A stretch of DNA of 64,000 bases, taken from positions 128,001 to 192,000 of the forward strand of contig CAWHHI010000009.1 of assembly GCA_963829055.1 (NCBI GenBank), given 5' to 3'. Shown here one piece after another: positions 1 to 64,000 of the stretch. Below the pieces are notes generated by a model. It was given only the letters and a program-made list of their open reading frames with translations, ran no database searches and was not told the origin of the DNA. The stretch's first letter is position 1, and each line of letters starts with the position of its first letter. A program made the position numbers and the translations under genes. The stretch comes from an uncultured Gemmatimonadaceae bacterium (GTDB lineage Bacteria; Gemmatimonadota; Gemmatimonadetes; Gemmatimonadales; Gemmatimonadaceae).

Positions 1-990
1 TCCACCGCCGCTTGTGGCGCTCGCGCGCGCCTGCGCCGCCTGGTACGCACGCCCATAGTGGTTGTTGCCATGGATCGAGCAGAACGGCTTCTTCTCGTCG
101 AGAAGCTTGAGCACTTCGTCCGTGATCGGCACACCGCCGACCTCGGGATGCTGGATGAGGTCGACCCCCGACACGAGCGCGATGTACATGCCTTCCGGCG
201 TCGTCGCATGCGTCTCCGCCATGAGACCGCGCTTGTGCACCGCGTCCACGATCGCCTTGAACTGACGCTCGCTGAAGACGAGGCCAGGTTCGGTTTGTGA
301 GTGCACCGTCCCGCCGATCTTCACGAAGTCGACGCCCTTGTCGATGTAGTTGTTGACGATCACGCGCAGCGAGTCGGGACCGAACCACGGCATGAGCTCA
401 CCAGCGCCCTGCGTGATCTGGTCGTTGATCCACTCCTCGTAGTAATTCTCGGGATCGCGGCCGCGGAACGTCTTCGAGAACGTGCCGCCCCAGCCGATGA
501 TGTTGCCCGCGACGTACATGCGGGCGCCGACGGCCTTGCCGCTCTTGATCGCGTCGCGCGCGGCGAGCAGCGGCATCATCGTGCCGTACGAGTCACGTAT
601 CGACGTGACGCCGTACTTGAGGTGCATCTGCGCCCCTTCGATCGCGATGTCCGTGAGCTTCTCCCAGTACCGCGCGTACTCGGCGGCGCTCGTGGGCATG
701 CCGTTGTGCACGTTCGTGTCGACAAACCCGGGCGTCGCGAACTTGCCTGTGCCGTCCACCTTCTGCGCGCAGTCGGGAACCTTCACGTCGGCGCGTTTGC
801 CCACCTGCTCGAACTTGCCGTTGCGCACCAGGACGGTGCCGTCCGCGAGTGGCGCGCCACCGTTGCCGTCGATGACGGTGACACCGATGATCGCGATGGC
901 GCACGGCTGCGGCGGGTTCTGCGCAGCGGCCTCTGACAGGGCCACGGCAACGAAGGCAAGGGATGTCACGACCGGTCGAAGGTGAAGCAT
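1..990 (-). CDS. Secreted amidohydrolase-family protein (3' end outside window)
   Basis: Read by hand, since it is open to the window edge and missing from the ORF track: MLHLRPVVTSLAFVAVALSEAAAQ signal, IIGVTVIDGNGG, GKFATPGFVDTNVH, AETHATTPEG, GVDLIQH. Similar to 9363-10766. Confidence 0.85.
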   Translation of the reverse strand, partial: MLHLRPVVTSLAFVAVALSEAAAQNPPQPCAIAIIGVTVIDGNGGAPLADGTVLVRNGKFEQVGKRADVKVPDCAQKVDGTGKFATPGFVDTNVHNGMPTSAAEYARYWEKLTDIAIEGAQMHLKYGVTSIRDSYGTMMPLLAARDAIKSGKAVGARMYVAGNIIGWGGTFSKTFRGRDPENYYEEWINDQITQGAGELMPWFGPDSLRVIVNNYIDKGVDFVKIGGTVHSQTEPGLVFSERQFKAIVDAVHKRGLMAETHATTPEGMYIALVSGVDLIQHPEVGGVPITDEVLKLLDEKKPFCSIHGNNHYGRAYQAAQARASATSGGG

Positions 991-1052
991 GAGTGAACCT
1001 CTCGTTGGTGATACAGGCGGGATGCACCGAACCTGCCTAACGACGACGATGG

Positions 1053-3456
1053 TCAGGGCACAGGCAGCTTGCGCCGCCGCATGTTCGCGAGCGGGTCCGC
1101 GACGCCGGTGAACGTGTACTCCGGCACCTCGTAACCCATCAGATTCCGCACGAAGTAGTCGAAAATGAGGCGGCTCCCGTACCACCCGCCGCTCGAGTGC
1201 CCCTGATCCGGAAACACCATCATGTCGAATCGCTTGCCCGCATCGATCAGCGCCGCAGCAACGCGAATTGTCATCGACGGGTGTACGGCTTCGTCCAGGT
1301 CACCGTGCACGAGCATCAGCTTCCCGCGCAGGTTGTTCGCGAGGAGGTAATTCGCGTCCCCCTCGTAGTTGTCCTTGCCCGTAGAGTCCTTGTGCAGCAT
1401 GCCACGCCACGACTCACCGACGATGGTGTGCTCGCTGCGATCGTCGTGGTTGCCGGCGAACGCCACACCGACCTTGAAGAAGTCGGGATAGCGGAGCATT
1501 CCGACAGTCGTGGAAAGTCCCCCGCCCGACAAGCCGTACAAACCGACCTTGTCCAGGTCGATCCACGAGAACCGCGCGCCTAACTGCTTGATCGCCTCCA
1601 CGTGGTCGGCGAGGGTGGCTTCGGCATATCGACCCTGGTACTGCGTCCGATAGTAGTTCCGTATTGCCGGAGATGGATCACGAACGCCGCGCGGCTGAAT
1701 CTGCAGGACGATGAAGCCGAGCTCCGCCAGCGCCTGCTGCTCGCTCGACGGGCCGATGAAGCCCCATCCTCTGATGGCGCCAAGCGGCATCGGGTAGATG
1801 TGATCGACGACGGGGTACCGCTTGGTGGAGTCGAAGTTGGTCGGCTTGTAGACGGCCGCGTAGAGCGGCGCACCATCGCTCGCGGTCAGCGTGTGGATCT
1901 CGATCGGCTTCCACCCGAGCGACGTCGACGTCGAAATGTCGGTGCGCTCGAGCTCGCGGATGACGCGTCCGTTGTCCGTCGATCGTACGACCGTCACCGG
2001 CGGCACGTCGGTCGACGAATAGGTGTCGACGAAGAAACGTCCGTTCGGTGAGATCGTGGTAGTGTGATCGCCTGTCTCCGGGGTCAGCAGCGCGAGACCG
2101 GAGCCGTCAGCGCGCATCCGGTACAACTTCGTGTGTCCCTTGAACGTGTTCGCCTCGCGCCCGTTCCCACGCACGAAGAGCGTGCTCCTGGTGCTGTCGA
2201 TCGCGGCGTCGGTCACGTTCCACGCGCCCTCGGTGACTTTGCCGATGAACTTCCCGGTACTGTCGTACCTGTAGATGTGTGAAGCTCCGTCGCGCTCCGA
2301 GTACCAGTACACGTCGTTGCCACGACTCAGGCGCCAGATGCCGCTGCCCACGACGTACTCACTGATGGCACCGTAGCGGAACGTGTTGCTGTCCGAGACG
2401 ATCCGTCGTGCTGCCCCCGTCCTGGCGTCGGCCGTCATCAGGGCAAGCCTGTTGGGGCCGCGGTTGCTGCTCAGGAAGAAGAACCGGTCCGACGTCGGTG
2501 CCCACTGTGCGAACAGTGCCAATGCCGCGGTCTCGGTCATGCCGCCGCGCACCCACGGGATCTGCTCCGTATTCACGCGGATCTTCGACTTGTCCGTGAT
2601 GTCGATGACGTAGAGGTCATGGCGCTCGACGACAGAGTCGCTCGGAATCGCTTGCGGCACCGCGAAGAGCTCGGGTCGAATCGTCGTCGATGAGATGTAG
2701 TAGAACTTCTCTACGCCGCGGACGTCCCAACGCATGACCACCATCTTCTTCGAGTCCGGCGACCACACGACCATCGGAAGACGCGGCTCTCCGGTGCGCC
2801 TCAGGCTGATGGACTGAAACGTGCCAGCGCGTCCGTAGGCCCACTCGGCGGACCCGTCAGTCGTTAGGCGCGTCTCGCACGAGGCGCCGCTCGTGCACCC
2901 GACCTGCCGGATGTAGAATGTCGTTGTCGCGCACGAACGCGTCCCACTTCTCATCGGGCGATCGACGCATGCCGCGGTCCGTCCGTGGCTTGGCCGCCAC
3001 GGGTGAGCATTTGTGCGTCCCGACGTCACAGGACAGGCGCTTCGCGCCGACGGTGAAGCTCACCAGCTTCTCATCCTTCGACAGCTCGAAGTCCGCCAGC
3101 GTTAGGCGTCGCGATTCGACGACCGAATCGAGTGCGGCCGAGATCCCTTGGGACAGCAGCCCACGGTCGACGAGCAACCGCCTGGTGTTCCGGGCGGGAT
3201 CGACCAGGTATCGCTCGGTCCCCTCCGGCGTCTCGACGGCATACCAGAACCGAGAGCCGTCAGCGAGCCAGCGCACCTCGACGCGGTTGCGGTACATCTT
3301 GTCGGCCGCGCGGTGCTGCATGAAGCGTTCGGCGCGCGCGTATGCCGATGCCGGCAGCGTGTCGAGAAATCGTTGCGCTTGCGCCGGGAGCGCGACGACG
3401 AGGTGCATCGCGCCGATCGCGCCGAGGGAAAGGGCGTAGAGTCGCAATGAACGCAT
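1053..3456 (-). CDS. S9 family (DPP-IV-like) secreted serine peptidase, frameshifted near 2915
   Basis: N-terminal part (MRSLRLYALS...AQAQ signal) lies in ORF 2857-3678 and joins ORF 1053-3029. Catalytic motifs GLSGGG, HGDLDEAVH, DQGH; WSPDS propeller repeats. Confidence 0.9.
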
Positions 3457-3681
3457 CCTGCGGTCGATGGGGACCCTGCTTGGGCGGCGAATATGCGTCG
3501 ACGCGTTCGCGCAGGCCAGCCGTACGCCAAGCATGCGCGGGCACGAATGGACGACCAGTCTTGACGGTTGTGACTCACGAACGGATCTTCGCCTCGAAAC
3601 GATCGGCCGACGCGCACTCCCCTTCGTTCGTCGCGACGTGTGTCGCGCCGACTCGCTCCCACTCAGTGCCAGGAGCATCCT

Positions 3682-6600
3682 ATGGAGCTCGCTTCAGTGT
3701 TGAAAGCGGCCTTGCTACCGCTCTCCCTCGCGTCACCGTCGGCGCGGCCAGGCACCCCAGAGCACCCGAACTCCTTTGTCTCGGAGGCGGAGATTGCTCG
3801 TTTCGCAGGAACCATCAGAGGGCGCGTCGTCGAGGCGGGCTCTGGCGCACCCATCGTCGGTGCCACGGTCACCGTCGGCGGCACACGCCTCGGTGCGATG
3901 TCGGGCAACGACGGTCGGTACACCATCACTCAGGTCCCGGCAGGGAGCCAGGTGCTCACGGTGCACATGCTCGGCTTCGCGCCGAAAAGCGACACGGTCT
4001 CCGTCACGGACAACGGTGAGGTCACGGGCGACTTCACCCTCCAGCGCTCGGCGTCGCAGCTCTCGGAGGTCGTCGTCACGGCGACCGGTGATCAGCGGAA
4101 GGTGGAGATCGGTAACGCGGTGGCGACGCTGCGCGCCGATTCGCTCGTTGCGGTAGCGCCGATCACCTCCGTCGGCGACATGCTTCAGGGCCGCGTCGCG
4201 GGGCTGCTCACGTTCGCCAATGCCGGTATGACGGGCTCAGCACCACGCATCCGCATCCGCGGCTTCAACTCGCTGTCGCAGCCTAACAACCCGATGATGA
4301 TCGTCGACGGCACGCGCGTCGACAACACGACCGGCGCGGGCAACGGGGGCGGCACGAACGTCCAGTCGTACGGCTGGACCGCCGGATCCGTGACCGCGAT
4401 GAATCCCGAGGAGATCGAGTCGGTCGAGATCGTCAAGGGACCCTCTGCGGCAACGCTGTACGGAACGGATGCAGCGAACGGTGTGATCGTCATTCGGACC
4501 AAACGCGGCACGGCCGGATCGCCGAAGTGGAATCTCTACGCTGAAGGCGGTCTCATTCCCGGTCCGACGACGTGGAACGACAATTACTACGCGTTTGGCA
4601 AGAGCCCCACGGGCCAGGCCATGCAATGCGTCAACCTCGCACGCGCGGCGGGACAGTGTACGCTGGACAGCGTCAGCGTCTGGAGCCCGATGAGCGATGC
4701 TCCGAGCTCACCGGTGGGGACAGGCAATCGTCGGCAACTCGGTGCTCAGGTCTCCGGCGGCACGCAGCAACTGCGGTACTTCGTAGGCTCCGACTGGGAG
4801 CGTGAGCGCGGTTACCTCGAGCTGCCGGACGTCGAGATCGAGCGCCTCAAGGCCGAGCGCGGTACCGGCGAGATCCCGGATGAACAGATCCACCCGAACT
4901 TCCTGCATCGTACGGCGCTCCGTGCCAACGGGTCGGCGATGCTCGGCGCGAAGGGCGATCTGAACCTCTCGAACAGCGTCCAATTCCAGAAGAGCCAGAT
5001 CCCCCTGAACACCGTCTTCACCGACGCGGCGTGGGGCTCGGGCTACAAGGACGCGTGGGATGGCTGGGGCCAGCAGCGTCGGCCGGGCGAAACGTTCGCG
5101 GTGCGCTCGGCGGAGAAACTGTTTCGCATCACCAGCTCGGCCAACGGAAACTTCGCGCCAACCTCGTGGTTGACGACTCGGGCCACGATCGGCGTGGATG
5201 CCAGCTCGGTGTTCTCCGACAACCTGCAGCGTCGCGGCGAAGGAGGAACTGCGCTCGCACCGAGTCTCGGACGCCGGCTCGACGTGCGGTCGACCACGAT
5301 GCTCATCACGGGCGACGCCGGTGCGACGGCGAGCTTCAGCCTAACGCCGTCGATCGCGTCCAAGACCTCCGTCGGCGCCCAGTACAATCGGCGTGACCGC
5401 GGGATCACGACCGCCGTCGGCACCAACCTGCCGCCGGGCTCGAGCACGCTCGCCGGTGCGGCCACGGTCACCAACAGCGAGGCGACCATCGAATCGGTCG
5501 TGGCTGGCGGCTACGTCGAGCAGCAGATCGCGCTGAACGATCGACTGTTCCTCACGGGTGCGCTGCGGGCCGATGGCGCGAGCACCTTCGGTGAGAACTT
5601 CAAGACCGCGTACTACCCGAAGGGCAGTGTCTCGTGGGTCCTCTCGAGCGAGAGCTGGTTCCCGCAGACGAAGGCGATCTCGAGCCTCCGCTTCCGCACG
5701 GCGTACGGCTCGTCAGGCGTGCAGCCGCCGGCCGACGCCGCGCTCACGCGCCTCCAGTTGCAGACGGTGTTCGTCAACGGCACGACGGGTTCCGGCGCGC
5801 AGCTGCAGACGCTCGGCAACCCCGATCTCGCGCCCGAGCGTACGACGGAGCTCGAAGGTGGCATCGACATCGACTTCTTCGATGGTCGCGTGCGCCTCGA
5901 GGCAACGGCGTACGAGAAGCGGAGCACGGATGCGCTCGTGCAGCGATCCTATCCGCGCTCGGCGGGGCTGATCGCGACCGGCCAGCTCGACAACGTGGGT
6001 CGCGTGCGCAACCGCGGGGTGGAAGGCGTCCTCAACGCGATGGTCTTCAGGACTGGCGGTACGGAGCTCAACGTCTCGCTGAACGGCTCGATCAATCACT
6101 CCAAGCTTCTCGAGCTCGACGAGAGCACGCGTCCACCCGAAGACCGCTTCATCAAGTTCGTGCAGGGCTACCCGCTCTTCGGGATGTGGGATCGAAAGAT
6201 TCGTGGCTACAGTGATGCCAACAACGACGGCGTCCTGCAGATCAGTGAGGTCCAGGTCGATGATTCGGTCACGTTCATCGGCGAGACGAACCCTACGAAT
6301 CTGCTCACGTTCAGTCCGAGTCTCTCGCTGTTCAACGGGACGATTCACCTCACCTCGATGATCGTCCACAAGGGCAACTTCATTCAGACGAACTTCTCGG
6401 AGCTGAACAAGTGCGCGAGCTTCGGGGCGTGCAAGGCGCGCAATGACCCCAAAGCATCGATCGCGGAACAAGCGCCGTATGCGGGGTTCGCGGGTTCGAC
6501 CTTGACGTATGCCGGCTACGCCGAGGACGGCACGTTCACGCGCTGGGCGGAGGCGTCGATCGTGTGGGATGCGACTCGCCAGTTCAAGCGCGCGCTTGGC

Positions 6601-6792
6601 AATCGGTCGGCCACGGTCACGTTCAGCGGCCGCAACCTCGCGCTGTGGACGAAATACTCCGGTCTGGATCCGGAAGTGACGGCGCTCCCCGACCTGACCG
6701 GTAACTTCGGCACGGTGTGGGATCTCGGATACGACAATCCCGTTTCGCCGCTGCCGAAGTACTTCATCCTGCGTCTTTCCTTCGGACTGTGA
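3682..6792 (+). CDS. SusC/RagA-like TonB-dependent outer-membrane transporter
   Basis: CarboxypepD-like N-domain, plug motif IESVEIVKGPSAATLYGTDAANGVIVIRTKRG, GNPDLAPERTTE, C-terminal LSFGL. AGGAG RBS at 3671. Confidence 0.93.
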   Translation: MELASVLKAALLPLSLASPSARPGTPEHPNSFVSEAEIARFAGTIRGRVVEAGSGAPIVGATVTVGGTRLGAMSGNDGRYTITQVPAGSQVLTVHMLGFAPKSDTVSVTDNGEVTGDFTLQRSASQLSEVVVTATGDQRKVEIGNAVATLRADSLVAVAPITSVGDMLQGRVAGLLTFANAGMTGSAPRIRIRGFNSLSQPNNPMMIVDGTRVDNTTGAGNGGGTNVQSYGWTAGSVTAMNPEEIESVEIVKGPSAATLYGTDAANGVIVIRTKRGTAGSPKWNLYAEGGLIPGPTTWNDNYYAFGKSPTGQAMQCVNLARAAGQCTLDSVSVWSPMSDAPSSPVGTGNRRQLGAQVSGGTQQLRYFVGSDWERERGYLELPDVEIERLKAERGTGEIPDEQIHPNFLHRTALRANGSAMLGAKGDLNLSNSVQFQKSQIPLNTVFTDAAWGSGYKDAWDGWGQQRRPGETFAVRSAEKLFRITSSANGNFAPTSWLTTRATIGVDASSVFSDNLQRRGEGGTALAPSLGRRLDVRSTTMLITGDAGATASFSLTPSIASKTSVGAQYNRRDRGITTAVGTNLPPGSSTLAGAATVTNSEATIESVVAGGYVEQQIALNDRLFLTGALRADGASTFGENFKTAYYPKGSVSWVLSSESWFPQTKAISSLRFRTAYGSSGVQPPADAALTRLQLQTVFVNGTTGSGAQLQTLGNPDLAPERTTELEGGIDIDFFDGRVRLEATAYEKRSTDALVQRSYPRSAGLIATGQLDNVGRVRNRGVEGVLNAMVFRTGGTELNVSLNGSINHSKLLELDESTRPPEDRFIKFVQGYPLFGMWDRKIRGYSDANNDGVLQISEVQVDDSVTFIGETNPTNLLTFSPSLSLFNGTIHLTSMIVHKGNFIQTNFSELNKCASFGACKARNDPKASIAEQAPYAGFAGSTLTYAGYAEDGTFTRWAEASIVWDATRQFKRALGNRSATVTFSGRNLALWTKYSGLDPEVTALPDLTGNFGTVWDLGYDNPVSPLPKYFILRLSFGL

Positions 6793-6803
6793 GGAGCCGA
6801 CCG

Positions 6804-8096
6804 ATGACCTCACGAATTTCCCGGCTCCCCATAGCCGCCGCACTGACGGTGACGTTAGGCTGCTCGTCGCTGACCGACGTGGACTCGCCGGACGTGGTTC
6901 AGCCGGAGCAGCTGAACAATGCCGCCGGTGCCGAGGCGCTGACGACGGGTGCGCTCGCTTCGATCATGTCGCCGTTCATGACCTTCGCGTACAACACGTC
7001 GGTCTTCAGCGATGAGATGAAGCTCGCGACGGCGTTCAATTCGTTCGCGGACATCGACTTCCGAACGCAGTCGCTGACCTTCAACGAATACGGCCCGACC
7101 CTGATGCACCGGGTTCGGACGCAGACGCAGCAGGCCATCGACTCGCGCAAGGAGTTCGCACCAACGCCGCGCGCTCGCATCGGCCAGCTCTTCGCCACGA
7201 AGGGGCTCGCCGAGCTGTTCCTCGGCGAAACGAGCTGCAATGGCACGCCGCTCACCGACATCGAAGGGACGGACCCGATCTTCAGTGGCCCGTTGACGAG
7301 CGACAGCATCCTGAAGGTTGCGATCACGAACTTCGACTCGGCGGTCGTGTACGCGGCGGACAGTGCGCGCGTGCTCAATCTGGCGAAGGTCGGACGCGGC
7401 CGCGCGCTGCTGGATCGCGGGCAGTACGCGCAGGCAGCAGCGGCGGTGGCCGGCGTGCCAACCAACTACGTGTACAATGCCGAAGCGACGTTGGCGGTTG
7501 CGAACCAGATCAACCTGATCTGGAATGGCAACAATCTGAAGACGGCAACAGTAGCTGAACGCGAAGGCGGCAACGGGTTGAACTTTGTGACCGCCGCCGA
7601 TCCGCGCGTCCCCACGATCGCAAATGGCGTGGGCGGCGACGGCGTGACGAACGTCTTCATCTTCGGGAAGTATTCCGGGCAGGCATCCCCGATCCCGATG
7701 GTCACCGGCGTCGAAGCGCGGCTGATCGAGGCAGAAGCCGCGTTGCAGGCGAACCGAAACGATACGTCGCCCACTGGCAACGGCTGGTTAGGCATCCTGA
7801 ACAACCTGCGAGCGACGGCGATCACGCCAGCGATGGCTCCGCTGGCGGATCCGGGAAGCTTCGATGCACGCGTGAACCTGCTCTTCCGCGAGCGCGCGTT
7901 CTGGTTGTACGGAACGGGTCACCGCATGGGCGATCTGCGTCGCCTCCTCCGACAGTATGGTCGCGCCGAAGCGCAGACGTGGCCGAAGGGACCGTACAAA
8001 GGTGGGGTCAGCTACGGGGACGAGGTGGTGTTCATCCTCACACTCTCCGAGCAGGCGAACCCGACCGTACGGACGTGCACCGACAAGAATCCGTAA
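6804..8096 (+). CDS. SusD/RagB-like lipoprotein
   Basis: Lipobox TLGC; EARLIEAEA and LFRERAFWLYGTGHRMGDLRR motifs; directly after the SusC-like gene, GAGGAG RBS. Confidence 0.88.
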   Translation: MTSRISRLPIAAALTVTLGCSSLTDVDSPDVVQPEQLNNAAGAEALTTGALASIMSPFMTFAYNTSVFSDEMKLATAFNSFADIDFRTQSLTFNEYGPTLMHRVRTQTQQAIDSRKEFAPTPRARIGQLFATKGLAELFLGETSCNGTPLTDIEGTDPIFSGPLTSDSILKVAITNFDSAVVYAADSARVLNLAKVGRGRALLDRGQYAQAAAAVAGVPTNYVYNAEATLAVANQINLIWNGNNLKTATVAEREGGNGLNFVTAADPRVPTIANGVGGDGVTNVFIFGKYSGQASPIPMVTGVEARLIEAEAALQANRNDTSPTGNGWLGILNNLRATAITPAMAPLADPGSFDARVNLLFRERAFWLYGTGHRMGDLRRLLRQYGRAEAQTWPKGPYKGGVSYGDEVVFILTLSEQANPTVRTCTDKNP

Positions 8097-8117
8097 TCGG
8101 GCGTGTGGGATGACACC

Positions 8118-8150
8118 ATAGGGGCGGGACCCGTTAGGTCCCGCCCCTAT
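8118..8150. terminator. Hairpin between convergent genes (terminator or REP-like)
   Basis: ATAGGGGCGGGACC-CGTTA-GGTCCCGCCCCTAT, a perfect 14-bp stem. Confidence 0.7.
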
Positions 8151-8729
8151 TTGCGCACTGCCTCGTGGATGACGATCGGCGTTACGAGGTTCTGGCCATT
8201 CGCCGGTTCGCTCTGAATGCGGCGGGCGACGTCGAGACCGCGCACCACGCGCCCGAACGCGGCGAAGCCCTGCCCGTCGGGGTTCCGCATGCCGCCGAAG
8301 TCCAGCGCGGGCTGCGGGCCGAGGCAGATGAAGAAGCTCGACGTCGCGCTGTTCGCGCCGGCGCGCGCCATCGAGATCGTGCCATCGAGGTGCTTCAGGC
8401 CGAGTCACCGACGTCCGCTCGAGCTCGATCGGTGGGAAGCCCTGGCCGCGTTTTTCGCGGCTCGCTCCCGCCTGGATGACCGTGATTCGGATCGAGTCGT
8501 TAGGCTGGTTGTCCGCGCGCACGACCCGGTAGAACGAGCCGTTCGTGAAGAAGCCACCATCGACGTACCGAAGGAAATTCTTCCCGGTGACCGGAGCGCG
8601 GATCGTGTCGACCTCCACCTCGATCTCGCCGCGCTCGGTCCGGAAGACTACGTGCGGCAGCGACTGCGCGCGGAGCGGGGACGCGACCGCCATCGCGGCG
8701 GCTAGCGCGGCGGTCAGGCCGGCACGCAT
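8147..8729 (-). CDS. Cyclophilin-type peptidyl-prolyl isomerase, exported; frameshift near 8405
   Basis: APVTGKNFLRYV, SFYRVVR, VIQAG, then in the other frame KHLDGTISMARAGANSATSSFFI and FAAFGRVV. Confidence 0.9.
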
Positions 8730-8737
8730 GCCATTCC

Positions 8738-9295
8738 CTATGACCAGGCGGGGCAACGCGCCGGCGGGGCGCCCGGCGGGGCGCCCTGCGGTGCCGGCGG
8801 CGGACCGTCGCGGACGTCCATGAGCTCGACGTCGAAGACGAGCGTCGCCTTCGCCGGGATGAGCGGTGGGCGGCCCTTCACGCCGTAGGCGAGCTGGTAG
8901 GGGATGATGAGGCGGCGACGCGCCCCGACCCTCATCCCCTCGAAGCCCTGGTCCCAGCCGATGATGACGGTCCGCTTACCCTGCTGGAAGGAGAGCGGCG
9001 TGCGAGGCTGTCCATTGCTCGCGGTGTCGCGCGACGAGTCGAACTTCTTGCCGTCGGTGAGCCAGCCCGTGTAGTGGACGTAATAGCACTTGTCAGGCGC
9101 AGCTTCAGCGCCGGAGCCTTGTGCGAGGTCAATGTAGCGCATGGTGAACTGCGTGTGCTCCTTGCCCTCGACTTTCGGGGGCGCGGGTCCGCGCTGCCCG
9201 CGAGAGGCGCACGCACTCGAGAACGTCGCGAGGGCGAGCAGGATCAGGCGGTGGCGACGTTCTGAACGCATGTCACAACGCATGTCACGACGCAT
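8738..9295 (-). CDS. FKBP-type peptidyl-prolyl isomerase, probable lipoprotein (start may be 9271)
   Basis: VHYTGWLTDGKKFDSSRD, VIIGWDQG, IPYQLAYG, TLVFDVEL; signal ending FSSAC. Confidence 0.93.
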   Translation of the reverse strand: MRRDMRCDMRSERRHRLILLALATFSSACASRGQRGPAPPKVEGKEHTQFTMRYIDLAQGSGAEAAPDKCYYVHYTGWLTDGKKFDSSRDTASNGQPRTPLSFQQGKRTVIIGWDQGFEGMRVGARRRLIIPYQLAYGVKGRPPLIPAKATLVFDVELMDVRDGPPPAPQGAPPGAPPARCPAWS

Positions 9296-9362
9296 GTCAG
9301 GACCGAGGAGTTCTGGCCAACGTAGATCCGCGGTTTTGGCGTTGTCCAGACGCGGTGAGCGC

Positions 9363-10766
9363 CTACGACTTCGTCTTCGCGGAGATCAGCGGCGCGGTCG
9401 GCAACGCGCCAAGGTCTACCACCTTGCCGTCCTTGATCACGGCGTTGACCCGCCGGTAGTTGCGTGCGCTCTCCAACGGGTTCGCGTCGAGGATCACCAC
9501 GTCGCCGATCTTCCCGACCTCGAGCGACCCGAGATCGCGACGCTTGTACGCGTACGCGACGTTGCTCGTCGCCGTCTTGAGGATCTCCATCCGGTCCATC
9601 CCGAGCTCCTCGAGCGCGTAGAGGGCGTTGAAGTGACCCTCGCCGAGCCTAACGCGGGGATCGATCGTGTCGGCGGCGATGGTGCGCGACTCGCTGCGCA
9701 GGACCGGATGCTCGATGCCGGCGTCGGTCGACACGAGAACCCGGATGCCGTGTGTAATGAAGTTCCGGATGTTCTCGTGCGAGATCTTGTAGAACGGGGT
9801 CAGTACACCCTCCGGCATGTTCTTCTCGATCGCCTCGCGATGCCGCTTCGTCACCGACAACACCGACACCGAAATGTCCTTCGCCTTGATCTTCTTCAAC
9901 GTCTCCTCGGCGATCGTATGAGTCGGCCCCGACATGTCGCCGTGCGTGAGGATGTCCACACCGGCTTCGACGGCAAGGTCGACGCTCTCGGGCGAGGTCA
10001 CGTGTGCCTGGACCGTTTTTCCCGCACGATGCCCTTCCTCGACGATCGCCTGCTGCGCACGCGGCGAGAACGTCAGGAAGTTCATGTCGACGTGGCCGCT
10101 CGCCCCGTACTTGAGGAAGTCCACGCCGCTCGCCGCATATTTCCTGATCGAGTCGCGCACCTCCTGGGGGTACATCCATAGAAGCTTGCGGCCGGTGCCG
10201 AGCTCCCACGCCTCGTTGATTCGCTTGGCGAAGGCCTTGCTCACGAAGGGCGCCGCAGTGGCGCGGAAGTCGGCCGCGAGGGGACCGTCGAACCCGATGA
10301 TGTTCCCGGCGAGGTAGATCCGGCTGCCCTGCTGCTGGCCCGAGTTGATCATGTCGCGCGCCTTGATGAGCGCGTCGCGCGGTCCCCAGGTGTCGAAGAC
10401 GGTCGTCAGCCCGCTCTTGAGCGCGATCTGCGCTCCCTCGATGGCCACCTCGTGGTAACGCCCCTCGTACTTGATGAGCGTCTCGAGGTCGAGGTTGAGG
10501 AAGAGGTGCAGGTTGGCGTCCATCAGGCCGGGGATGACGTACTTCCCGCGCGCGTCGATGGTGCGCATGGACGCGGGCACCTGAACCGTCCCCGCCTTGC
10601 CGACCGCGGAGATGCGGCCGTTGGTGATGACCACGACGCCATCGGTGATCGGCGCCTTCCCGGTGCCGTCGATGACGGTGGCACCGGTGACGGCGATGTT
10701 CTGCGCCGCGAGTGCAGTGGCGCTGATGAAGAGGATGGCGGCGCTGCGAAGGAGTGAATTGGGCAC
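9363..10766 (-). CDS. Secreted amidohydrolase-family protein
   Basis: GATVIDGTG, GKYVIPGLMDANLH, VQAH, ILTHGD, STDAG, GSLEVGKIGDVVILDANPL. GTG start with GAGGT RBS. Confidence 0.9.
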   Translation of the reverse strand: MPNSLLRSAAILFISATALAAQNIAVTGATVIDGTGKAPITDGVVVITNGRISAVGKAGTVQVPASMRTIDARGKYVIPGLMDANLHLFLNLDLETLIKYEGRYHEVAIEGAQIALKSGLTTVFDTWGPRDALIKARDMINSGQQQGSRIYLAGNIIGFDGPLAADFRATAAPFVSKAFAKRINEAWELGTGRKLLWMYPQEVRDSIRKYAASGVDFLKYGASGHVDMNFLTFSPRAQQAIVEEGHRAGKTVQAHVTSPESVDLAVEAGVDILTHGDMSGPTHTIAEETLKKIKAKDISVSVLSVTKRHREAIEKNMPEGVLTPFYKISHENIRNFITHGIRVLVSTDAGIEHPVLRSESRTIAADTIDPRVRLGEGHFNALYALEELGMDRMEILKTATSNVAYAYKRRDLGSLEVGKIGDVVILDANPLESARNYRRVNAVIKDGKVVDLGALPTAPLISAKTKS

Positions 10767-10812
10767 GCTGTACCTCGATTGGCGTGGGCCTGCTGCTGCA
10801 AACGATCCGTGC

Positions 10813-12813
10813 CTAACGAGCGACACGTCCCTTTACCCGGAAGTCGAGCGCGGTGTCGAACCCGGCGCCCGGCTTGAGTTTGAGTACGACCTCCACCGAC
10901 TCGCTCACCCCGCGCGGCACCAACATGTCCGCGGAGCCGAGCTTTCCGGCGAACGAGACCTCCGGCGACGTGACGGCAGTGCCGGCGGAATCCACTCGCT
11001 CCGCGGTCGGCTGACCAGCCGCATTCAGGATTCCAACGATGTCGAGGCGCACCGGCCCGTAGACCGGCTGTTGCGACACGTTGCGGACCTGCAGCTGCAG
11101 GCGCACCGTCGACTTCGCGGCGTCATAGACCGGTGCGCTCGTCACGACCTCCACCCGGTTGGTCACGTCCGTTTCCGCGAGGTTGGACGGCGGTGCTCCA
11201 GGGGGACCGAGGGTGATGCGGGCGCCGTAGAGCTCCTGGCTGCCGCTCCGGCGGTCGGCCCACACCGCGGCGAACGCTCCGTTGCGGTCGGATGCGAGGC
11301 CCGTATAGTGACCCGCAAACAAGTTGCGGGATCCGTCGAACGACACGATGATGCGGCCGTTCGTTAGGTTCTTGTTGGCCTCGTCGCGCGCGCGGCGCAC
11401 CCACTCCGGGCCCGACACGGCGAAGCGCTCCATCGTCGCGAGCCGCGTGGCGACCGAGTCGGGAGGACGGTTCGGATCGTCGTGCGGACTCAGATTGTGC
11501 ACGTACGCCTCGGGGCCGCGCTGCGGCGGTGGGCAGCTCGAGGCCGACGATACGCGCTGGTTCGCGCTGAATCGCTGCCCGCCATCGGTCGAATACGCGA
11601 ACATGTAGTCCCAGCAGCGTCGCGCCGGGTCGGCTCGGCGGTCGTACCACGCGATGCCCACCGCGCCGTTAGGCGTCACCGCGACCACCGGCGTCATGCG
11701 ATGGTCGGCAACGCCGAGCGGGGCGCCGGACGTGTTGTCGTTGATGCGCAGTGGGCGCGACCACGTGCGGCCCTTGTCGGCGGACTTCGAAAACCAGATA
11801 TCGGATTGCCCGCTCCGCGTATCGTCCCACGTAGCGTACACGTGGTCGCGGTACGGACTCGTCGACGAGGTGTCGGCGACGACAATGGGGAGTGAGAAGG
11901 CCCTCGCGAACTCACCGCGGCGCTCTGGCCAGATGTGCGGGCCGAAGTCGAACACCTGCTCGGGCGGACTGAACGTCTTTGCCCCGTCGGTGGAGCGCCG
12001 CACGAACATCGGGAGCTTGTTGTTGCGCGGGTCGCCGAGCGGGTTCCAGTACTGGTAGTAGGTGACGAGGACCGTGCCGTCGGAGAGCACAACCGGCTCG
12101 GTGGCGACGAGCTTCCCGTCGGGGCGCATGTCGATGAGCATCGGGTCCGTGAAGGTCTTCCCGTTGTCATCGGAGTACTGCAGGAACATCGCATACTGGT
12201 TGCGCACGAAGGAATCGAAAACATCGTTCCAGGCGAGGTACACGCGCCCGCGGTGCGGCCCGTTCGTCATGTCGACGACGAGCCGCGCGTGGTCGGGCTG
12301 CACCGACGGGTGGATCTCGGTGGGCCCGTCCCACGTCCACGCGTCGCCGGTCGTGGTCCAGACGCGGATCGACGATGCTTGCGACGCCTCAGGGCCGCTG
12401 AGCGCGCGCGCGAAGGAGCCGCCGATCACGCACTGCATCACGTAGAAGCGGCCTCCGGGGCCGACGACGACCATCGGGTCGAAGGCACCGGCGGTATAGC
12501 CGGGGAGACGGACGGTGGTCCAGGTGTTGCCGCCGTCGCGCGAGACCATCGTCGACGCATTGCGTCCCCCAACCCCGAGGTCATCGCCGCTCTGCTGCTG
12601 TGCCACGGCGATCATCACGTTCGGGTTGGCGGGGCTGACCGCGACCCACATCTCGTTATGCTGACCCGGGACGAGCCGGATGTTCGGGCCGACGGAGATG
12701 CGCGATGTCGCTGCCGGGCCCGATAACTGAGCCTGCGCGTGGAATGAAGTGAACAGGGTCGCGGCGATGGCCGCAGGAGACATCAGGCGGCGGAGCAATC
12801 CGTACGTGACCAT
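10813..12813 (-). CDS. Secreted BNR/Asp-box (sialidase-like beta-propeller) protein with C-terminal beta-sandwich
   Basis: Five Asp-boxes (SRDGGNTW, SDDNGKTF, STDGAKTF, SADKGRTW, STDGGQRF); signal ending AQAQ. Confidence 0.85.
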   Translation of the reverse strand: MVTYGLLRRLMSPAAIAATLFTSFHAQAQLSGPAATSRISVGPNIRLVPGQHNEMWVAVSPANPNVMIAVAQQQSGDDLGVGGRNASTMVSRDGGNTWTTVRLPGYTAGAFDPMVVVGPGGRFYVMQCVIGGSFARALSGPEASQASSIRVWTTTGDAWTWDGPTEIHPSVQPDHARLVVDMTNGPHRGRVYLAWNDVFDSFVRNQYAMFLQYSDDNGKTFTDPMLIDMRPDGKLVATEPVVLSDGTVLVTYYQYWNPLGDPRNNKLPMFVRRSTDGAKTFSPPEQVFDFGPHIWPERRGEFARAFSLPIVVADTSSTSPYRDHVYATWDDTRSGQSDIWFSKSADKGRTWSRPLRINDNTSGAPLGVADHRMTPVVAVTPNGAVGIAWYDRRADPARRCWDYMFAYSTDGGQRFSANQRVSSASSCPPPQRGPEAYVHNLSPHDDPNRPPDSVATRLATMERFAVSGPEWVRRARDEANKNLTNGRIIVSFDGSRNLFAGHYTGLASDRNGAFAAVWADRRSGSQELYGARITLGPPGAPPSNLAETDVTNRVEVVTSAPVYDAAKSTVRLQLQVRNVSQQPVYGPVRLDIVGILNAAGQPTAERVDSAGTAVTSPEVSFAGKLGSADMLVPRGVSESVEVVLKLKPGAGFDTALDFRVKGRVAR

Positions 12814-12960
12814 GTGCGTGACCCTCGCGATATGCGAATGGCGGACGGGAGAGATAGTTGCCAGACCCATCGCCAATGGCAAGGGCACGTCCGGATACGC
12901 ACCACGCCGCGAGTCATCGGAGCGCAACGATCGTCATGACGCGCCTCGGGATGCAGACGT

Positions 12961-13453
12961 TCAGGGCTTGAGCGGCCCGAGCGGGCTCGGCGCGCATCCG
13001 GTCGGCTCTGCCGTGTACGTCACTGTCGCGATCTTCCAGCCTGACGACCCGCGAACGAGCGTGAACGCATCCACGCCGCAGTGCACGAACTGCCGGTTAC
13101 GGTGGATATCGTACGGCGCCCACACGATCGCGATGGCGCCATGCACCAGCACCGTCGGCTGCCACATGCGCTCGACCAGTGTGTCTCGCATGGTGGCGAG
13201 CTGGCGCACGAAGCCCTCGAACTCGCCGCGCGACACGACCACGCTGTCCGGCCGATACCGCACCGCGTACTGGATGCCGTCCGCGAGCTGAACGCGCCGT
13301 ATGGCGGCCGTGTCGCGCGCTGTCATCGCGCGGAAGAACTCGTTCACGATCGCGACGACGGAATCCTGACTCGCCCGGGACGCCTGCGCGGTGACTCGCG
13401 CCGGCGTTAGGCAGAGGACGACTCCGATGATGGCTCGGATGGCTCGAATGCAT
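12961..13453 (-). CDS. Exported NTF2-like (SnoaL/DUF4440-type) protein; start uncertain, possible indel just after ATG 13453
   Basis: IVNEFFRAMTARDTAAI...AIVWAPYDIH...HCGVDAFTLVR...WKI; hydrophobic signal IIGVVLCL. Confidence 0.75.
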
Positions 13454-13601
13454 GGACGCTCCGGTTGCCGGCCAAGATACTGTCGGAGGTCCACCGCGGC
13501 TATCGAGCGCGTGCTCCAGCAACTGCGCAAGAATCGGGTTGCCTGGTGCCGCGCCGCGCGAGCACTCTGCGGCAGTGCCCACCCATTCTCGAGATTACGT
13601 C

Positions 13602-14108
13602 ATGACTGCCGGCTTCCGCACCGTTCCCATCCCGAGCGATATCGCCGACCGCGCGCGCCGCGAGGGTCGCTCGCCGCAGTACGGTCACCCAGCCCACACC
13701 GAGACGGCTGCTGGTTATGGCCCGTGCCGCCTCTGCCTCGACACGTTCCGCGTCGGTGAGGAGGAGCGGCTCCTCTTCACCTACGACCCCTTCGCGGGGC
13801 TCGACCCATTTCCTGCGCCAGGGCCTGTGTTCGTTCACGCCGCGGGCTGCGCGGCGTTCGCCGCGCCCACCGGATTCGCGGAGTCGCTTCGCGCGCTTCC
13901 GCTCGTGCTGGAGGGATACGCGGCGGGTCGCTGGCTCGTGGCTCGCGAGCCGGTGCTCACCGGCGACGTCGAGGGCGCGACGGCGCGCATCTTCGCGCAC
14001 ACGTCGGTCGCGTACATCCACGTCCGCAATCTGGAAGCGGGTTGTTACATCGCGCGCCTCGAGCGTGTACCGACTGCCAATCCGACGACCGCGGCGATCG
14101 CGGGATAG
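13602..14108 (+). CDS. DUF1203 family protein
   Basis: GPCRLCL, GPVFVH, YIHVRN..GCY pattern. Confidence 0.8.
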   Translation: MTAGFRTVPIPSDIADRARREGRSPQYGHPAHTETAAGYGPCRLCLDTFRVGEEERLLFTYDPFAGLDPFPAPGPVFVHAAGCAAFAAPTGFAESLRALPLVLEGYAAGRWLVAREPVLTGDVEGATARIFAHTSVAYIHVRNLEAGCYIARLERVPTANPTTAAIAG

Positions 14109-14118
14109 CCGAACCGCG

Positions 14119-14586
14119 TTAGGCGGGCAACGAGAGGCCGAGCCATTGCGTGACAGCCCACCGGTGGCTCGGATGCGCGAGCTGCGTGATTGCCTCTTGC
14201 GGAGTCACCCAGACGAGCTCGTGATCCGCCTCGCTGCCGGCAGCGCCGGCGGCGGAGACGCTGACGTCGAGAAACGTGCTGCGCTTCTCGAAATGCGTGT
14301 GCTCCGTCGTCGAGTAGACGAAATCGACTGCACGTGCACTCCACGATCCGACGCGGACGTCGAGTCCACACTCTTCGCGCATCTCGCGCACGACCGCGTC
14401 ATGCGGTGTCTCCCCCGGCTCGATGCCACCACCGGCGAGGAACAGTCCCTGAGGCGTGCGGACAACCGCGATGCGCCCCATGACATCCGCCGCGAGGCCG
14501 TAGGCACTCGGCCTGACTGTCGCCACGGCACCAACCGGCGGATGCCCGAACACTGGAACGTCTCCCCGCTCGGGTAGTCTGGTCAT
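14119..14586 (-). CDS. NUDIX hydrolase
   Basis: Nudix box GGGIEPGETPHDAVVREMREECG. Confidence 0.9.
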   Translation of the reverse strand: MTRLPERGDVPVFGHPPVGAVATVRPSAYGLAADVMGRIAVVRTPQGLFLAGGGIEPGETPHDAVVREMREECGLDVRVGSWSARAVDFVYSTTEHTHFEKRSTFLDVSVSAAGAAGSEADHELVWVTPQEAITQLAHPSHRWAVTQWLGLSLPA

Positions 14587-14620
14587 GCCAGGCCGTGCCT
14601 TCGAATCACGAGAGAGACTG

Positions 14621-14701
14621 GCCCCTCTACCGCTACGATCGCGATTCCTCGACTGCGGCCTGCGGCCTCCGCTCGGAATGACAAACCCGCTCGGAATGAC
14701 A
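14621..14701. repeat. Half copy of the GTCATTCCGAGCG/CGCTCGGAATGAC palindromic (REP-like) element
   Basis: Two CGCTCGGAATGACA ends plus GCGATTCCTCGACT, matching 38109-38281. Confidence 0.8.
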
Positions 14702-14705
14702 ACGC

Positions 14706-16118
14706 CTACGCGATTGGCCCTCCGCTGAGCCGCTTCACCAGCTCGTAGAGGAACGTCTGCCCCTGATAGAACGACTGCACTTTGACTCGTTCGTCGCGAC
14801 CATGGAATCGGATGTCATCGCGATCGTAGAAGATGCCCTGCACCCCATAGGTCGGAATTCCGGCCGGTCGCAGATACATGCCGTCGGTCCCACCCATCAC
14901 CATCATCGGAACCGCCGGAACGCCGGGCCACAGCGAGTTCGTCAAATCGGTGACCGCCGTCATCAGATCGTCGCGCATTGGCGAGGGTGCGCCGCCCTGC
15001 GGCGTGCCCTCGACCGTCACCGTGACCGCGCTGTCCGCGAATACCTGCTTCAGCGCCGACGTGACGTAGTCGACGCGGTCCTCCGGCAGCACTCGGCAGT
15101 TGACGTTGGCCGCCGCGAGCTGTGGCAGCGCGTTCTTCGCGTGCCCGCCCTCGAGCAGCGTCGCGACACACGTCGTGCGCAGCGTCGCGTTCCACGCCGT
15201 GGACGCGCGCGCAACGCGAGTCATCGCCGCGGTGTCTCCGTCGGCCACCTTCGCGAGGTCGGCGCTGATCGCGCCCTTCTCGATCTTCGACATCGCGCGG
15301 AAGTACGCCTTCGTGACGTCGTTGGTCTTGAGTGGGAAACCGAATCGGGACATCCGGTCGAGCGCGCCGGCGAGGTGGTAGATCGCGTTGTCCGCCACGG
15401 GCAGCGAGCTGTGTCCGCCCTTGTTGTGGACCTCGAGCCGGTAGTTGATGACGTACTTCTCGCTCACCTGCACGTCGTTCGAGAGCCGTGTGTCGCCTAA
15501 CGCCTCGCCCCAGCCGCCTTCGTTGAGGCAGAGCTCGGCGTCGATCAACTCCCGTTTGTTCTTGAGCAGCCACTGCGCGCCGTTGTACGGGCCACCGCCT
15601 TCCTCGTCCGCCGTGAGCGCGACGATGATGTCGCGATCGGGCTTGTACCCTTCGCGCTTGTAGCGAATCAGGTTCGCGATCCAGATCGCCGCCTGCGCCT
15701 TGTCGTCACCCACGCCTCGGCCGTAGAAGTAGCCGTCCTTCTCGGTGAGCGTGTACGGGTCCATGCTCCAGTCCTCGCGCTTCGCTTCCACGACATCCGT
15801 GTGCGCGAGCAGGAGGATGGGACGCCGCCGCCCGGTGCCGTGATACCGCACGACGAGATTCGCCTTCGTCGGACTCGCGCCACCGACGAAGATGTCCGCC
15901 GCTGGGAATCCAGCGGCCTTCAATCGCCGAGCGACGGCTTCCGCGAGCGGCGTGGTGGCGCCCGTCGTGTAGCCGGTCTTGATCTCGATCATCTCCTTGT
16001 AGATCGCGCGCGCCAACTGGCGCTCGCTCTCGGGCGGCATGGTGCGATCCTGCGCGGCCGCGGCGGTGGCGGAGAGCACGGCGCAAAGGGCAGCGCGGGC
16101 GACGATGCGGGGAATCAT
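14706..16118 (-). CDS. M20/M25/M40 family metallo-hydrolase, exported
   Basis: LLAHTDVV, GRGVGDDK, ADEEGG, NEGG, GGTD, HGRDE; signal ending AAAAQ. Confidence 0.92.
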   Translation of the reverse strand: MIPRIVARAALCAVLSATAAAAQDRTMPPESERQLARAIYKEMIEIKTGYTTGATTPLAEAVARRLKAAGFPAADIFVGGASPTKANLVVRYHGTGRRRPILLLAHTDVVEAKREDWSMDPYTLTEKDGYFYGRGVGDDKAQAAIWIANLIRYKREGYKPDRDIIVALTADEEGGGPYNGAQWLLKNKRELIDAELCLNEGGWGEALGDTRLSNDVQVSEKYVINYRLEVHNKGGHSSLPVADNAIYHLAGALDRMSRFGFPLKTNDVTKAYFRAMSKIEKGAISADLAKVADGDTAAMTRVARASTAWNATLRTTCVATLLEGGHAKNALPQLAAANVNCRVLPEDRVDYVTSALKQVFADSAVTVTVEGTPQGGAPSPMRDDLMTAVTDLTNSLWPGVPAVPMMVMGGTDGMYLRPAGIPTYGVQGIFYDRDDIRFHGRDERVKVQSFYQGQTFLYELVKRLSGGPIA

Positions 16119-16337
16119 GGAGCGTCCTGGTAAGGGGCCGGTCGGGAACAGTCTGGCACGTCTGGGCGACATGGTGGCAGCACGGCGGGGGATAGCGGGA
16201 GCATAGCATAGCGCTTTCGGCGGGGCATGGCCAGTCGTTAGGCATCCCCTCTCATCACCAAGGGGGCTAATGGTGGAGCCAGCCGTGCGACACCGCGCCT
16301 CCCCACGTGCGGTTCAGTCATACCCGGTTTGGTTTGG

Positions 16338-16366
16338 TTGACACATCCATCCGGACGGGATATTCG
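16338..16366 (+). promoter_or_regulatory. Possible sigma70-type promoter upstream of the second SusC-like gene
   Basis: TTGACA-N17-TATTCG in the intergenic region; the -10 match is imperfect. Confidence 0.35.
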
Positions 16367-16711
16367 TAGCGCCCCGGATCGGTGATCCGCGAAGCAGCAG
16401 CAGCAGGAGCAGGAGAGCGTGCAATGGGTCGACCCACTCGTCCCCATCTGTCAGTACCAAACGCTTCGTTGGTGTGCCCGCACGTGCGCGCGCTCATCGC
16501 GCCGCGTGGCCGGAGCCCACCTCCCCGTGAAAGCGGACTCGACGGGCCACAGGCAAACGGCCCGTGTCCGACGCGAGCGTCCGGACGACACCCCGACGTT
16601 CGTGCCTAACGTGGACAAGGCATTGCCACTGACGACCGGTACGCGTACGCGAACGAGGGATGCAGGTGCAGTTGAGAAACCCCATTCCCAGTTGTGTGGA
16701 AGGAGGATGTG

Positions 16712-19597
16712 ATGCACGATCGCGGTCATTCGGGATTGATAGTCAGAACGGCGGTAGTACTCCTTGCTTGCGTGGCGCCACCCGCACTCGCCCAGACGGG
16801 ATCCGTCACCGGCACCGTGGTAGAGGCCAGCGGCGGCCGCCCCATCGTGGGTGCACAAGTGTCCGTGAGAGGCACCGGTCTCGCGACACAAGCCGGTGAA
16901 GGCGGCAGGTTCACGATCGCGAACATCCCAGCGGGGCCGCACGTCATTGCGGTTCGTCAGATCGGGTTCGCCGCCGGGGAGAAGCCGGTCACGATCGTAG
17001 CCGGCCAACGAGACACGGTCGACTTCGCGCTCGCCGCGCAGGCGGTCTCATTGCACGAGGTCGTCGTCACGGGGACAGCGACGGCGACGGAAGTTCGCAA
17101 AGTCGGAAACTCGGTGGCGAGCCTGAACGTGACCGACATCGCCGAGAAGGCACCGATTCTCAGCGTCGATCAGTTGCTCAAGGGACGCACCGCCGGCGTG
17201 ATCATGAACGTCACGCAGGGGTCGGTCGGCACATCGGGACAGATCAAGATTCGCGGTACGAAGTCGATCTCGCTGCCGAGCGATCCCGCGCTCTACATCG
17301 ATGGCGTGAAGGTCAACAACGCCGAAGACCGCGCGTTCTTCATCGGCGGCGCCGGGATCAACCGCATCGGGGACATCAACCCCTCCGACATCGACCGCAT
17401 CGAGGTGGTACGCGGTGCGGCGGCCGCAACGCTCTATGGGACGCAGGGCTCGAACGGGGTGATCCAGATCTTCACGAAGAGGGGGCGCACCGGAAAGCCG
17501 GAGTGGCTCTTCGAAGGAGAAGGCGGCTTCGAGCGGGCACCAACGAATCGCTTCCCGGGGCGGCTCTGGACGCAGTTCACCGGGCCGAACGGGTTCCAGG
17601 CTCACGACCCGAAGGAGATCGTGGGCAACGGCCGCTACGAACGCTATCTGGCGCAGGTGTCCGGGGGCGGGGAAGCCGTCACCTACTTCACTTCGCTGAA
17701 CTATCAGGGCCAGGAGGCGTCGATCGCGCCTGACGCGAACTGGAGCCACGTGCTCGGATCGCGCGTCAATCTGAATGCGATCCTGACGCCGAAGTTGTCG
17801 CTGTCGGCGCGGACCGCCTTCACGTTCAACAAGCTCCGTATCAACGACACCGACAATGCGCTGCACGGTCTCTACTCGCAGGTCGTGGCCGGCCTGCCCT
17901 ATAGCGCGGCGCCGGACCGGCTGTGGGGGGAACGGTTCGGCAATTTCTACGCGAATCAGACCGTCGAGAACATCCGGCACACGCTGCGGAACACGACCGG
18001 CATCACGGGCGAGTGGCGGCCGCGCACGAACTTCACGCATTCGGCCACGTTAGGCATCGACTGGTTCGACGATGAGTTCCTGAAGTACTTCCCGTACGCC
18101 TATCAGGGGTCGGGGAACAAGCTCGGCTCCAAGACCAACGCCACCCGCTCGTTCCGCGAGGTCACGTTCGACTACAAGACGTCGCTCAGCAACACGCTCG
18201 CGCAGTGGGCGACGTCCGAGCTGTCGGTGGGTGCGCAGGGCGACTTCCAGTCGCAGAACCGCGTGACGGGGATCGGGACGGACTTCCCGGCTCCCGGCGT
18301 GCGCACCGTTTCCGCCGCGGCGACGCGAACCGCCACGGAGGATCGTCTCGAGACGACGAACGCCGGCCTGTTCCTTCAGGAGACGGTCGGACTGTGGGAC
18401 AAGGTGTTCGTCACGGGCGGACTGCGGATCGATGGCAACTCGGCGTTCGGAAACGATTTCAAGTACCAGACGTACCCGAAGGCGTCGCTCGCGTACTCGA
18501 TCTCGGACGAGCGCTTCTGGCCCACCTCGGTGGTGCCCACAATGAAGTTGCGCGTGGCGTACGGCACGTCGGGGCAGGCGCCCGCGCAGTTCGCCGCCGA
18601 CCGCACCTACACACCGACGTCGGCCCAAAACGGCCAGCCCGCTGTCACTCCCAACAACCTCGGCGATCCGAACCTCGGGCCGGAAACATCGAGCGAGCTC
18701 GAGTTCGGCTTCGACGCGGGATTTCTGGGTGATCGCGTCGGTATCGAGTTCACTGGATACTACCAGACCACTAACGACGCGCTGATTCGCAAGCCGGAGC
18801 CGCCGTCGCTCGGCTTCCTGAATTCGCAGCTGACGAACATCGGTCAGACGAAGAGCCACGGGATCGAGCTCGCCGTTAACGGGTTCCTCCTCCGCCGAAA
18901 GGACATGGAGTGGAGCTCGCGCGTGAACTTCGCGACGTTCACGAGTGAGATCACCGACATGGGCGGAGTCGCGCCGTTCTTCGTGAACGATGCGCGCATC
19001 GTCCAGGGCTACCCGGTCAACGCGATCTGGCGCATCCCACTGCAGAGTTGGGACCCCGTCACGCGACGGCACACCGCCGCGATCGACCGTGTGTTCGCCG
19101 GTTCCATCGATCCGAAGTGGTTCGGTTCACTCTCGACCAACTACCGGCTCGGCCGCTTCACGGTCACCGGCATGGCCGACTTCCAGGGCGGCAACAAGAA
19201 GATCGACTTCTCGCACTACTGGGACACGCGGGTCCGATCCGGCGACCACTACCTGTCGCTCGTCGAGAAGCCGACGGGAAAGCCGACGCCCGCTGCGGAC
19301 TCGCTCGTCGACTACGTGAACACGATCGGCAGCACGGTATTCGTCGAACCGGGGGACTTCATCTCGCTGAGCGAGCTGGCGCTGAGCTACAGCATCCCTG
19401 ATGGGTTGATCCGCAGCACCGGATTCCGGGGAGCGAGCCTGCGCCTCTCCGGCCGCAACCTCTACCTCTGGACGAAGTTCCCCGGCGTGGATCCGCGGTT
19501 GGCCTGGCAGGGCAACGTCCCGGTGGGCGGTAGCTCGGACTTCGATTCTCCGCCGGTACCGCGAGTCTTCCTCATCACCGTGCGGGCGTCCCGATGA
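16712..19597 (+). CDS. SusC/RagA-like TonB-dependent transporter
   Basis: AQTGSVTGTVV, IDRIEVVRGAAAATLYGTQGSNGVIQIFTKRG, GDPNLGPETSSE; GGAGG RBS. Confidence 0.93.
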   Translation: MHDRGHSGLIVRTAVVLLACVAPPALAQTGSVTGTVVEASGGRPIVGAQVSVRGTGLATQAGEGGRFTIANIPAGPHVIAVRQIGFAAGEKPVTIVAGQRDTVDFALAAQAVSLHEVVVTGTATATEVRKVGNSVASLNVTDIAEKAPILSVDQLLKGRTAGVIMNVTQGSVGTSGQIKIRGTKSISLPSDPALYIDGVKVNNAEDRAFFIGGAGINRIGDINPSDIDRIEVVRGAAAATLYGTQGSNGVIQIFTKRGRTGKPEWLFEGEGGFERAPTNRFPGRLWTQFTGPNGFQAHDPKEIVGNGRYERYLAQVSGGGEAVTYFTSLNYQGQEASIAPDANWSHVLGSRVNLNAILTPKLSLSARTAFTFNKLRINDTDNALHGLYSQVVAGLPYSAAPDRLWGERFGNFYANQTVENIRHTLRNTTGITGEWRPRTNFTHSATLGIDWFDDEFLKYFPYAYQGSGNKLGSKTNATRSFREVTFDYKTSLSNTLAQWATSELSVGAQGDFQSQNRVTGIGTDFPAPGVRTVSAAATRTATEDRLETTNAGLFLQETVGLWDKVFVTGGLRIDGNSAFGNDFKYQTYPKASLAYSISDERFWPTSVVPTMKLRVAYGTSGQAPAQFAADRTYTPTSAQNGQPAVTPNNLGDPNLGPETSSELEFGFDAGFLGDRVGIEFTGYYQTTNDALIRKPEPPSLGFLNSQLTNIGQTKSHGIELAVNGFLLRRKDMEWSSRVNFATFTSEITDMGGVAPFFVNDARIVQGYPVNAIWRIPLQSWDPVTRRHTAAIDRVFAGSIDPKWFGSLSTNYRLGRFTVTGMADFQGGNKKIDFSHYWDTRVRSGDHYLSLVEKPTGKPTPAADSLVDYVNTIGSTVFVEPGDFISLSELALSYSIPDGLIRSTGFRGASLRLSGRNLYLWTKFPGVDPRLAWQGNVPVGGSSDFDSPPVPRVFLITVRASR

Positions 19598-19641
19598 TGA
19601 TCAATCCCTCAACGAGCCCTCGCTGCACAGAGGATCACGTC

Positions 19642-20886
19642 ATGACGCTTGAATCCCCGATTCGATCCCCGATTCGATCTCCGAAGGTCGTGCGACGCCT
19701 GCTTGGCTTCCTCTCGCTGGCGCTCACGTTAGGCGCCTGCAAGGATATCCTCGAGGTGAGCAACGAGCAGGACATTCTCGACCAGAACCTCGACTCGCCC
19801 GAAGCGGTGACGCCGCTCATGAACGGCGTGATCGGCGACTATGCGCTCGCCTACGCGTATTCGATCGACATCGTCGGGCTGTTCGGGCAGGAGCTCATTC
19901 ATACCGGCTCGTTCCCGACGTGGCGTGAGGTGGAGAGCGGGATCGGCACGCGCCCCAGCGCGGAGGCCAACACGGTCTACCGGAACGCCTCGCGTGCGGT
20001 CTGGGTGGCTGACACCGCCGCGGTCCGCTTTCGCAAGGCGCTGCCTGATGCCGAGAAGCGCTTCGAGCTGGCGACCGTGCTGGTGTGGGGCGGATTCGCC
20101 CACTTCCAGCTGGCCGACAACTTCTGCGAGGTCACGTTCCACGGCGGTCCACCGGTCACGCCGAAGGCCGCGTACGAGCGCGCCAGGGGAATCTTCGACG
20201 ACGCGCTCACGGTGGCCACCGCGGCCAACCGGGCCGAGTTGCGGAGCGCGGCGTTAGGCGGCCGGGCCAGGGTGAAGCTCATGCTCGGCGATTTCGCCGG
20301 GGCGCGCGCCGACGCACAGCAGGTCCCGGTGGGCTTCGTGCTCCGCGCACTGTACGGCAATAACACGCGCGAGAACAATGCGGTGGCGATCAATGCCACC
20401 ACGCTGATTCGCCGGGAGGCCGGCGTGAACCCGCGTTTCTACAAGGGCGATCCGCGTTACAAGACGGACCCGCGCACGTCGTTCCGCGACAAGGGCGATA
20501 CGGCGAAGGGTCCCGATCCGACGCGACAGTTCGTGGAGCAGCTCAAGTACCCGGCCCGGGATACGCCGATTCCGGTGTTCACATGGCAGGAGGCGCGCTT
20601 GATCGAGGCCGAGGCGGAGATCCGGTTGAACAACCCGACGCGCGCGGTGACGTTGATCAACCTGGTGCGCGCCGCGGCGAACCTTCCGGCGTACACGGGG
20701 CCGGCGACCCAACAGGCGGTGCTGGACCAGCTCATCTACGAGCGATCAGCGGAGCTGTGGCTTCAGGCGCAGAGTCTCAACGACTGGCGGAGGTTCAATC
20801 TCACGTTCACGCCGCAGCCGAGAGACAAGTGCTTCGAGATCGGCCAGTCGGAGTGGGAGACCAACCCGAACCTCGGCGCGAAGTAG
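19642..20886 (+). CDS. SusD/RagB-like lipoprotein
   Basis: Lipobox LGAC; EARLIEAEA, INLVRAAANL, ERSAELWLQAQSLNDWRR. Confidence 0.88.
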   Translation: MTLESPIRSPIRSPKVVRRLLGFLSLALTLGACKDILEVSNEQDILDQNLDSPEAVTPLMNGVIGDYALAYAYSIDIVGLFGQELIHTGSFPTWREVESGIGTRPSAEANTVYRNASRAVWVADTAAVRFRKALPDAEKRFELATVLVWGGFAHFQLADNFCEVTFHGGPPVTPKAAYERARGIFDDALTVATAANRAELRSAALGGRARVKLMLGDFAGARADAQQVPVGFVLRALYGNNTRENNAVAINATTLIRREAGVNPRFYKGDPRYKTDPRTSFRDKGDTAKGPDPTRQFVEQLKYPARDTPIPVFTWQEARLIEAEAEIRLNNPTRAVTLINLVRAAANLPAYTGPATQQAVLDQLIYERSAELWLQAQSLNDWRRFNLTFTPQPRDKCFEIGQSEWETNPNLGAK

Positions 20887-20899
20887 CCGCTGCGACGGG

Positions 20900-20979
20900 A
20901 ATTGGGGTCAGACTCGAGTCTGACCCCAATTACGTAGCAACAGAATGATACAGACGGGGTCAGACTCGAGTCTGACCCC
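20900..20979. repeat. Two perfect loopless palindromes (32 bp and 24 bp)
   Basis: AATTGGGGTCAGACTCGAGTCTGACCCCAATT at 20900-20931 and GGGGTCAGACTCGAGTCTGACCCC at 20956-20979. Confidence 0.9.
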
Positions 20980-21187
20980 AACTCGCACGGTCTCCTCGGC
21001 ACATACCATAGGGCGCGGTCCGCGGCGGCCGACGCCTAACGTTTGGCGCCGGGCCGCTGGCCGGGCGTGAGCACAGCCGCCCGCAGGGTCGGCGGGGACC
21101 AGTGACGTCCGATGCGCGAGGGCGTCGGAGACAGTATGTTCTCGTCTCCGACGCCCCACCGCCATCGATGATGCCAGGACACCCGCC

Positions 21188-24100
21188 ATGAGCGCCGTAC
21201 TGCCGACCCAACTGCAGAAGACGCTCGGCGACGCGTACCGACTGGAGCGCGAGCTCGGGGGCGGCGGCATGAGCCGCGTCTTCGTCGCGGAAGAGGTGCG
21301 GCTCGAGCGAAAGGTCGTGGTAAAAGTGCTGTCGCCGGATCTGGCGCAGGGGCTGAGCGCCGAGCGGTTCGAGCGCGAGATCAGAACGGTCGCGGGCCTC
21401 CAGCAGGCGAACATCGTCCCGGTGCTCACCGCGGGCGAGACGGACGGGCTCCCGTTCTACACGATGCCGTTCGTCGAAGGCGAATCGCTCCGCGCGCACC
21501 TCGCCCGGGGTCCGCTCGCCATCGGCGAGGTCGTCAGCGTGCTGAAGGACGTGACGAAGGCGCTCGCGTACGCGCACCAGCGCGGCGTGGTCCACCGCGA
21601 CATCAAGCCCGACAACGTGCTGCTCTCGGGCGGCACGGCGGTCGTGACCGATTTCGGAATTGCCAAGGCGATCGCGCCGCGAAGCAAGGCGTTGGTCCTG
21701 ACGGGACTCCCGACGGGCGTACTGACGCAGCTCGGCACATCGATCGGCACGCCGGCGTACATGGCGCCGGAGCAGGCCGCGGGTGACGCCGAACGTCGAT
21801 CATCGCGCCGACATCTACGCACTCGGCGCGATGGCGTACGAGCTCCTCTCGGGCCATCTCGTTTTTCCTGACCGAACGCCGCAGCGCATGCTCGCCGCCC
21901 ACATGAGCGAGCAGCCGCGCGCCGATCGCGACGCTCCGCGCCGACGTGCCCGCGCCGCTCGCGGAGCTCGTGATGCGCTGCCTGGCCAAGGATCCGTCGG
22001 ACCGGCCGCAGTCGGCGAGCGACATCGTGCGTGCGCTGGACGACGATGTCGAGCGGAGGCGGGACGCAGGCGATGCCGCCGATCCTGCTCGGCGGTCCGG
22101 GAATGTTTGCGAAGGCGCTCGCGATCTACGCGGCGGCGTTCGTGGTGGTGGCCGATCGTCGCGAAGGCGGCGATCGTCGGTATCGGACTGCCCGACTGGG
22201 TGTTCCCCGGCTCGCTCTTCGTGATGGCGCTCGGACTGCCCGTGGTGCTGTGGACCGGGTACGTGCAGCGGGTCACGCGACGCGCGATGACGGCGACGCC
22301 GACGTACACGCCGGGCGGTACGCCGTCGACGACGCACGGCACGATGGCGAACATCGCGCTCAAGGCCGCGCCGCACGTGAGCTGGTACCGCACGGCGCGG
22401 GGCGGGATGTACGCGGTGGGCGCGTTCGTCCTGATGATCGCCGCGTTCATGATACTGCGCGCGTTAGGCATCGGGCCGTTCGGCTCACTGCTCGCGGCGG
22501 GCCGGCTGAACCGGCGCGATCGGATTCTGCTCACCGACTTCCGCACGACGAACGTCGACTCCGCGCTCGGTCGCGTGGTGAGCGACGCGGTTCGCGCCGG
22601 GCTCGTCGGGATCGTCCGCGTTCACGCTCGTGCAGCCCGCGCAGATCGTGTCGGCGCTCACGCTCATGAAGCGTGCGCCGGGCACGCGCGTCGACTCCGG
22701 CGTCGCTCGGGAGATCGCCCAGCGCGAGGGGATGAAGGCCATCATCGATGGCGACGTCACGGGCGTGCCGGGCGGCTACATCGTCGCGATCCGCCTCGTG
22801 CGCGCCGATTCCGGCATCGAGCTCGCGTCGTTTCGCGAAACGGGCGACGGGCCGCGAGGGCTGATCGACGCGGCCGACAAGCTCGCGCGCGCGCTGCGGA
22901 GCAAGGCGGGTGAGTCGCTGCGCGCCGTGAACGCGACGCCATCACTCGCCGCAGGCCACCACGAGCTCTCTCGACGCGCTCCGAAAGTACAGTGAGGCCG
23001 TGAGGCTCAACTCCCTCGGCGACGTCGCGAGCGGTCGCGGTCGCGCGCGAGGCCGTCGCGCTCGATTCCACGTTCGCGTCGGCGTGGAGCCTGCTCGGCG
23101 CGACGTTGTCGAACAACGGGCGCAGCCCGCTCGTCCATCGACTCGGCGCTCACACAGGCGTATCGGTACCGGGAGCGACTTCCAGCCGGCGAGCGCGACA
23201 GGGTCACCGCGCGGTACTTCGCTCTGGGCCCTGGGCGAGACCGCGCGAAGGCGATCGCCGCCTACGAGGCCATCCTCCAGCGCGGCGACAGCAATCCGGG
23301 CGTGATGGTCAACCTCGGCGAGCAGCTTCGAAGCCGCCGGGAGTACGCGCGCGCGGAGTCGCTGAACATCGCCGCTGCGAGTCGCGATCCGGGCTCTGCG
23401 AGCGCGCTCGGGAACGCCATCGAATTGCAGATCGACCAGGGGAAGTTCGACGACGCCGCAGCGACGATCGCCCGGCTCGAGCAATTATCGCGGGGGTATG
23501 GCGTAGCCCGCCGGATGTCCCTGGCGTTCGCGCGAGGAGACTACCGGACATTTCGATCGCTCACCGATAGCACGATGGGCGCAGGGCCCGAGGCGCGAGC
23601 GCGCATCGGGTTGGGCGGAGCCCGGTCCCTGGCGCGCCTCGAGGGACGGCTACGCGACTATGCGGTGCTCACGAAGGAAGACAGCGCCGGTTGGCGGAGC
23701 GCACGAGCCGGATGGGAAGGTTCGCGAGATCTCGATCGAGATGGTGATCAAGGGCCCATCGGCCGCCGGGGTCGCGGGGCTCGACAGCGCAATCGCGCGC
23801 GTGCCGTTTCGCGAGCTGCCGATGATCGACCGTCCGTATCTCTCGTCGGCGACCGCGCTCGCGCGCGCCGGCAACGCGGCCAAGGCGCGCGCAATGCTCG
23901 CCCGCTATCGAACCGAGATGACGGACACGTCGATCCGCCGCGAGCAGGAGCCGGAGCTGCATCGCACGCTGGCCGAGATCGCGCTCGCCGAGGGGAAGCC
24001 GCGCGACGCATTGGATGAGTTTCGACGCGGCGACGTGACGTACGACGGAGCGCCCGCGGACGAATGCGGCGCGTGCCTGGCGCTCGACCTCGCGCGCGCC

Positions 24101-24388
24101 TACGACGCCGCGGGAAAACCTGACTCCGCGGCCGCGTATTTCGAGAAGTATCTGGCGACGCCGTACTGGCTCAAGGCGGACCCGGACATGGATCCGGTCC
24201 GGCTGCCGGCGATTCGCGAGCGGCTGGGCCAGTTGTACGAGTCGCTGGGCAATACGCAGAAGGCGGCCGATGAGTACCGCGCATTCATCGAGCTCTGGAA
24301 GAACGCGGACCCGGAGCTTCAGCCGCGCGTCGCCGATGCACGGCAGCGGCTTGCGAAGCTGACGCCGGTAGAGAAGCCGCGGCCCTGA
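21188..24388 (+). CDS. Hanks-type Ser/Thr kinase with TM segments and TPR C-terminus; many frameshifts
   Basis: GGGGMSRV, VVVK, HRDIKPDN, DFG, YMAPE. Later pieces (GLPDWVFPG TM region, TPR-like helices, ELWKNADPELQP) lie in successive frames. Confidence 0.85.
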
Positions 24389-24424
24389 TCAGGTGCTCAG
24401 TCAGAACCGAGGAGCGCAAACGAA

Positions 24425-25345
24425 ATGACGACGCGCAGAGAAGCCATTGGCATCCTTGGATCGATCTCGGTCGGATCGCTGTTGGCAGTACCGAAGCTCG
24501 GACTCGCGTCATTGATCGCGCCGCAATCGGGCGCGTCATCGTTACAGCGCGATTCCACGCCGCCGCTCGCGCCGGGCGCGCCGACGTCCCCGGAGCGGCT
24601 CGCGCTCATCGACGCCTTCAAGAAGTCGTCTGACGGAATCCCGCAGAAGTTCGAGGCGCGAACTCACAAGAGCGAGTGGACGATGCCGTACCGCCTGTTC
24701 CGGCCTAACGTGACCGGCAAGCTGCCGCTCGTGCTGTATCTGCACGGCAGCGGCGGATCCGGCGACGACAACCAGAAGCAGCTGGGACTCGGCAACATCT
24801 TCGGCACGCGCGTGTGGGCGCTTCCGGAAAACCAGAAGACGTTCCCGTGCTACGTCGTCGCCCCGCAGACCGACCGGGGCTGGATGAACTACGGCCCACC
24901 CAGCCCCGGCGACTCGGTGGCGAGGCTCATCCCCGGGTTGGGCGACGGCGCCCGCGTCGCGTTCGAGCTCGTGGACGCGCTGCGCAGGGAGCTCGACATC
25001 GACGAGCGGCGCATCTACATCACCGGACAGTCGATGGGCGGCGGCGGTGTGTGGCACATGACCGCGCATCGCCCGCGCTTTTTCGCCGCGGCGGTCACCT
25101 GCTGCGGCAGTGCGACGCGCGAGGACGCCACGCAATCAGCCGCGACGCCGGTGTGGAACTTCCACGGCGACGCCGACAAGACCGTTCCTCTCGCCGTGTC
25201 GCGCGACCGCATCGCCGCACTGAAGAAGGCGGGCAGCCACCCACTGCACACGGAGTACGCCGGCGTCGGCCACAACTCCTGGGAGTGGGCGTACACCGAG
25301 CCAGCGCTGGTCAGATGGATGTTCTCCAACCGCCGGCCAGCCTGA
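24425..25345 (+). CDS. Tat-exported alpha/beta hydrolase (predicted esterase/peptidase)
   Basis: TRREAIG twin-arginine signal; LVLYLHGSG, GQSMGG, FHGDAD, GVGH. Confidence 0.85.
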   Translation: MTTRREAIGILGSISVGSLLAVPKLGLASLIAPQSGASSLQRDSTPPLAPGAPTSPERLALIDAFKKSSDGIPQKFEARTHKSEWTMPYRLFRPNVTGKLPLVLYLHGSGGSGDDNQKQLGLGNIFGTRVWALPENQKTFPCYVVAPQTDRGWMNYGPPSPGDSVARLIPGLGDGARVAFELVDALRRELDIDERRIYITGQSMGGGGVWHMTAHRPRFFAAAVTCCGSATREDATQSAATPVWNFHGDADKTVPLAVSRDRIAALKKAGSHPLHTEYAGVGHNSWEWAYTEPALVRWMFSNRRPA

Positions 25346-25406
25346 TCGCGCGACGAGCATAACGCGCGATCGGCGTCGCGTGCGATCGGCCGAACGCAGG
25401 CCATGC

Positions 25407-26258
25407 CTAACGCGGACGACGCTCCGCCACGACGATCCGCATGATTCGCCCCGCTCGCGTGTTCACCGTGCCCGTCGCGTAACGCCTCGCCCAATCCTCG
25501 ACGCCGGAATCATCGGCCACCTGGAACCCGGCGGCGCGGAGGTCCGCCGCCATCTCCTCGGCTGACCACTTGCTCTTCGCCGGCTCGCCCAGCAGACGCA
25601 GCAGCAATGCCGCGAAGCCCCGCCGCATTTCCGTATGGTAGTTCACGATCAGCGTCGACCCCTCGGCGCTTCGCGACGCGACATTGGCGAGCGTCGACTT
25701 CATCGCGTCGTGCGTGAGATACATGACGACGCCTTCCCAGATCCAGCACGTTGGACGCGCCGCATCGTGGCCGGCACGCGCGAGCGCGGTGTCCAGCGAC
25801 TCACGCTCGAAGTCCACCGGCACGAACGTCACCTCGGCGATCGCGTGCGGAAGCCTGTCGAGATGCGCGCGCTTCACCGCCTGCGTCGCGGGGTGATCGA
25901 CCTCGAACACGCGGACGCCCGCGAGCTCGCTCATACGCCAGGCACGCCCGTCCAATCCCGCGCCGAGGATGACCAGCTGCGCCGTACCGCGTGTAACTGC
26001 CGCCTGCACGGCTGCATCAATGGTTGCCGTCCGCAGGGCCATCATGTCCGCCGATACACGCGCGGCCGCGAGCGTCACGCTCTCGCGACCGCTCCGTACC
26101 TGCTGCTCGATCTTCTCCAGTCGCCTTAGCCACTTCGCGTTCAGAAAGACCCGCGCGGTGGGATCGCGGAAATCGCGCACGTGCGACGCGCCCACATCCG
26201 CGACGGCGCGCATGTAGGCGACCATCATCGCAGTCCTGCTGGCGCGCTCCGCGATCAC
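25407..26258 (-). CDS. SAM-dependent methyltransferase (leucine carboxyl methyltransferase-like)
   Basis: SRTAMMVAYMRA, QLVILGAGLDGRAWR, FEVDHP, VPVDFE, WEGVVMYL. Confidence 0.9.
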   Translation of the reverse strand: MIAERASRTAMMVAYMRAVADVGASHVRDFRDPTARVFLNAKWLRRLEKIEQQVRSGRESVTLAAARVSADMMALRTATIDAAVQAAVTRGTAQLVILGAGLDGRAWRMSELAGVRVFEVDHPATQAVKRAHLDRLPHAIAEVTFVPVDFERESLDTALARAGHDAARPTCWIWEGVVMYLTHDAMKSTLANVASRSAEGSTLIVNYHTEMRRGFAALLLRLLGEPAKSKWSAEEMAADLRAAGFQVADDSGVEDWARRYATGTVNTRAGRIMRIVVAERRPR

Positions 26259-26265
26259 GGTCGGA

Positions 26266-27564
26266 TCACTGCTCAGCCTCCGGAGCGGCCGTGACCACAC
26301 TTGGTCCGCGCATCGTGGCCGATGAGAACACGAACAACGCGGCGGCCGAGAGTCCGAGGACGAACATCGTCGTCCATGTCGTTGGCGCCCCGACGCGGTC
26401 GAGCAGGAACGCGCCGAGCCACGGGCCGACGATCAGCGCCAACGACATGGAGCTGCTGAACATGCCCATGTACTCGCCCGTCTTTCCGGGCGGCGCCAGC
26501 GCGGCCACGTAGGCGACGCTCGTCGGGAAGAAGATCATCTCCCCGAACGTCCAGATGATGACGGTGATCGCGATCGGGATCGTGGTGGTGGCTATCGCGA
26601 GTCCGCCGAATCCGACGGCGAACAGTCCCGTCGCGAGCGCGATGGCGATGCGCGTCGTCCAGTGCGACATCGCGATGTTGAGCGGAACCTCGATCGCGAC
26701 GATGACGAGCGTGTTCAGCACGAACAGCCCGCCGTAAAACGACTCGCGGTAGTGCAGGTCGCGCACGAGGTACAGCGGCATCGCGCCCTGGTGCTGCGAG
26801 AACACGATGTTCACCAGAAACGCCGTCGCGAAGAACAGCATCGCGGTGCGGTCGTGCCAGACGAGCGATGGCGCGAAGCGACCCTGTTTATTCGTCGGAT
26901 GCTCGGCGCTGTGCGCACGCGGTGGGGCGAGCAGGTGGCGGTTCCTCGAGAGCAGCACCGTGAGAACGGTGGCCGCGGCCAGGGACGTGAGCCCGTCCAC
27001 GACGAAGAGCAGCGGGAACGACACGACGGCGAGAAACCCGCCCACGGCCGGTCCGATGCTCATGCCGAGATTGACCGCGAGTCGATTCACGGCGATCGCG
27101 GCCTTTCGGCGATCGGGCGTCGTCGATCCGGTAAGAATGGACATCGTCGCCGGACGAGCGGCATCGGCGACCACCGCCCAGAGAAACGTGAGTCCGACGA
27201 CGACGATGAAGTCCTTCGCGAGCGGTATGATGAGCAGGACGACGCCTGTGAGCGCGAGCGACGCCCGGAGGACGACGAAGGGCCCCACGCGGTCCGCGAG
27301 CCGCCCGGCGATCGGCGCGGTGACGAGTCCGCCGACGCCGTACGCGCTGACGGCGAGCCCGGCGACCGATGCGGAGATCCCCAGGTATCTCGTGAGATAG
27401 AGCACGAGAAACGGCACGGCCATCATCCCCGCGCGATTGACGAACGTCGTCGCGGCAATGATCCAGACTTCGGCCGGGAGTCCGCGAAGACCGCGGTACG
27501 GATTCGGGAGTGCCAGGGTCAGCCTAACGCCGTGAGTCCGGAAGGAGTGTGCCCACGCCATCAC
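26266..27564 (-). CDS. MFS transporter
   Basis: About 12 hydrophobic segments; motif A GRLADRVGP; NLGMSIGPAVGG. Confidence 0.9.
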   Translation of the reverse strand: MMAWAHSFRTHGVRLTLALPNPYRGLRGLPAEVWIIAATTFVNRAGMMAVPFLVLYLTRYLGISASVAGLAVSAYGVGGLVTAPIAGRLADRVGPFVVLRASLALTGVVLLIIPLAKDFIVVVGLTFLWAVVADAARPATMSILTGSTTPDRRKAAIAVNRLAVNLGMSIGPAVGGFLAVVSFPLLFVVDGLTSLAAATVLTVLLSRNRHLLAPPRAHSAEHPTNKQGRFAPSLVWHDRTAMLFFATAFLVNIVFSQHQGAMPLYLVRDLHYRESFYGGLFVLNTLVIVAIEVPLNIAMSHWTTRIAIALATGLFAVGFGGLAIATTTIPIAITVIIWTFGEMIFFPTSVAYVAALAPPGKTGEYMGMFSSSMSLALIVGPWLGAFLLDRVGAPTTWTTMFVLGLSAAALFVFSSATMRGPSVVTAAPEAEQ

Positions 27565-27670
27565 TCGCTGCCGGCGACGGGAGGCCGAGACTCGTCGTTG
27601 GTCTCAACGTCCAAGATCTCGATGGTGCTGCTGGCAATCAAGCGTGGCGAATCACTCCACCACGCCGCCA

Positions 27671-30349
27671 CTACTCCGTGGCGAGGGCACGCGCGGGCGT
27701 CACGCGCATCGCGCGCCGCGCCGGAACGAAGGTGGCGACCAACGCGACGCCAAGCAACGTCGCCACGACCATCAACAGGGTCGCCGGGTCCTGCGTCGCC
27801 ACGCCGTACAGCTGATCGCGCAGGAGGCGCGCGGTCCCCAGCGAGAGCAGGCTCCCCACCAGCGCGCCCCACACGATCGGCCTCAGCCCTCGGCTCAGCA
27901 CGAGGCGCCAGATGTCGCCCGGTGTTGCCCCGAGTGCCATCCGGACGCCGATCTCTCGAGTCCGTTGGCTCACGAAATAGCCGACCACGCTGTAGACCCC
28001 GACGCTCGCCAGCGCTAGCGCCAGCACACCGAGCGTCGTGAGCAACAGCGTGTTGAACCGCGTGGTTGCCACGGATTTCGAGAGCACGTCTTCCATCGTG
28101 CTCTGGTCGACGAGCGGGAGCGACGGGTCGATTCGCATCACGGCCGCCTGCAGCGCGCGCGTCAGAGTCTCTGGCGGTGGCACTGTTCGCGCGACGAGGA
28201 CCAGCGAGCGCGATGTCGCGCGCCACATGCCTGGCGAGGTCTGCGTGAACGGCATGTACAGTGTTGGTGTCGCGGCCAGGTTCAACCCCGCGCTGTGCAC
28301 GTCCGCCACCACGCCGACGACTGTCATCCAGTTCGGCGTGTTGCGGTCGTCGCGCATGGCGTCGAACCGCTTGCCGACGGCTCGCTGGCCGGGCCACAGT
28401 GCCCGCGCCAGTGACGTGCTCACGATCGCGACCGGAATGGCGCCGGCGTCGTCCGTGCGCGCGAAGTCGCGTCCATCGAGGAGCGACATGCCCATCACCG
28501 CGAAGTAGTCCGGCGACGCGTACCGGATGTCCACGTCCACCTGTTCGTCCGGTAGTTGCTTCCCGTCCGGCAGGATGCGCGTGGAGAGGATGCCACCCGC
28601 CAGCGGCACCGCCGACACCAGCGCCGCGCGCTGAACGCCCGGGACTTCCGCAGCCGCGTCCCGGATCTGCTGGTACGTCTGCGTCGTGCGCGCCGCGTCG
28701 GCGTAGCGCACCGCGGGCAACACGAGACGTCCCGTCATGACGTGCGACGCCGTGAACCCTGGATCGACACGCTGCAGGTGCCACGCGGTCCGGATCAGGA
28801 GACCGGATCCAACGAGCAGCGTCATGGCCAGCGCCACCTCGGCCGCCACGAGCAGGGCGCGGAGCCCCTCGCGCGCCGCGCCGGCACTCGAACCGCGGGC
28901 GCCGTCACGCAGCGCTGATTGCAGCGCGGGGCTCGCGCTGCGGACCGCCGGCACGAGCCCGACGAGCACGCTGCTCACGAGCGCCACGCCTAACGTGAAC
29001 AGCAGGACGACGCCGTTCACCCGCGCCTGATCGACGCGCGGCACGTCCTCCGGCGCGAGCGCGACGAGCCCTTTCACCAGACCGAACGCGACGATCACAC
29101 CGAGCACGGCGCCGCCGAGTGCGAGGACGAGACTCTCGACGAGCAGTTGACGGACGATGCGGCCGCGCCCGGCACCTAACGCCGCACGGATCGCCAGCTC
29201 GCGCGACCGGACGGTGCCGCGCGCCAGCAGGAGATTCGCGACGTTCACGCAGGCGATGAGCAGCACGAACCCCACGGCGCCGGACAGCACGAGCAGTCGT
29301 TCGCGGAAGCCGCCCACCACGCCGTCGATGTAGCGTCGCACCACGGCGCCCATCGCGGGCGAGGCGCCGGGCGTCCGCGCCGCCACGAGCTGAATGGCGG
29401 CGCGTGCCGCGTCGGTGGCCTGGGCGAGCGTCACGCCTGGCGCCAGGCGCGCCGTCAGGCGCAGCCAACGCCCGCCTTCCGTGGTCAACTGCTGGGTGGT
29501 CAGCCGTCTCGGCGCCCACAGATCGTTGTCGGTACCCGTCGCGTCGAACGCCGCGGGCATCACGCCGATCACCGTGTACTGCTCGTCATTGAGTCGGATC
29601 GTGCGTCCGACGACGGACGTGTCCGAGTTGAAGTGACGTGTCCAGAGCCGGTGGCTCATGAGCACGACATGCGGCGCCCCCGGCACATCGTCGCTCGGAA
29701 GGAAGCCGCGACCGAGCACCGGAGGGACGCCAATCACGCGAAAGAAGTCGCCGGTGACGAGAACGCCATTGACGAGCTGCGGCGCTCCCATCCCGGTGAG
29801 CGTGAACCCTCCACCGCCACTGGCGGCGGCGACGTACGCGAACGCGTCGCGCCGATCACGGAGCGCCGCGAACTCCGCGCCTGACGCGATCTCTTCGATT
29901 ACGCCGCGCCGCGTCGGCTGCACCTGAACGACGCGATCCGCGTCGGCGAACGGCAGCGGATGCAGCACGACGGCGTAGAGCACACTGAACACCGCCGCCG
30001 TGGCCCCAATGCCAAGTGCCAGCGTGAGCGTTGCGGTGGCGGTGAAGCCGCGCGCACGGCGAAGCTGACGCAGCGCGAACGTGAAATCCTGCTTCAACTC
30101 GCTGAGGTACTCCGCGCGTGACCGGTTGCGGTCGCGTTGCCGCCCATAGTGACGGCACTCCGCAGCGACGACGGCGAAGTCGCCGAAGCGTCGAACGGCC
30201 TCGGCCCGAGCATCGTTAGGCGCCATGCCGTCGGCGATCAGCATCTGGATCACCATGTCGACGTGGAACGCGAGCTCCGTGTCGACCTCCTCCTCGAGGC
30301 GCGGGCGCTTGAGGAAGGACCATGGCGAGCGGCGAGGGGCGCGGCTCAT
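27671..30349 (-). CDS. Duplicated MacB/FtsX-type permease (ADOP-like)
   Basis: TLALGIGATAAVFS, LLIACVNVANLLLAR, RELAIRAALGAGR, QRTREIGVRMALGA; no ATPase gene adjacent. Confidence 0.92.
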   Translation of the reverse strand: MSRAPRRSPWSFLKRPRLEEEVDTELAFHVDMVIQMLIADGMAPNDARAEAVRRFGDFAVVAAECRHYGRQRDRNRSRAEYLSELKQDFTFALRQLRRARGFTATATLTLALGIGATAAVFSVLYAVVLHPLPFADADRVVQVQPTRRGVIEEIASGAEFAALRDRRDAFAYVAAASGGGGFTLTGMGAPQLVNGVLVTGDFFRVIGVPPVLGRGFLPSDDVPGAPHVVLMSHRLWTRHFNSDTSVVGRTIRLNDEQYTVIGVMPAAFDATGTDNDLWAPRRLTTQQLTTEGGRWLRLTARLAPGVTLAQATDAARAAIQLVAARTPGASPAMGAVVRRYIDGVVGGFRERLLVLSGAVGFVLLIACVNVANLLLARGTVRSRELAIRAALGAGRGRIVRQLLVESLVLALGGAVLGVIVAFGLVKGLVALAPEDVPRVDQARVNGVVLLFTLGVALVSSVLVGLVPAVRSASPALQSALRDGARGSSAGAAREGLRALLVAAEVALAMTLLVGSGLLIRTAWHLQRVDPGFTASHVMTGRLVLPAVRYADAARTTQTYQQIRDAAAEVPGVQRAALVSAVPLAGGILSTRILPDGKQLPDEQVDVDIRYASPDYFAVMGMSLLDGRDFARTDDAGAIPVAIVSTSLARALWPGQRAVGKRFDAMRDDRNTPNWMTVVGVVADVHSAGLNLAATPTLYMPFTQTSPGMWRATSRSLVLVARTVPPPETLTRALQAAVMRIDPSLPLVDQSTMEDVLSKSVATTRFNTLLLTTLGVLALALASVGVYSVVGYFVSQRTREIGVRMALGATPGDIWRLVLSRGLRPIVWGALVGSLLSLGTARLLRDQLYGVATQDPATLLMVVATLLGVALVATFVPARRAMRVTPARALATE

Positions 30350-30358
30350 AGCGCTTCC

Positions 30359-30685
30359 TTACGCGGGGAGCAGCACGGGCGTAATCGCGGCGATGAACGT
30401 CGCGAGCTCGCGCGTCTCGGCGGTGAGATGTCTCCGTCCCTTGGGCGTGATCGCGTAGAACTTCGCGCGGCGCCCCTGGTCGGTGACGCCCCACTCGGCG
30501 TCGATCCACCCGTCGCGCTCCATACGGTAGAGGGCGGGGTAGAGCGAGCCTTCCTCGACGCGGACGACGTCGTCGGTCCGCTCGGCGATCCACCGCAGGA
30601 TGCCGAACCCGTGGCGCGGGGCGAGCGTCAGCGACTTGAGCACGAGTGCGTCGAGCGTGCCGTGCAAGCGGTCGGTAGCGGGCAT
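30359..30685 (-). CDS. PadR-family transcriptional regulator
   Basis: GTLDALVLKSL, HGFGI, EEGSLYPALYRME, RRAKFYAIT. Confidence 0.93.
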   Translation of the reverse strand: MPATDRLHGTLDALVLKSLTLAPRHGFGILRWIAERTDDVVRVEEGSLYPALYRMERDGWIDAEWGVTDQGRRAKFYAITPKGRRHLTAETRELATFIAAITPVLLPA

Positions 30686-30698
30686 TGATGGCAACTGT

Positions 30699-30712
30699 CC
30701 TAGATGTCTAGG
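30699..30712. promoter_or_regulatory. Putative PadR operator
   Basis: CCTAGA-TG-TCTAGG inverted repeat 13 bp before the PadR start; related to 45351-45367. Confidence 0.55.
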
Positions 30713-30766
30713 GTAGAGTTGCCTGCGCGCACGCTGCCTGTCAAGAGAATCACGCTGTTGACCATC

Positions 30767-31032
30767 CTGATGCCTGATACCTCGTACTGACGCGACTGAG
30801 TGCTGAACGACTGGCCATGCCGTGCATCCACTCGGCGGCCTGGCCAGTACCAAGTGCGTCAGCCACTGCTCAGTAGCGAGTTGTCAGGCATCAGGTCCCG
30901 TATCCGCCGGCTTGGGTCGCGCGCTTGGCGTCGCGCTTGAGTCGCGGCGGACTCCCGACTGGGCTCGGAGACTGATGCCTGACACCTCGTACTCAACGCT
31001 GGCGTGCTGAGTCACTGGCCAAGCCCTGCATC
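30767..31032. repeat. Three ~55-60 bp repeats in alternating orientation
   Basis: CTGATGCCTGA(T/C)ACCTCGTACT...ACTGGCCA at 30767 and 30972; inverted copy at 30841-30895. Confidence 0.75.
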
Positions 31033-31106
31033 GGACTTTCTGAGCATCGCGCAAACCAAACAGCCGGGAGTCCGTTCAATAGGTGGATATTCCGTAGCCC
31101 AGTCAT

Positions 31107-31835
31107 ATGTTCAGCCGGCCGAGCAGCTCGTCCGGCGCAGTGAAGGTCCGCGTTCTCGCGACCGACAACCCCAGGGTGCTTCCTCCGGAACTCCAGGCCC
31201 TACTGGATGGCACCGACGCCGCGTCTCGAGACGCGGCGTGGGCCGCGCTCGTGCGGTCACATAACGGCCTGCTCCTTCACGCCGTGCGTTCGGTCTTCCC
31301 GCAGCACGACGCCGCGATGGACGCGTACACGCTCGTGCTCGAACGACTGCGTGAGAACGACTTCCGCAGGCTGCGCACCTACGTCGCCGATGGCAGGAGC
31401 GCGTTCAGTACGTGGCTCGTGGTCGTCGCGCGCCGGTTGTGCCTCGACCACCACCGCCAACGCTACGGCCGCACGCCGCGCGGCGAACACGACGTTGCTG
31501 CCGCCGAGCAGCAGCGAGCTGCGCGACGACGCCTTCTCGATCTCACCGCGTCTCCGCTCGACGCGGCGGACATCGTCGACGACGCCAGCGGCTTGGCAGA
31601 CCGCGAGCTGAGATCGGCCGAGCTTCGTCACGCGCTCGACGTCGCACTTGCCGACCTGACGCCCGCCGACCGCGTCCTCCTCAGGATGCGTTTCGAGGAC
31701 GAGCTCTCCGCGCAGGAGATCGCGACGGCGCTGGGCTGGCCAACGCCGTTTCATGTGTATCGCCACCTCAACGCGCTTTACGCGGAGCTGCGCTGCCGAC
31801 TCGTCGCGCGCGGCGTGATGAGCAGCGCACCGTGA
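31107..31835 (+). CDS. ECF RNA polymerase sigma factor
   Basis: Region 2 (AWAALVRSH...FSTWLVVVARRLCLDHHR) and region 4 (LADLTPADRVLLRMRFEDELSAQEIA). Confidence 0.9.
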   Translation: MFSRPSSSSGAVKVRVLATDNPRVLPPELQALLDGTDAASRDAAWAALVRSHNGLLLHAVRSVFPQHDAAMDAYTLVLERLRENDFRRLRTYVADGRSAFSTWLVVVARRLCLDHHRQRYGRTPRGEHDVAAAEQQRAARRRLLDLTASPLDAADIVDDASGLADRELRSAELRHALDVALADLTPADRVLLRMRFEDELSAQEIATALGWPTPFHVYRHLNALYAELRCRLVARGVMSSAP

Positions 31836-31902
31836 GCGCGCGCGATCCTGCAAGAGGTGCTGGCGGGTCCGTTTCACAAAGCATCGAAACGGAGGTCCGC
31901 CG

Positions 31903-32545
31903 ATGACGGAGGTCCCAATGCCAGACGAGGACACAAACATCGCACATCTCAGCGCCGAGCGGCTGGCGTCGTACATCGACGGCAACCTGACCCCGGCCGA
32001 GCATAACGCGGCGCTCGCGCACTTCGACGACTGCGCGGACTGCCGGCGCGAGATGACCGATGCGCGTCGCGTCATTGCCCTCGCACCTCCGGCGCGTGTC
32101 GGAACCTGCGCGAGCCCCGACGGCCTCGCGGCGCGTGCGAGTCTGGGTCGCCGCAGCGCTCGCGGCGGTGGTCGTCTTCGCCGTCGTCCCGACTGTGCTG
32201 CGCAACAGGAGTGGCCCTGACGGCGCCACTCGCGGACCGGATCGCCTTCCTCAATCGGAGACTGTTTCCCAGTTGGCGACTGTAGCTCCGGTGGACGACG
32301 GTGCCATTACACCGGCAAGCGACTCGTTCGTGTGGCGGGCGGCGAGCGCGGACGCGGAATATCGGTTGCGGATCATGGACGCGACGGGCGGGATCGTGTG
32401 GAGCACGAGCACGGTCGACACTTCCGCTACGCTGCCCGCGAATCTGCGCCTGCCACAGGGGAGCGAGTACTTCTGGTCCGTGGACGCACTCCTCGCTGAC
32501 GGTCACTCGACGACGACGCGCGTTCATCACTTCACCATCCGGTGA
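31903..32545 (+). CDS. Zinc-finger (zf-HC2) anti-sigma factor with TM helix and extracytoplasmic beta domain; frameshift near 32070-32110
   Basis: HLSAERLASYIDG...HFDDCADC, then WVAAALAAVVVFAVV TM and FVWR...YRLRI...YFWSVDA. GGAGG RBS. Confidence 0.85.
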
Positions 32546-35536
32546 TGCGCGCACTCTCGGCGAGTCTCGTGGCGAACGCTCTGACAGGCGTTCTACTGGT
32601 CGCCGCGTGTGCGGCCCCGCCCGATGCCACGACCACCGCGCCGGTCGGGACCACACCAGCGGTGAGTGGGCAGGGCGTGCCGGTCGCACTTCCTTCCGGC
32701 GTCGATTCGTTGCTGCGACATGCCGACTCGGTCTACCTGCGCGCGCCCGACAGCTCGACGGCGTTGTTCCAGATCGCGCTCGATCGCGCGAGCGCGTCGC
32801 GCGATTCGGCCGGCATCGCGCGAAGCCTCACCGGGCTGGGACAGGCGGCACGACACGCCGGAGACTTCCGCGCGTCGCGCGACCTGAGCGAGCGTGCGCT
32901 CGCGCTGAAGCTGCGACTCGGCATGCGCGCTGATCTCTTCCGATCCTACAACGCGCTCGGCCTGCTCGCGCGCGATGAGGAAAGGCTCAGCGACGCATCC
33001 GCGATTCTTCCGAAAGCGGCTGAGGCGGCCCGGACCATCAACGATTCCGTAGGCCTGGCCAAGGTGCAGGTCAACACCGGGCTCGTGCTGAGCGACCTCG
33101 GAGATTTCGACGGGGCGCGCGCGGCGTCGCTCGCTGGACGCGATGGGGCGCGAGCGGTGGGCGACACGGTCACGTTAGGGAGGGCGCTGACCAATCTCGC
33201 GGCCCTCGACATCACACTTGGCAATCCACTCCCGGCGGTTGCCACGCTCGACGCGGCGCGGCGTCTCTTCCGTGCAGCTGGCGACTCGATCGGCTGAAGT
33301 GAATGCCCTGGGTCAGGTCGCTGCAGCGTACGACGCGTTGGGCGACCCGCAGCGCGCATTCGCGGCGCTGGATAGTGCGTTAGGCATGGCGCGCCGGCTG
33401 GCGATGCGGGTCGAGGAGGCGGCCGATCTCAGGATCCTCGCCGACCTGTACCGGGATGCCGGGTATTACCAGCACGCGCTCGACGTGTACGCACGCGCCG
33501 CCGCGCTGAACGACTCGCTCGGCAAGCCCGAGGAGCGCGGTGATCTCCTCCGCAGCGAGGCGCAGGTGTACTTCGCCCTCGGCGGAACGGCGCGCGCTCG
33601 TGGACGGGCGTCGGAGGCGTTAGGCGTTCATCAGAAGGGCGGCTTTCGCTACCCGGAGCTCGTCGACCATCTGCTGCTGGCGGAGCTGGCGCAGCACGAG
33701 GCGCGATCATCCGAAGCAGAGGCGCATCTGCGGTCGGCGCGCGCCTTGTCCGCGGCGCTCGCGGCCAGCACCGCGAGCGCGCAGGTGGCCCTGTCTGAGG
33801 CGCGCGTTGCCGACGACGCGGGTCAGTCCGAGCGTGTGCTGCGCGTGCTCGAGCAGTCTCGGGGCGTCCTCGCCCAGGCGGGGAGCGGAGCCGAGGCGGA
33901 AGCGTCGGCGCTTGCCGCGCGCGCGTATGCGCGACTCGGACAGCTCGACGCGGCGGCAGTCGCGGGGCGTCAGGCGGTCGATGCCGTCGAGCGCGTGCGC
34001 AAGAATTATGGATCGGGCGAGCTCAGGGCATCGTACGCGTCAGGCAGGGCGTCCGTGTACGCGGACCTCGTCGTCGTCCTGCTCAAGCTCGGCCGAACCG
34101 CCGAAGCCTTCGAGGTTGCCGACGCTGCGCGCGGTCGCGGGCTGCTGGAGCATCTGGCGACGTCGCGCACCGACGCTCGAACGGCGAGTGGTGCAGCGCA
34201 AACGCTCGCCGAATCCGAGCTGCTTCTGCGGCGCATCGACGAACTGATGGCCAAGCTGCAGGTGCGCGAGCAGACGGTCCCGCGAGAGCGCACGCCAGGG
34301 TACGTGGCGACCACGAAGGACCTCAACGACCGCCTTCGCCGGGCGCGCACCGAGTACGAGGAGATCCTCGCCCGACGCACGCCGGACGTGGCGGCGGCCA
34401 GGGCGCTGATCGGCGGCGGGCGTGCCGATGTTCGCGCCGTGCAGGCGAGCCTCGAGCCGGGTGAGCTCCTGCTCGAGTACTTCGTGACGCCGGCGCGGCT
34501 GTACATCTTCGCCGTCACGCGCACGGGCCTGACGAGTCTGACGAATGAGGTGACCGCGGACGGTCTCGCGGCGCGCGTGCGTGTCGCGCGCGACCTCATG
34601 GGGGACCGCGCCGCCGATGACGCGCGAACCCGTCGCGTGCTCGGCGCGCTTCACGCGATTCTGCTCGGGCCCGTCGCGGCATCGGGTGCGTTGCGCGACG
34701 TCCGCCGGATCATCGTCGTGTCGCACTCCGTGTTGACCTACCTCCCGTTCGCGGCCCTGGTGGATACCGCCACCGGCCGCTACGTGACGGAGGACTATGC
34801 GGTGGCGCACGTGCCGTCGGCGGCGGCGCTCCCGGTGCTTCGCGCGTCGGGGTCACGCGCAGTGCGCACGGTGGCAGCGCCGGCCGAGGTGTTCGCGCCG
34901 TTTCCCGATGCGCTGCCGGCAACGCCGGCGGAGGCGCGGACCTTCCGGCGGTCGGTGCCCGGAGCAGTGGCGCACGTGGGGAGTGCGGCGACGGAGGGTC
35001 GGCTGCGCAGCGCGCTCGCGTCGGGCGCCGTCGTGCACGTGGCGACGCACGGGGTGATGAATGCACTCAACCCGCTGTTCTCGCGGCTCGAGCTGGCGAC
35101 GAACGAGGCCGGTGCCAGCGACGACAACGGCCGGCTCGAGGTGCACGAGCTGCTCGAGCTTCACTTCGAGAGTCCGCTCGTCTTCCTCTCCGGCTGCGAG
35201 ACCGGGCTCGGCGCGTCGTGGTCGACGCAGTTCGAGACGGGGCAGGATTACACGACGATCGCGCAGGCGCTGCTCTTCGCCGGCGCGCGCAACGTGGTGG
35301 CAACGCTCTGGCGCATCGACGACGAAGGCGCCGCGGAGTTCGCGAGGAAGTTCTATGCTGCGCGGCAGACGCTCGGAGCGCCCGAGGCACTCGCGCGGGC
35401 GCAGCGCGAGATGATCACCGATCCGCGCTGGCGAAGTCCGTACCTGTGGGCGGCGTACGAGGTCAGTGGTGGAGGTCTCGAGGGGTTCCGTCCGTCACAG
35501 GCGTCAAAGATCAAAGTCTCGTTAGGAGTCCGTTGA
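32545..35536 (+). CDS. Lipoprotein-signal TPR + CHAT (caspase-like) protease; frameshift near 33295
   Basis: LLVAAC lipobox; TPR-like repeats (ARSLTGLG, SYNALG, ALTNLA); CHAT motifs LPFAAL, HVATHG (His ~35048), LSGCETG (Cys ~35195), VVATLWRIDD, PYLWAAY. TGATG overlap with the anti-sigma gene. Confidence 0.9.
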
Positions 35537-35613
35537 ACCGAGGTGATCGCGACTCGACCGAGTTGACTCGACGCACCCGAACCGACACACCAACGCACAC
35601 GAGGGAGTGCATC

Positions 35614-36678
35614 ATGCCCCGCAGATCGGACGGTTTCGCTTCACCTCATGTCAGGCCGGGTGTCGTTTCCGCTCGGCGGGATGCTGTTGCTGTGCGTGAT
35701 GGCTGCGTGCGTTGCCGATGAGCCTACGGCGTCGCGGCCGACTCCGGGTGTGAGCCTCGGGAAAGCGCCGCCACCGTCTGTCACCGTCACGTCCACCGAC
35801 CCGACGTACGCCTTTCAGGGCGACTCGGTGCTGACGGTGCACGTGAAGGGAATCGGGATTTACCGCGGGCGCACATACGTCGTGGCCGGTCAACGGCGAT
35901 ACGACGCACGTGCACGAGATCAGCACGACGTACGTGAGCCCGACGGAGGTCGTCTCGACGATCAAGGTGGACCTCAACGCGCCGACGGCGCTGTACGATG
36001 TCGTGGTGACGCTCGTTGGTGGGAAGAAGGGAGTGGGCGCGGAGCTGTTTGCCGTCAAGTCAGTGAACGAGCGCCAGCAGTTGCCGATCCCGATCGCGGT
36101 GACCGTGGACGACGCGGGCGCGCTCGGAGCCGTACAGGATTCGGAGCGACGGATTGGGTGAGTATGTCGACGGACAGCCGGGATGACGGCGTTTATCGAC
36201 CAATTCGGGAATCTGCAGATCTCGCCTAACAACGGCCAAGCGACGACGCCGGCACAGCGCAGCCTGGTCTTCGACTTCAGCGTGCCGGCCGACCCGCTCA
36301 ACACGTATCGCCCCGATGTGTCGGGTCAGACCAACTTCAAGATCCTGACGAACAATGTCGGGCTACCCGAGGATTCAGGACCTCGGGGTGAATGGCATTC
36401 CGTCTTCGGGGTGCTATCGCCTGACGTTCTCGTTCCGGAACGTTACGACGCACTATCCAGCGTCGATTTCAACACGAGCATCAACGCGCAGGCTGCTTTC
36501 GTGCTCATCACGCGAACCAGCGCTTCGACGTGGACTGTCGTGCCAGGATGCGTCGTGCGGCGCGCATCCGACCTGGGGCGCGTTCAGGAGCCAGGATCTT
36601 CACGAGCAAGAACGCGCCGGTCGTAGCCCCGTGGGAACTACAGCCTGCCGTTCTCGATACGGATTCGCGAAGTTGTAG
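35614..36678 (+). CDS. Lipoprotein with N-terminal IPT/Ig-like domain; multiple frameshifts
   Basis: LLLCVMAAC lipobox; VTSTDP..GDSVLTVHVKG..YDVVVTL..GKKGVGAELFAV; pieces spread over several frames. Confidence 0.6.
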
Positions 36679-37702
36679 CGGCTCGCGGTCGAAGCACCTG
36701 GGAAACGCGCGGCACCGAAAGACGGTGTCGCGCGTTCTTCGTTAGGCGCCGGCGGCTGAGGATCCGTGATTCCCGCCTTCACGAGCGCGAGGCCGAACGC
36801 CCATTGCCCGTCCGCCGTCGCAATGCTCAGCGCGCCCGCCCGCATTTGCTGGTAGATCTCACAGGAGCGAGAGCGTCGAGTCGAGCGTCTCCGCTCCGGT
36901 TGCACCGCCGTGCCCGCCCTGTCGCGCCAGGTGCATGAATGCCGCGCCGCAGAGCACTCCCACCACACGCCGGTCGTACACGAACCGCGCGGGAAGCGCA
37001 GCGAACGAATTGCCAGCGTATGCCGAGAGCAGCTCGACGGCAGGTTGCTTCATCCATGCGGAGGAACAGCGAAGCGGCCGCGAGATCGTAGTACGGATCG
37101 TTAGGCCCCGCGGTATCCCAGTCGAGCAGCACGAGATGCTCGCCGTCGTACACGAGGTTCGTCGGATTGACGTCGTTGTGGCTCAGCACCGGCGCGCGGT
37201 CGCTCGGCGTCGGGTCCTCCTCGAGCACGCGTCGCACGGCGTCGCTGAAGAACGCAGGCACGGCGAAGCCCGCCAGCGGTCCGTGCCAGATAGTCGCGAG
37301 AAACTCTCGCGGGTCCAGCGCATCCGCGTCGAGCGGCAACGGGATGTCGTGAATGCGGCGCACCGTCTGGCCAAGCAGCGCGATGGCCGCGTCGTGCGTG
37401 CGTGGGTCCCAGTAGTACGCCGGAAACGATCGGTCCGCGACGAACGCGCTCAGCACGGCGCGCCGATCCTCGTCGACGTGGATGATGCGCGGCGCCACGC
37501 CCGCGTCCGCGGCGAGTCGCTGGATGTGAAGCTTGCGACTCCATGCCGCGAGTGGTTCACCCTCGCGCGCGACCTTCATCACGAACGTCTGTCCGCTGGC
37601 GTCAACGCGATACACGCCCGCGCCGGAGAGTCCCGCGGCAATCTTCGTGATCGTGGTGGTGTCGCCGCGGAGTTCGGCGGGCAGGCAGGCTTCGAGGGTC
37701 AC
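36600..37702 (-). CDS. Aminoglycoside phosphotransferase/choline kinase-like protein; frameshifted, 3' end uncertain
   Basis: GLSGAGVYRV, HNDVNPTN, LLDWD, YYDLA. Confidence 0.8.
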
Positions 37703-37824
37703 GATTGACTCTGGCGCATGGTTGCGGTCAGCGGGCGTGGGTGCCTCATCCGTCGGAGGCAGACCTAGCTCGCCCGCGTTAGGACGAGGAGCGGTTTCAG
37801 GGCGTGCGCCGGGCTAGCGAAGAG

Positions 37825-38052
37825 CTACGCCGCCGGGTCGGCGATCAACCGACGTTCGCGGTCTGCCGCGAACGCGAGCGCAGCCCGGATGTCCTCGCGC
37901 TCAAGATCGGGAAAGTCGGCGAGGATCTGGTCCTCGCTCATGCCAGCAGCGAGGTAATCCAGGATGTCGTAGACAGTAATGCGAAGACCGCGGATGCAGG
38001 GTTTTCCGCTCCGCTTTCCCGGCTCTATCGTAATTCGCTCGCGGTAGTCCAT
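37825..38052 (-). CDS. DUF433 domain protein (antitoxin-like)
   Basis: ITIEPGKRSGKPCIRGLRITVYDIL...ILADFPDLEREDIRAAL. Confidence 0.92.
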   Translation of the reverse strand: MDYRERITIEPGKRSGKPCIRGLRITVYDILDYLAAGMSEDQILADFPDLEREDIRAALAFAADRERRLIADPAA

Positions 38053-38108
38053 TCCTGAGAGTACGGCCGTCGGAGGACGCAGGCAAGAACGGGCGCCCTT
38101 GGCTCCGC

Positions 38109-38281
38109 GTCATTCCGAGCGGAGGCTTGTCATTCCGAGCGAGCGGAGCGAGTCGAGGAATCGCGATCGTCCCGATAGAGGGCCCTCTACCGGGACGAGT
38201 CGCGATTCCTCGACTCGCCGCTTCGCGGCCTTCGCTCGGAATGACATGGTTCCTCGCCTGCGGCCTCCGCTCGGAATGACA
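38109..38281. repeat. Nested palindromic REP-like element
   Basis: GTCATTCCGAGCG at 38109 and 38129; CGCTCGGAATGAC at 38233 and 38268; inner arms GAGTCGAGGAATCGCGA/TCGCGATTCCTCGACTC around TAGAGGG-CCCTCTA. Confidence 0.85.
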
Positions 38282-38316
38282 CTGCTCCTTCCTATGGCCT
38301 CCTTCCTGAGGCCTCG

Positions 38317-39202
38317 TTAGGCCTCGTTGCCGATTGCCAGCGGATCGACATCGAGCGTGCCGTGACTCACCGGCCAGACCTCGCCCCTAACGAGAAGATT
38401 CCCATCACCATCCTGGACGACCGTGAGCTTGCTTGGCCGTCCGGCGAACCGCCCCTGCGCAATCTCGATCGGAACGCCTGCCTCAGCGAGACCGCGTGCT
38501 ACCAGATACGCCGCGGCGGGACCGGCGGCGCTGCCCGTCGCGACGTCTTCCACGAGCCCGAGGTTGTCCCACGTTCTCATCTCACGACCATCGACGGCGA
38601 GAACCAGTGGAAACTTTGCGCCTAACGTTTCGAGCTGCGATTCGAAATCGGTCCCGCGGATTTTCGCTCTCCCCAACGCCGCCGGCGAGAGAGGGACGAT
38701 CAGATACGGTAAGCCAGTGGAGATGACCTGGGCGTCCATTCCACTGGCCACATCGCTTTCGTCGAGCCCGAGCCGCGACAGGATCGGCGCCAACGCGCGG
38801 CTCGAAATGGGAGCCCCAACGACCGGCTTCCCCTGATTCATCTCGCACACGTAATGCGTGCCCACCTTCGTCGTCGTGACCGCAAGGTCGCCGTGCGGAA
38901 CCGAGATCACCCACGAGCAGAACTTCTTCACCGGGGCCTGAGTGCGGTGCAGTACCGCCGCTGCTCCGAGCACAGGGTGCCCCGCGAACGGCAACTCTTC
39001 CTCCACCGTGAAGATCCGCGCCTTCGCTCCCATAGCCGAGATGCTCGAGAGGAATATGGATTCGAATTGCTTGGTCTCCTGCGTCAGCCGTTGCATGACT
39101 GACGCCGGCCAACGCTCCGTGTTCAGGAACACGGTCAGTCCGTTTCCGGTGAGCGGGCCTGTCGCGAACACATTCGACGTGGAACAGCGTCGGAGATGGC
39201 AT
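38317..39202 (-). CDS. PhzF-family isomerase/epimerase; indel near 39172
   Basis: FHV(D)VFATGPLTGNG, FESIF, RIFTVEEELPFAGHP, EDVATGSAAG, QGRFAGRPS. Confidence 0.88.
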
Positions 39203-39235
39203 GGTGATGGTTATGGCCGCGAAGGCGGGGCCGAG

Positions 39236-39700
39236 TTATGCGCCGACGGTGGGCGACGCCGGAATCGCGCCGATTTGCTGCAGCAGCGACAGCACATCGA
39301 GGTGATGGTGGATCTCGCGGGCGCGACCATCGGCGATGGTGTGCCAGAGCGTCCCTCGTACGCGGATTCGCTTCCCCGACGGCGGCACCACGCCGCCGGG
39401 CGTCGCGAGCGGACCGCGGTGTGTCCCCTCCCAGAGGATCTCCTGCGCCACACGCTGCCCGCTGGCGACCGTCGCCTGAACGGTGCCGCGTGCGTCGGGC
39501 AGGGTCTCCTTCCATCCCTGGCAGAGGCGGACGTACTCGTCCGCGCCATCGACACGGCGCTGCGTCCCGGTCTCCTCGTACACGACATCGGGGTGCAGCG
39601 TCGCGCGCAGACGCTCCCAGTTGCCGACGTTGAACGCCTCCACTAACTCGGTGGCGACGGCGGTGGTGTCACCGGACTGCTTGGATTGCGTGGTCGTCAT
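39236..39700 (-). CDS. SnoaL-like ester cyclase
   Basis: VEAFNVGNWE, WEGTHRGPL, PPSGKRIRV, DVLSLLQQIG; GGAGGG RBS. Confidence 0.85.
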   Translation of the reverse strand: MTTTQSKQSGDTTAVATELVEAFNVGNWERLRATLHPDVVYEETGTQRRVDGADEYVRLCQGWKETLPDARGTVQATVASGQRVAQEILWEGTHRGPLATPGGVVPPSGKRIRVRGTLWHTIADGRAREIHHHLDVLSLLQQIGAIPASPTVGA

Positions 39701-39936
39701 GGCTCCCTCCTGTTGATTCGTGGCCACGAACGCCCGCAAAACGCGGGTGAAACAGCATGTGATTTCTCGCTGGACGCGGCAAGGGACACGCGCCCCGGGC
39801 GGCCTGAGCCGCGCCAACCGGAACCGCCCGCGTCCGCCGTGATGTGGCGCAGGAGTGCCCGAGATGGAGCCGTGACCGAGCGTGGCCACGAGCGATGCGC
39901 CCGCGCCGGCGGCCAATACCGGGATGGTGATCATTG

Positions 39937-42279
39937 CTACCCCTTCGGACGCAGCAGCTCGCGGAACGACGGCTGCCCACCGAGCAGTGCAAGGTCAATG
40001 TCGGTGTGCAGGTCGATGCCATAGCAATGGCCTCGCGCGAATGCGCCGCGGAGCGCGGAGATCGCCTGATCCGAGTCGCCGAGGATGGCGAGCACCCGGG
40101 CACTGCACACTAACTGGAGCCCGAACCGGAACCGCCCCTTTTTCGACTGCAGCGTCTGCAGCGTGCCCCTCGCCGTCACGTCGTCGCCGAGGCGGGCGGC
40201 GATCGTACCCGTTAGGCCGATGATCTCGAGGTCCTCCGGCAACTCGGCGGCGAGCTCGCGCGCCACCCTCGCGGCATTGGTCCACTGGCCGGCTTCGCAG
40301 TAGGCATGTGCGAGGGCGTGGCGATCACGGGCGCCGGGACGCCCGCCTGGTCGCTGCTGCTGGTCGGCGTACCATGCGATCGCTCGCTGCGCCAACGCGA
40401 TCGCTTCGGCCGCGTGACCATGCGCGCGCAGTTCCCGGGTCGCATCGAGCATGACGTCCCCAGCGTCCGCGAATCGATCCGGTGGAAACGCGCACGCCTC
40501 GTCGATGCAGCGACTCACGGCCTCGAGGTTCCCGACGGCCGCGTAGGCGCGGGTCTCGTACAGCACCGCGCTGATTGCTTCCGGGTGATGCGCGCGCCCA
40601 CGCTGCGCGGCCTCGAGCTCGCGATCGTGCTCGCCCAGCATGTGATAGGCTTCGGTCAGCCGACGCCAGTGCGGAGTCCAGGAGGGAATCCACCCCTGGC
40701 CGGGGTCGAGCCGCGTTAGGGCTTCGACCGCCGCCTGCGGATGATTGCAGAAGAGCGCCTGCCGGCCGAGTTGCGAGAGCACCTCCGAGTTGGGCACCTG
40801 CGCCGCCGCGAGCCGCACGATTCTGAGCGCCGCGCCTTGCTGGCCGTCGAGACACGCCGTGTAGTACTCGCACGCGAGCTTCTCCAATGTCGAGAGGTTC
40901 CCTCCACGGGAACGCGCGGTCAGCTCGGTCAGGATCGCCTCCGCCTGCTCCCATTCGCCGAGGTTGCAGCTCGCCTGCATCGCCCACAGCGCCGCGAACG
41001 TGAAGCCTTCGCGGGCGCGTGCGGCGCGGAGCAGGTGCGGAATTGCCGTGCGGAAGTCGCCGCGGAGATGGAGCTCGACGCCTAACGCCAGCTCGAGGTG
41101 CGCATCGACGTCCGGCGCCTGCGCGACGGCGTCAGCCAGCGACGCGAATCGCGGATCGAAGCGCCCTGCCAGCGCGCCGCAGACGCGCCGGCGCAGCTCG
41201 TCGGCCGCGTCCCACGGCTGCAGGCGCGGCGCGGCCACGTCGCCCACGGTGTCGAGCACGCGGCCGCCGGGGTCGCTGACCTTCGCCTGGAAGCACCACG
41301 AGTCCCCGCGGAGGAAGTATGAACCGGTAACGACGAAGCCAGCGTTTGGCAGCGTGGCGCCCAACCCGCTCGCGTGGTCCGTCGTCACGACGGCGACCGT
41401 CCGACTCCGGACGAGCCCCTCAGCGATGGCGTCGCACACCAGGCGCCCGACGTAGTCCGACGACGGATCGCCGCCGAGGTTCACCAGCGGCGCGATGGTC
41501 ACGCGCGGTGGATCCGGCGCGGCGGCGACCTCACTGGCAGCGTGATGAACGCCTGGGCGGGCCCGCGTGCGGATCGCCTCGATCAGCGCTTTCGTATCGC
41601 TCGCGGGCTCATCCCCCGTCGCGCGCTCGAGACGCTGCGCGAAGGCAGTGTAGGCCTCCAGCGCGGCCGCCGTGTCGCCCACGCGGTCCAGCAGCGTGAC
41701 CAGCTGACGCAGTCCCGCCTCGTCGTCGATGCCTAACGACGTAGCCCAGCGGGCGCTCTCGACTGCGCCCGCCGCGTCGCCTGCGCGCTCGCGTCGGTCG
41801 GCGAGCGCCCAGGCCGCCCGCGTAGCGCGTCGGCGAAGGAACACGCGCATGTCCTCGAGCCACCGATCGAACTCCGGCGCGCCCTCGAGGGCGAATCCGG
41901 GAAGCAGGTCGCCGCCATAGAGCGCCATCGCCTCGTCGAGCGCGCCGCGCGAGAGCGCCGCCTCGAACGCACGGGCGTCGCACCACAGGCGAGATTCGTC
42001 CGCAGCCAGCATGTCCGTGCCGCGCGACAGCACGACATCCGCGCCGAGCGCCCGCCGCAGCTGGTGTACCGCCTGACGCAACGCATTGCGAGCGCCCGAC
42101 TCGGTAAGCTCAGGCCAGAAGAGCGGAAGCAGGAGGTCGCGCCGCTGGAAGCCGGTCGTACCCGTCATCGCCAGGTAGGCGAGTAGCGCGAGTCGCTTGG
42201 GCTGTACGAGGACAGCCGTGACTTCGCACCCGTGGGGATCGCGCAGGTCCATCTGGCCGAGCACGCGCAGACGGAACAT
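39937..42279 (-). CDS. SARP/BTAD-type transcriptional regulator with TolB-N-like and TPR regions
   Basis: LRVLGQMDL, KRLALLAYLA, RRDLLLPLFWPE, ARNALRQAVHQLRRALG, LYGGDLLPGF, FDRWLE. Confidence 0.88.
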   Translation of the reverse strand: MFRLRVLGQMDLRDPHGCEVTAVLVQPKRLALLAYLAMTGTTGFQRRDLLLPLFWPELTESGARNALRQAVHQLRRALGADVVLSRGTDMLAADESRLWCDARAFEAALSRGALDEAMALYGGDLLPGFALEGAPEFDRWLEDMRVFLRRRATRAAWALADRRERAGDAAGAVESARWATSLGIDDEAGLRQLVTLLDRVGDTAAALEAYTAFAQRLERATGDEPASDTKALIEAIRTRARPGVHHAASEVAAAPDPPRVTIAPLVNLGGDPSSDYVGRLVCDAIAEGLVRSRTVAVVTTDHASGLGATLPNAGFVVTGSYFLRGDSWCFQAKVSDPGGRVLDTVGDVAAPRLQPWDAADELRRRVCGALAGRFDPRFASLADAVAQAPDVDAHLELALGVELHLRGDFRTAIPHLLRAARAREGFTFAALWAMQASCNLGEWEQAEAILTELTARSRGGNLSTLEKLACEYYTACLDGQQGAALRIVRLAAAQVPNSEVLSQLGRQALFCNHPQAAVEALTRLDPGQGWIPSWTPHWRRLTEAYHMLGEHDRELEAAQRGRAHHPEAISAVLYETRAYAAVGNLEAVSRCIDEACAFPPDRFADAGDVMLDATRELRAHGHAAEAIALAQRAIAWYADQQQRPGGRPGARDRHALAHAYCEAGQWTNAARVARELAAELPEDLEIIGLTGTIAARLGDDVTARGTLQTLQSKKGRFRFGLQLVCSARVLAILGDSDQAISALRGAFARGHCYGIDLHTDIDLALLGGQPSFRELLRPKG

Positions 42280-42450
42280 GGACGCCTCGCGAGATGACGG
42301 TCTCGAAACGTGCGGTTGACGCCGCCCGGCGCATGGCGTGTGGCGAACATACGAGTGCCTACACCCCCGTGCAACTTCGCTGCGATGATAGAAGACGGAC
42401 GGCGTGACTGAGTTCCGCCACGCCGCCCGTGTGATCGTCGGCCTTCCGAT

Positions 42451-43704
42451 CTACTGTCGTTCGGCGATCACTTCGCCGCGCGAGATCGCGAGATGGTAGG
42501 TCACGTTCAGTGACTTCGCGGCTTCACGAGCGAGGATCTGGTGGCCCGCCGCGCTCGGGTGAACGCCATCGAGCGAGATGAACGGACCGAACGGCTCGTC
42601 CGACGTCAGCAGCGTCGTCGCGCTGAACGGCGACTTCAGGCCACGCTGCCCGTACAGCGGCTCGAGGTCGAAGAAGGCAAAGCCATTCTCGGCCGCGACG
42701 TCCCGGATATGCGCGTTCATCTCGACCAGCTGCGCTTCCAGCGCGCTGACATCCGCCGGGGTCAGCACGTAGTCCTGCGTGCCCGGGACGTCGGCACAGC
42801 TCAGCGTGACGGCCGGCTGTCCCGCGATCGCTGCCGCGTACGCGCCGACGACTTTCGCGGGAACGTAGATGAGGTTCTCGCTCCCGCTCCCGGCGCAGTC
42901 CGCACTCACGAAAATGCCGAACTGGGCGAGCTCCGCTCGATTGGCGTCGAGCTCCGCGCCACGCCGCAAGCTCGGGAAGTTCCCGACGTCGGATAGCAGT
43001 CCGACGAGGAGCACCTTCGCGCCCGCGGTCTTCACGCCAGCGATGAGCTGGTCGTACGCGGGCCGCCACGCAGCCGTCGGGACGATCGTTAGGCCGGGGG
43101 CCACGAGTCCGGAGCGCGCCCCGAGCACCTCGTTCACCCCGAACTCCACGGAGACGAGGTCCGGCTGCAGGGCGAGCATCGCCGTGAGCTGCGTCTGTCC
43201 GGCGCCGAGCACGCGGCTGTAGAACGCCCCGCGGAGCGGCCACGATGCCGGTGGTGGCGACTGCGGCGTGGTCGCCAGCGCGTTGGCGGTGATCGCTTCG
43301 GAGATGGCCAGGTTCTGCGTCGGCGCGACGATTCCGTTCACGAGTGGCGTGCAGACGCTGCTGCGGACGAACGGGGATTCGCCATTCACGCGTCGGAGCG
43401 ACGCGAGCGGCGATGCCAGCGGCGGCTGGCAGCCCGCTGCCTGCATCAGAGGTTGGGAGAAGGGCACACCGGCGAGCGCCGCGAGCTGCGCGGGCCAGGA
43501 TTGCGCCTGATCGGCGCCAACGACGCCATTCGACATCACGCCCATGCTCAGACTGGTCCCCATGGCGACGTAGGTGCCGACGCGAGAGTGTTCGCCGAAG
43601 CTGAAGGACGGCGGCTGACGCGTTGACGCGGATGTCGGGTCGGTCGCGGCGTCGGCGCAGGCGGCGACCAGCGCCAGACACAAGAGCGGAAGTGTGCGGG
43701 TCAT
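42451..43704 (-). CDS. SGNH/GDSL-family hydrolase lipoprotein
   Basis: LVAAC lipobox; YVAMGTSLSMG, EFGVNEV, DGVHPS. Confidence 0.85.
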   Translation of the reverse strand: MTRTLPLLCLALVAACADAATDPTSASTRQPPSFSFGEHSRVGTYVAMGTSLSMGVMSNGVVGADQAQSWPAQLAALAGVPFSQPLMQAAGCQPPLASPLASLRRVNGESPFVRSSVCTPLVNGIVAPTQNLAISEAITANALATTPQSPPPASWPLRGAFYSRVLGAGQTQLTAMLALQPDLVSVEFGVNEVLGARSGLVAPGLTIVPTAAWRPAYDQLIAGVKTAGAKVLLVGLLSDVGNFPSLRRGAELDANRAELAQFGIFVSADCAGSGSENLIYVPAKVVGAYAAAIAGQPAVTLSCADVPGTQDYVLTPADVSALEAQLVEMNAHIRDVAAENGFAFFDLEPLYGQRGLKSPFSATTLLTSDEPFGPFISLDGVHPSAAGHQILAREAAKSLNVTYHLAISRGEVIAERQ

Positions 43705-43969
43705 GATGTCCCATCCTTTGGCAGGAGCCGTCTGCTGCGGCGCTGGTCGGGATGGCCAGGCCGCGGGACGTCCGTAGGTGCCGAGGACAGTACGAGCGCC
43801 GCGTTATCCGCCTGTGTCCCTGCCGTTATCTGGGCGATGCGAGCGTGGCCCGCGGGAGTTATGGAACTCCCCTCACCGGCGGTCTGCGTCGTGGAAGAGC
43901 GGCGGCGCGATGCTGTGGTCGTTAGGCGCTATGGGCCCGAACGCGCGCGGTGCGGACAGTCCTGGCAGC

Positions 43970-44182
43970 TCAGTCGCCGCGTGGTGCGACCGTCGGCCAC
44001 GGGACGCCGGCGTCCCCCAGGCGGAGCGCGTCCCTGCGGATCTGCAGCGCCCGCTCGAGTGCGCGCCGCTCGACCGTGTGCAGCTCGCTCGCGCGGACCA
44101 GGTCGCGTGTGGCCTCGAGGTCGGCCGCACTCTTCGCGGTCGCGATTGCATCGGTGAGGTGGAGAAACACGCGTGCGTCCAT
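43970..44182 (-). CDS. Small hypothetical protein (paralogue A)
   Basis: MDARVFLHLTDAIA...ERRALERAL; clear similarity to 44735-44974. Confidence 0.65.
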   Translation of the reverse strand: MDARVFLHLTDAIATAKSAADLEATRDLVRASELHTVERRALERALQIRRDALRLGDAGVPWPTVAPRGD

Positions 44183-44393
44183 TGGCTGAACCATTCCATT
44201 GGGACGCCAAACGCTGTGGCAGACAGCATGCCCGGACAGCCGGTCGCTACTATCAGCCCCCCACGTGGACCCTCCTCAGCCAGCAGAAGCCCGACCTGGG
44301 CTGCGGCAGGCCCGTCGGTGCGCTCACGCCATCGGCGAACGGCGCCGATGTCCGCCTCATCCGCACGGCACGGGCTCTGCTCTATGCGTGCGC

Positions 44394-44747
44394 ATGCCGA
44401 GCGATACGCCGTCGCCACCCGTCACCCGCCGCGGGGAGGACCCCCGGGGGTTCGCGCGCGAGCTGGTGGGTACGGCGGCTGCCGACTACGCGCGCATCCG
44501 CGCGGCGATGATCGCCGGGGTCGCCCCGGAGGGAATCAGCGCGTCAGCGTCGGCGGCCCAGGAGATGCTCCGCGCCGCGGTGGTCGACTACGCGAAGACC
44601 CTTCGCGCCACGGGCGCGCCGCCCGAGGGCGTGCTCGTCGAGGTCAGGGCGGCGGTCGACGCGGCGTTGCGGCTCGACGAGCTTGAGCGTCGCGCGTGCG
44701 TGGGCAGCGCCGTCCGCTGGGCCACCAAGGCGTACTACGACGCCTGA
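44394..44747 (+). CDS. Small helical hypothetical protein
   Basis: LRAAVVDYAKTLRATGAPPEGVL...VRWATKAYY; coding-like GC3 pattern. Confidence 0.6.
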   Translation: MPSDTPSPPVTRRGEDPRGFARELVGTAAADYARIRAAMIAGVAPEGISASASAAQEMLRAAVVDYAKTLRATGAPPEGVLVEVRAAVDAALRLDELERRACVGSAVRWATKAYYDA

Positions 44748-44974
44748 CGGGGTGGAAGCCCAGAGCCGGCCGGTCCCTGAGCGATCGGCGGCCGCCCCAG
44801 TTCCGCCGCCGTCTGCACCGCGAGCGCGCGGGCGCGGAGCTGGCGCTCCAGGGCGAGCCGATCGAGCGGGTGCATGTCGGTGCTCGCGACGAGGGTGCGC
44901 ATCGCCTTGATGTCGTCGGCCGTGCGGGTCGCGGCAATCGCGTCCACGAGGCCGTAGTACGCGCGGGCGTTCAT
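44735..44974 (-). CDS. Small hypothetical protein (paralogue B)
   Basis: MNARAYYGLVDAIA...DRLALERQL; similar to 43970-44182. Confidence 0.65.
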   Translation of the reverse strand: MNARAYYGLVDAIAATRTADDIKAMRTLVASTDMHPLDRLALERQLRARALAVQTAAELGRPPIAQGPAGSGLPPRQAS

Positions 44975-45331
44975 GAATGCAGGGGGAGAGTGGGCGACGG
45001 CTACCAACGCAGCGCTCCCGCGTGGGATCGGCGGTCGGAATTCACCATTCCGGGCCGCGCCACCGTCACCACGGGATGCACGAGGGGAGACGCCTCGCGC
45101 GTCGCGTTAGGAAGCATGCGCCGTTCCACGCCGAATCGCTAGGGATGCCAAGCGTTCGGTGCGCGGATCGAACCGGTACGCGCCGTGGCGGCCAACGACG
45201 TGCGGCCGACGCGCGACAGTCGTTGCGCACCGGCTACAAACCGTACCGCTGGTTCCTGGTCGGCTGCGGTGGCCGGGATAAACCTGGCCGACAAGATGGA
45301 CAGCGTGCGATCGAAGCCGGGCACTGTGGGC

Positions 45332-45367
45332 TTGACGGCGATCCGTCATAACATAGAATGTCTATGT
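45332..45367 (+). promoter_or_regulatory. Sigma70-type promoter overlapped by a putative PadR operator
   Basis: TTGACG-N16-TAGAAT; ACATAGA-ATG-TCTATGT inverted repeat at 45351-45367, directly before ATG 45369. Confidence 0.6.
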
Positions 45368-45368
45368 C

Positions 45369-45701
45369 ATGACCGGCCGCGAACCGATTCCCCAGGGCAC
45401 GCTGGATCTGCTCGTGCTCAGCACCCTGGACCAGCGCCCCGAGCTCCACGGCTTCGAGATCTCGGAGGCGATCGGCCGGCGGTCCGGTGATGTCCTCCAG
45501 GTGGAGGAGGGTTCGCTCTATCCCGCGCTGCAGCGCCTGATGGTCAACGGCTGGATCAAAGGGAAGTGGGGCCGGACCGACGAGAATCGCCGCGCGCGCT
45601 ATTACCACATCACCGCCGAAGGCCAGCGCGAGCTGGCGCGGAAGCTCTCGAGCTACCAGCGCGTGAGCGGCGCGATTGCCGCCGTCCTCCAGCCAGCCTA
45701 A
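45369..45701 (+). CDS. PadR-family transcriptional regulator
   Basis: QGTLDLLVL, HGFEI, EEGSLYPALQRL, NRRARYYHIT. Confidence 0.93.
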   Translation: MTGREPIPQGTLDLLVLSTLDQRPELHGFEISEAIGRRSGDVLQVEEGSLYPALQRLMVNGWIKGKWGRTDENRRARYYHITAEGQRELARKLSSYQRVSGAIAAVLQPA

Positions 45702-45705
45702 CGCC

Positions 45706-48393
45706 ATGTTTCTCGCCGTCTGGTGGCGCCGCCTGTGGCTCTTCCTCAATCGCGATCGCGTCCGTCGGGAGCTCGAGGAAGAGATGCAGCTCCACCGCGA
45801 TCTTCGAGCGCGCGCGATGGAACGAGGCGGCGCCGCCCCAGTGGACGCCGCCGCTGCCGCGCGCCGCCGCTTCGGGCACGAGGTCACGCTGGCCGAGCGA
45901 AGCCAGGAGAGCTGGGGATTCCAGCGCGGTGATGAGCTGCGGTGGAACGTGCGCTATGCGTTGCGCCGACTGGCGAATCGCCCGGCATACGCGGCGACGA
46001 TCGTCCTGGTCATGGGCCTCGGCATCGGGGCGACGACCGCGATGTTCAGCGCGGTGGATGCGGTGATGCTTCGCGCGCTGCCGTTCCGCGAGCCGAGCCG
46101 GCTGGTATCGCTGCCAATCGTCGAGCTCCCCTTCGCTCCTGGTCCGGGTAAGCCCGCGGAAGTGCGGGCGACCGTCGATCTCGACGGCGCGGCGGCCATG
46201 CCGGACGTGTTCTCTTCGGTAGCCGCATTCGCGGCGGGGCGGCTCAACCTCCCCGATGTCGAGCGCCCACTCCGCCTTCGAGCGGCGGTAGTGACGGACG
46301 GCTTCTTCCGAACGTTAGGCGTCGAGCCGATGGTCGGACGGACATTCGTGAAAGAGGAGACGGTTCCCGGCGCGGGGACAGTCGTGGTCCTGTCGGACGC
46401 GCTGTGGCGGAGGCAGTACGGCGCGCGAGACATGCTCGGCGAAACCATCCTGTTGGACGATCAGCGATACCAGGTCATCGGCGTCATGCCGCCGGGCTTC
46501 TCCTTTCCGCGGGAGAGCGATCTCTGGATCCCGATGTCGGTCCCACTTACGCCCGCCACGTTCGCGGCCTTCGGTGGGATGCTCAACTGGGAGGTGATGG
46601 CGCGGCTGACGCCGGGCGTAGAAATGACGGCGGCCAACAGCCGGCTCCTGCAGCGCTGGGCGCAGGCGATCGACGGTCGGGATCGGAGGGATTCACGCGA
46701 GGACAGGGAAGGGAGGCTCGCCTACCTGCGGAGCAGCGGGGCGGTGCGCCCGCTGCAGGCCTATCTCGCCGGAACGCGTGCGACGGCCCTTCTGGTGCTG
46801 CTGGGCGCGACCGGTCTCCTGCTCCTGATCGCCTGTGCCAACGTCACCAATCTCCTGCTGTCCGACGCCGCGAGCCGCACGCGGGAGATGGCGCTCCGAA
46901 CGGCGCTCGGCGCCTCTCGCGCGCGAGTCTTCCGTCAGGTGCTGACCGAGAGTGTGATGCTCGCGTTAGGCGGGATCGGGGCCGGACTGCTGCTGGCGCC
47001 GGTGGTGCTCCGCGCGCTGCAGGCGCTGATGCCGCCGGAGCTCGCGGGCGTCGTCGAGCCACAAATCGACTGGCGAGTGCTGGGCTTCGCGTCGTCGCTC
47101 GGTCTCGTGACCGGGATCGGCTTCGGCCTCTGGCCGGCGCGTGCCGCCAGCCGCACCGATCCCGGAGAGACACTCAAGAGCAGCGGAACTCTGCTGGCGA
47201 CTGGCCGGCGTAGCGCCCGTGGCCGGCGGATGCTGATCGTCGTCGAGGTCGCGCTGTCGCTCATGCTGCTGGTCGGATCGGGGCTCTTGCTTCGGAGCTT
47301 TTCCAAGCTGATGCGCGTCGAGCGGGGGATGGATACAGCGCACGTGGCCTCTCTCGAGCTGTCCTTCGCCGGCAAGACGCATAACGCGACCCGCCTCGCC
47401 CGCATCGAGGCGATGCTCGAGCGGTTGCGTCGGTCTCCGGGTGTCGAGCGCGCCGCCGCGGTGAGTGAGCTGCCCCTGAGTAGCGGTGAAGGGTACGCGG
47501 AGCCTCTCGACCCCGTGGATGGCGGGGCCGCGCCGCCGAGCGGGTCCCGTGGCGCGAGATACCTGCACGTGTCGCCGAGCTACTTCGGCACTCTCGGGAT
47601 CGCCTTTCGTAGTGGGCGGGACTTCACACCGCGCGACGATTCGCTCGCCCCACCGACGGTCATCATCAACGAGACGCTCGCCCGACAGTGGTTTCCGAAC
47701 GTCGATCCGGTCGGGCGCCAGCTCCTCGGGCACCCCGGTCCCGGGCGCAACGTGCATTACACCGTGGTCGGCGTGGTGGCTGACGTGCGCGAGCAGGATC
47801 TGGCCAGCGATGTGCCTCCTCAGCTCTATCACCCCATGTACCGGGTCACGCCGACAGCCTTCGCGCTGGTCGCGCGTGGCCACGCAGAACCTGCGGCGCT
47901 CTTCGCCGCGCTCCAGAACGCGGTGCGTGCGGTGGACCCGAGTCAGGCGGTGGGCCGAGCGCGGATGATGGACCAGGTGGTGCGGGAATCTGTGGCGCCG
48001 CAGCGGACGAACGCACTGCTCATCAGCCTGTTCGCCGCGTTAGCGCTAGTCCTGGCCGCGTTAGGTGTCTATTCCGTCGTGGCGCACGGCGTTGCGCAGC
48101 GTGGCCGGGAGTTCGGAATCCGCACCGCGCTCGGCGCAACGGGCGGCAACTTGCTGGTCATGGTCTCGCGGGAAATCTTCGTCGTAGTCGCGTTAGGCAT
48201 CGCGATCGGGCTTGCGGGCGCATGGGCTGGGGCGAGAGTGCTCGAGGCGTCGGTCTATGGTATCACCGTTCATGACGCCACGACGTTCGTGATCGGTCCC
48301 GCGACGCTGGGCATCATTGCCATGACGGCGGCGGTGCTGCCGCTGCGGCGAGTCTTCCGGGTCAATCCCGTGGAGGTGATCCGGAGCGAGTAG
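45706..48393 (+). CDS. Duplicated MacB/FtsX-type permease (ADOP-like)
   Basis: LGIGATTAMFS, LLIACANVTNLLL, REMALRTALGASR, REFGIRTALGA. Confidence 0.92.
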   Translation: MFLAVWWRRLWLFLNRDRVRRELEEEMQLHRDLRARAMERGGAAPVDAAAAARRRFGHEVTLAERSQESWGFQRGDELRWNVRYALRRLANRPAYAATIVLVMGLGIGATTAMFSAVDAVMLRALPFREPSRLVSLPIVELPFAPGPGKPAEVRATVDLDGAAAMPDVFSSVAAFAAGRLNLPDVERPLRLRAAVVTDGFFRTLGVEPMVGRTFVKEETVPGAGTVVVLSDALWRRQYGARDMLGETILLDDQRYQVIGVMPPGFSFPRESDLWIPMSVPLTPATFAAFGGMLNWEVMARLTPGVEMTAANSRLLQRWAQAIDGRDRRDSREDREGRLAYLRSSGAVRPLQAYLAGTRATALLVLLGATGLLLLIACANVTNLLLSDAASRTREMALRTALGASRARVFRQVLTESVMLALGGIGAGLLLAPVVLRALQALMPPELAGVVEPQIDWRVLGFASSLGLVTGIGFGLWPARAASRTDPGETLKSSGTLLATGRRSARGRRMLIVVEVALSLMLLVGSGLLLRSFSKLMRVERGMDTAHVASLELSFAGKTHNATRLARIEAMLERLRRSPGVERAAAVSELPLSSGEGYAEPLDPVDGGAAPPSGSRGARYLHVSPSYFGTLGIAFRSGRDFTPRDDSLAPPTVIINETLARQWFPNVDPVGRQLLGHPGPGRNVHYTVVGVVADVREQDLASDVPPQLYHPMYRVTPTAFALVARGHAEPAALFAALQNAVRAVDPSQAVGRARMMDQVVRESVAPQRTNALLISLFAALALVLAALGVYSVVAHGVAQRGREFGIRTALGATGGNLLVMVSREIFVVVALGIAIGLAGAWAGARVLEASVYGITVHDATTFVIGPATLGIIAMTAAVLPLRRVFRVNPVEVIRSE

Positions 48394-49459
48394 CCGCGGC
48401 ACGCGACCGGGGACGCGCGCCAGCCGTTCGTGCTGCAGCTGGCCCGCGCGCGACAGGCCCGGCCGCCCGCGTCGCCTCACGCGGTGAACCGCCCCACTGG
48501 CTACTCCACGCTCGGCGAAGCTGCAATCCCGACCGGAACCCGGCCACCTCCGCCGCTCGCGTGACGCTCGCGCCGAATTCGAGAGACTGCCGCGCGCGCT
48601 CGAGGCGGATCGAGCGCAGGTAGTGCAACGGAGACACGCACGCGTGCTCGATGAAGAGCCGCAGCAGGTGACGCTCCGTCGTATTCCCGACCGACGCGAG
48701 CGACGCCATGTCCCAATCACGCTCGGGCCTCGTGATGATGGCGTCCTGCACGCGGTGTACGGTCGCATGCAGATGCCGGCGATGCATGTGAAAGGGCGAC
48801 AGCTCCGGATCCCGCGGCGAGCGCCTCAGGTACACCACCATGTCCTCGGCCACACTGGCCGCGAGCGCCTCACCACACTCCTCGGCGATGAGGTGCAACG
48901 CGATGTCGATGCCGGCGGTAATGCCGGCACTGGACGCGAGCGGTCCATCGACGACGATCACGCGGTTGTCGATCACCTGCGCCTGCGGCGCGAGCGTCCG
49001 TAACGCGGACAGCAGCTCGTGATGCGTGGTGCAACGTCGTCTGCCGAGCAAGCCGGCCCGTGCCGCGAGCAGCGTGCCCGAGCAGATGGTGAGCAGACGG
49101 TGCGGCGTGTCCGCGGTACTCAAGGGGCCGCGCAGGTTCTCGTTCAGCCACTTCGCGGTGGCGACGATCGCGGGCGTCGTCTCTCGCGTATGCGCGGTCG
49201 GTTGGCCGACGACCACCACCCACGTGGGCGCGCTCAGGCGCTGTGGGAGCGGGACCAGCCCCGCGAGCGACAGTCCGACAGACGTGGACAGCGTCGCGTC
49301 GTGACTCGCGAACCGCAAGCGAAACCGCGGCGGCTGGCCGCGCCGCTCGCGATGCTGGTTCGCCAGACGAAACGCCTCCGCCGGACCGGCGATGTCGAGC
49401 AGCAGCGAGTGCGGCACGATGACGAACAGGACGTCGATCAGATGAGCGTGTGTGATCAT
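48362..49459 (-). CDS. GlxA-family (DJ-1/PfpI + AraC HTH) transcriptional regulator
   Basis: LLDIAGPAEAF, ICSGTLL, CTTHH, SSAGITAGID, ERHLLRLF, RLERARQSL; both ends uncertain. Confidence 0.88.
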   Translation of the reverse strand: MITHAHLIDVLFVIVPHSLLLDIAGPAEAFRLANQHRERRGQPPRFRLRFASHDATLSTSVGLSLAGLVPLPQRLSAPTWVVVVGQPTAHTRETTPAIVATAKWLNENLRGPLSTADTPHRLLTICSGTLLAARAGLLGRRRCTTHHELLSALRTLAPQAQVIDNRVIVVDGPLASSAGITAGIDIALHLIAEECGEALAASVAEDMVVYLRRSPRDPELSPFHMHRRHLHATVHRVQDAIITRPERDWDMASLASVGNTTERHLLRLFIEHACVSPLHYLRSIRLERARQSLEFGASVTRAAEVAGFRSGLQLRRAWSSQWGGSPREATRAAGPVARGPAAARTAGARPRSRAAATRSGSPPRD

Positions 49460-49625
49460 TGTCGGACATGGCCTGGACTCCGAACGCTACGTCACCTGTG
49501 CGGCGGACGCGATGGGTGGCACGGGCAGATGTCCGAAAATGATCGAAAGTCGTCGGCTGGTGATGCGCCCGATGCTTGCGACCACCCTACCTTCGCGATG
49601 CCGCGACTCCCCGAGAGGACATTCC

Positions 49626-51745
49626 ATGCGCGTCGCCATGCTCATCGATGCATCCAGAGGCAGTATCCCCTGGCGAACGGCAGTGCACATCGCGCTCGGC
49701 TCGGCGTGCGGCGCTGGAACGTTAGGCGCGCAAGCGGCCCTCGACAAAAGAGCGTCGGTGCCCGAACGCGCGGCGCTCGAGCGTATGCAGCTCGAACGCA
49801 CGGTGGATCCAACGATCAGGCCGGGCGACGACTTCTTCGCCTACGCGAACGGCGGTTGGCTCGAGGCAACGGCGATCCCACAGGGCAGGGAACGCTGGAA
49901 TGCCCGCGACGAGATCAATGAGCTGACGCGCTCGCGCCTCGCGCAATTGCTCGACGCCGCGCGTAACGCGCCGCCGGGTTCGTCGGCGCGAACGGTCGCT
50001 GACTTCCGTGCGGCCTGGCTGGACGAAACGACTATCGAAGCGCGGGGCCGAGCGCCGCTGCAGTCGCAGCTCGACAGCATCGACGCCATCGCGGATAAGG
50101 CGGCGCTCACTCGCGCTGCTAGGCAGTCGGATGCGTGCGGACGTCGACCCGCTGAACTGGGGCGTCTACGAGTCATCCAGCCTGTTGGGTCTGTCGGTGG
50201 AGCCGAGCATCCACGGCGAGAAGACGTACGTCGCCTTCCTGCTCCAGGGCGGACTCGGCCTGCCAGACCGCGAACAGTACGTCAGCGCCGAGCCGCGCCT
50301 GCGCGCGCTACGCACGACGTACCGAGAGTACATCAGTGCCCTCCTGTCGTTCGGCGGCTTCGACCATGCCGACCAACGCGCCGAGGCGGTGTTGTCGCTC
50401 GAGATCGCGATTGCAGAGAGCCATGCGACGCGCGAGCAGTCGGCGAACGATCATAACGCCGACAATCTGTGGACGCGTGCGGACTTCGCTCGTCAGGCGC
50501 CGGGCATTGATTGGTCCGCGTTCTTTGCCGCCGCGGGACTGGGGAAACAGGAATCGTTCGTCGCCTGGCAGCCCAGCGCGATCAGCGGTGTGGCGGCGTT
50601 GATCGCGTCGCGACCGCTCGACGCGTGGAAGGATTATCTGCGCTTCCACGTCGTTGCCGACCATGCGGCCGTGTTGCCGCGCGTCGTGGCCGACCGGGCG
50701 GCGGAGCTGCGTACCGCGGCCGCGCCGAATCAATCGCCGCAGGCTCCGCGCACCCAGCGCGCGCTCGATGCCACCCAACTCGCAATGAGCGACGCCATCG
50801 GAAGGATGTACGCCGAGCGCTATTTCCCGGCCGAGCAGAAAGCTCGCGTGCGGCGGGTCGTAGACAACGTCACTGCTGCGTTCATCGCGCGGGTCGAGGG
50901 CGTCACGTGGATGTCGCCGGCGACGCGAGCGCTGGCGCTGGCCAAGTTGAACGCGTTGTACGTCGGCATTGGCTACCCGGAGCGGTGGCCGGACGACTCC
51001 GGCCTCGTCATCGACCCACGGGACGCCATGGGCAACGTCCGGCGCGTCGCGGATCGCAACTACCGACGTGCGTTAGGCAGGCTCGGGCAACCTGTGGACA
51101 TGCAGGAGTGGTGGATCGCGCCGCAGACGGTGGGTGCCGTGCTCGTGTTTCAGCAGAACGCGTACGACTTCTCGGCTGCACTGCTCCAGGCGCCCAAGTT
51201 CGATGCGACGGCGTCGGATGCGGCAGCGTACGGCGCCATCGGCGCCATCATCGGCCACGACGTGAGTCACTTCGTCGACGTGCTGGGCGCGGAGTACGGC
51301 GTCGATGGCGCGATGCGCCGCTGGTGGACGGCCGAGGATGCAGCGCGCTTCCAGTCGCGGGCGCAGCCGTTGGTGGAGCAGTTCTCGAGCTACCGCCCAT
51401 TTCCTGACGCCGCGATCGACGGCAAGCTCACCCAGACCGAGAACGTCGCGGACCTCGCCGGCCTCGCCTCGGCCTTCGACGCCTACCGTAAGACGTTAGG
51501 CGCGAAGGCGACGGACAGGAACTACGTGCGGCAGCAGGACCGGGAGTTCTTCATCGCCTTCGCCCAGAGCTGGCGCACGAAGATGAGCGACGCTGCCGTG
51601 CGTGCGCAGCTTTCCAATGATCACGCGCCCGAGATGTACCGTGTCTCCACCGTTCGCAATCTGGATGCGTGGTACGACGCATTCGACGTGCGTCCCGGGC
51701 CAGCGGCTGTATCTCGAGCCCAGGGCGCGCGTGAGAATCTGGTAG
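49626..51745 (+). CDS. M13 (neprilysin-like) metallopeptidase with atypical motifs; frameshifts near 50118 and 51700
   Basis: PGDDFFAYANGGWL, QGGLGLPDR, IGYPERW, YGAIGAIIGHDVSH, ENVADLAG, HAPEMYRV, LYLEPRARVRIW*. Confidence 0.88.
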
Positions 51746-51776
51746 CGCGTCCACCCACGGGCTACCACGGAGCTCG

Positions 51777-52538
51777 ATGCGCGTCACCGTCTGTGAGCTC
51801 CCGCATGAGACTACAGCCCTACGGTCTGCATGGGCGGCGCTGTGCGAGCACACAGTAAGGCAGTCCTCGGAGCTCGTGCTGTTGCCCGAGCTCGCGATGG
51901 TCGAACCAGTGTGGGAATCGGAGCACGTCGACCTCGCGCGTTGGAGCGCCGCGGAGGCGCTGTGCGAGAGCTGGCTCTCTCGTCTCCTGGAGCTGCATGC
52001 GCCTAACGTCGTGGGCACCCGTCCGATCACTATCGACGGGCGACGGTTCAACCAGGGCTACATCGCGTCCGCTGCCTACGGCGTGATGCCGTTGCGCCGC
52101 AAGTTCTTTCTGCCCAATGAGCCAGGTGGCTCTGAAGCGCGCTGGTTCGACAGAGGCGACGCCGATTTCCCAGTCTACCGGGCCGGCGCGCTCTCGTTCG
52201 GGCTCAACATTTGTACGGAGCTGTGGGCGCTGGAGACTTACGCGAACTACGCGCACGGTGGCGTCCAGGCGATCCTGTCGCCGCGAGCGACAGCACTGGC
52301 TACGGCGGCCAAGTGGGTGTCCGCGGGAGTGGTGGCGGCGGTGCGGTCAGGCGCGTTCAGTCTGTCGTCCAACCGCGTGGAGCCGACGGGCGCGTGCGGC
52401 GGTACAGGCTGGATCATCAGCCCGGATGGCGATATTCTGGCGACGACGACGCGAGAGGTGCCGTTCGTCACGATCGATATCGATCTCAATGCGCCGGTCG
52501 CGGCGCGGGCGACGTATCCGCGCTACGTATTTGGCTGA
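51777..52538 (+). CDS. Carbon-nitrogen hydrolase (nitrilase superfamily)
   Basis: E-K-C triad: LPEL, RKFFLP, ICTE. Confidence 0.9.
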   Translation: MRVTVCELPHETTALRSAWAALCEHTVRQSSELVLLPELAMVEPVWESEHVDLARWSAAEALCESWLSRLLELHAPNVVGTRPITIDGRRFNQGYIASAAYGVMPLRRKFFLPNEPGGSEARWFDRGDADFPVYRAGALSFGLNICTELWALETYANYAHGGVQAILSPRATALATAAKWVSAGVVAAVRSGAFSLSSNRVEPTGACGGTGWIISPDGDILATTTREVPFVTIDIDLNAPVAARATYPRYVFG

Positions 52539-52731
52539 GCTTCAGCACGCTGACTGCGAGGGTCGCCGCCGATGTCCGTTTTCGTGCGCGCGATGCGTGG
52601 TAGACCATGGGTGGTAGACGCATGGACGCGACGCACTGCTGCGCGACGCGCCATTCACTCCTCTCAGCTTTCCGAGCCATGCCCTACGTGAACGTGCGCA
52701 TCATCCGAGGTGATAGGCGCGGAATTTCGAC

Positions 52732-53304
52732 GTGCGCCTTCTCGCCATTTCAGGTAGCCTCCGAGCTGGGTCGCTCAATACCGCCATCCTCGAGGCCGCG
52801 CGCCTGCTCGCGCCGCCTGGCGTGGACGTCGACCTGTACGAGGGCTTGCAGGACCTCCCCGCGTTCAACCCGGACCTCGACGAGCCCGGCACGGAGCTCC
52901 CGCCCCTGGCAAGCGCCCTGCGCCGCCGCGTGTCGGCCGCGGACGGACTCCTCATTTGCAGTCCCGAGTACGCGCACGGCATTCCGGGGTCGCTCAAGAA
53001 CCTGCTCGACTGGCTGGTAGGGAGTGTGGACTTTGCTGGCAAGCAAGTGACGCTCATAGCGGCATCACACCGGTCAGTGTTCGCGCAGGCGCAGCTCGCA
53101 GAGGTGCTGCGGACGATGGCGGCGCGGCTCGTGCCCGACGAAGCGGTAGTCGTGCCGGTCCCGAGCCGAGCGCTGGACGGGCGAGCGATCGCGTCCGACC
53201 CGCAGCTCGCCGCCATTCTGAGGCACGCGATCACGGTCGCGGTGCAATCGCTCGATGGGCCACCGCCGGTCTCGCCTCGCGACCCGGCTGCTAACGGTCT
53301 CTGA
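52732..53304 (+). CDS. NADPH-dependent FMN reductase
   Basis: ISGSLRAGS, SPEYAHGIPGSLKNLLDW. Confidence 0.92.
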   Translation: MRLLAISGSLRAGSLNTAILEAARLLAPPGVDVDLYEGLQDLPAFNPDLDEPGTELPPLASALRRRVSAADGLLICSPEYAHGIPGSLKNLLDWLVGSVDFAGKQVTLIAASHRSVFAQAQLAEVLRTMAARLVPDEAVVVPVPSRALDGRAIASDPQLAAILRHAITVAVQSLDGPPPVSPRDPAANGL

Positions 53305-53380
53305 CGGCGTGAGATGTCCACTTCTGCGTGGCGCGCCGCGTAGCGTTTGAGGATGGCGTGATGTCGCTACGTTGCAAGGC

Positions 53381-54742
53381 ATGACCACGCACGCCATGTC
53401 AATCCGGCGCCCGCGGCCCTATGGCCTGTACGCCATCTGCTTCGGATTCTTCCTCGTGTTGTTCGACACGAGCGCGGTCAACGTCGCGGTCGGCGCCATG
53501 CACCGCGAGTTCGGCGTGATGAGCGACCTGCAGTGGATCGTGAACGCGTACACGATCGTGTTCGCGAGCCTCGTGCTGACCTGCGGCGCTCTCGGCGACC
53601 GGTACGGCGCGAAGCGCCTCTACCGGCTCGGACTCGGGTTGTTCACGGCGATGTCGCTCTCCTGTGCGCTGTCGCCGAGCGTCGGGTTCCTGATCGCGAT
53701 GCGAATGATGCAGGGACTGGGCGCGGCGATGATGCTGCCGGCGTCGCTCGCGCTCCTGAGCCACGCGTACCCCGACCCGCGTGCGCGGGCGCGCGCCGTG
53801 TCGTTCTGGGCGGCGATCGTGAGCCTGGGGTTCGCGGCCGGTCCAGCGTTAGGCGGCGTGTTCACCAGCTACTTCGGATGGCGGAGCATCTTTCTGCTCA
53901 ACGTGCCGATCGGCATCGTCGCGCTGCTCATGGTGACGGCGTTCACGGACGAGACCGACCGTGCAACGGCGCGGCCGCTCGACTGGGCCGGCCAGCTCAC
54001 CGTCTCACTCGCGCTCTGGGCGCTGAGCTACGCATTGATCGAGGCGGGGAATGGCGGCTGGGCCGCGCCGCGCGTGCTGGCCGCGTTCGCCGCGACCATC
54101 GTGCTCGCCGGCGTGTGCGCTTTCACGGAGCGACGGAGCCGATCGCCGGTGTTTCCGCCTGCGCTCTTCTCGCGCCCCGCGTTCGTCGCGTGCGTTGCCG
54201 CCGGGGTCGTGATGAGCCTCGGCGCGTACGGCATCCTGTTCGTCGAGTCGATCTACCTGCAGAGCGTCCGCCACCTGAGCGCGCTGGCGGCGGGCGCGAT
54301 GATCGTGCCGCTCACGGTGCTCCCGACCGTGACCACGCGGCTGATCGATCGCTATCGCGCGGACATGCCCTTCAAGCCGCGGCTCGTGGCGGGGCAGATC
54401 ATCGGGTTGGCGGGGGCGGGAGCCATGGTGCTGTCGGTGCGATATCCAGCAACCGCAATCATCCTGATCGGGTTCGGGCTGCTCGGCGTCACGTTAGGCT
54501 TCGTGACCCCGGCGATGACGACCGGTGTGCTCACGACGTCGCCGGCGGCGATGTCGGGGCTGGCGTCGGGGATTCTGAATGCCGGCCGTCAGGTGGGCGG
54601 CGCGATCGGCGTGGCGCTCATGGGCACGCTCGTGCAGATGCATCAGGGCCGCGGCATGATGGTGTCGTTCAGCGTGGCGCTGGTGTTGTTCGGCGTCATT
54701 GCGGTGGGCGCGCAGCGGGCGATCCCGGAGCCGGCGTCGTAG
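53381..54742 (+). CDS. MFS drug:H+ antiporter (DHA2-like)
   Basis: FDTSAVNVA, QWIVNAY, GALGDRYGAK, GPALGG, WRSIFLLNVPIG. Confidence 0.92.
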   Translation: MTTHAMSIRRPRPYGLYAICFGFFLVLFDTSAVNVAVGAMHREFGVMSDLQWIVNAYTIVFASLVLTCGALGDRYGAKRLYRLGLGLFTAMSLSCALSPSVGFLIAMRMMQGLGAAMMLPASLALLSHAYPDPRARARAVSFWAAIVSLGFAAGPALGGVFTSYFGWRSIFLLNVPIGIVALLMVTAFTDETDRATARPLDWAGQLTVSLALWALSYALIEAGNGGWAAPRVLAAFAATIVLAGVCAFTERRSRSPVFPPALFSRPAFVACVAAGVVMSLGAYGILFVESIYLQSVRHLSALAAGAMIVPLTVLPTVTTRLIDRYRADMPFKPRLVAGQIIGLAGAGAMVLSVRYPATAIILIGFGLLGVTLGFVTPAMTTGVLTTSPAAMSGLASGILNAGRQVGGAIGVALMGTLVQMHQGRGMMVSFSVALVLFGVIAVGAQRAIPEPAS

Positions 54743-54937
54743 CCGTTCGCGCGGTTCGTTGGTGGGTCGAAACCGCCACGAGCCTAACGCCAGATGACGA
54801 CGGTTGATACGACCACCGACCGGTCAGTCTGCATGCTGGTCGCGCCCGTTCATGAATTGCCGTCCGGTTTGAGGTGCGTACTGCGTTACATGCGCTGATC
54901 CACATGCGCGTCGCATCTCTCATCTCAGGAGCAATTC

Positions 54938-56558
54938 ATGCGTTGGTTTTCGTCCCAGGTCGGCACCTTGGTCCTCGCGCTCTCCGCGGTGGCGCTCGGC
55001 GCCTGCGCGGATCGCCCCAAGCCCACCGAGGCTTCGCCGCCTGCCGGACCCGACCCACTCATCATCATCGGCGGCGGTGGCGGCGACGAAGTCCCGCCGC
55101 CTCCCGCGCCCATTACCATCGGGTCGCTGACCAGCGCCGATTTCGAGGTCGCGATCGACGGACCCTCCGTACCGTACACGGCGACGCTGAACAATCCGGG
55201 ACCCCAACGCCCGAACGTGGCGCTCCAGGGCTGGATCACCCAGGGAGCGACGCGCCGCGCCGCCGGCGGCCAGCTCGTCACGTGCGGTCTGTCCGCGGGC
55301 GTGATGCCGATCGGCAACTGCACGGCCGCAGGGCCCGATCGTGGCGTCCAGCACGACTGCGGGGAGCGGGGCGTTCGTCCCCGGCAGCGCGACATTCGAG
55401 CTGCAGCTGAAACAGGATGGGGTGGTCGTGGGCTCCAAGACCGTCGGCGTCATCCTCGTGCCTAACAGGCCGAGGATCTCCGGCGTGACCCTGAGTGCCG
55501 ACTCGGTCATCATCGGCGGACCGGGGATGACGTACACGACGTCGCTGCAGAGTCCGGGGCCAACCCGGTCGAACGTGCGGCTCCGCATCTATCTCGGCCA
55601 GGCGACGACGCATACGCTCGTGAGTGACGCGCTCGTCGCGTGCGGAGGCGCGTTAGGTGACGTGCCGAAGGGCGCCTGCACGATCCGCGGCGGATTCACA
55701 ACGCCCGATGCGACAATCAAGCCCGGTCAGGCGGGCGTCGAGATGCAGCTGGTCGACAACGGGACGGTGCTGGAGACGCGGACCACGTCGTGAAGTCCGT
55801 GTCGAGCACGAGGCTCGGCGTCCTGCGTCCGGGTCGTGACTCCGATCGCGCTCGGCGGCTCGAGCGTGCCGTACACGCTGACGCTCCAGAACGTGGGACA
55901 GCTCCGCTCCGGCATGTACCTCAGGACCGATATTTCTCAGGCGAACACCGAGCTCGCCCAGCACGGACCCGCGCCGTAACCTGGACATGGGTCTCGTCGA
56001 TTGTGGAAGCGGACCGGCGTGTTGCCGGTCGGCGGCTGCACGGTGTCGGGCACGTTCAAGGCATCCAACACTGACCTCGGAATCTCGGGCTCGGGACATT
56101 GAAGCTGGGTCAGGCGTTCTTGACGGTGTCCCTGCTGGACTCGACCGGGTACTTCCAGGAGACGAAGTCGGTGTTCGTGACGATCATCCCGAACACGCTG
56201 ACGATCGCGGGCGTGAGCGCGAGCTCGTTCACTCCCGTCATCGACGGCGCGAGCGTTCCGTACACCGCGTCGCTCCAGAATCCCGGAGTGAGCCTCTCGA
56301 ACATCTTCGTGATGGCGTCGGTCGTCCAGGGCGCAACGCGACGCGACGCCGGCGGGACGCTGGTGAACTGCGGGAGCGGGTCGGGCGTGCTGCCGACCGG
56401 CACGTGCGCGGTGCCGAGCACGTTCAGCGGCGTCCAACACGCTCGGTGGAACCGGAACGCTCGTGGCGGGTCCCGCGACGCTGCAACTGCGAGTCATGCA
56501 GGGACTGACCACGGTGCTCTATACGATGAACCTTCCGGTGACTCTCACGACCCCGTAG
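54938..56558 (+). CDS. Lipoprotein of four tandem ~115-aa beta-rich repeats; several frameshifts
   Basis: ALGAC lipobox; four repeats of IxGxxxxYTxxLxxxG...CGxxxGxxPxGxC reconstructed across frames; ends VTLTTP*. Confidence 0.75.
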
Positions 56559-56751
56559 GGAGCTGTAGGGAAGAGCCCGCAGGGCGCGGCTCTACACGGG
56601 CCGAGCGGTGCCTAACGTGCGGCGGCTCGCCTCGGATCGTCGGTGATGAACCAGGGACGGTGGCTATCGGCCACCGTCCCCTGCTCGGCAAGCAGCCGAA
56701 GCACACGCACATCGGCTGCTCCTCACCCCGACAGGCAGCCGCACCGGTCCA

Positions 56752-59430
56752 CTACTTCTGACGCTTTTCACGCATCCGCTCACGCAACTCGTACTTCCAG
56801 TCGTGGGCGACGACGATCTGATCGTTAGGCCCGACGGCCTGCAGCAGCGCGAAGGACTTGCCGTCGGGCGACACGTCGTAGTTCGCGTGTTGCGGAACGT
56901 TGAGCAGGTAGTTGCCTTCGAACATTGGCGTCCGCGCCGTCACGGCGAAGTCCGGACTCGTGCGAATCGTCGCGGCGTGGAGTCGACCGTTCGACACGTA
57001 AAAGATGCGCTTCCCGTCGCGCGACCACACGGGCGCCATGCCTCCCGTCGGCGTGACCTGGTAGATCGCCCCGGTGGGCGGGAACGGCTGCACGTACACC
57101 TGCAGGGTACCGTCCTTGTTCGAGCCGTACGCGACCCACTTGCCGTCGGGTGAGAACTTGGGCGAGATCTCCGCCGCAGGTGTGGCCTCGATCGGCTTGC
57201 TCGTGGTGTCGCCTTCGAGCCGGCGATAGAGAATGTCCACCGGTTGCGTGGGGGTCGAGCGCCAGTACACAAGCGTGCGGCCGTCTGGGCTGATCACGCC
57301 CGCGTTGACCGTTTCCGGAGCGCGCTCGGCCAGCTCGCGGACGCCGCTGAAGTCCGAGTTCCGCCACCAGAGCGAGCTGCCTCCCGAACCGCTCGACGCG
57401 TACAGCACGCGTTTCCCGTCAGGGGTCCACTCCGGGCGCGAGTTGCGCTCACCCTCGGAAGTGAGCTTCGTCGGCGTTCCCGACGCGATGTCGTGGATCC
57501 ACACGTCGCTGCCCCTGCTCGACGCGATCGCGAGCGCCAACCGCGATCCGTCGGGCGAGAACCGCGGGGCGGCGTAGTCGCGCGGTTCGGCGAGGAGGAC
57601 GCGTGTCCGCCCCGTCACATCCGAGAGCACCACCTCGCTGGTCCTCGCCGCGCTCACGTACGCGAGCGATCCACTCCGTGAGACCGCCGCGCGAACCAAC
57701 CCTGATTGACTGATGTCCACCTGATCGACGACCTGAACCGGACGGCCTGTCACTCGGTGCGCCGCGACGTCGAACGCAACGGCCATGATCGCGCCGGCCG
57801 ATGTCCCGTAAATGAGGTAGCCGTCGACGACACCAATGGGCGATGCGCCACCGATGTCCAACACGGTCGCCCGCCCGGTGCTCAACGACATGACACCGAT
57901 GCGGGACGTCTGCATGCTCCCGCGCCAGCTCAGATACACGACCGTCTCGCCATCATCCAGCACGCGAGGACTTCGCTGCCCGCGCTCGCCGTCAACACCC
58001 GCGCCGCGCCCGATGGGCCGGAATTGGCCACCCGCGGACGGGACGGTCATCAACCTGTCCTTCACTGATGCGATGATCACGTCGCCGGGCGCCCACGCCG
58101 CGCCCAGCACCGGAGCGCCTTCCGCGACGTCGACTGCGGGGCCGCCGGCGAGCGGCACCCTTCTCACAATACGTGCGCCCGGGTTCGAAAAGCCGAGCGA
58201 TGTCCCGTCAGGCGAGAAGAACGGTCCAATCGCGGGATCCGCCTCGCGGATCACCCGCGTGGCCAGTTGCCCAACTTCGCGGATGGCGAGCCGTTGATCG
58301 CCTGCCTCGGTCCGCAACGTGAACGCGATGAACCTTCCGTCGGGCGAGATCGCGATCTGTGTGCCTGGTGCAACGTCATCGCGCGGTCCGCCAGGGGCGA
58401 TCGTGAATCGCACGGTGCGTCCATCGATCTCGTCAGGCCCGCGTGTCCAGCCCCACGCGGCCAGCGCCACGCCGATCCCGGCCAGGGCGAGCGCACCGAG
58501 GACGATGGGATCGCGCGAGCGTCGAGCCCCGGACCTCGCGCGAGTCCCTAACGCGGCGGGTAGGGAAGACGCATCCAGCCGAGCGGGATCGGCAACGAGT
58601 CTTCCCTGCAGGGCCTCGGCGAACTCACGCGCGGTCGCCCACCGATCGGCTGGCAGCTTCTCGAGCGCCCGCTCGATCGCTGTCGCGGCGTACGCGGGGA
58701 CGTTAGGCCGGACGGTGCGGATGCCACGGGGCCGCTCGGTCAGCACGCGCGCGATGACCGCCTGCATCGTGCTGCCGGTGTGCGGTGGGTCGCCGGTCAG
58801 CATCTCGTACGGTCACCGCGGCGAGCGAGTAGATGTCGCTGCGCGCGTCGATCGTCTGGTCGCCCGTGGCCTGCTCGGGGCTCATGTACTGCGGCGTACC
58901 TAACGACAGCGCCGGTCTGCGTCATCCGCGCGCCTCCGGCATTGCTCACCGCCAGCGCGATCCCGAAGTCGGCGACGACCGGCTGCCCCGCTTGCAGCAG
59001 GATGTTCTCCGGCTTGAGGTCGCGGTGGACGACGCCATGCGCGTGCGCGTAGTCGAGCGCGCCGGCGACCGCCACCGCGATGCGGACGGCCTCGTCCACC
59101 GGAAGCTGTTTCTCGCGATCGATGCGCTGCCGGAGGCTTTCCCCGTCGACGTACGGCATCACGTAGTACGAGCAGCCCGTTCGCGTCGCCGGAGTCGAAC
59201 AACGGCAGGAGGTTCGGGTGCTGGAGGTTCGCGGTGACGCGGATCTCCGCGAGGAAGCGGTCGACGCCGAGGACGGCGCCGAGCTCCGGGTTGAGGAGCT
59301 TGAGCGCGACGGCGCGGCGGTGGCGGATGTCGCGCGCGAGGTACACGGTCGCCATGCCACCGCGGCCGATCTCGCGCTCGATGACGTACCGGTCCGCGAC
59401 CGCCGAGGTCAGTTCGCTGGGAATGCTCAC
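56752..59430 (-). CDS. Ser/Thr kinase + TM + TolB/PD40 beta-propeller; frameshifts near 59170, 58905 and 58810
   Basis: GRGGMATVY, HRDLKPEN, DFG, YMSPE; repeated SPDG/FSPDG. Confidence 0.9.
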
Positions 59431-59544
59431 GAAGGCGCGATCAGAGGTGACGCTCCGAATCTAACGGCCTCGGGGTAGCTTCATCGACATCTCCCGCCGC
59501 TCGCGGTATTCTCGAGGCCACGTCTCCAACCAAGGCTCCGCCCC

Positions 59545-60966
59545 GTGACGCTGCGCATCGCCTTCCTGCTGCTTTCGCTTCTCGCCACCGCGCTGCCCGC
59601 TCAGGAGCGCGACGTCGTCGTCACCGGCGGCTGGCTCTTCACGTCGACCGGCAACGATCGCATCCGCAATCCTGGCATCCTGATTCGCGGCGGCAAGATC
59701 CTGCGCGTCGGCGGCGACGTCTCGATCGCGGCGCCTAACGCCGAGCGAGTCGCGGTCGCCGATACGGAGACGGTGATACCCGGCCTGTTCGACCTCCACG
59801 CGCACTACGCGATAGAGCTCTTCGGCGCCGGCCGTAAGGATGAAACCGCTGCGTACCCGTCGCTGTTTCTCGCGAACGGTGTCACGGCGACGTTCCCGGC
59901 GGGCGAGATGGATCCGAACGTCATGCACGACCTGCGCGTCCGGATCGAGAATGGGGCCGAGCCCGGACCGCGACTGCTCAACTCCGGTCCGTACTTCGGC
60001 ACGGCGCGGCCGGGGTGGGATCGCGACATCACCGCGCAGCAGATCTACGACGAGGTGGATCACTGGGCGGAGCTCGGCGTCAAGGGATTCAAGGCGAAGG
60101 GCATCACGCCTGAGGAACTACGCGCACTCATCGAGCGAGCGCACTTTCACGGGCTGACGGTCACCGGCCATTTGGATAGTGGCAATCGCAACAGCGTGAA
60201 CCCGCGCGACGCGATTCTCATGGGGATCGACCGCATCGAGCACTTCATGGGCGGCGACGCATTCGTGGCGGACAAGTCCGCGTACGCGTCGTACGAGCAC
60301 ATGACGTTCGCCACGCCGGAGTTCAAGCGCATCGCGCAGCTCTACAAGCAGGAGCACGCGTACTTCGACGCGACGCTCAGCGCGTACGGCTACTACGGAA
60401 AGAAGGATCCCGACGTCTTCACGTATTTCGTCGACGAGAAGAAGTTCCTCACGCCGTACATGCGGTCGGTCATCGACGCGCGTGCGCCGCGGCCGGTGAA
60501 CGCGCAGTTCGAGAACATCTACTGGACGAAGCGGAAGGAGATCAAGGCGTTCTACGACGCCGGCGGCGGCGATCTCATCACGTTAGGCACCGATCATCCG
60601 AGCTGGGGCGAGTTCTTCACGCCGTTCTCGGTCCACCGCGAGCTCCAGTCGCTCTCACGCTCTGGTATTCCGAACGCCGCCGTGCTTCGGATCGCCACGA
60701 TCAACAGCGCACGCGCCATCGGACTCGGCGATCGGCTCGGGTCGATCGAGGTGGGGAAGTGGGCGGACCTCGTGGTCGTTCGCGGCAATCCGCTCGCGGA
60801 CATTCGTCGCACGCGTCTGCCGCGTCTCGTGATCAAGGCGGGGCGAGTCTACGATCCCGCCGCTCTCATGACGTCGGTGGAAGGAAAGATCGGCCCGATG
60901 AGCGCTGCGGATACCGCCGCCTGGGCTCCGACACCGCGTCGGGGCCGCCCAGGAGCCGATCAATGA
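59545..60966 (+). CDS. Secreted amidohydrolase (canonical HxH)
   Basis: PGLFDLHAH, VTGH, RIEH, GTDH, GSIEVGKWADLVVVRGNPL. Confidence 0.92.
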   Translation: MTLRIAFLLLSLLATALPAQERDVVVTGGWLFTSTGNDRIRNPGILIRGGKILRVGGDVSIAAPNAERVAVADTETVIPGLFDLHAHYAIELFGAGRKDETAAYPSLFLANGVTATFPAGEMDPNVMHDLRVRIENGAEPGPRLLNSGPYFGTARPGWDRDITAQQIYDEVDHWAELGVKGFKAKGITPEELRALIERAHFHGLTVTGHLDSGNRNSVNPRDAILMGIDRIEHFMGGDAFVADKSAYASYEHMTFATPEFKRIAQLYKQEHAYFDATLSAYGYYGKKDPDVFTYFVDEKKFLTPYMRSVIDARAPRPVNAQFENIYWTKRKEIKAFYDAGGGDLITLGTDHPSWGEFFTPFSVHRELQSLSRSGIPNAAVLRIATINSARAIGLGDRLGSIEVGKWADLVVVRGNPLADIRRTRLPRLVIKAGRVYDPAALMTSVEGKIGPMSAADTAAWAPTPRRGRPGADQ

Positions 60967-61194
60967 ACCGTTGGCACTCCTGGAGAAGCTGCACGTCTAC
61001 CAAGTAGCCCTGCGACGCCTACACGTCCGCGCGATGGACTTCAGCGCGGCGGCGTCTCGCCGGCGGCGATCGCCTCCGCCTCGAGCCATGCATCCTCACG
61101 GGTCTTCGTCTTGTACTCATCTTTCTCGTGCATGTCGAGGCGCAAGACTGTGTTGCCGATTCGCACCAGTGCCATTCACCCTGCGCGCGCTGCG

Positions 61195-61620
61195 TCCATC
61201 GCGTCGTTGTCGTCGACGGCAAGCCGACGAAGGCGGTGAGCCCGAACGGTCTGGCATTCAGTCCTGACGGCTCGCACTTCGCGTACGTCGAAGGTCAGAG
61301 CAACCGCGCGGTCGTCGTGGATGGTGTCCAGCGCGTGCCGGCGAATGTTTGCGCACCAGCCGGACGATGTCCCGGCCGAGTTCGTGTTCAGCCAGGATGG
61401 AAAGCATCCCGCCTTCGCGCCGGACGCGATCGGGACGTACGACATCACCTTCACGCCCGACGGGAAGCATCTGATGTGGCTGGGCGGCCGCGGTGAAAAC
61501 CGGCTGCGCGTCTACGTCGACGGAGAGCCGGTGCCCGAGTCGGATCAGCCGGCTACGTCACGACAGTCCGTGGAGACGTGGTGGAACATGGGCGCGGACG
61601 GCGTGCTCACGCCTTTTTCC
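61195..61620 (+). pseudogene. Fragment of a WD40/TolB-like propeller gene
   Basis: FSPDGSHFAY, FSQDGKH, FTPDGKHL and VVVDG/VYVDG across two frames; no start or signal peptide. Confidence 0.5.
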
Positions 61621-61880
61621 GATTCACTAGTCGATCGGCGGAGCCGACGTTATCGCACGCGTTTACCGTCGGCATCCCACACCTGGACAGGATCGAGCTC
61701 CTCGTCAACTCCGCGACTGGGAGTCCGCGCGTCGTGAACGGGCAGGAAATAAGCGCTGCGGGCCGGATCGAGTGCGAGCTCCGATTCTGGCGCCCGGTCG
61801 TGCGGCATCCCATCTTCTGCGCGGCAGGCGACCGCCATGCACCAGTAAGCTGACCGAGCGATGCGACCACCGGGCCGACG

Positions 61881-64000
61881 ATGAGCGCGCCCGCCGCCGA
61901 ATTTGTACAAGCGGTCGTCGACCGCTACCGTATCGAGCGCGAGCTCGGTCACGGCGGCATGGCGACGGTCTTCTCGCCGAGGACCTCCGGCACGGCCGAC
62001 CCGTCGCGATCAAGCTCCTGCACGCGGAGCTCGGCGCGTGGTTAGGCGTCGAGCGGTTCCTCTCCGAGATCCGGATCACGGCGCGGCTGCAGCATCCGAA
62101 CATCCTGCCGCTACTGGATAGCGGTGACGCGAATGGGCGCCTGTACTACGTCATGCCCTACGTCCCGGGCGAGACCCTGCGAGCGCGCCTCGACCGGGAG
62201 CGTCAGCTCCCCGTGCCTCAAGCGATCCGCATCGCGAAGGACGTAGCGGCGGCGCTCGCGTACGCCCATGCCGTGGGGATCATTCACCGCGACATCAAGC
62301 CCGAGAACATCCTGTTCGGCGCACCTAACGCGGTAACGCCGCCGCCCGTCCTGCTCGCGGACTTCGGCATCGCCCGATCGACCGACGCGAATGCCGATCG
62401 GCTGACGGGCACCGGCATGTCCGTGGGGACGGCTGCCTACATGAGCCCCGAGCAGGCGACGGGCGAGCGCGAGCTCGATGGACGCACCGACATCTACTCG
62501 TTAGGATGCGTGCTGTACGAGATGCTCGCAGGGGAGCCGCCGTTCAGCGGCGCGAACCCACGGGTCATCCTGTCGAAGCAGCTGACCGATCCGGTGCGCC
62601 CGGTGAGCCGGCTCCGCGAGAGCGTTCCGCCGCATGTGGACGCGGCGCTGGCGATCGCCCTCTCACGCTCACCCGCCGATCGGTTCCCCGACGTCGCCGC
62701 GTTCGCTGCGGCGCTCGACCGGGCCGATTCGCGGCCGGTAGGATCCGCTAGCGCGAGTCAGGCGGCGGGGCGCCGGCGAGTCATGCGCGTTGCCGGCCTC
62801 GTTGCCGGCCTCGTTGCCGGCGTCCTTGGCGTCGCCGCCGCCGCGCGGCTCTGGATGTCGAGGCCGAGCGTGGCGTTAGGCATGCCGGTCGTTCGCATGC
62901 AGCGATTCACGACACTCGCCGGCGATACGGCCAGCGCCTATCTCGCCGCGACCCTCGAGCAGGACGTGACGACTGCGCTCGCGGGCACAGGCGTCGCCCG
63001 CGTCTTCGTCATGAATTCCACGCTGGAGTCGGGATTCGCCGTCGCCGGGACCGCGACCCGCGTCGCGGACTCGGTCGAGTTGCGGCTCACGGTGTCGAAG
63101 GAGCCGACCGGGGAACTGGTCGGCACGAAGATCGTTAGGCAGCCGGTCGGCCGGTCGCACGAGTTACCGGAGGCCGTGACCGACTCGATTCTCTCGCTGC
63201 TCGGCCGCCGACGTCGAGTCGCGACGTCGCGTTCGATTCCCACGAAGGATCCCGTCGCGTACGATCTCTTTCTCAAGGGCCGATACCAGACCGACCGTCG
63301 TACTGAGATCGGGACCCAGCGAGGCGTGGCCCTGTTCCGTGCCGCGGTGGCGCGCGATTCGGCCTTCGCAGACGGCTGGGCCGGGCTCGCCCTGGCATTG
63401 CGGCAGGCAAATCTACGGGGGTACCGAATTCCAAGCGTTCCTCGCAGCGCCCTCATCGCGGCGATCGTCGACGCGAGCGAGCGCGCGCTCGAGGCCGACA
63501 GCACCCGCTCCTACGGCTGGATCGCCCGCGGGATGACGCTCCGGGACATCGAGCCGAGCTCGCGGCGCAATGCGATCCTCGCCTACCAGCGCGCGATCGC
63601 GCTCGATTCGAGCAACGCCGACGCCTGGCACTTCTACGCTGTCGCGTGGGATGACAGCCTCGAGCCGGGACGCGCGCGTGTCGCGTGGCAGCGGGCGCTG
63701 CGTATCGATCCGAGCCACCGACTGTCACTGGGGTTCCTGGGCCAGCACTTCAACTGGATGCGTCAGTTCGACAGCGCCGCTCGGTGGGCCGACAGCGGTC
63801 GGCGAATCGACCCGACGAACCTGCTCGTGCGCCAACAGCTCGGGTTCGCGAAGCTGCACCTCGGCGACACCGCCGCCGCGGCCGAGAACTTTCGGGCGAC
63901 CATCCAGATCGGGAAGGGACCGGACGAGGTAGTCGGGTGGGTCGGCCTGTCGGACGTCGCGCTTCGGGAGGGCGATCGCCGGGGTGCGGATAGCCTGTTC
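61881..64000 (+). CDS. Ser/Thr kinase + TM + TPR (3' end outside window; indels near 61975-61995)
   Basis: DRYRIERELGHGGMATV, HRDIKPEN, ADFG, YMSPEQA, AYDLFLKGRY, TPR-like helices. Confidence 0.88.

What the first reader, a model, noticed from the sequence alone, without database searches (positions are those of the whole stretch)
1035..63140. Highly iterated non-palindromic octamer CGTTAGGC (GCCTAACG) throughout the window
Seen: I count by hand 53 exact CGTTAGGC/GCCTAACG and 21 variants differing only at one end base, 74 GTTAGG cores in all (46 on +, 28 on -), about one per 0.9 kb. A zero-order estimate at ~68% GC (GC estimated, not computed) gives only about 2-3 exact copies. The motif is read in several frames: ACG TTA GGC (6853), AGC CTA ACG (5339), CCT AAC (24703). 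It imposes TTA/CTA Leu codons that are otherwise rare here, and it also sits in intergenic DNA (1035, 16236, 16604, 21034, 43920, 54782, 56610). Inference: it is maintained at the DNA level, not by protein sequence. Established analogues are DNA uptake sequences (Neisseria DUS, Pasteurellaceae USS), cyanobacterial HIP1 and Chi/KOPS. I do not recognise this octamer as any of these, so it may be a lineage-specific uptake, recombination, modification or nucleoid-protein signal.
Basis: partly seen in the sequence, partly recalled or inferred. Interest (0 to 1): 0.9.

Follow-up and report, generated by a model that had tools for sequence, protein, structure and literature searches.

The report
Hyper-abundant eight-letter genome word CGTTAGGC
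This soil bacterium, many of its relatives and an unrelated group of soil bacteria carry one eight-letter DNA word thousands of times through ordinary genes, against their own codon habits; the word is spelled like the crossover site of integron gene cassettes, and what reads it is still unknown.

Summary
The window holds 53 CGTTAGGC, 21 one-end variants and 74 GTTAGG cores (46+/28-). The whole 7.78 Mb genome holds 5004 copies, against 100-300 expected. In genes there are 3054 copies, against 137 after synonymous-codon shuffling.

The word has no conserved flanks and almost no replichore polarity. It sits in all four readable frames, between ORFs and at stop codons. Against a congener, 53 of 108 words are kept in place, versus 14.5% of neighbouring 8-mers. 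Between genera most positions differ, so density is maintained while sites turn over.

Word counts reach or exceed a reversed-word control in 40 of 101 sampled family genomes, along a continuum. Five Verrucomicrobiota genomes are also strongly enriched, with a 9-letter dialect, TCGTTAGGC.

The word equals the R' core of integron attC sites in relatives, but the dispersed copies are solitary, not attC. Presence of IntI, ComEC, AddB and Vsr does not track enrichment. RecC and a ComP-type pilin were not found.

My best reading (0.4) is an uptake-sequence-like tag spread by biased DNA acquisition, with an unidentified reader. A chromosomal binding-site array, integron-linked and methylation-linked readings remain open. 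The scan had already noted this word on other genomes. I found no paper describing it.

The parts
1035..1042 (-). exact word; between called ORFs
1578..1585 (-). variant AGTTAGGC; in ORF
2862..2869 (+). exact word; in ORF, read NNG CCT AAC G
3100..3107 (+). exact word; in ORF, read NGC CTA ACG
4281..4288 (-). variant TGTTAGGC; in ORF
5339..5346 (-). exact word; in ORF, read NGC CTA ACG
6853..6860 (+). exact word; in ORF, read NCG TTA GGC
7786..7793 (+). variant GGTTAGGC; in ORF
8132..8139 (+). variant CGTTAGGT; between called ORFs
8498..8505 (+). exact word; between called ORFs
9647..9654 (-). exact word; in ORF, read NNC GTT AGG C
10811..10818 (-). exact word; supplies the stop codon of ORF 10813-12813(-)
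11362..11369 (+). variant CGTTAGGT; in ORF
11667..11674 (+). exact word; in ORF, read NNG CCT AAC G
13405..13412 (+). exact word; in ORF, read NGC CTA ACG
14117..14124 (+). exact word; supplies the stop codon of ORF 14119-14553(-)
15495..15502 (-). exact word; in ORF, read NCG TTA GGC
16236..16243 (+). exact word; between called ORFs
16604..16611 (-). exact word; between called ORFs
18048..18055 (+). exact word; in ORF, read NCG TTA GGC
19727..19734 (+). exact word; in ORF, read NCG TTA GGC
20252..20259 (+). exact word; in ORF, read NCG TTA GGC
21034..21041 (-). exact word; between called ORFs
22462..22469 (+). exact word; between called ORFs
24703..24710 (-). exact word; in ORF, read NNG CCT AAC G
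25405..25412 (-). exact word; supplies the stop codon of ORF 25407-26258(-)
27522..27529 (-). exact word; in ORF, read NNC GTT AGG C
28988..28995 (-). exact word; in ORF, read NCG TTA GGC
29174..29181 (-). variant CGTTAGGT; in ORF
30214..30221 (+). exact word; in ORF, read NNG CCT AAC G
33173..33180 (+). variant CGTTAGGG; in ORF
33378..33385 (+). exact word; in ORF, read NCG TTA GGC
33618..33625 (+). exact word; in ORF, read NCG TTA GGC
35520..35527 (+). variant CGTTAGGA; in ORF
36224..36231 (-). variant TGTTAGGC; between called ORFs
36740..36747 (+). exact word; between called ORFs
37099..37106 (+). exact word; in ORF, read NNG CCT AAC G
37777..37784 (+). variant CGTTAGGA; between called ORFs
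38315..38322 (+). exact word; supplies the stop codon of ORF 38317-39171(-)
38385..38392 (-). variant CGTTAGGG; in ORF
38620..38627 (-). exact word; in ORF, read NCG TTA GGC
40210..40217 (+). exact word; in ORF, read NGC CTA ACG
40714..40721 (+). variant CGTTAGGG; in ORF
41080..41087 (-). exact word; in ORF, read NCG TTA GGC
41731..41738 (-). exact word; in ORF, read NCG TTA GGC
43087..43094 (+). exact word; in ORF, read NGC CTA ACG
43920..43927 (+). exact word; between called ORFs
45105..45112 (+). variant CGTTAGGA; between called ORFs
45696..45703 (-). exact word; supplies the stop codon of ORF 45369-45701(+)
46313..46320 (+). exact word; in ORF, read NCG TTA GGC
46964..46971 (+). exact word; in ORF, read NCG TTA GGC
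48059..48066 (+). variant CGTTAGGT; in ORF
48191..48198 (+). exact word; in ORF, read NCG TTA GGC
49720..49727 (+). exact word; between called ORFs
51071..51078 (+). exact word; in ORF, read NCG TTA GGC
51494..51501 (+). exact word; in ORF, read NCG TTA GGC
52001..52008 (-). exact word; in ORF, read NNG CCT AAC G
53847..53854 (+). exact word; in ORF, read NCG TTA GGC
54492..54499 (+). exact word; in ORF, read NCG TTA GGC
54782..54789 (-). exact word; between called ORFs
55460..55467 (-). variant TGTTAGGC; in ORF
55651..55658 (+). variant CGTTAGGT; in ORF
56610..56617 (-). exact word; between called ORFs
56823..56830 (+). exact word; in ORF, read NNG CCT AAC G
58546..58553 (-). variant CGTTAGGG; in ORF
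58701..58708 (+). exact word; in ORF, read NNG CCT AAC G
58898..58905 (-). variant CGTTAGGT; in ORF
59733..59740 (-). exact word; in ORF, read NNG CCT AAC G
60581..60588 (+). exact word; in ORF, read NCG TTA GGC
62040..62047 (+). variant GGTTAGGC; between called ORFs
62323..62330 (-). variant CGTTAGGT; in ORF
62499..62506 (+). variant CGTTAGGA; in ORF
62874..62881 (+). exact word; in ORF, read NCG TTA GGC
63133..63140 (+). exact word; in ORF, read NNC GTT AGG C

Best explanation
CGTTAGGC is a DNA-level recognition tag read by a protein not yet identified. It has a strict six-base core, GTTAGG, and looser end positions. Its abundance is kept up by a fixation bias rather than by descent.

Shown here: new copies arise in place by point changes in near-matching sequence, often at the cost of a rare codon or an amino-acid change. 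Existing copies are kept longer than their neighbours, and the set of sites turns over between genera while density stays high.

Inferred: the most likely source of the bias is preferential acquisition of tagged DNA from kin, followed by homologous recombination. This is the molecular-drive logic of the uptake sequences of Pasteurellaceae (USS) and Neisseriaceae (DUS). Acquisition could be natural transformation through the type IV pilus and ComEC machinery the genome encodes, or another sequence-selective transfer route. Because the tag is spelled like the R' core of integron attC sites, cassettes would carry it automatically.
For: - The word is the most over-represented 8-mer: 5004 copies against 102-297 expected, on both strands equally and without conserved flanks.
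- It is 22-fold above a synonymous-codon shuffle and occupies all four open frames. It also supplies 190 of 752 TAA and 160 of 1544 TAG stops.
- Polarity is weak: 55% on the leading strand of C16.
- It is kept in place in 53 of 108 cases against G002, versus 90 of 619 phase-matched control 8-mers. Lineage-specific words face orthologous sequence with 1-4 mismatches.
- 68% of 69 lineage-specific word windows carry an amino-acid difference, against 50% of 616 control windows.
- Between genera most sites differ: 16 of 122 are shared with G299 and 10 of 47 with G014.
- There are lineage dialects. T stands at -1 in 93% of sites in Verrucomicrobial G375 but is free in G000, G002 and G014. C at position 8 is 96% in G299. 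T1 is about 14-fold over expectation in G000, G014 and G375 and 28-fold in G299.
- Short gaps are in deficit in G000, G002 and G014, for example 2.7% against 9.5% below 0.1 of the mean gap.
- Three long word-free stretches are foreign DNA.
- The uptake prerequisites are present in G000: ComEC, a PilQ-type secretin, PilB/PilT-type ATPases and pilins.
Against: - No uptake bias, or even transformation, is shown for these organisms.
- ComEC is found in 95 of 101 family genomes whatever their word count, so the machinery does not co-vary with the word.
- No ComP_DUS-type pilin scores above cut-off in 0 of 5 enriched genomes.
- The one G000 pilin tested has full-length homologues in the non-enriched G008 too.
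- The short-gap deficit was not seen in G299 or in Verrucomicrobial G375.
- Words are not paired into terminators as many DUS are.
- Two sampled non-enriched relatives show no alternative word, so enrichment looks like presence or absence rather than a change of dialect.
- A pure uptake model does not by itself explain why two phyla share the integron core spelling.
Confidence: 0.4

Rival explanations
1. The words are binding sites for an abundant chromosomal protein, such as a nucleoid-associated factor, a loader, or a 'self' marker read by a defence or repair nuclease. Each site, or a minimum density of sites, would be kept by ordinary selection.
For: Words are conserved in place 3.4-fold above their neighbours. 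Spacing is even in G000, G002 and G014. The core is strict and the ends looser, as for a protein footprint. Foreign DNA lacks the word.
Against: Sites turn over almost completely between genera: against G299 sharing equals the control, 13% versus 11%. Word counts run as a continuum from 6 to 6360 across close relatives, which is odd for an essential architectural function. No candidate protein was identified.
Confidence: 0.2
2. The words are targets of integron-type site-specific recombination. An IntI or a related tyrosine recombinase would use them as attI/attG-like double-stranded core sites, so that tagged chromosomal segments behave like exchangeable cassettes, or cassette traffic seeds the word.
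For: - The word equals the GTTRRRY core site (PMC3053210, passages read).
- It is the R' box of 72 of 111 attC sites found with a covariance model in 12 relatives. The complement of R'' reads TGTTAGGC in 63 of 111, and CGTTATGC occurs as R'. TGTTAGGC and CGTTATGC are also enriched in G000, at 14.8x and 7.7x.
- 4 of 5 enriched Verrucomicrobiota encode IntI at 453-480 bits.
- The same spelling recurs in two phyla that share little else.
Against: - IntI above cut-off is found in 18 of 31 relatives with no relation to enrichment. It is broken in the word-rich G014 and not found in G002, G004 or G375.
- The second commonest attC variant, GTTAGAC (17 of 111 R' and 18 of 111 R''), is not enriched in G000: 24 copies, 0.42x.
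- CGTTAGGG is enriched in G000 at 9.3x and is not among the attC boxes tabulated.
- Dispersed words lack the attC hairpin. There were 0 model hits in 1.35 Mb of word-rich DNA, and 121 upstream against 95 downstream (control) partner boxes among 6489 GTTAGGY sites.
- Many phyla have CGTTAGGC-type cassette arrays without genome-wide enrichment.
Confidence: 0.15
3. The word is the target of a DNA methyltransferase or a sequence-context repair bias that converts near-matches into the word. This is the kind of explanation discussed for cyanobacterial HIP1 (from my own knowledge, not from a paper read here).
For: The word arises in place by point changes from near-matches. Enrichment is a quantitative continuum among relatives. 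Base modification could not be examined here.
Against: A site-by-site mutational bias predicts no avoidance of neighbours, yet short gaps are in deficit in G000, G002 and G014. Vsr-type endonuclease was found in 20 of 101 family genomes: 5 of the 40 enriched, and none of G000, G001, G014, G299, G235, G340, G344, G354, G359, G368, G374. The word is a fully specified, non-palindromic 8-mer.
Confidence: 0.1
4. The word is a Chi-like signal that tames a helicase-nuclease on linear DNA.
For: It is an over-represented 8-mer of Chi-like length. A protective signal on incoming DNA could also create a drive.
Against: The leading-strand share on C16 is only 55%. RecC was not found in G000, which is 86% complete. 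The AddAB-like locus of G000 is split by frame changes, and its AddB has homologues in only 9 of 101 family genomes. It was not found in G001, G014, G299 or G235 with this query. The density of one per 1.56 kb and the 17-49-fold excess are far above what I recall for Chi in Escherichia coli.
Confidence: 0.05

Closest known systems
DNA uptake sequences: USS of Pasteurellaceae and DUS of Neisseriaceae (DUS read by the minor pilin ComP)
   Same: A short non-palindromic word at about one per 1-1.5 kb on both strands, inside genes in several frames and between them. There is no replichore polarity. Lineage dialects exist. Sites turn over while density is maintained. The word is missing from foreign DNA. 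Spacing is even in part of the lineages. Competence machinery is encoded.
   Different: Uptake bias is untested. No ComP-family pilin was found. Words do not form inverted-pair terminators. The word is shared by two phyla and is identical to the integron attC core. Enrichment is a continuum across one family rather than a fixed clade trait.
Integron attC recombination site: core site R' (GTTRRRY) and inverse core R'' (RYYYAAC)
   Same: The spelling is identical. In relatives the 8-mer, with its leading C, is the R' box of attC hairpins in cassette arrays.
   Different: The dispersed copies are solitary double-stranded words inside ordinary genes. They have no hairpin partner, no array and no link to intI presence. 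Their tolerated variants differ from those of attC boxes.
HIP1 (GCGATCGC) of cyanobacteria
   Same: A hyper-abundant octamer written through genes against codon preference, with its reader and function still debated.
   Different: HIP1 is palindromic. This word is not, and no methyltransferase link was examined here.
Chi and KOPS/AIMS (polar octamers read by RecBCD/AddAB and FtsK)
   Same: Over-represented 8-mers read by DNA translocases.
   Different: Those are strongly skewed toward the leading strand, whereas this word is 55% leading-strand on C16. RecC was not found and the AddB homologue does not co-distribute.

Membership tests
DNA uptake sequence (USS/DUS) | Short word hyper-abundant genome-wide on both strands | tested here: met
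   5004 copies (2547+/2457-) against 102-297 expected
DNA uptake sequence (USS/DUS) | Word-bearing DNA is preferentially taken up or transforms better | not testable with these tools
   Needs uptake or transformation competition assays
DNA uptake sequence (USS/DUS) | Competence machinery encoded (ComEC channel, type IV pilus) | tested here: met
   ComEC at C16:789233-790018. Secretin and PilB/PilT-type ATPases. Pilins. ComEC is also present in non-enriched relatives (95 of 101 family genomes); the pilus parts were searched in G000 only.
DNA uptake sequence (USS/DUS) | Cognate sequence-specific receptor (ComP family for DUS) | tested here: not met
   PF16732 is above cut-off in 0 of 5 enriched genomes. 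The USS receptor is itself unknown, so this does not exclude a different receptor.
DNA uptake sequence (USS/DUS) | Dialects among related lineages | tested here: met
   TCGTTAGGC in G375, a free -1 position in G000/G002/G014, stricter position 8 in G299
Integron attC site | Core site GTTRRRY | tested here: met
   GTTAGGC fits the consensus (PMC3053210). It is the R' box in 72 of 111 attC sites of relatives.
Integron attC site | Imperfect inverted repeat R''-L''...L'-R' able to fold as a hairpin | tested here: not met
   0 covariance-model hits in 1.35 Mb of word-rich DNA. 121 upstream against 95 downstream (control) partner boxes among 6489 GTTAGGY sites in G000.
Integron attC site | Lies in a cassette array, usually next to intI | tested here: not met
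   Words are dispersed through all contigs. IntI presence is unrelated to enrichment.
Chi | Orientation skewed with replication | tested here: not met
   367 of 665 (55%) on the leading strand of C16
Chi | Cognate RecBCD or AddAB present and co-distributed | tested here: not met
   RecC not found in G000. AddB homologue in 9 of 101 family genomes, 2 of them among the 40 enriched.
KOPS / architecture-imparting sequences | Strong strand skew that switches at the terminus | tested here: not met
   59% and 53% leading-strand share on the two arms of C16
HIP1-type palindromic word | Palindromic octamer tied to a methyltransferase site | tested here: not met
   The word is not a palindrome. Modification was not testable.
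REP / MITE-type repeat | Conserved sequence beyond the core, mostly intergenic | tested here: not met
   Flanks are at background composition beyond +/-2 bases. 3044 of 5004 copies lie inside called ORFs.

The most novel reading that the evidence does not exclude
The word is a cross-phylum exchange tag that ties general DNA acquisition to the integron world. A reader that first recognised the R' core of attC sites would now select any DNA carrying that core. Cassettes and tagged chromosomal segments of about 1.5 kb would then be acquired preferentially, and the chromosome of word-rich lineages would in effect be cut into cassette-like exchangeable units.
Probability: 0.15. Interest if true: 0.9.

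Novelty: new variant of a known kind. Interest (0 to 1): 0.8.

Why it matters
Hyper-abundant genome words are rare. Those that are understood, such as the uptake sequences and Chi, each opened a mechanism of DNA exchange or repair. This one sits in two abundant and barely cultured soil phyla, and it is strong enough to override codon choice and some amino acids. It is spelled like the recombination core of integrons, the main gene-capture system of bacteria. If it marks DNA for uptake or exchange, it would be the first uptake-type signal outside Proteobacteria that I know of, and it would link transformation to cassette traffic in soil. In practice the word is also a sharp genome signature: in this assembly it exposed three chimeric contig ends.

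Tried and rejected
- **Artefact of base-calling or polishing:** rejected. The word is present in all 7 genomes of the genus, six of them 260-1170-contig assemblies, and at orthologous places.
- **attC sites or cassette arrays as the source of the copies:** rejected. The run of same-strand words beside the borderline IntI of G000 (C20:208008-208985) does not fold like attC. A second IntI match (C4:2862-3170) is a truncated N-terminal remnant.
- **An alternative word ('dialect') in non-enriched relatives:** none found in 227 kb of G288 or 400 kb of G008. The top words of G288 are tandem heptamer repeats.
- **The within-genus contrast G235/G292 versus G288:** these genomes are only 66-73% identical in DNA, too far apart to tell loss from gain.
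- **Candidate readers by co-distribution:** IntI, ComEC, the AddB homologue, Vsr, ComP_DUS and one pilin. None tracks the word.
- **Cross-phylum transferred genes:** in 346 kb of G375, the best matches to G000 are at most 68% identical, and 14 of the 16 checked are housekeeping or transport and metabolic genes. One of the two without a Pfam match is an ArnT/PMT-like glycosyltransferase; the other, an ORF overlapping it on the opposite strand, was not scanned further.
- **Viral contigs with dense words:** one hit, which is a cassette array in 42% G+C DNA. The triple-word pattern has almost no power on phage-sized DNA.
- **Population variation at words from public runs:** only 40 of 634 differences were shown, so there is no power.
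- **Rfam:** nothing in the window at gathering scores.
- **Synteny of the window itself in congeners:** too poor for an orthologue test, so other contigs of G002 were used.
- **Literature:** searches for the word strings and for uptake-sequence or integron links in these phyla gave only primers and unrelated papers.

Full report
**1. The observation**

The window is G000:C9:128001-192000.
- It holds 53 exact CGTTAGGC, against 1.17 +/- 1.18 in 100 dinucleotide-preserving shuffles.
- It holds 74 GTTAGG cores, against 6.41 +/- 2.51: 46 on + and 28 on - by my count of that table.
- The 21 non-exact cores are 15 CGTTAGGD and 6 DGTTAGGC.

So are its frames and its seven intergenic places, as judged against my own crude ORF calls. 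Of the 53 words, 37 lie inside ORFs in four different readings, 5 supply a stop codon and 11 lie between called ORFs.

The ORF calls come from a simple codon-score finder. It covers only 69.5% of the genome, because many genes in this assembly are split by frame changes. Statements about 'intergenic' are therefore approximate.

**2. The whole genome**

G000 has 7,784,024 bases in 20 contigs at 66-67% G+C.
- It holds 5004 copies (2547+/2457-), one per 1.56 kb.
- Markov models of order 0, 1, 2 and 3 expect 297, 131, 102 and 258. The word is the top 8-mer by z-score, and the next ranks are its own overlapping neighbours.
- Orders 4 and 5 expect 2916 and 4755 only because the word's own sub-words dominate those counts: TTAGG occurs 7392 times, 5004 of them inside the word.
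- Flanks return to background within two bases.

In 5929 called ORFs there are 3054 copies, against 137 +/- 12 (largest 157) in 20 shuffles that permute synonymous codons within each gene. Among codons, 1242 of 2635 TTA and 571 of 3480 CTA lie in the word.

Both strands of the word contain a stop triplet in one frame, so only four readings are possible, and all four are used: 1239, 396, 567 and 842 copies. The word supplies 190 of 752 TAA and 160 of 1544 TAG stop codons.

**3. Polarity, spacing and variants**

*Polarity.* Contig C16 shows a clear switch of GC skew and gene strand near 550 kb. The leading-strand share of the word is 158 of 269 on one arm and 209 of 396 on the other, 55% overall. 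Over 130 bins of 50 kb, the word's strand skew is uncorrelated with GC skew (rho 0.15) and with gene strand (rho 0.10).

*Spacing.* Gaps between neighbours have a deficit of short values: 9.1% are below 300 bp against 17.8% expected. There is no excess of inverted pairs. The same deficit holds in samples of G002 and G014. It does not hold in G299 or in the Verrucomicrobial G375, so even spacing is not universal.

*Variants.* Among the 24 one-letter variants, only a few are over-represented in G000:

| Variant | Over-representation |
|---|---|
| CGTTAGGT | 17x |
| TGTTAGGC | 14.8x |
| CGTTAGGG | 9.3x |
| CGTTATGC | 7.7x |

There are weaker excesses at the two ends and for CGTCAGGC (2.1x). Changes at positions 2, 3, 5 and 7 are not enriched. 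This looks like a footprint with a strict GTTAGG core.

**4. Evolution**

I blasted 255 kb of the congener G002 against G000 and kept 155 kb of best alignments at 65-90% identity.
- 53 of 108 G000 words are identical in place, against 90 of 619 (14.5%) control 8-mers taken 12-36 bases away in the same codon phase. The excess holds in every identity class.
- Where only one genome has the word, the other has 1-4 mismatches, so words arise and decay in place by point changes.
- 68% of 69 such windows differ in an amino acid, against 50% of 616 controls.

Against other word-rich genera, sharing is low. With G299 it is 16 of 122 (control 11.2%), and with G014 it is 10 of 47 (control 5.4%). Density is therefore maintained while sites turn over.

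**5. Distribution**

- All 7 genomes of the genus carry 2501-5112 copies, against 255-373 for the reversed-word control.
- In a sample of 101 genomes of the family, the count runs from 4 to 6360 as a continuum. 40 genomes have at least as many words as controls, and 14 have more than 1000. In the word-poor genomes the word is about ten times rarer than the control. One of the 40 (G330) is flagged unpublished, and G013 and G329, also in the tally, are word-poor.
- In 301 genomes of the phylum, enrichment outside the family appears only in one genus of a second family. One genome of a third family is enriched. The unpublished G078, G117 and G198 in that tally are word-poor.
- A scan of 185,579 species' genomes for three words spaced 230-260 bases apart gave 106 stretches, 80 of them listed. 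They are Gemmatimonadaceae, many Verrucomicrobiota (Chthoniobacterales and 'Verrucomicrobiae' MAGs, several with more than one hit), and single arrays in many other phyla. I read those single arrays as cassette arrays but did not check them.
- Five of the Verrucomicrobiota hold 1955-5186 words in 2.9-4.3 Mb, against 190-285 controls.
- In G375 the motif is a 9-mer, with T before the word in 93% of GTTAGG sites, while that position is free in G000, G002, G014 and G299. G299 tolerates almost only C at position 8.
- Two non-enriched relatives, sampled at 227 and 400 kb, have no alternative dispersed word.

**6. The integron link**

Earlier notes of this scan on other genomes pointed to integrons, and I tested that here.
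- In word-poor relatives the matches cluster, same-stranded, every 500-600 bases.
- In G021 these are textbook attC hairpins that begin GCCTAACA and end CGTTAGGC.
- A covariance model built from 20 such sites found 171 matches in 175 kb of array loci. Of the 150 best that were aligned, 111 are non-overlapping sites, from 12 genomes.
- R' reads CGTTAGGC in 72, CGTTAGAC in 17, CGTTATGC in 5 and CGTTAGGT in 3. The complement of R'' reads TGTTAGGC in 63 and TGTTAGAC in 18.
- The consensus GTTRRRY / RYYYAAC is as given in PMC3053210 (passages read).

So the word is the local attC core, and three of its tolerated variants also occur as attC boxes. These attC sites were found starting from exact words, which biases the spectrum.

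Against a direct integron origin:
- GTTAGAC is not enriched in G000 (24 copies, 0.42x).
- The model finds nothing in 1.35 Mb of word-rich DNA that holds roughly 1270 words.
- Partner boxes upstream of G000 words are no commoner than downstream, 121 against 95 of 6489.
- IntI above cut-off occurs in 18 of 31 relatives regardless of enrichment, is broken in G014, and was not found in G002, G004 or G375.

**7. Other candidate readers**

| Candidate | Result |
|---|---|
| ComEC | in 95 of 101 family genomes |
| Secretins, PilB/PilT-type ATPases, pilin ORFs | present in G000 (four pilin ORFs) |
| One G000 pilin | full-length homologues in both enriched and non-enriched genomes; only the N-terminal helix matches in Verrucomicrobiota |
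| ComP_DUS | above cut-off in 0 of 5 enriched genomes |
| RecC | not found in G000 (86% complete) |
| AddB homologue | AddAB-like locus on C15 is frame-split; homologues in 9 of 101, 2 of them among the 40 enriched |
| Vsr | in 20 of 101, 5 of them among the 40 enriched |
| Genes shared with G375 | nothing in 346 kb above 68% identity to G000; 14 of the 16 best that I checked are housekeeping or transport and metabolic genes |

**8. Reading**

Shown here: the word is a DNA-level signal under a fixation bias, with a protein-like footprint, dialects and turnover, and it is absent from foreign DNA.

Inferred: the source of the bias. Uptake-type molecular drive fits most features, and I put it at 0.4. 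A binding-site array under selection (0.2), an integron-type recombination target (0.15), a modification or repair drive (0.1) and a Chi-like signal (0.05) follow. The shared spelling with the attC core in two phyla is the feature no ordinary model explains, and it is the basis of the novel case.

**9. Literature**

I searched full text for the word and its complement, for the 9-mer, for 'DNA uptake sequence' with Gemmatimonadetes, for attC with 'uptake sequence', and for Gemmatimonadota with integron and attC. These returned primers and unrelated work. For all but PMC11893778 I saw only the search listings.

I read the abstract and passages of PMC11893778, on the Ssn nucleases and the Neisseria NTS repeat. 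Its 'attC' hits are the letters ATTCCC. I found no description of this word as a genomic signal in that library. Subscription journals are not covered.

The scan itself had noted the same word on other genomes (six notes).

Noticed in passing
window 14602-14707 and about 38108-38260: An intergenic repeat that carries CGCTCGGAATGACAA twice in tandem. Dozens of 60-95-base copies at 80-90% identity occur in all five congeners searched. Its words are the next most over-represented family in G000 after the word's own neighbours: GGAATGAC 934 against 239 expected, ATTCCGAG 909 against 253. The copy near 38.1 kb has 150-730x summed contig depth in four metagenome runs. No Rfam match.
   Followed up: partly
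G000 contigs C6:5440-55037, C6:591808-623330, C11:1-46789 (loci L117-L124): These are the three longest word-free stretches, all at contig ends. They encode housekeeping genes (aroC, trp genes, DAHP synthase, FtsK, FolD, GreA, GlnA), many of them split. Six of the genes checked (aroC, FtsK, DAHP synthase, FolD, M17 peptidase, TrpG) have a second copy elsewhere in G000 at only 47-64% amino-acid identity. The stretches are probably chimeric joins or contaminant DNA from another organism.
   Followed up: yes
G288 loci L015, L016, L019-L023, L027, L028: This word-poor relative carries tandem heptamer repeats of two families, (AGAAAGC)n and (AGGGTTC)n. They are arranged as inverted pairs 50-130 bases apart. 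Their nature is unknown.
   Followed up: partly
G000 genome-wide; e.g. window 21188-21868 and 58800-59162, C15:9162-16047, window 39173: Many genes are split by frame changes: kinase fragments in the window, the AddAB-like locus in six pieces, aroC in two. All four public runs lack one base at window 39173. The assembly probably carries indel errors, which lowers any coding-fraction estimate.
   Followed up: partly
G000 contig C16, around 550 kb: There is a sharp switch of GC skew and gene strand, from about 58-99% + strand genes per 50-kb bin to mostly about 0-30%, terminus-like. A Xer-type recombinase match lies at 540.8-541.6 kb. Other large contigs show no such gene-strand bias.
   Followed up: no
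L007 (G021:C80:1-7400): A cassette array whose attC sites lie downstream of, and co-oriented with, a fragmentary intI, rather than diverging from it.
   Followed up: no
L273 (IMGVR_UViG_3300023212_000464:1-12499): A contig classed as viral, 42% G+C, begins with 14 same-stranded CGTTAGGC sites that share conserved flanks and lie 110-840 bases apart. It looks like a cassette array.
   Followed up: no
window 27674-30685 and 45369-48390: Two PadR regulator plus MacB/FtsX-type permease gene pairs, among TonB-dependent receptors with a SusD-like partner and many peptidases.
   Followed up: no
window 36001-46000: 20 public metagenome runs from 16 studies hold 40-63% of the stretch's sampled 31-letter words, so a close relative is present. 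The runs are rhizosphere, soil and freshwater sediment, 2017-2025.
   Followed up: partly

Follow-up and report, generated by a model that had tools for sequence, protein, structure and literature searches.

The window analysed here is a 64,000-nucleotide stretch of contig C9 from the genome of an uncultured Gemmatimonadaceae bacterium (G000; 7.8-Mb, 20 contigs, 86% complete). Within it, four genes on the same strand, encoding a sigma factor, an anti-sigma factor, a TPR-CHAT protein and a lipoprotein, span positions 31107–36678 (+) (Table 1). The TGA of the anti-sigma gene overlaps the ATG of the CHAT gene as TGATG at 32543–32547. A preliminary description of the sequence had reported this co-oriented arrangement with its coupled anti-sigma and CHAT genes, an anti-sigma factor with HxxxCxxC, a TM segment and an outer beta domain, a CHAT protein with an intact His/Cys dyad and a lipobox, and the absence of CRISPR. 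The coordinates were confirmed, and each of these features is borne out by the results given below.

Table 1. Genes, predicted promoters and key residues of the cassette, in window coordinates
Feature	Position	Strand	Evidence or remark
ECF sigma factor	31107..31835	+	Pfam Sigma70_r2 + r4; tight subfamily
Predicted sigma-dependent promoter 1, GCAA-N16-CGT-TTCA, upstream of the anti-sigma/CHAT pair	31850..31878	+	Motif statistics; genome-wide matrix rank 11
Anti-sigma: ZAS (HxxxCxxC), single TM, disordered linker, FN3-like periplasmic domain	31903..32545	+	One extra base ~32098 (assembly error)
Near-invariant linker Arg (GAT-R-GPD), candidate P1 / S1-docking residue	32231..32233	+	Arg in 41/42 aligned anti-sigmas; also in independent set
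Exported lipoprotein TPR-CHAT, ~11 TPR repeats, separase/Csx29-like protease	32545..35536	+	One extra base ~33292 (assembly error)
TPR-CHAT lipobox Cys	32608-10	+	
TPR-CHAT catalytic His	35048-50	+	
TPR-CHAT catalytic Cys	35195-97	+	
TPR-CHAT S1-type Asp	35321-23	+	
Predicted sigma-dependent promoter 2, TCAA-N16-CGT-TGAA, in CHAT 3' tail upstream of the lipoprotein	35511..35539	+	Genome-wide rank 7
Partner lipoprotein: signal/lipobox, TIG-like Ig domain closing with KKGVGAE (36024-36044), variable C-terminal domain	35614..36678	+	Several single-base assembly errors

The reading frames of the anti-sigma, CHAT and lipoprotein genes are interrupted by single extra bases. In contigs from four short-read runs of close relatives, i.e. 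other strains, the extra bases at 32098 and 33292 are each absent in 4/4 runs, that at 35851/35858 is absent in 4/4 and that at 35665/35666 in the 3/3 runs covering it. As these contigs lack the extra bases, the tested frameshifts in the anti-sigma gene, the CHAT gene and the 5' part of the lipoprotein gene are best read as assembly errors. The CHAT paralogues on contigs C8 and C12 of the same genome also read in frame across the CHAT break. Further downstream in the lipoprotein gene, the breaks at 36543–36624 could be viewed in one short-read run only, and 36160–36360 lies outside the coverage of the runs. The lipoprotein most likely starts at its ATG at 35614. The TGATG junction is unaltered in the short-read contigs, which indicates that the anti-sigma and the CHAT are separate genes; a fused gene split by an error was ruled out on this ground and because the CHATs carry their own signals. 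No fused form was found among 8000 longer candidates, which is weak evidence, and the long anti-sigma ORF of locus L067 was rejected as a fusion, as it is caused by an assembly gap.

The sigma factor has regions 2 and 4 only and adjoins an anti-sigma factor with HxxxCxxC, one TM segment and an extracytoplasmic domain. The zinc-binding motif reads H-F-D-D-C-A-D-C and matches Pfam zf-HC2. Using AlphaFold2, we modelled the anti-sigma of the intact paralogue on contig C8 (G000:C8:45.7-50.1 kb; pLDDT 85). The model contains ZAS helices, a TM helix (70–86) and a low-confidence linker, followed by a beta sandwich for which Foldseek ranks CopC and FN3 domains highest.

The sigma subfamily has a patchy distribution, with 49 places in 35/401 genomes of the phylum (E<=1e-15), and in a 50%-identity library it comprises 448 clusters (E<=1e-30). 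The names carried by homologues indicate Gemmatimonadota. Three of the places are in the source genome, where the cassette occurs three times. A survey of gene neighbourhoods, as advised in the preliminary description, covered all 46 sigma places outside this genome, of which loci L048 and L049 are identical. An anti-sigma gene lies downstream at 43 of them and a TPR-CHAT gene at 40. With four loci non-evaluable (three contig ends and one assembly gap), the order sigma, ZAS-TM-FN3 anti-sigma and exported TPR-CHAT is kept in 40/42 evaluable loci, the true exceptions being L074 and L083. Given this recurrence in other genomes, the arrangement is not due to chance. In these loci, the CHAT start is nearly always at, or a few bases from, the anti-sigma stop.

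The CHAT protein of the window matches Pfam CHAT at E 2e-53, has TPR repeats by Pfam and carries the lipobox VAAC. Its AlphaFold2 model (pLDDT 84, pTM 0.83) contains ~11 TPR repeats, a coiled-coil insert and the CHAT domain, and in structure it most resembles separase, Csx29 and DdvA. The catalytic half aligns to Chaetomium separase (Z of 28.3; rmsd of 3.3 across 323 residues). The N-terminal TPRs match the peptide receptors Rap/NprR and LGN. Export signals in the family, judged by eye, are a lipobox in most members (Cys in at least 90%) and a type-I-like signal in the rest. The catalytic His is that of A[ST]HG, which reads VATHG in the window, where it aligns with DdvA H862 and the CHG of Csx29. 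Within the active subfamily, i.e. the lipobox CHATs including that of the window, the His, the Cys and an Asp are invariant (33/33). This Asp, in W-x-x-x-D, aligns in sequence with that of WDVTD in separase, and S. brodae Csx29 has Ser there. It may be the counterpart of separase Asp2151/Asp2070; the Cys-to-Asp spacing is 41 in human separase, compared with 42 here. The S1-type Asp is generic, being present in 58/63 CHATs, distant ones included, and so widespread a residue does not link this enzyme specifically with this substrate. Several clan CD families are described as Arg-specific (PMC4357240). No other conserved protease was found among the annotated genes adjoining the CHAT gene.

A candidate substrate residue is found in the anti-sigma factor. 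The linker between the TM helix and the FN3-like domain, 18–42 residues long, contains a single Arg column that is filled in 41/42 sequences; in the remaining one, TTRG lies three residues off. When linkers were shuffled and realigned (40 controls), Arg reached at most 25 per column, with a mean of 12; any residue reached at most 35, owing to Pro slipping into flanking Pro columns. Residue P2 at the linker Arg is mostly Leu, Val, Thr, His or Tyr, a hydrophobic/His bias unlike that at other linker Args. Outside the alignment, the Arg is present in 13/14 non-duplicate family members, the remaining one being truncated, and a distant low-GC anti-sigma has YRG. The Arg falls in the lowest-confidence region of the anti-sigma model. 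Separase sites are reported to be unstructured, with a conserved Asp of the enzyme binding the P1 Arg (PMC10317155). RseP is present in the source genome as a fragmented match at G000:C16:381.9-383.1 kb.

The family of the fourth gene has no Pfam match. It starts with a conserved Ig-like domain of ~95 aa that closes with KKG[IV]GxE; the nearest ESM Atlas clusters of this domain are TIG at 0.82–0.84, which is a lead only, and distant profile matches of the family carry PF01833. The two residues before GIG are KK in 75, KR in 20 and RK in 12 of 120 homologues. The C-terminal domains are TolB-like, HAF/DUF3466, RCC1 or none known, and fall into 15 groups among 113 homologues; the C-terminal pieces of the window's lipoprotein have no homologue among the fetched proteins. 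All fetched active-subfamily loci in which the CHAT is complete (29/29) carry the KKGIG partner, and the window brings the number of such active-site-intact loci to 30. Using a profile built from the cassette genes, we found strong matches (E<=1e-19) at 33 places in the 401 genomes; all belong to 21 of the 35 sigma-bearing genomes, and 31 of the places are inside cassette loci. The source genome has exactly three partner genes, one per cassette. A further 18 matches, weaker (E>=5e-16) and spread over 15 other genomes, probably represent generic TIG domains. Judged by this co-occurrence, the fourth gene is a dedicated partner of the active CHAT cassettes, a status recognized here for the first time. 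At loci L062, L068, L069 and L092, which belong to one clade, mini-lipoproteins of 64–72 aa end in PRKKGIGTE. That they stop at KKGIGTE suggests that the motif itself is the functional part of the partner.

The motif GCAA-N16/17-CGT was seen by eye twice in each cassette of the source genome, once ahead of the anti-sigma gene and once in the 3' end of the CHAT gene, ahead of the fourth gene. As a fixed pattern, it lies before the anti-sigma gene in 30/45 loci (27/42 without the source genome; shuffle mean 0.8, max 4) and at the CHAT end in 28/40 loci (shuffle mean 1.2). Six of the CHAT-end matches, all in a clade of His-less CHATs, fall within conserved coding sequence and were left out of the promoter count, which leaves 22/30 active-subfamily loci. 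Partner genes that have moved upstream of the sigma gene keep the motif (4/4). The mid-CHAT motif is at chance level (3/40 loci), and a promoter before the sigma gene was ruled out as a family trait (3/47 loci versus a shuffle mean of 1.7); the window's own GCAA-N18-CGT at 31051–31075, upstream of sigma, has a spacing outside the pattern. With a matrix trained on 46 sites from other genomes, the six sites of the source genome take ranks 1, 3, 4, 5, 7 and 11 genome-wide, a ranking that is partly circular since the training sites were chosen by a pattern first seen in that genome. The best promoter matches across the genome are the cassettes themselves, and by these motif matches the sigma regulon seems to extend hardly beyond the cassette. 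The paired motifs before the anti-sigma and lipoprotein genes are new here, and we infer that they are used as promoters.

The CHATs without a lipobox form one clade (SH-aLRT 96 in a quick tree). In 23/23 of its members, Tyr, Phe, Leu, Asn or Ser stands in place of the catalytic His, and the Cys and Asp are kept. Their loci retain the sigma, the anti-sigma, the linker Arg and the promoter, and the His-less CHAT is the only CHAT found in 3/5 genomes checked (95–98% complete). An L-R-G-P motif lies in a floppy loop of these CHATs (7/7 in A3; 15/23 by pattern). The KKGIG partner occurs in 0/23 of the loci; 17/23 encode another lipoprotein, marked by a GGFDP motif that usually precedes Big_5. As the His-less CHAT is often the sole CHAT, conservation of the linker Arg extends to genomes in which cleavage by the CHAT is improbable. 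Docking may be the primary role of the linker Arg, with cleavage there confined to the active subfamily. The split between active and His-less CHATs is one evolutionary event; therefore, the correlation between partner and activity has an n of 1 and is not a statistic. The His-less clade is the strongest result against reading the CHAT as a site-1 protease.

The synteny, the invariant His, Cys and Asp, the linker Arg, the strict co-occurrence of the partner and the promoter statistics nevertheless point to a likely site-1 role. The full proposal, that the CHAT is a lipoprotein-gated site-1 protease cutting the anti-sigma after the linker Arg in a split DdvS/DdvA-like switch, is one we hold with even confidence. 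By established ZAS/ECF biology and by analogy with DdvA/DdvS, the ZAS domain would hold the sigma factor. The lipid-anchored TPR-CHAT would dock the disordered anti-sigma linker by taking the Arg into a pocket with a separase-type Asp, as the observed conservation of both residues suggests. The partner lipoprotein, with its fixed KKGIG TIG-like domain and swappable C-terminal propeller/beta domains, would contact and gate the TPR-CHAT; its co-occurrence is strict and observed, and the presumed contact could be activating or inhibiting. Cleavage would release the FN3 domain, after which RseP could cut the TM segment, an action seen only for DdvA. The freed sigma would then transcribe the anti-sigma and CHAT genes, and the lipoprotein gene, from the two putative GCAA-N16/17-CGT promoters, closing a feedback loop whose regulon would be very small. 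Cleavage of the outer domain of the anti-sigma by the CHAT had been suggested in the preliminary description. The conserved synteny, the separate exported CHAT, the dyad intact in the window's subfamily, a plausible scissile Arg and the presence of RseP favour such cleavage, with the site moved from the outer beta domain to the TM-FN3 linker; as a universal rule, the suggestion is undercut by the loss of the His throughout the sister clade and by the genomes in which such a CHAT stands alone. A broader reading, tentative and in our judgement doubtful, is that of a new class of trans-envelope signalling resembling separase/securin. Here a modular sensor lipoprotein, combining a swappable ligand-binding domain with a KKGIG dock, would allosterically gate an exported Arg-specific TPR-CHAT that cuts the anti-sigma at one bond, and the sister lineage, paired with another lipoprotein, would have become a switch that docks the Arg without catalysis.

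The CHAT may also be mainly a non-cutting cap, similar to RseB/MucB or securin, that shields the linker via Arg-Asp until a signal relayed by the partner frees the linker for another periplasmic protease; catalysis, where kept, would then serve a second substrate or turnover. This would fit the His-less clade, which retains all other parts, often with no second CHAT, and whose L-R-G-P loop could compete for the Arg pocket. It would also fit DdvA, in which the TPR-CHAT is reported to block RseP and dyad mutants still repress (PMC11506125). However, such a cap makes it hard to explain, without a substrate, why His, Cys and Asp are all kept in the window's subfamily; the Cys is also kept in 23/23 members of the His-less clade, which is thus perhaps not fully dead, and the annotated CHAT neighbours include no other conserved protease. 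We rate the cap as unlikely. Processing of the downstream lipoprotein by the CHAT, the other substrate considered in the preliminary description, would make the CHAT an output enzyme: an ordinary envelope protease would free the sigma, and the induced CHAT would cut the lipoprotein at its basic KK/KR-G, setting the variable C-terminal domain free. In favour of this, KKGIG proteins are found only alongside His-intact CHATs, the residues before GIG are basic in most homologues, the CHAT and lipoprotein genes both lie behind the sigma motif and the C-terminal domains are diverse. Yet the mini-lipoproteins terminate at the conserved motif with nothing left to release, which weakens the idea of processing; the motif closes a folded Ig domain, and the invariant anti-sigma Arg is left unexplained. 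Such an output role seems quite improbable.

A further reading concerns the signal and is compatible with the CHAT being a site-1 protease. On this view the cassette, like the DdvA island, would be a defence switch that responds to phages or predators, and the lipoprotein would be its effector. Links to defence exist for the closest characterised relatives (DdvA, Csx29 and SAVED-CHAT), and the patchy occurrence in the phylum agrees with such a role. On the other hand, no cassette protein has a PADLOC match, the window contains no defence gene, no Cas1 was found in the 86%-complete source genome, and the top genome-wide promoter matches are the cassettes themselves. We consider this reading very improbable.

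The cassette is a real, conserved and unstudied relative of known sigma switches. DdvS/DdvA as the closest system, the promoters and the partner status of the fourth gene go beyond the preliminary description. The near-invariant linker Arg, paired with a separase-type Asp, and the clade that lost the catalytic His are likewise new. The split family offers a separable enzyme and substrate, a predicted scissile bond at one Arg, a reporter-ready promoter and a candidate protein regulator reducible to a short peptide (~70 aa). Three paralogues in one genome suit specificity swaps, and the His-less clade is a natural control. If the site-1-protease reading is true, caspase-like signalling would extend beyond CRISPR and defence to routine envelope sensing in a soil phylum that is abundant and little studied, and a ligand-gated, Arg-specific protease would be on offer.

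A limited literature search found no paper on CHAT with zf-HC2 and ECF, on a TPR-CHAT lipoprotein with a sigma factor or on a Gemmatimonad CHAT arrangement, and the main text of the ECF reclassification preprint, as far as available, contains neither 'CHAT' nor 'caspase'. The closest system is DdvS/DdvA of Myxococcus xanthus (PMC11506125, PMC6061681; PDB 8rot), which is described as sharing the ECF sigma, the ZAS-TM anti-sigma and a periplasmic TPR-CHAT with a His/Cys dyad. DdvA is also the best PDB match of the CHAT profile (E 2e-11). The promoter form is near-identical, with GTAA-n16-CGT mapped for DdvS (PMC6061681) and GCAA-N16/17-CGT here; unlike in DdvS/DdvA, the motif here precedes the anti-sigma gene and not the sigma gene. 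In DdvA, the fused TPR-CHAT is reported to face the linker after the TM segment, and a CHAT cut there is proposed, followed by RseP once the domain is removed (PMC11506125). The same paper presents this site-1 role as untestable until the signal is found, and reports that the H862A and C907A mutants still repress and that CHAT autoproteolysis was never observed (PMC11506125). Unlike DdvA, which holds ZAS, TM and TPR-CHAT in one polypeptide, the cassette has a separate exported CHAT with its own lipobox or signal, an anti-sigma with a small FN3-like domain at its end, and a partner lipoprotein of its own. Nor was control of a CBASS/CRISPR defence island by the cassette found in the source genome, which is 86% complete.

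The type III-E Craspase system of Csx29, Csx30 and CASP-sigma (PMC10028731) shares the TPR-CHAT fold (Z 31-32), and Csx29 is a CHAT demonstrated to cleave an anti-sigma, Csx30 (PMC10028731). Csx29 is described as cytoplasmic and RNA-gated via Cas7-11, whereas the cassette here has no Cas gene and its protease is exported; in addition, S. brodae Csx29 lacks the S1-type Asp that is invariant here. Craspases are reported to cut after Met/Leu and separase after Arg (PMC11506125). A type III-E module comprises Cas7-11, Csx30, Csx31 and a cytoplasmic Csx29, and no PADLOC or Cas matches were found on the cassette and flanking genes, which sets it apart from the Craspase module (PMC10028731; bioRxiv 2023.06.23.546230). 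Separase/securin (clan CD, family C50) shares a TPR-like helical arm joined to a CHAT domain; the WDVTD Asp aligns with the Asp invariant here, and separase is reported to cut after Arg in unstructured linkers (PMC10317155). Separase is eukaryotic and nuclear, and its ExxR consensus is replaced here by only a hydrophobic/His bias at P2. Finally, in Sigma-P/RsiP/PbpP of Bacillus thuringiensis (PMC8092216), an accessory protein is described as sensing the signal and controlling site-1 cleavage of a membrane anti-sigma, which provides a logical model for the partner lipoprotein.

The second invariant histidine of the CHAT domain (H870 in the numbering of L001) is found in 32/32 sequences, covering both TPR-CHAT subfamilies, the active and the His-less; in distant CHATs the equivalent residue is not invariant. 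The His-less sister clade is made up of exported TPR-CHAT pseudo-proteases in which the Cys is retained and the catalytic His is gone (L042, L044, L046, L050, L051, L053, L054, L057, L063, L081, L085 and 12 metagenome loci). Its members conserve the L-R-G-P loop and are accompanied by a GGFDP lipoprotein domain that carries no annotation.

Within the window's own genome (G000), two of the three additional CHAT loci are accompanied by a divergent sigma and a ZAS anti-sigma, and the linkers of these two anti-sigmas likewise contain TRG or MRG. In other genomes, two members of the sigma subfamily are orphans, L074 (G319:C119) and L083 (G149:C71), with neither anti-sigma nor CHAT downstream; in the latter, a Ser/Thr kinase comes next. 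At L058 (G131:C2), the anti-sigma ORF extends into the first CHAT TPRs, which is probably a frameshift error.

Features of the window and additional CHAT loci of the same genome
Feature	Position	Strand	Context
TonB-dependent receptor locus, first of two	window:3574-8093
TonB-dependent receptor locus, second of two	window:16676-20883		followed by SusD gene
PadR regulator and MacB/FtsX permease	window:27671-30853	minus	adjoins cassette
Nested direct and inverted repeats, ~270-bp element	window:30766-31032		between PadR gene and sigma
Second CHAT His	window:35137-35151		in LEVHE
Second MacB/FtsX-type permease	window:45667-48390		farther along
CHAT locus L003	G000:C5:284-289 kb
CHAT locus L004	G000:C5:327 kb
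CHAT locus L005	G000:C20:570-574 kb

The PadR and MacB/FtsX permease genes beside the cassette and the second permease of this type are ordinary for the group, and many peptidases (S9, M20, M13) surround both TonB-dependent receptor loci. The repeat element upstream of the sigma gene has many copies genome-wide, 75-96% alike, and is either REP/BIME-like or a small non-autonomous element.
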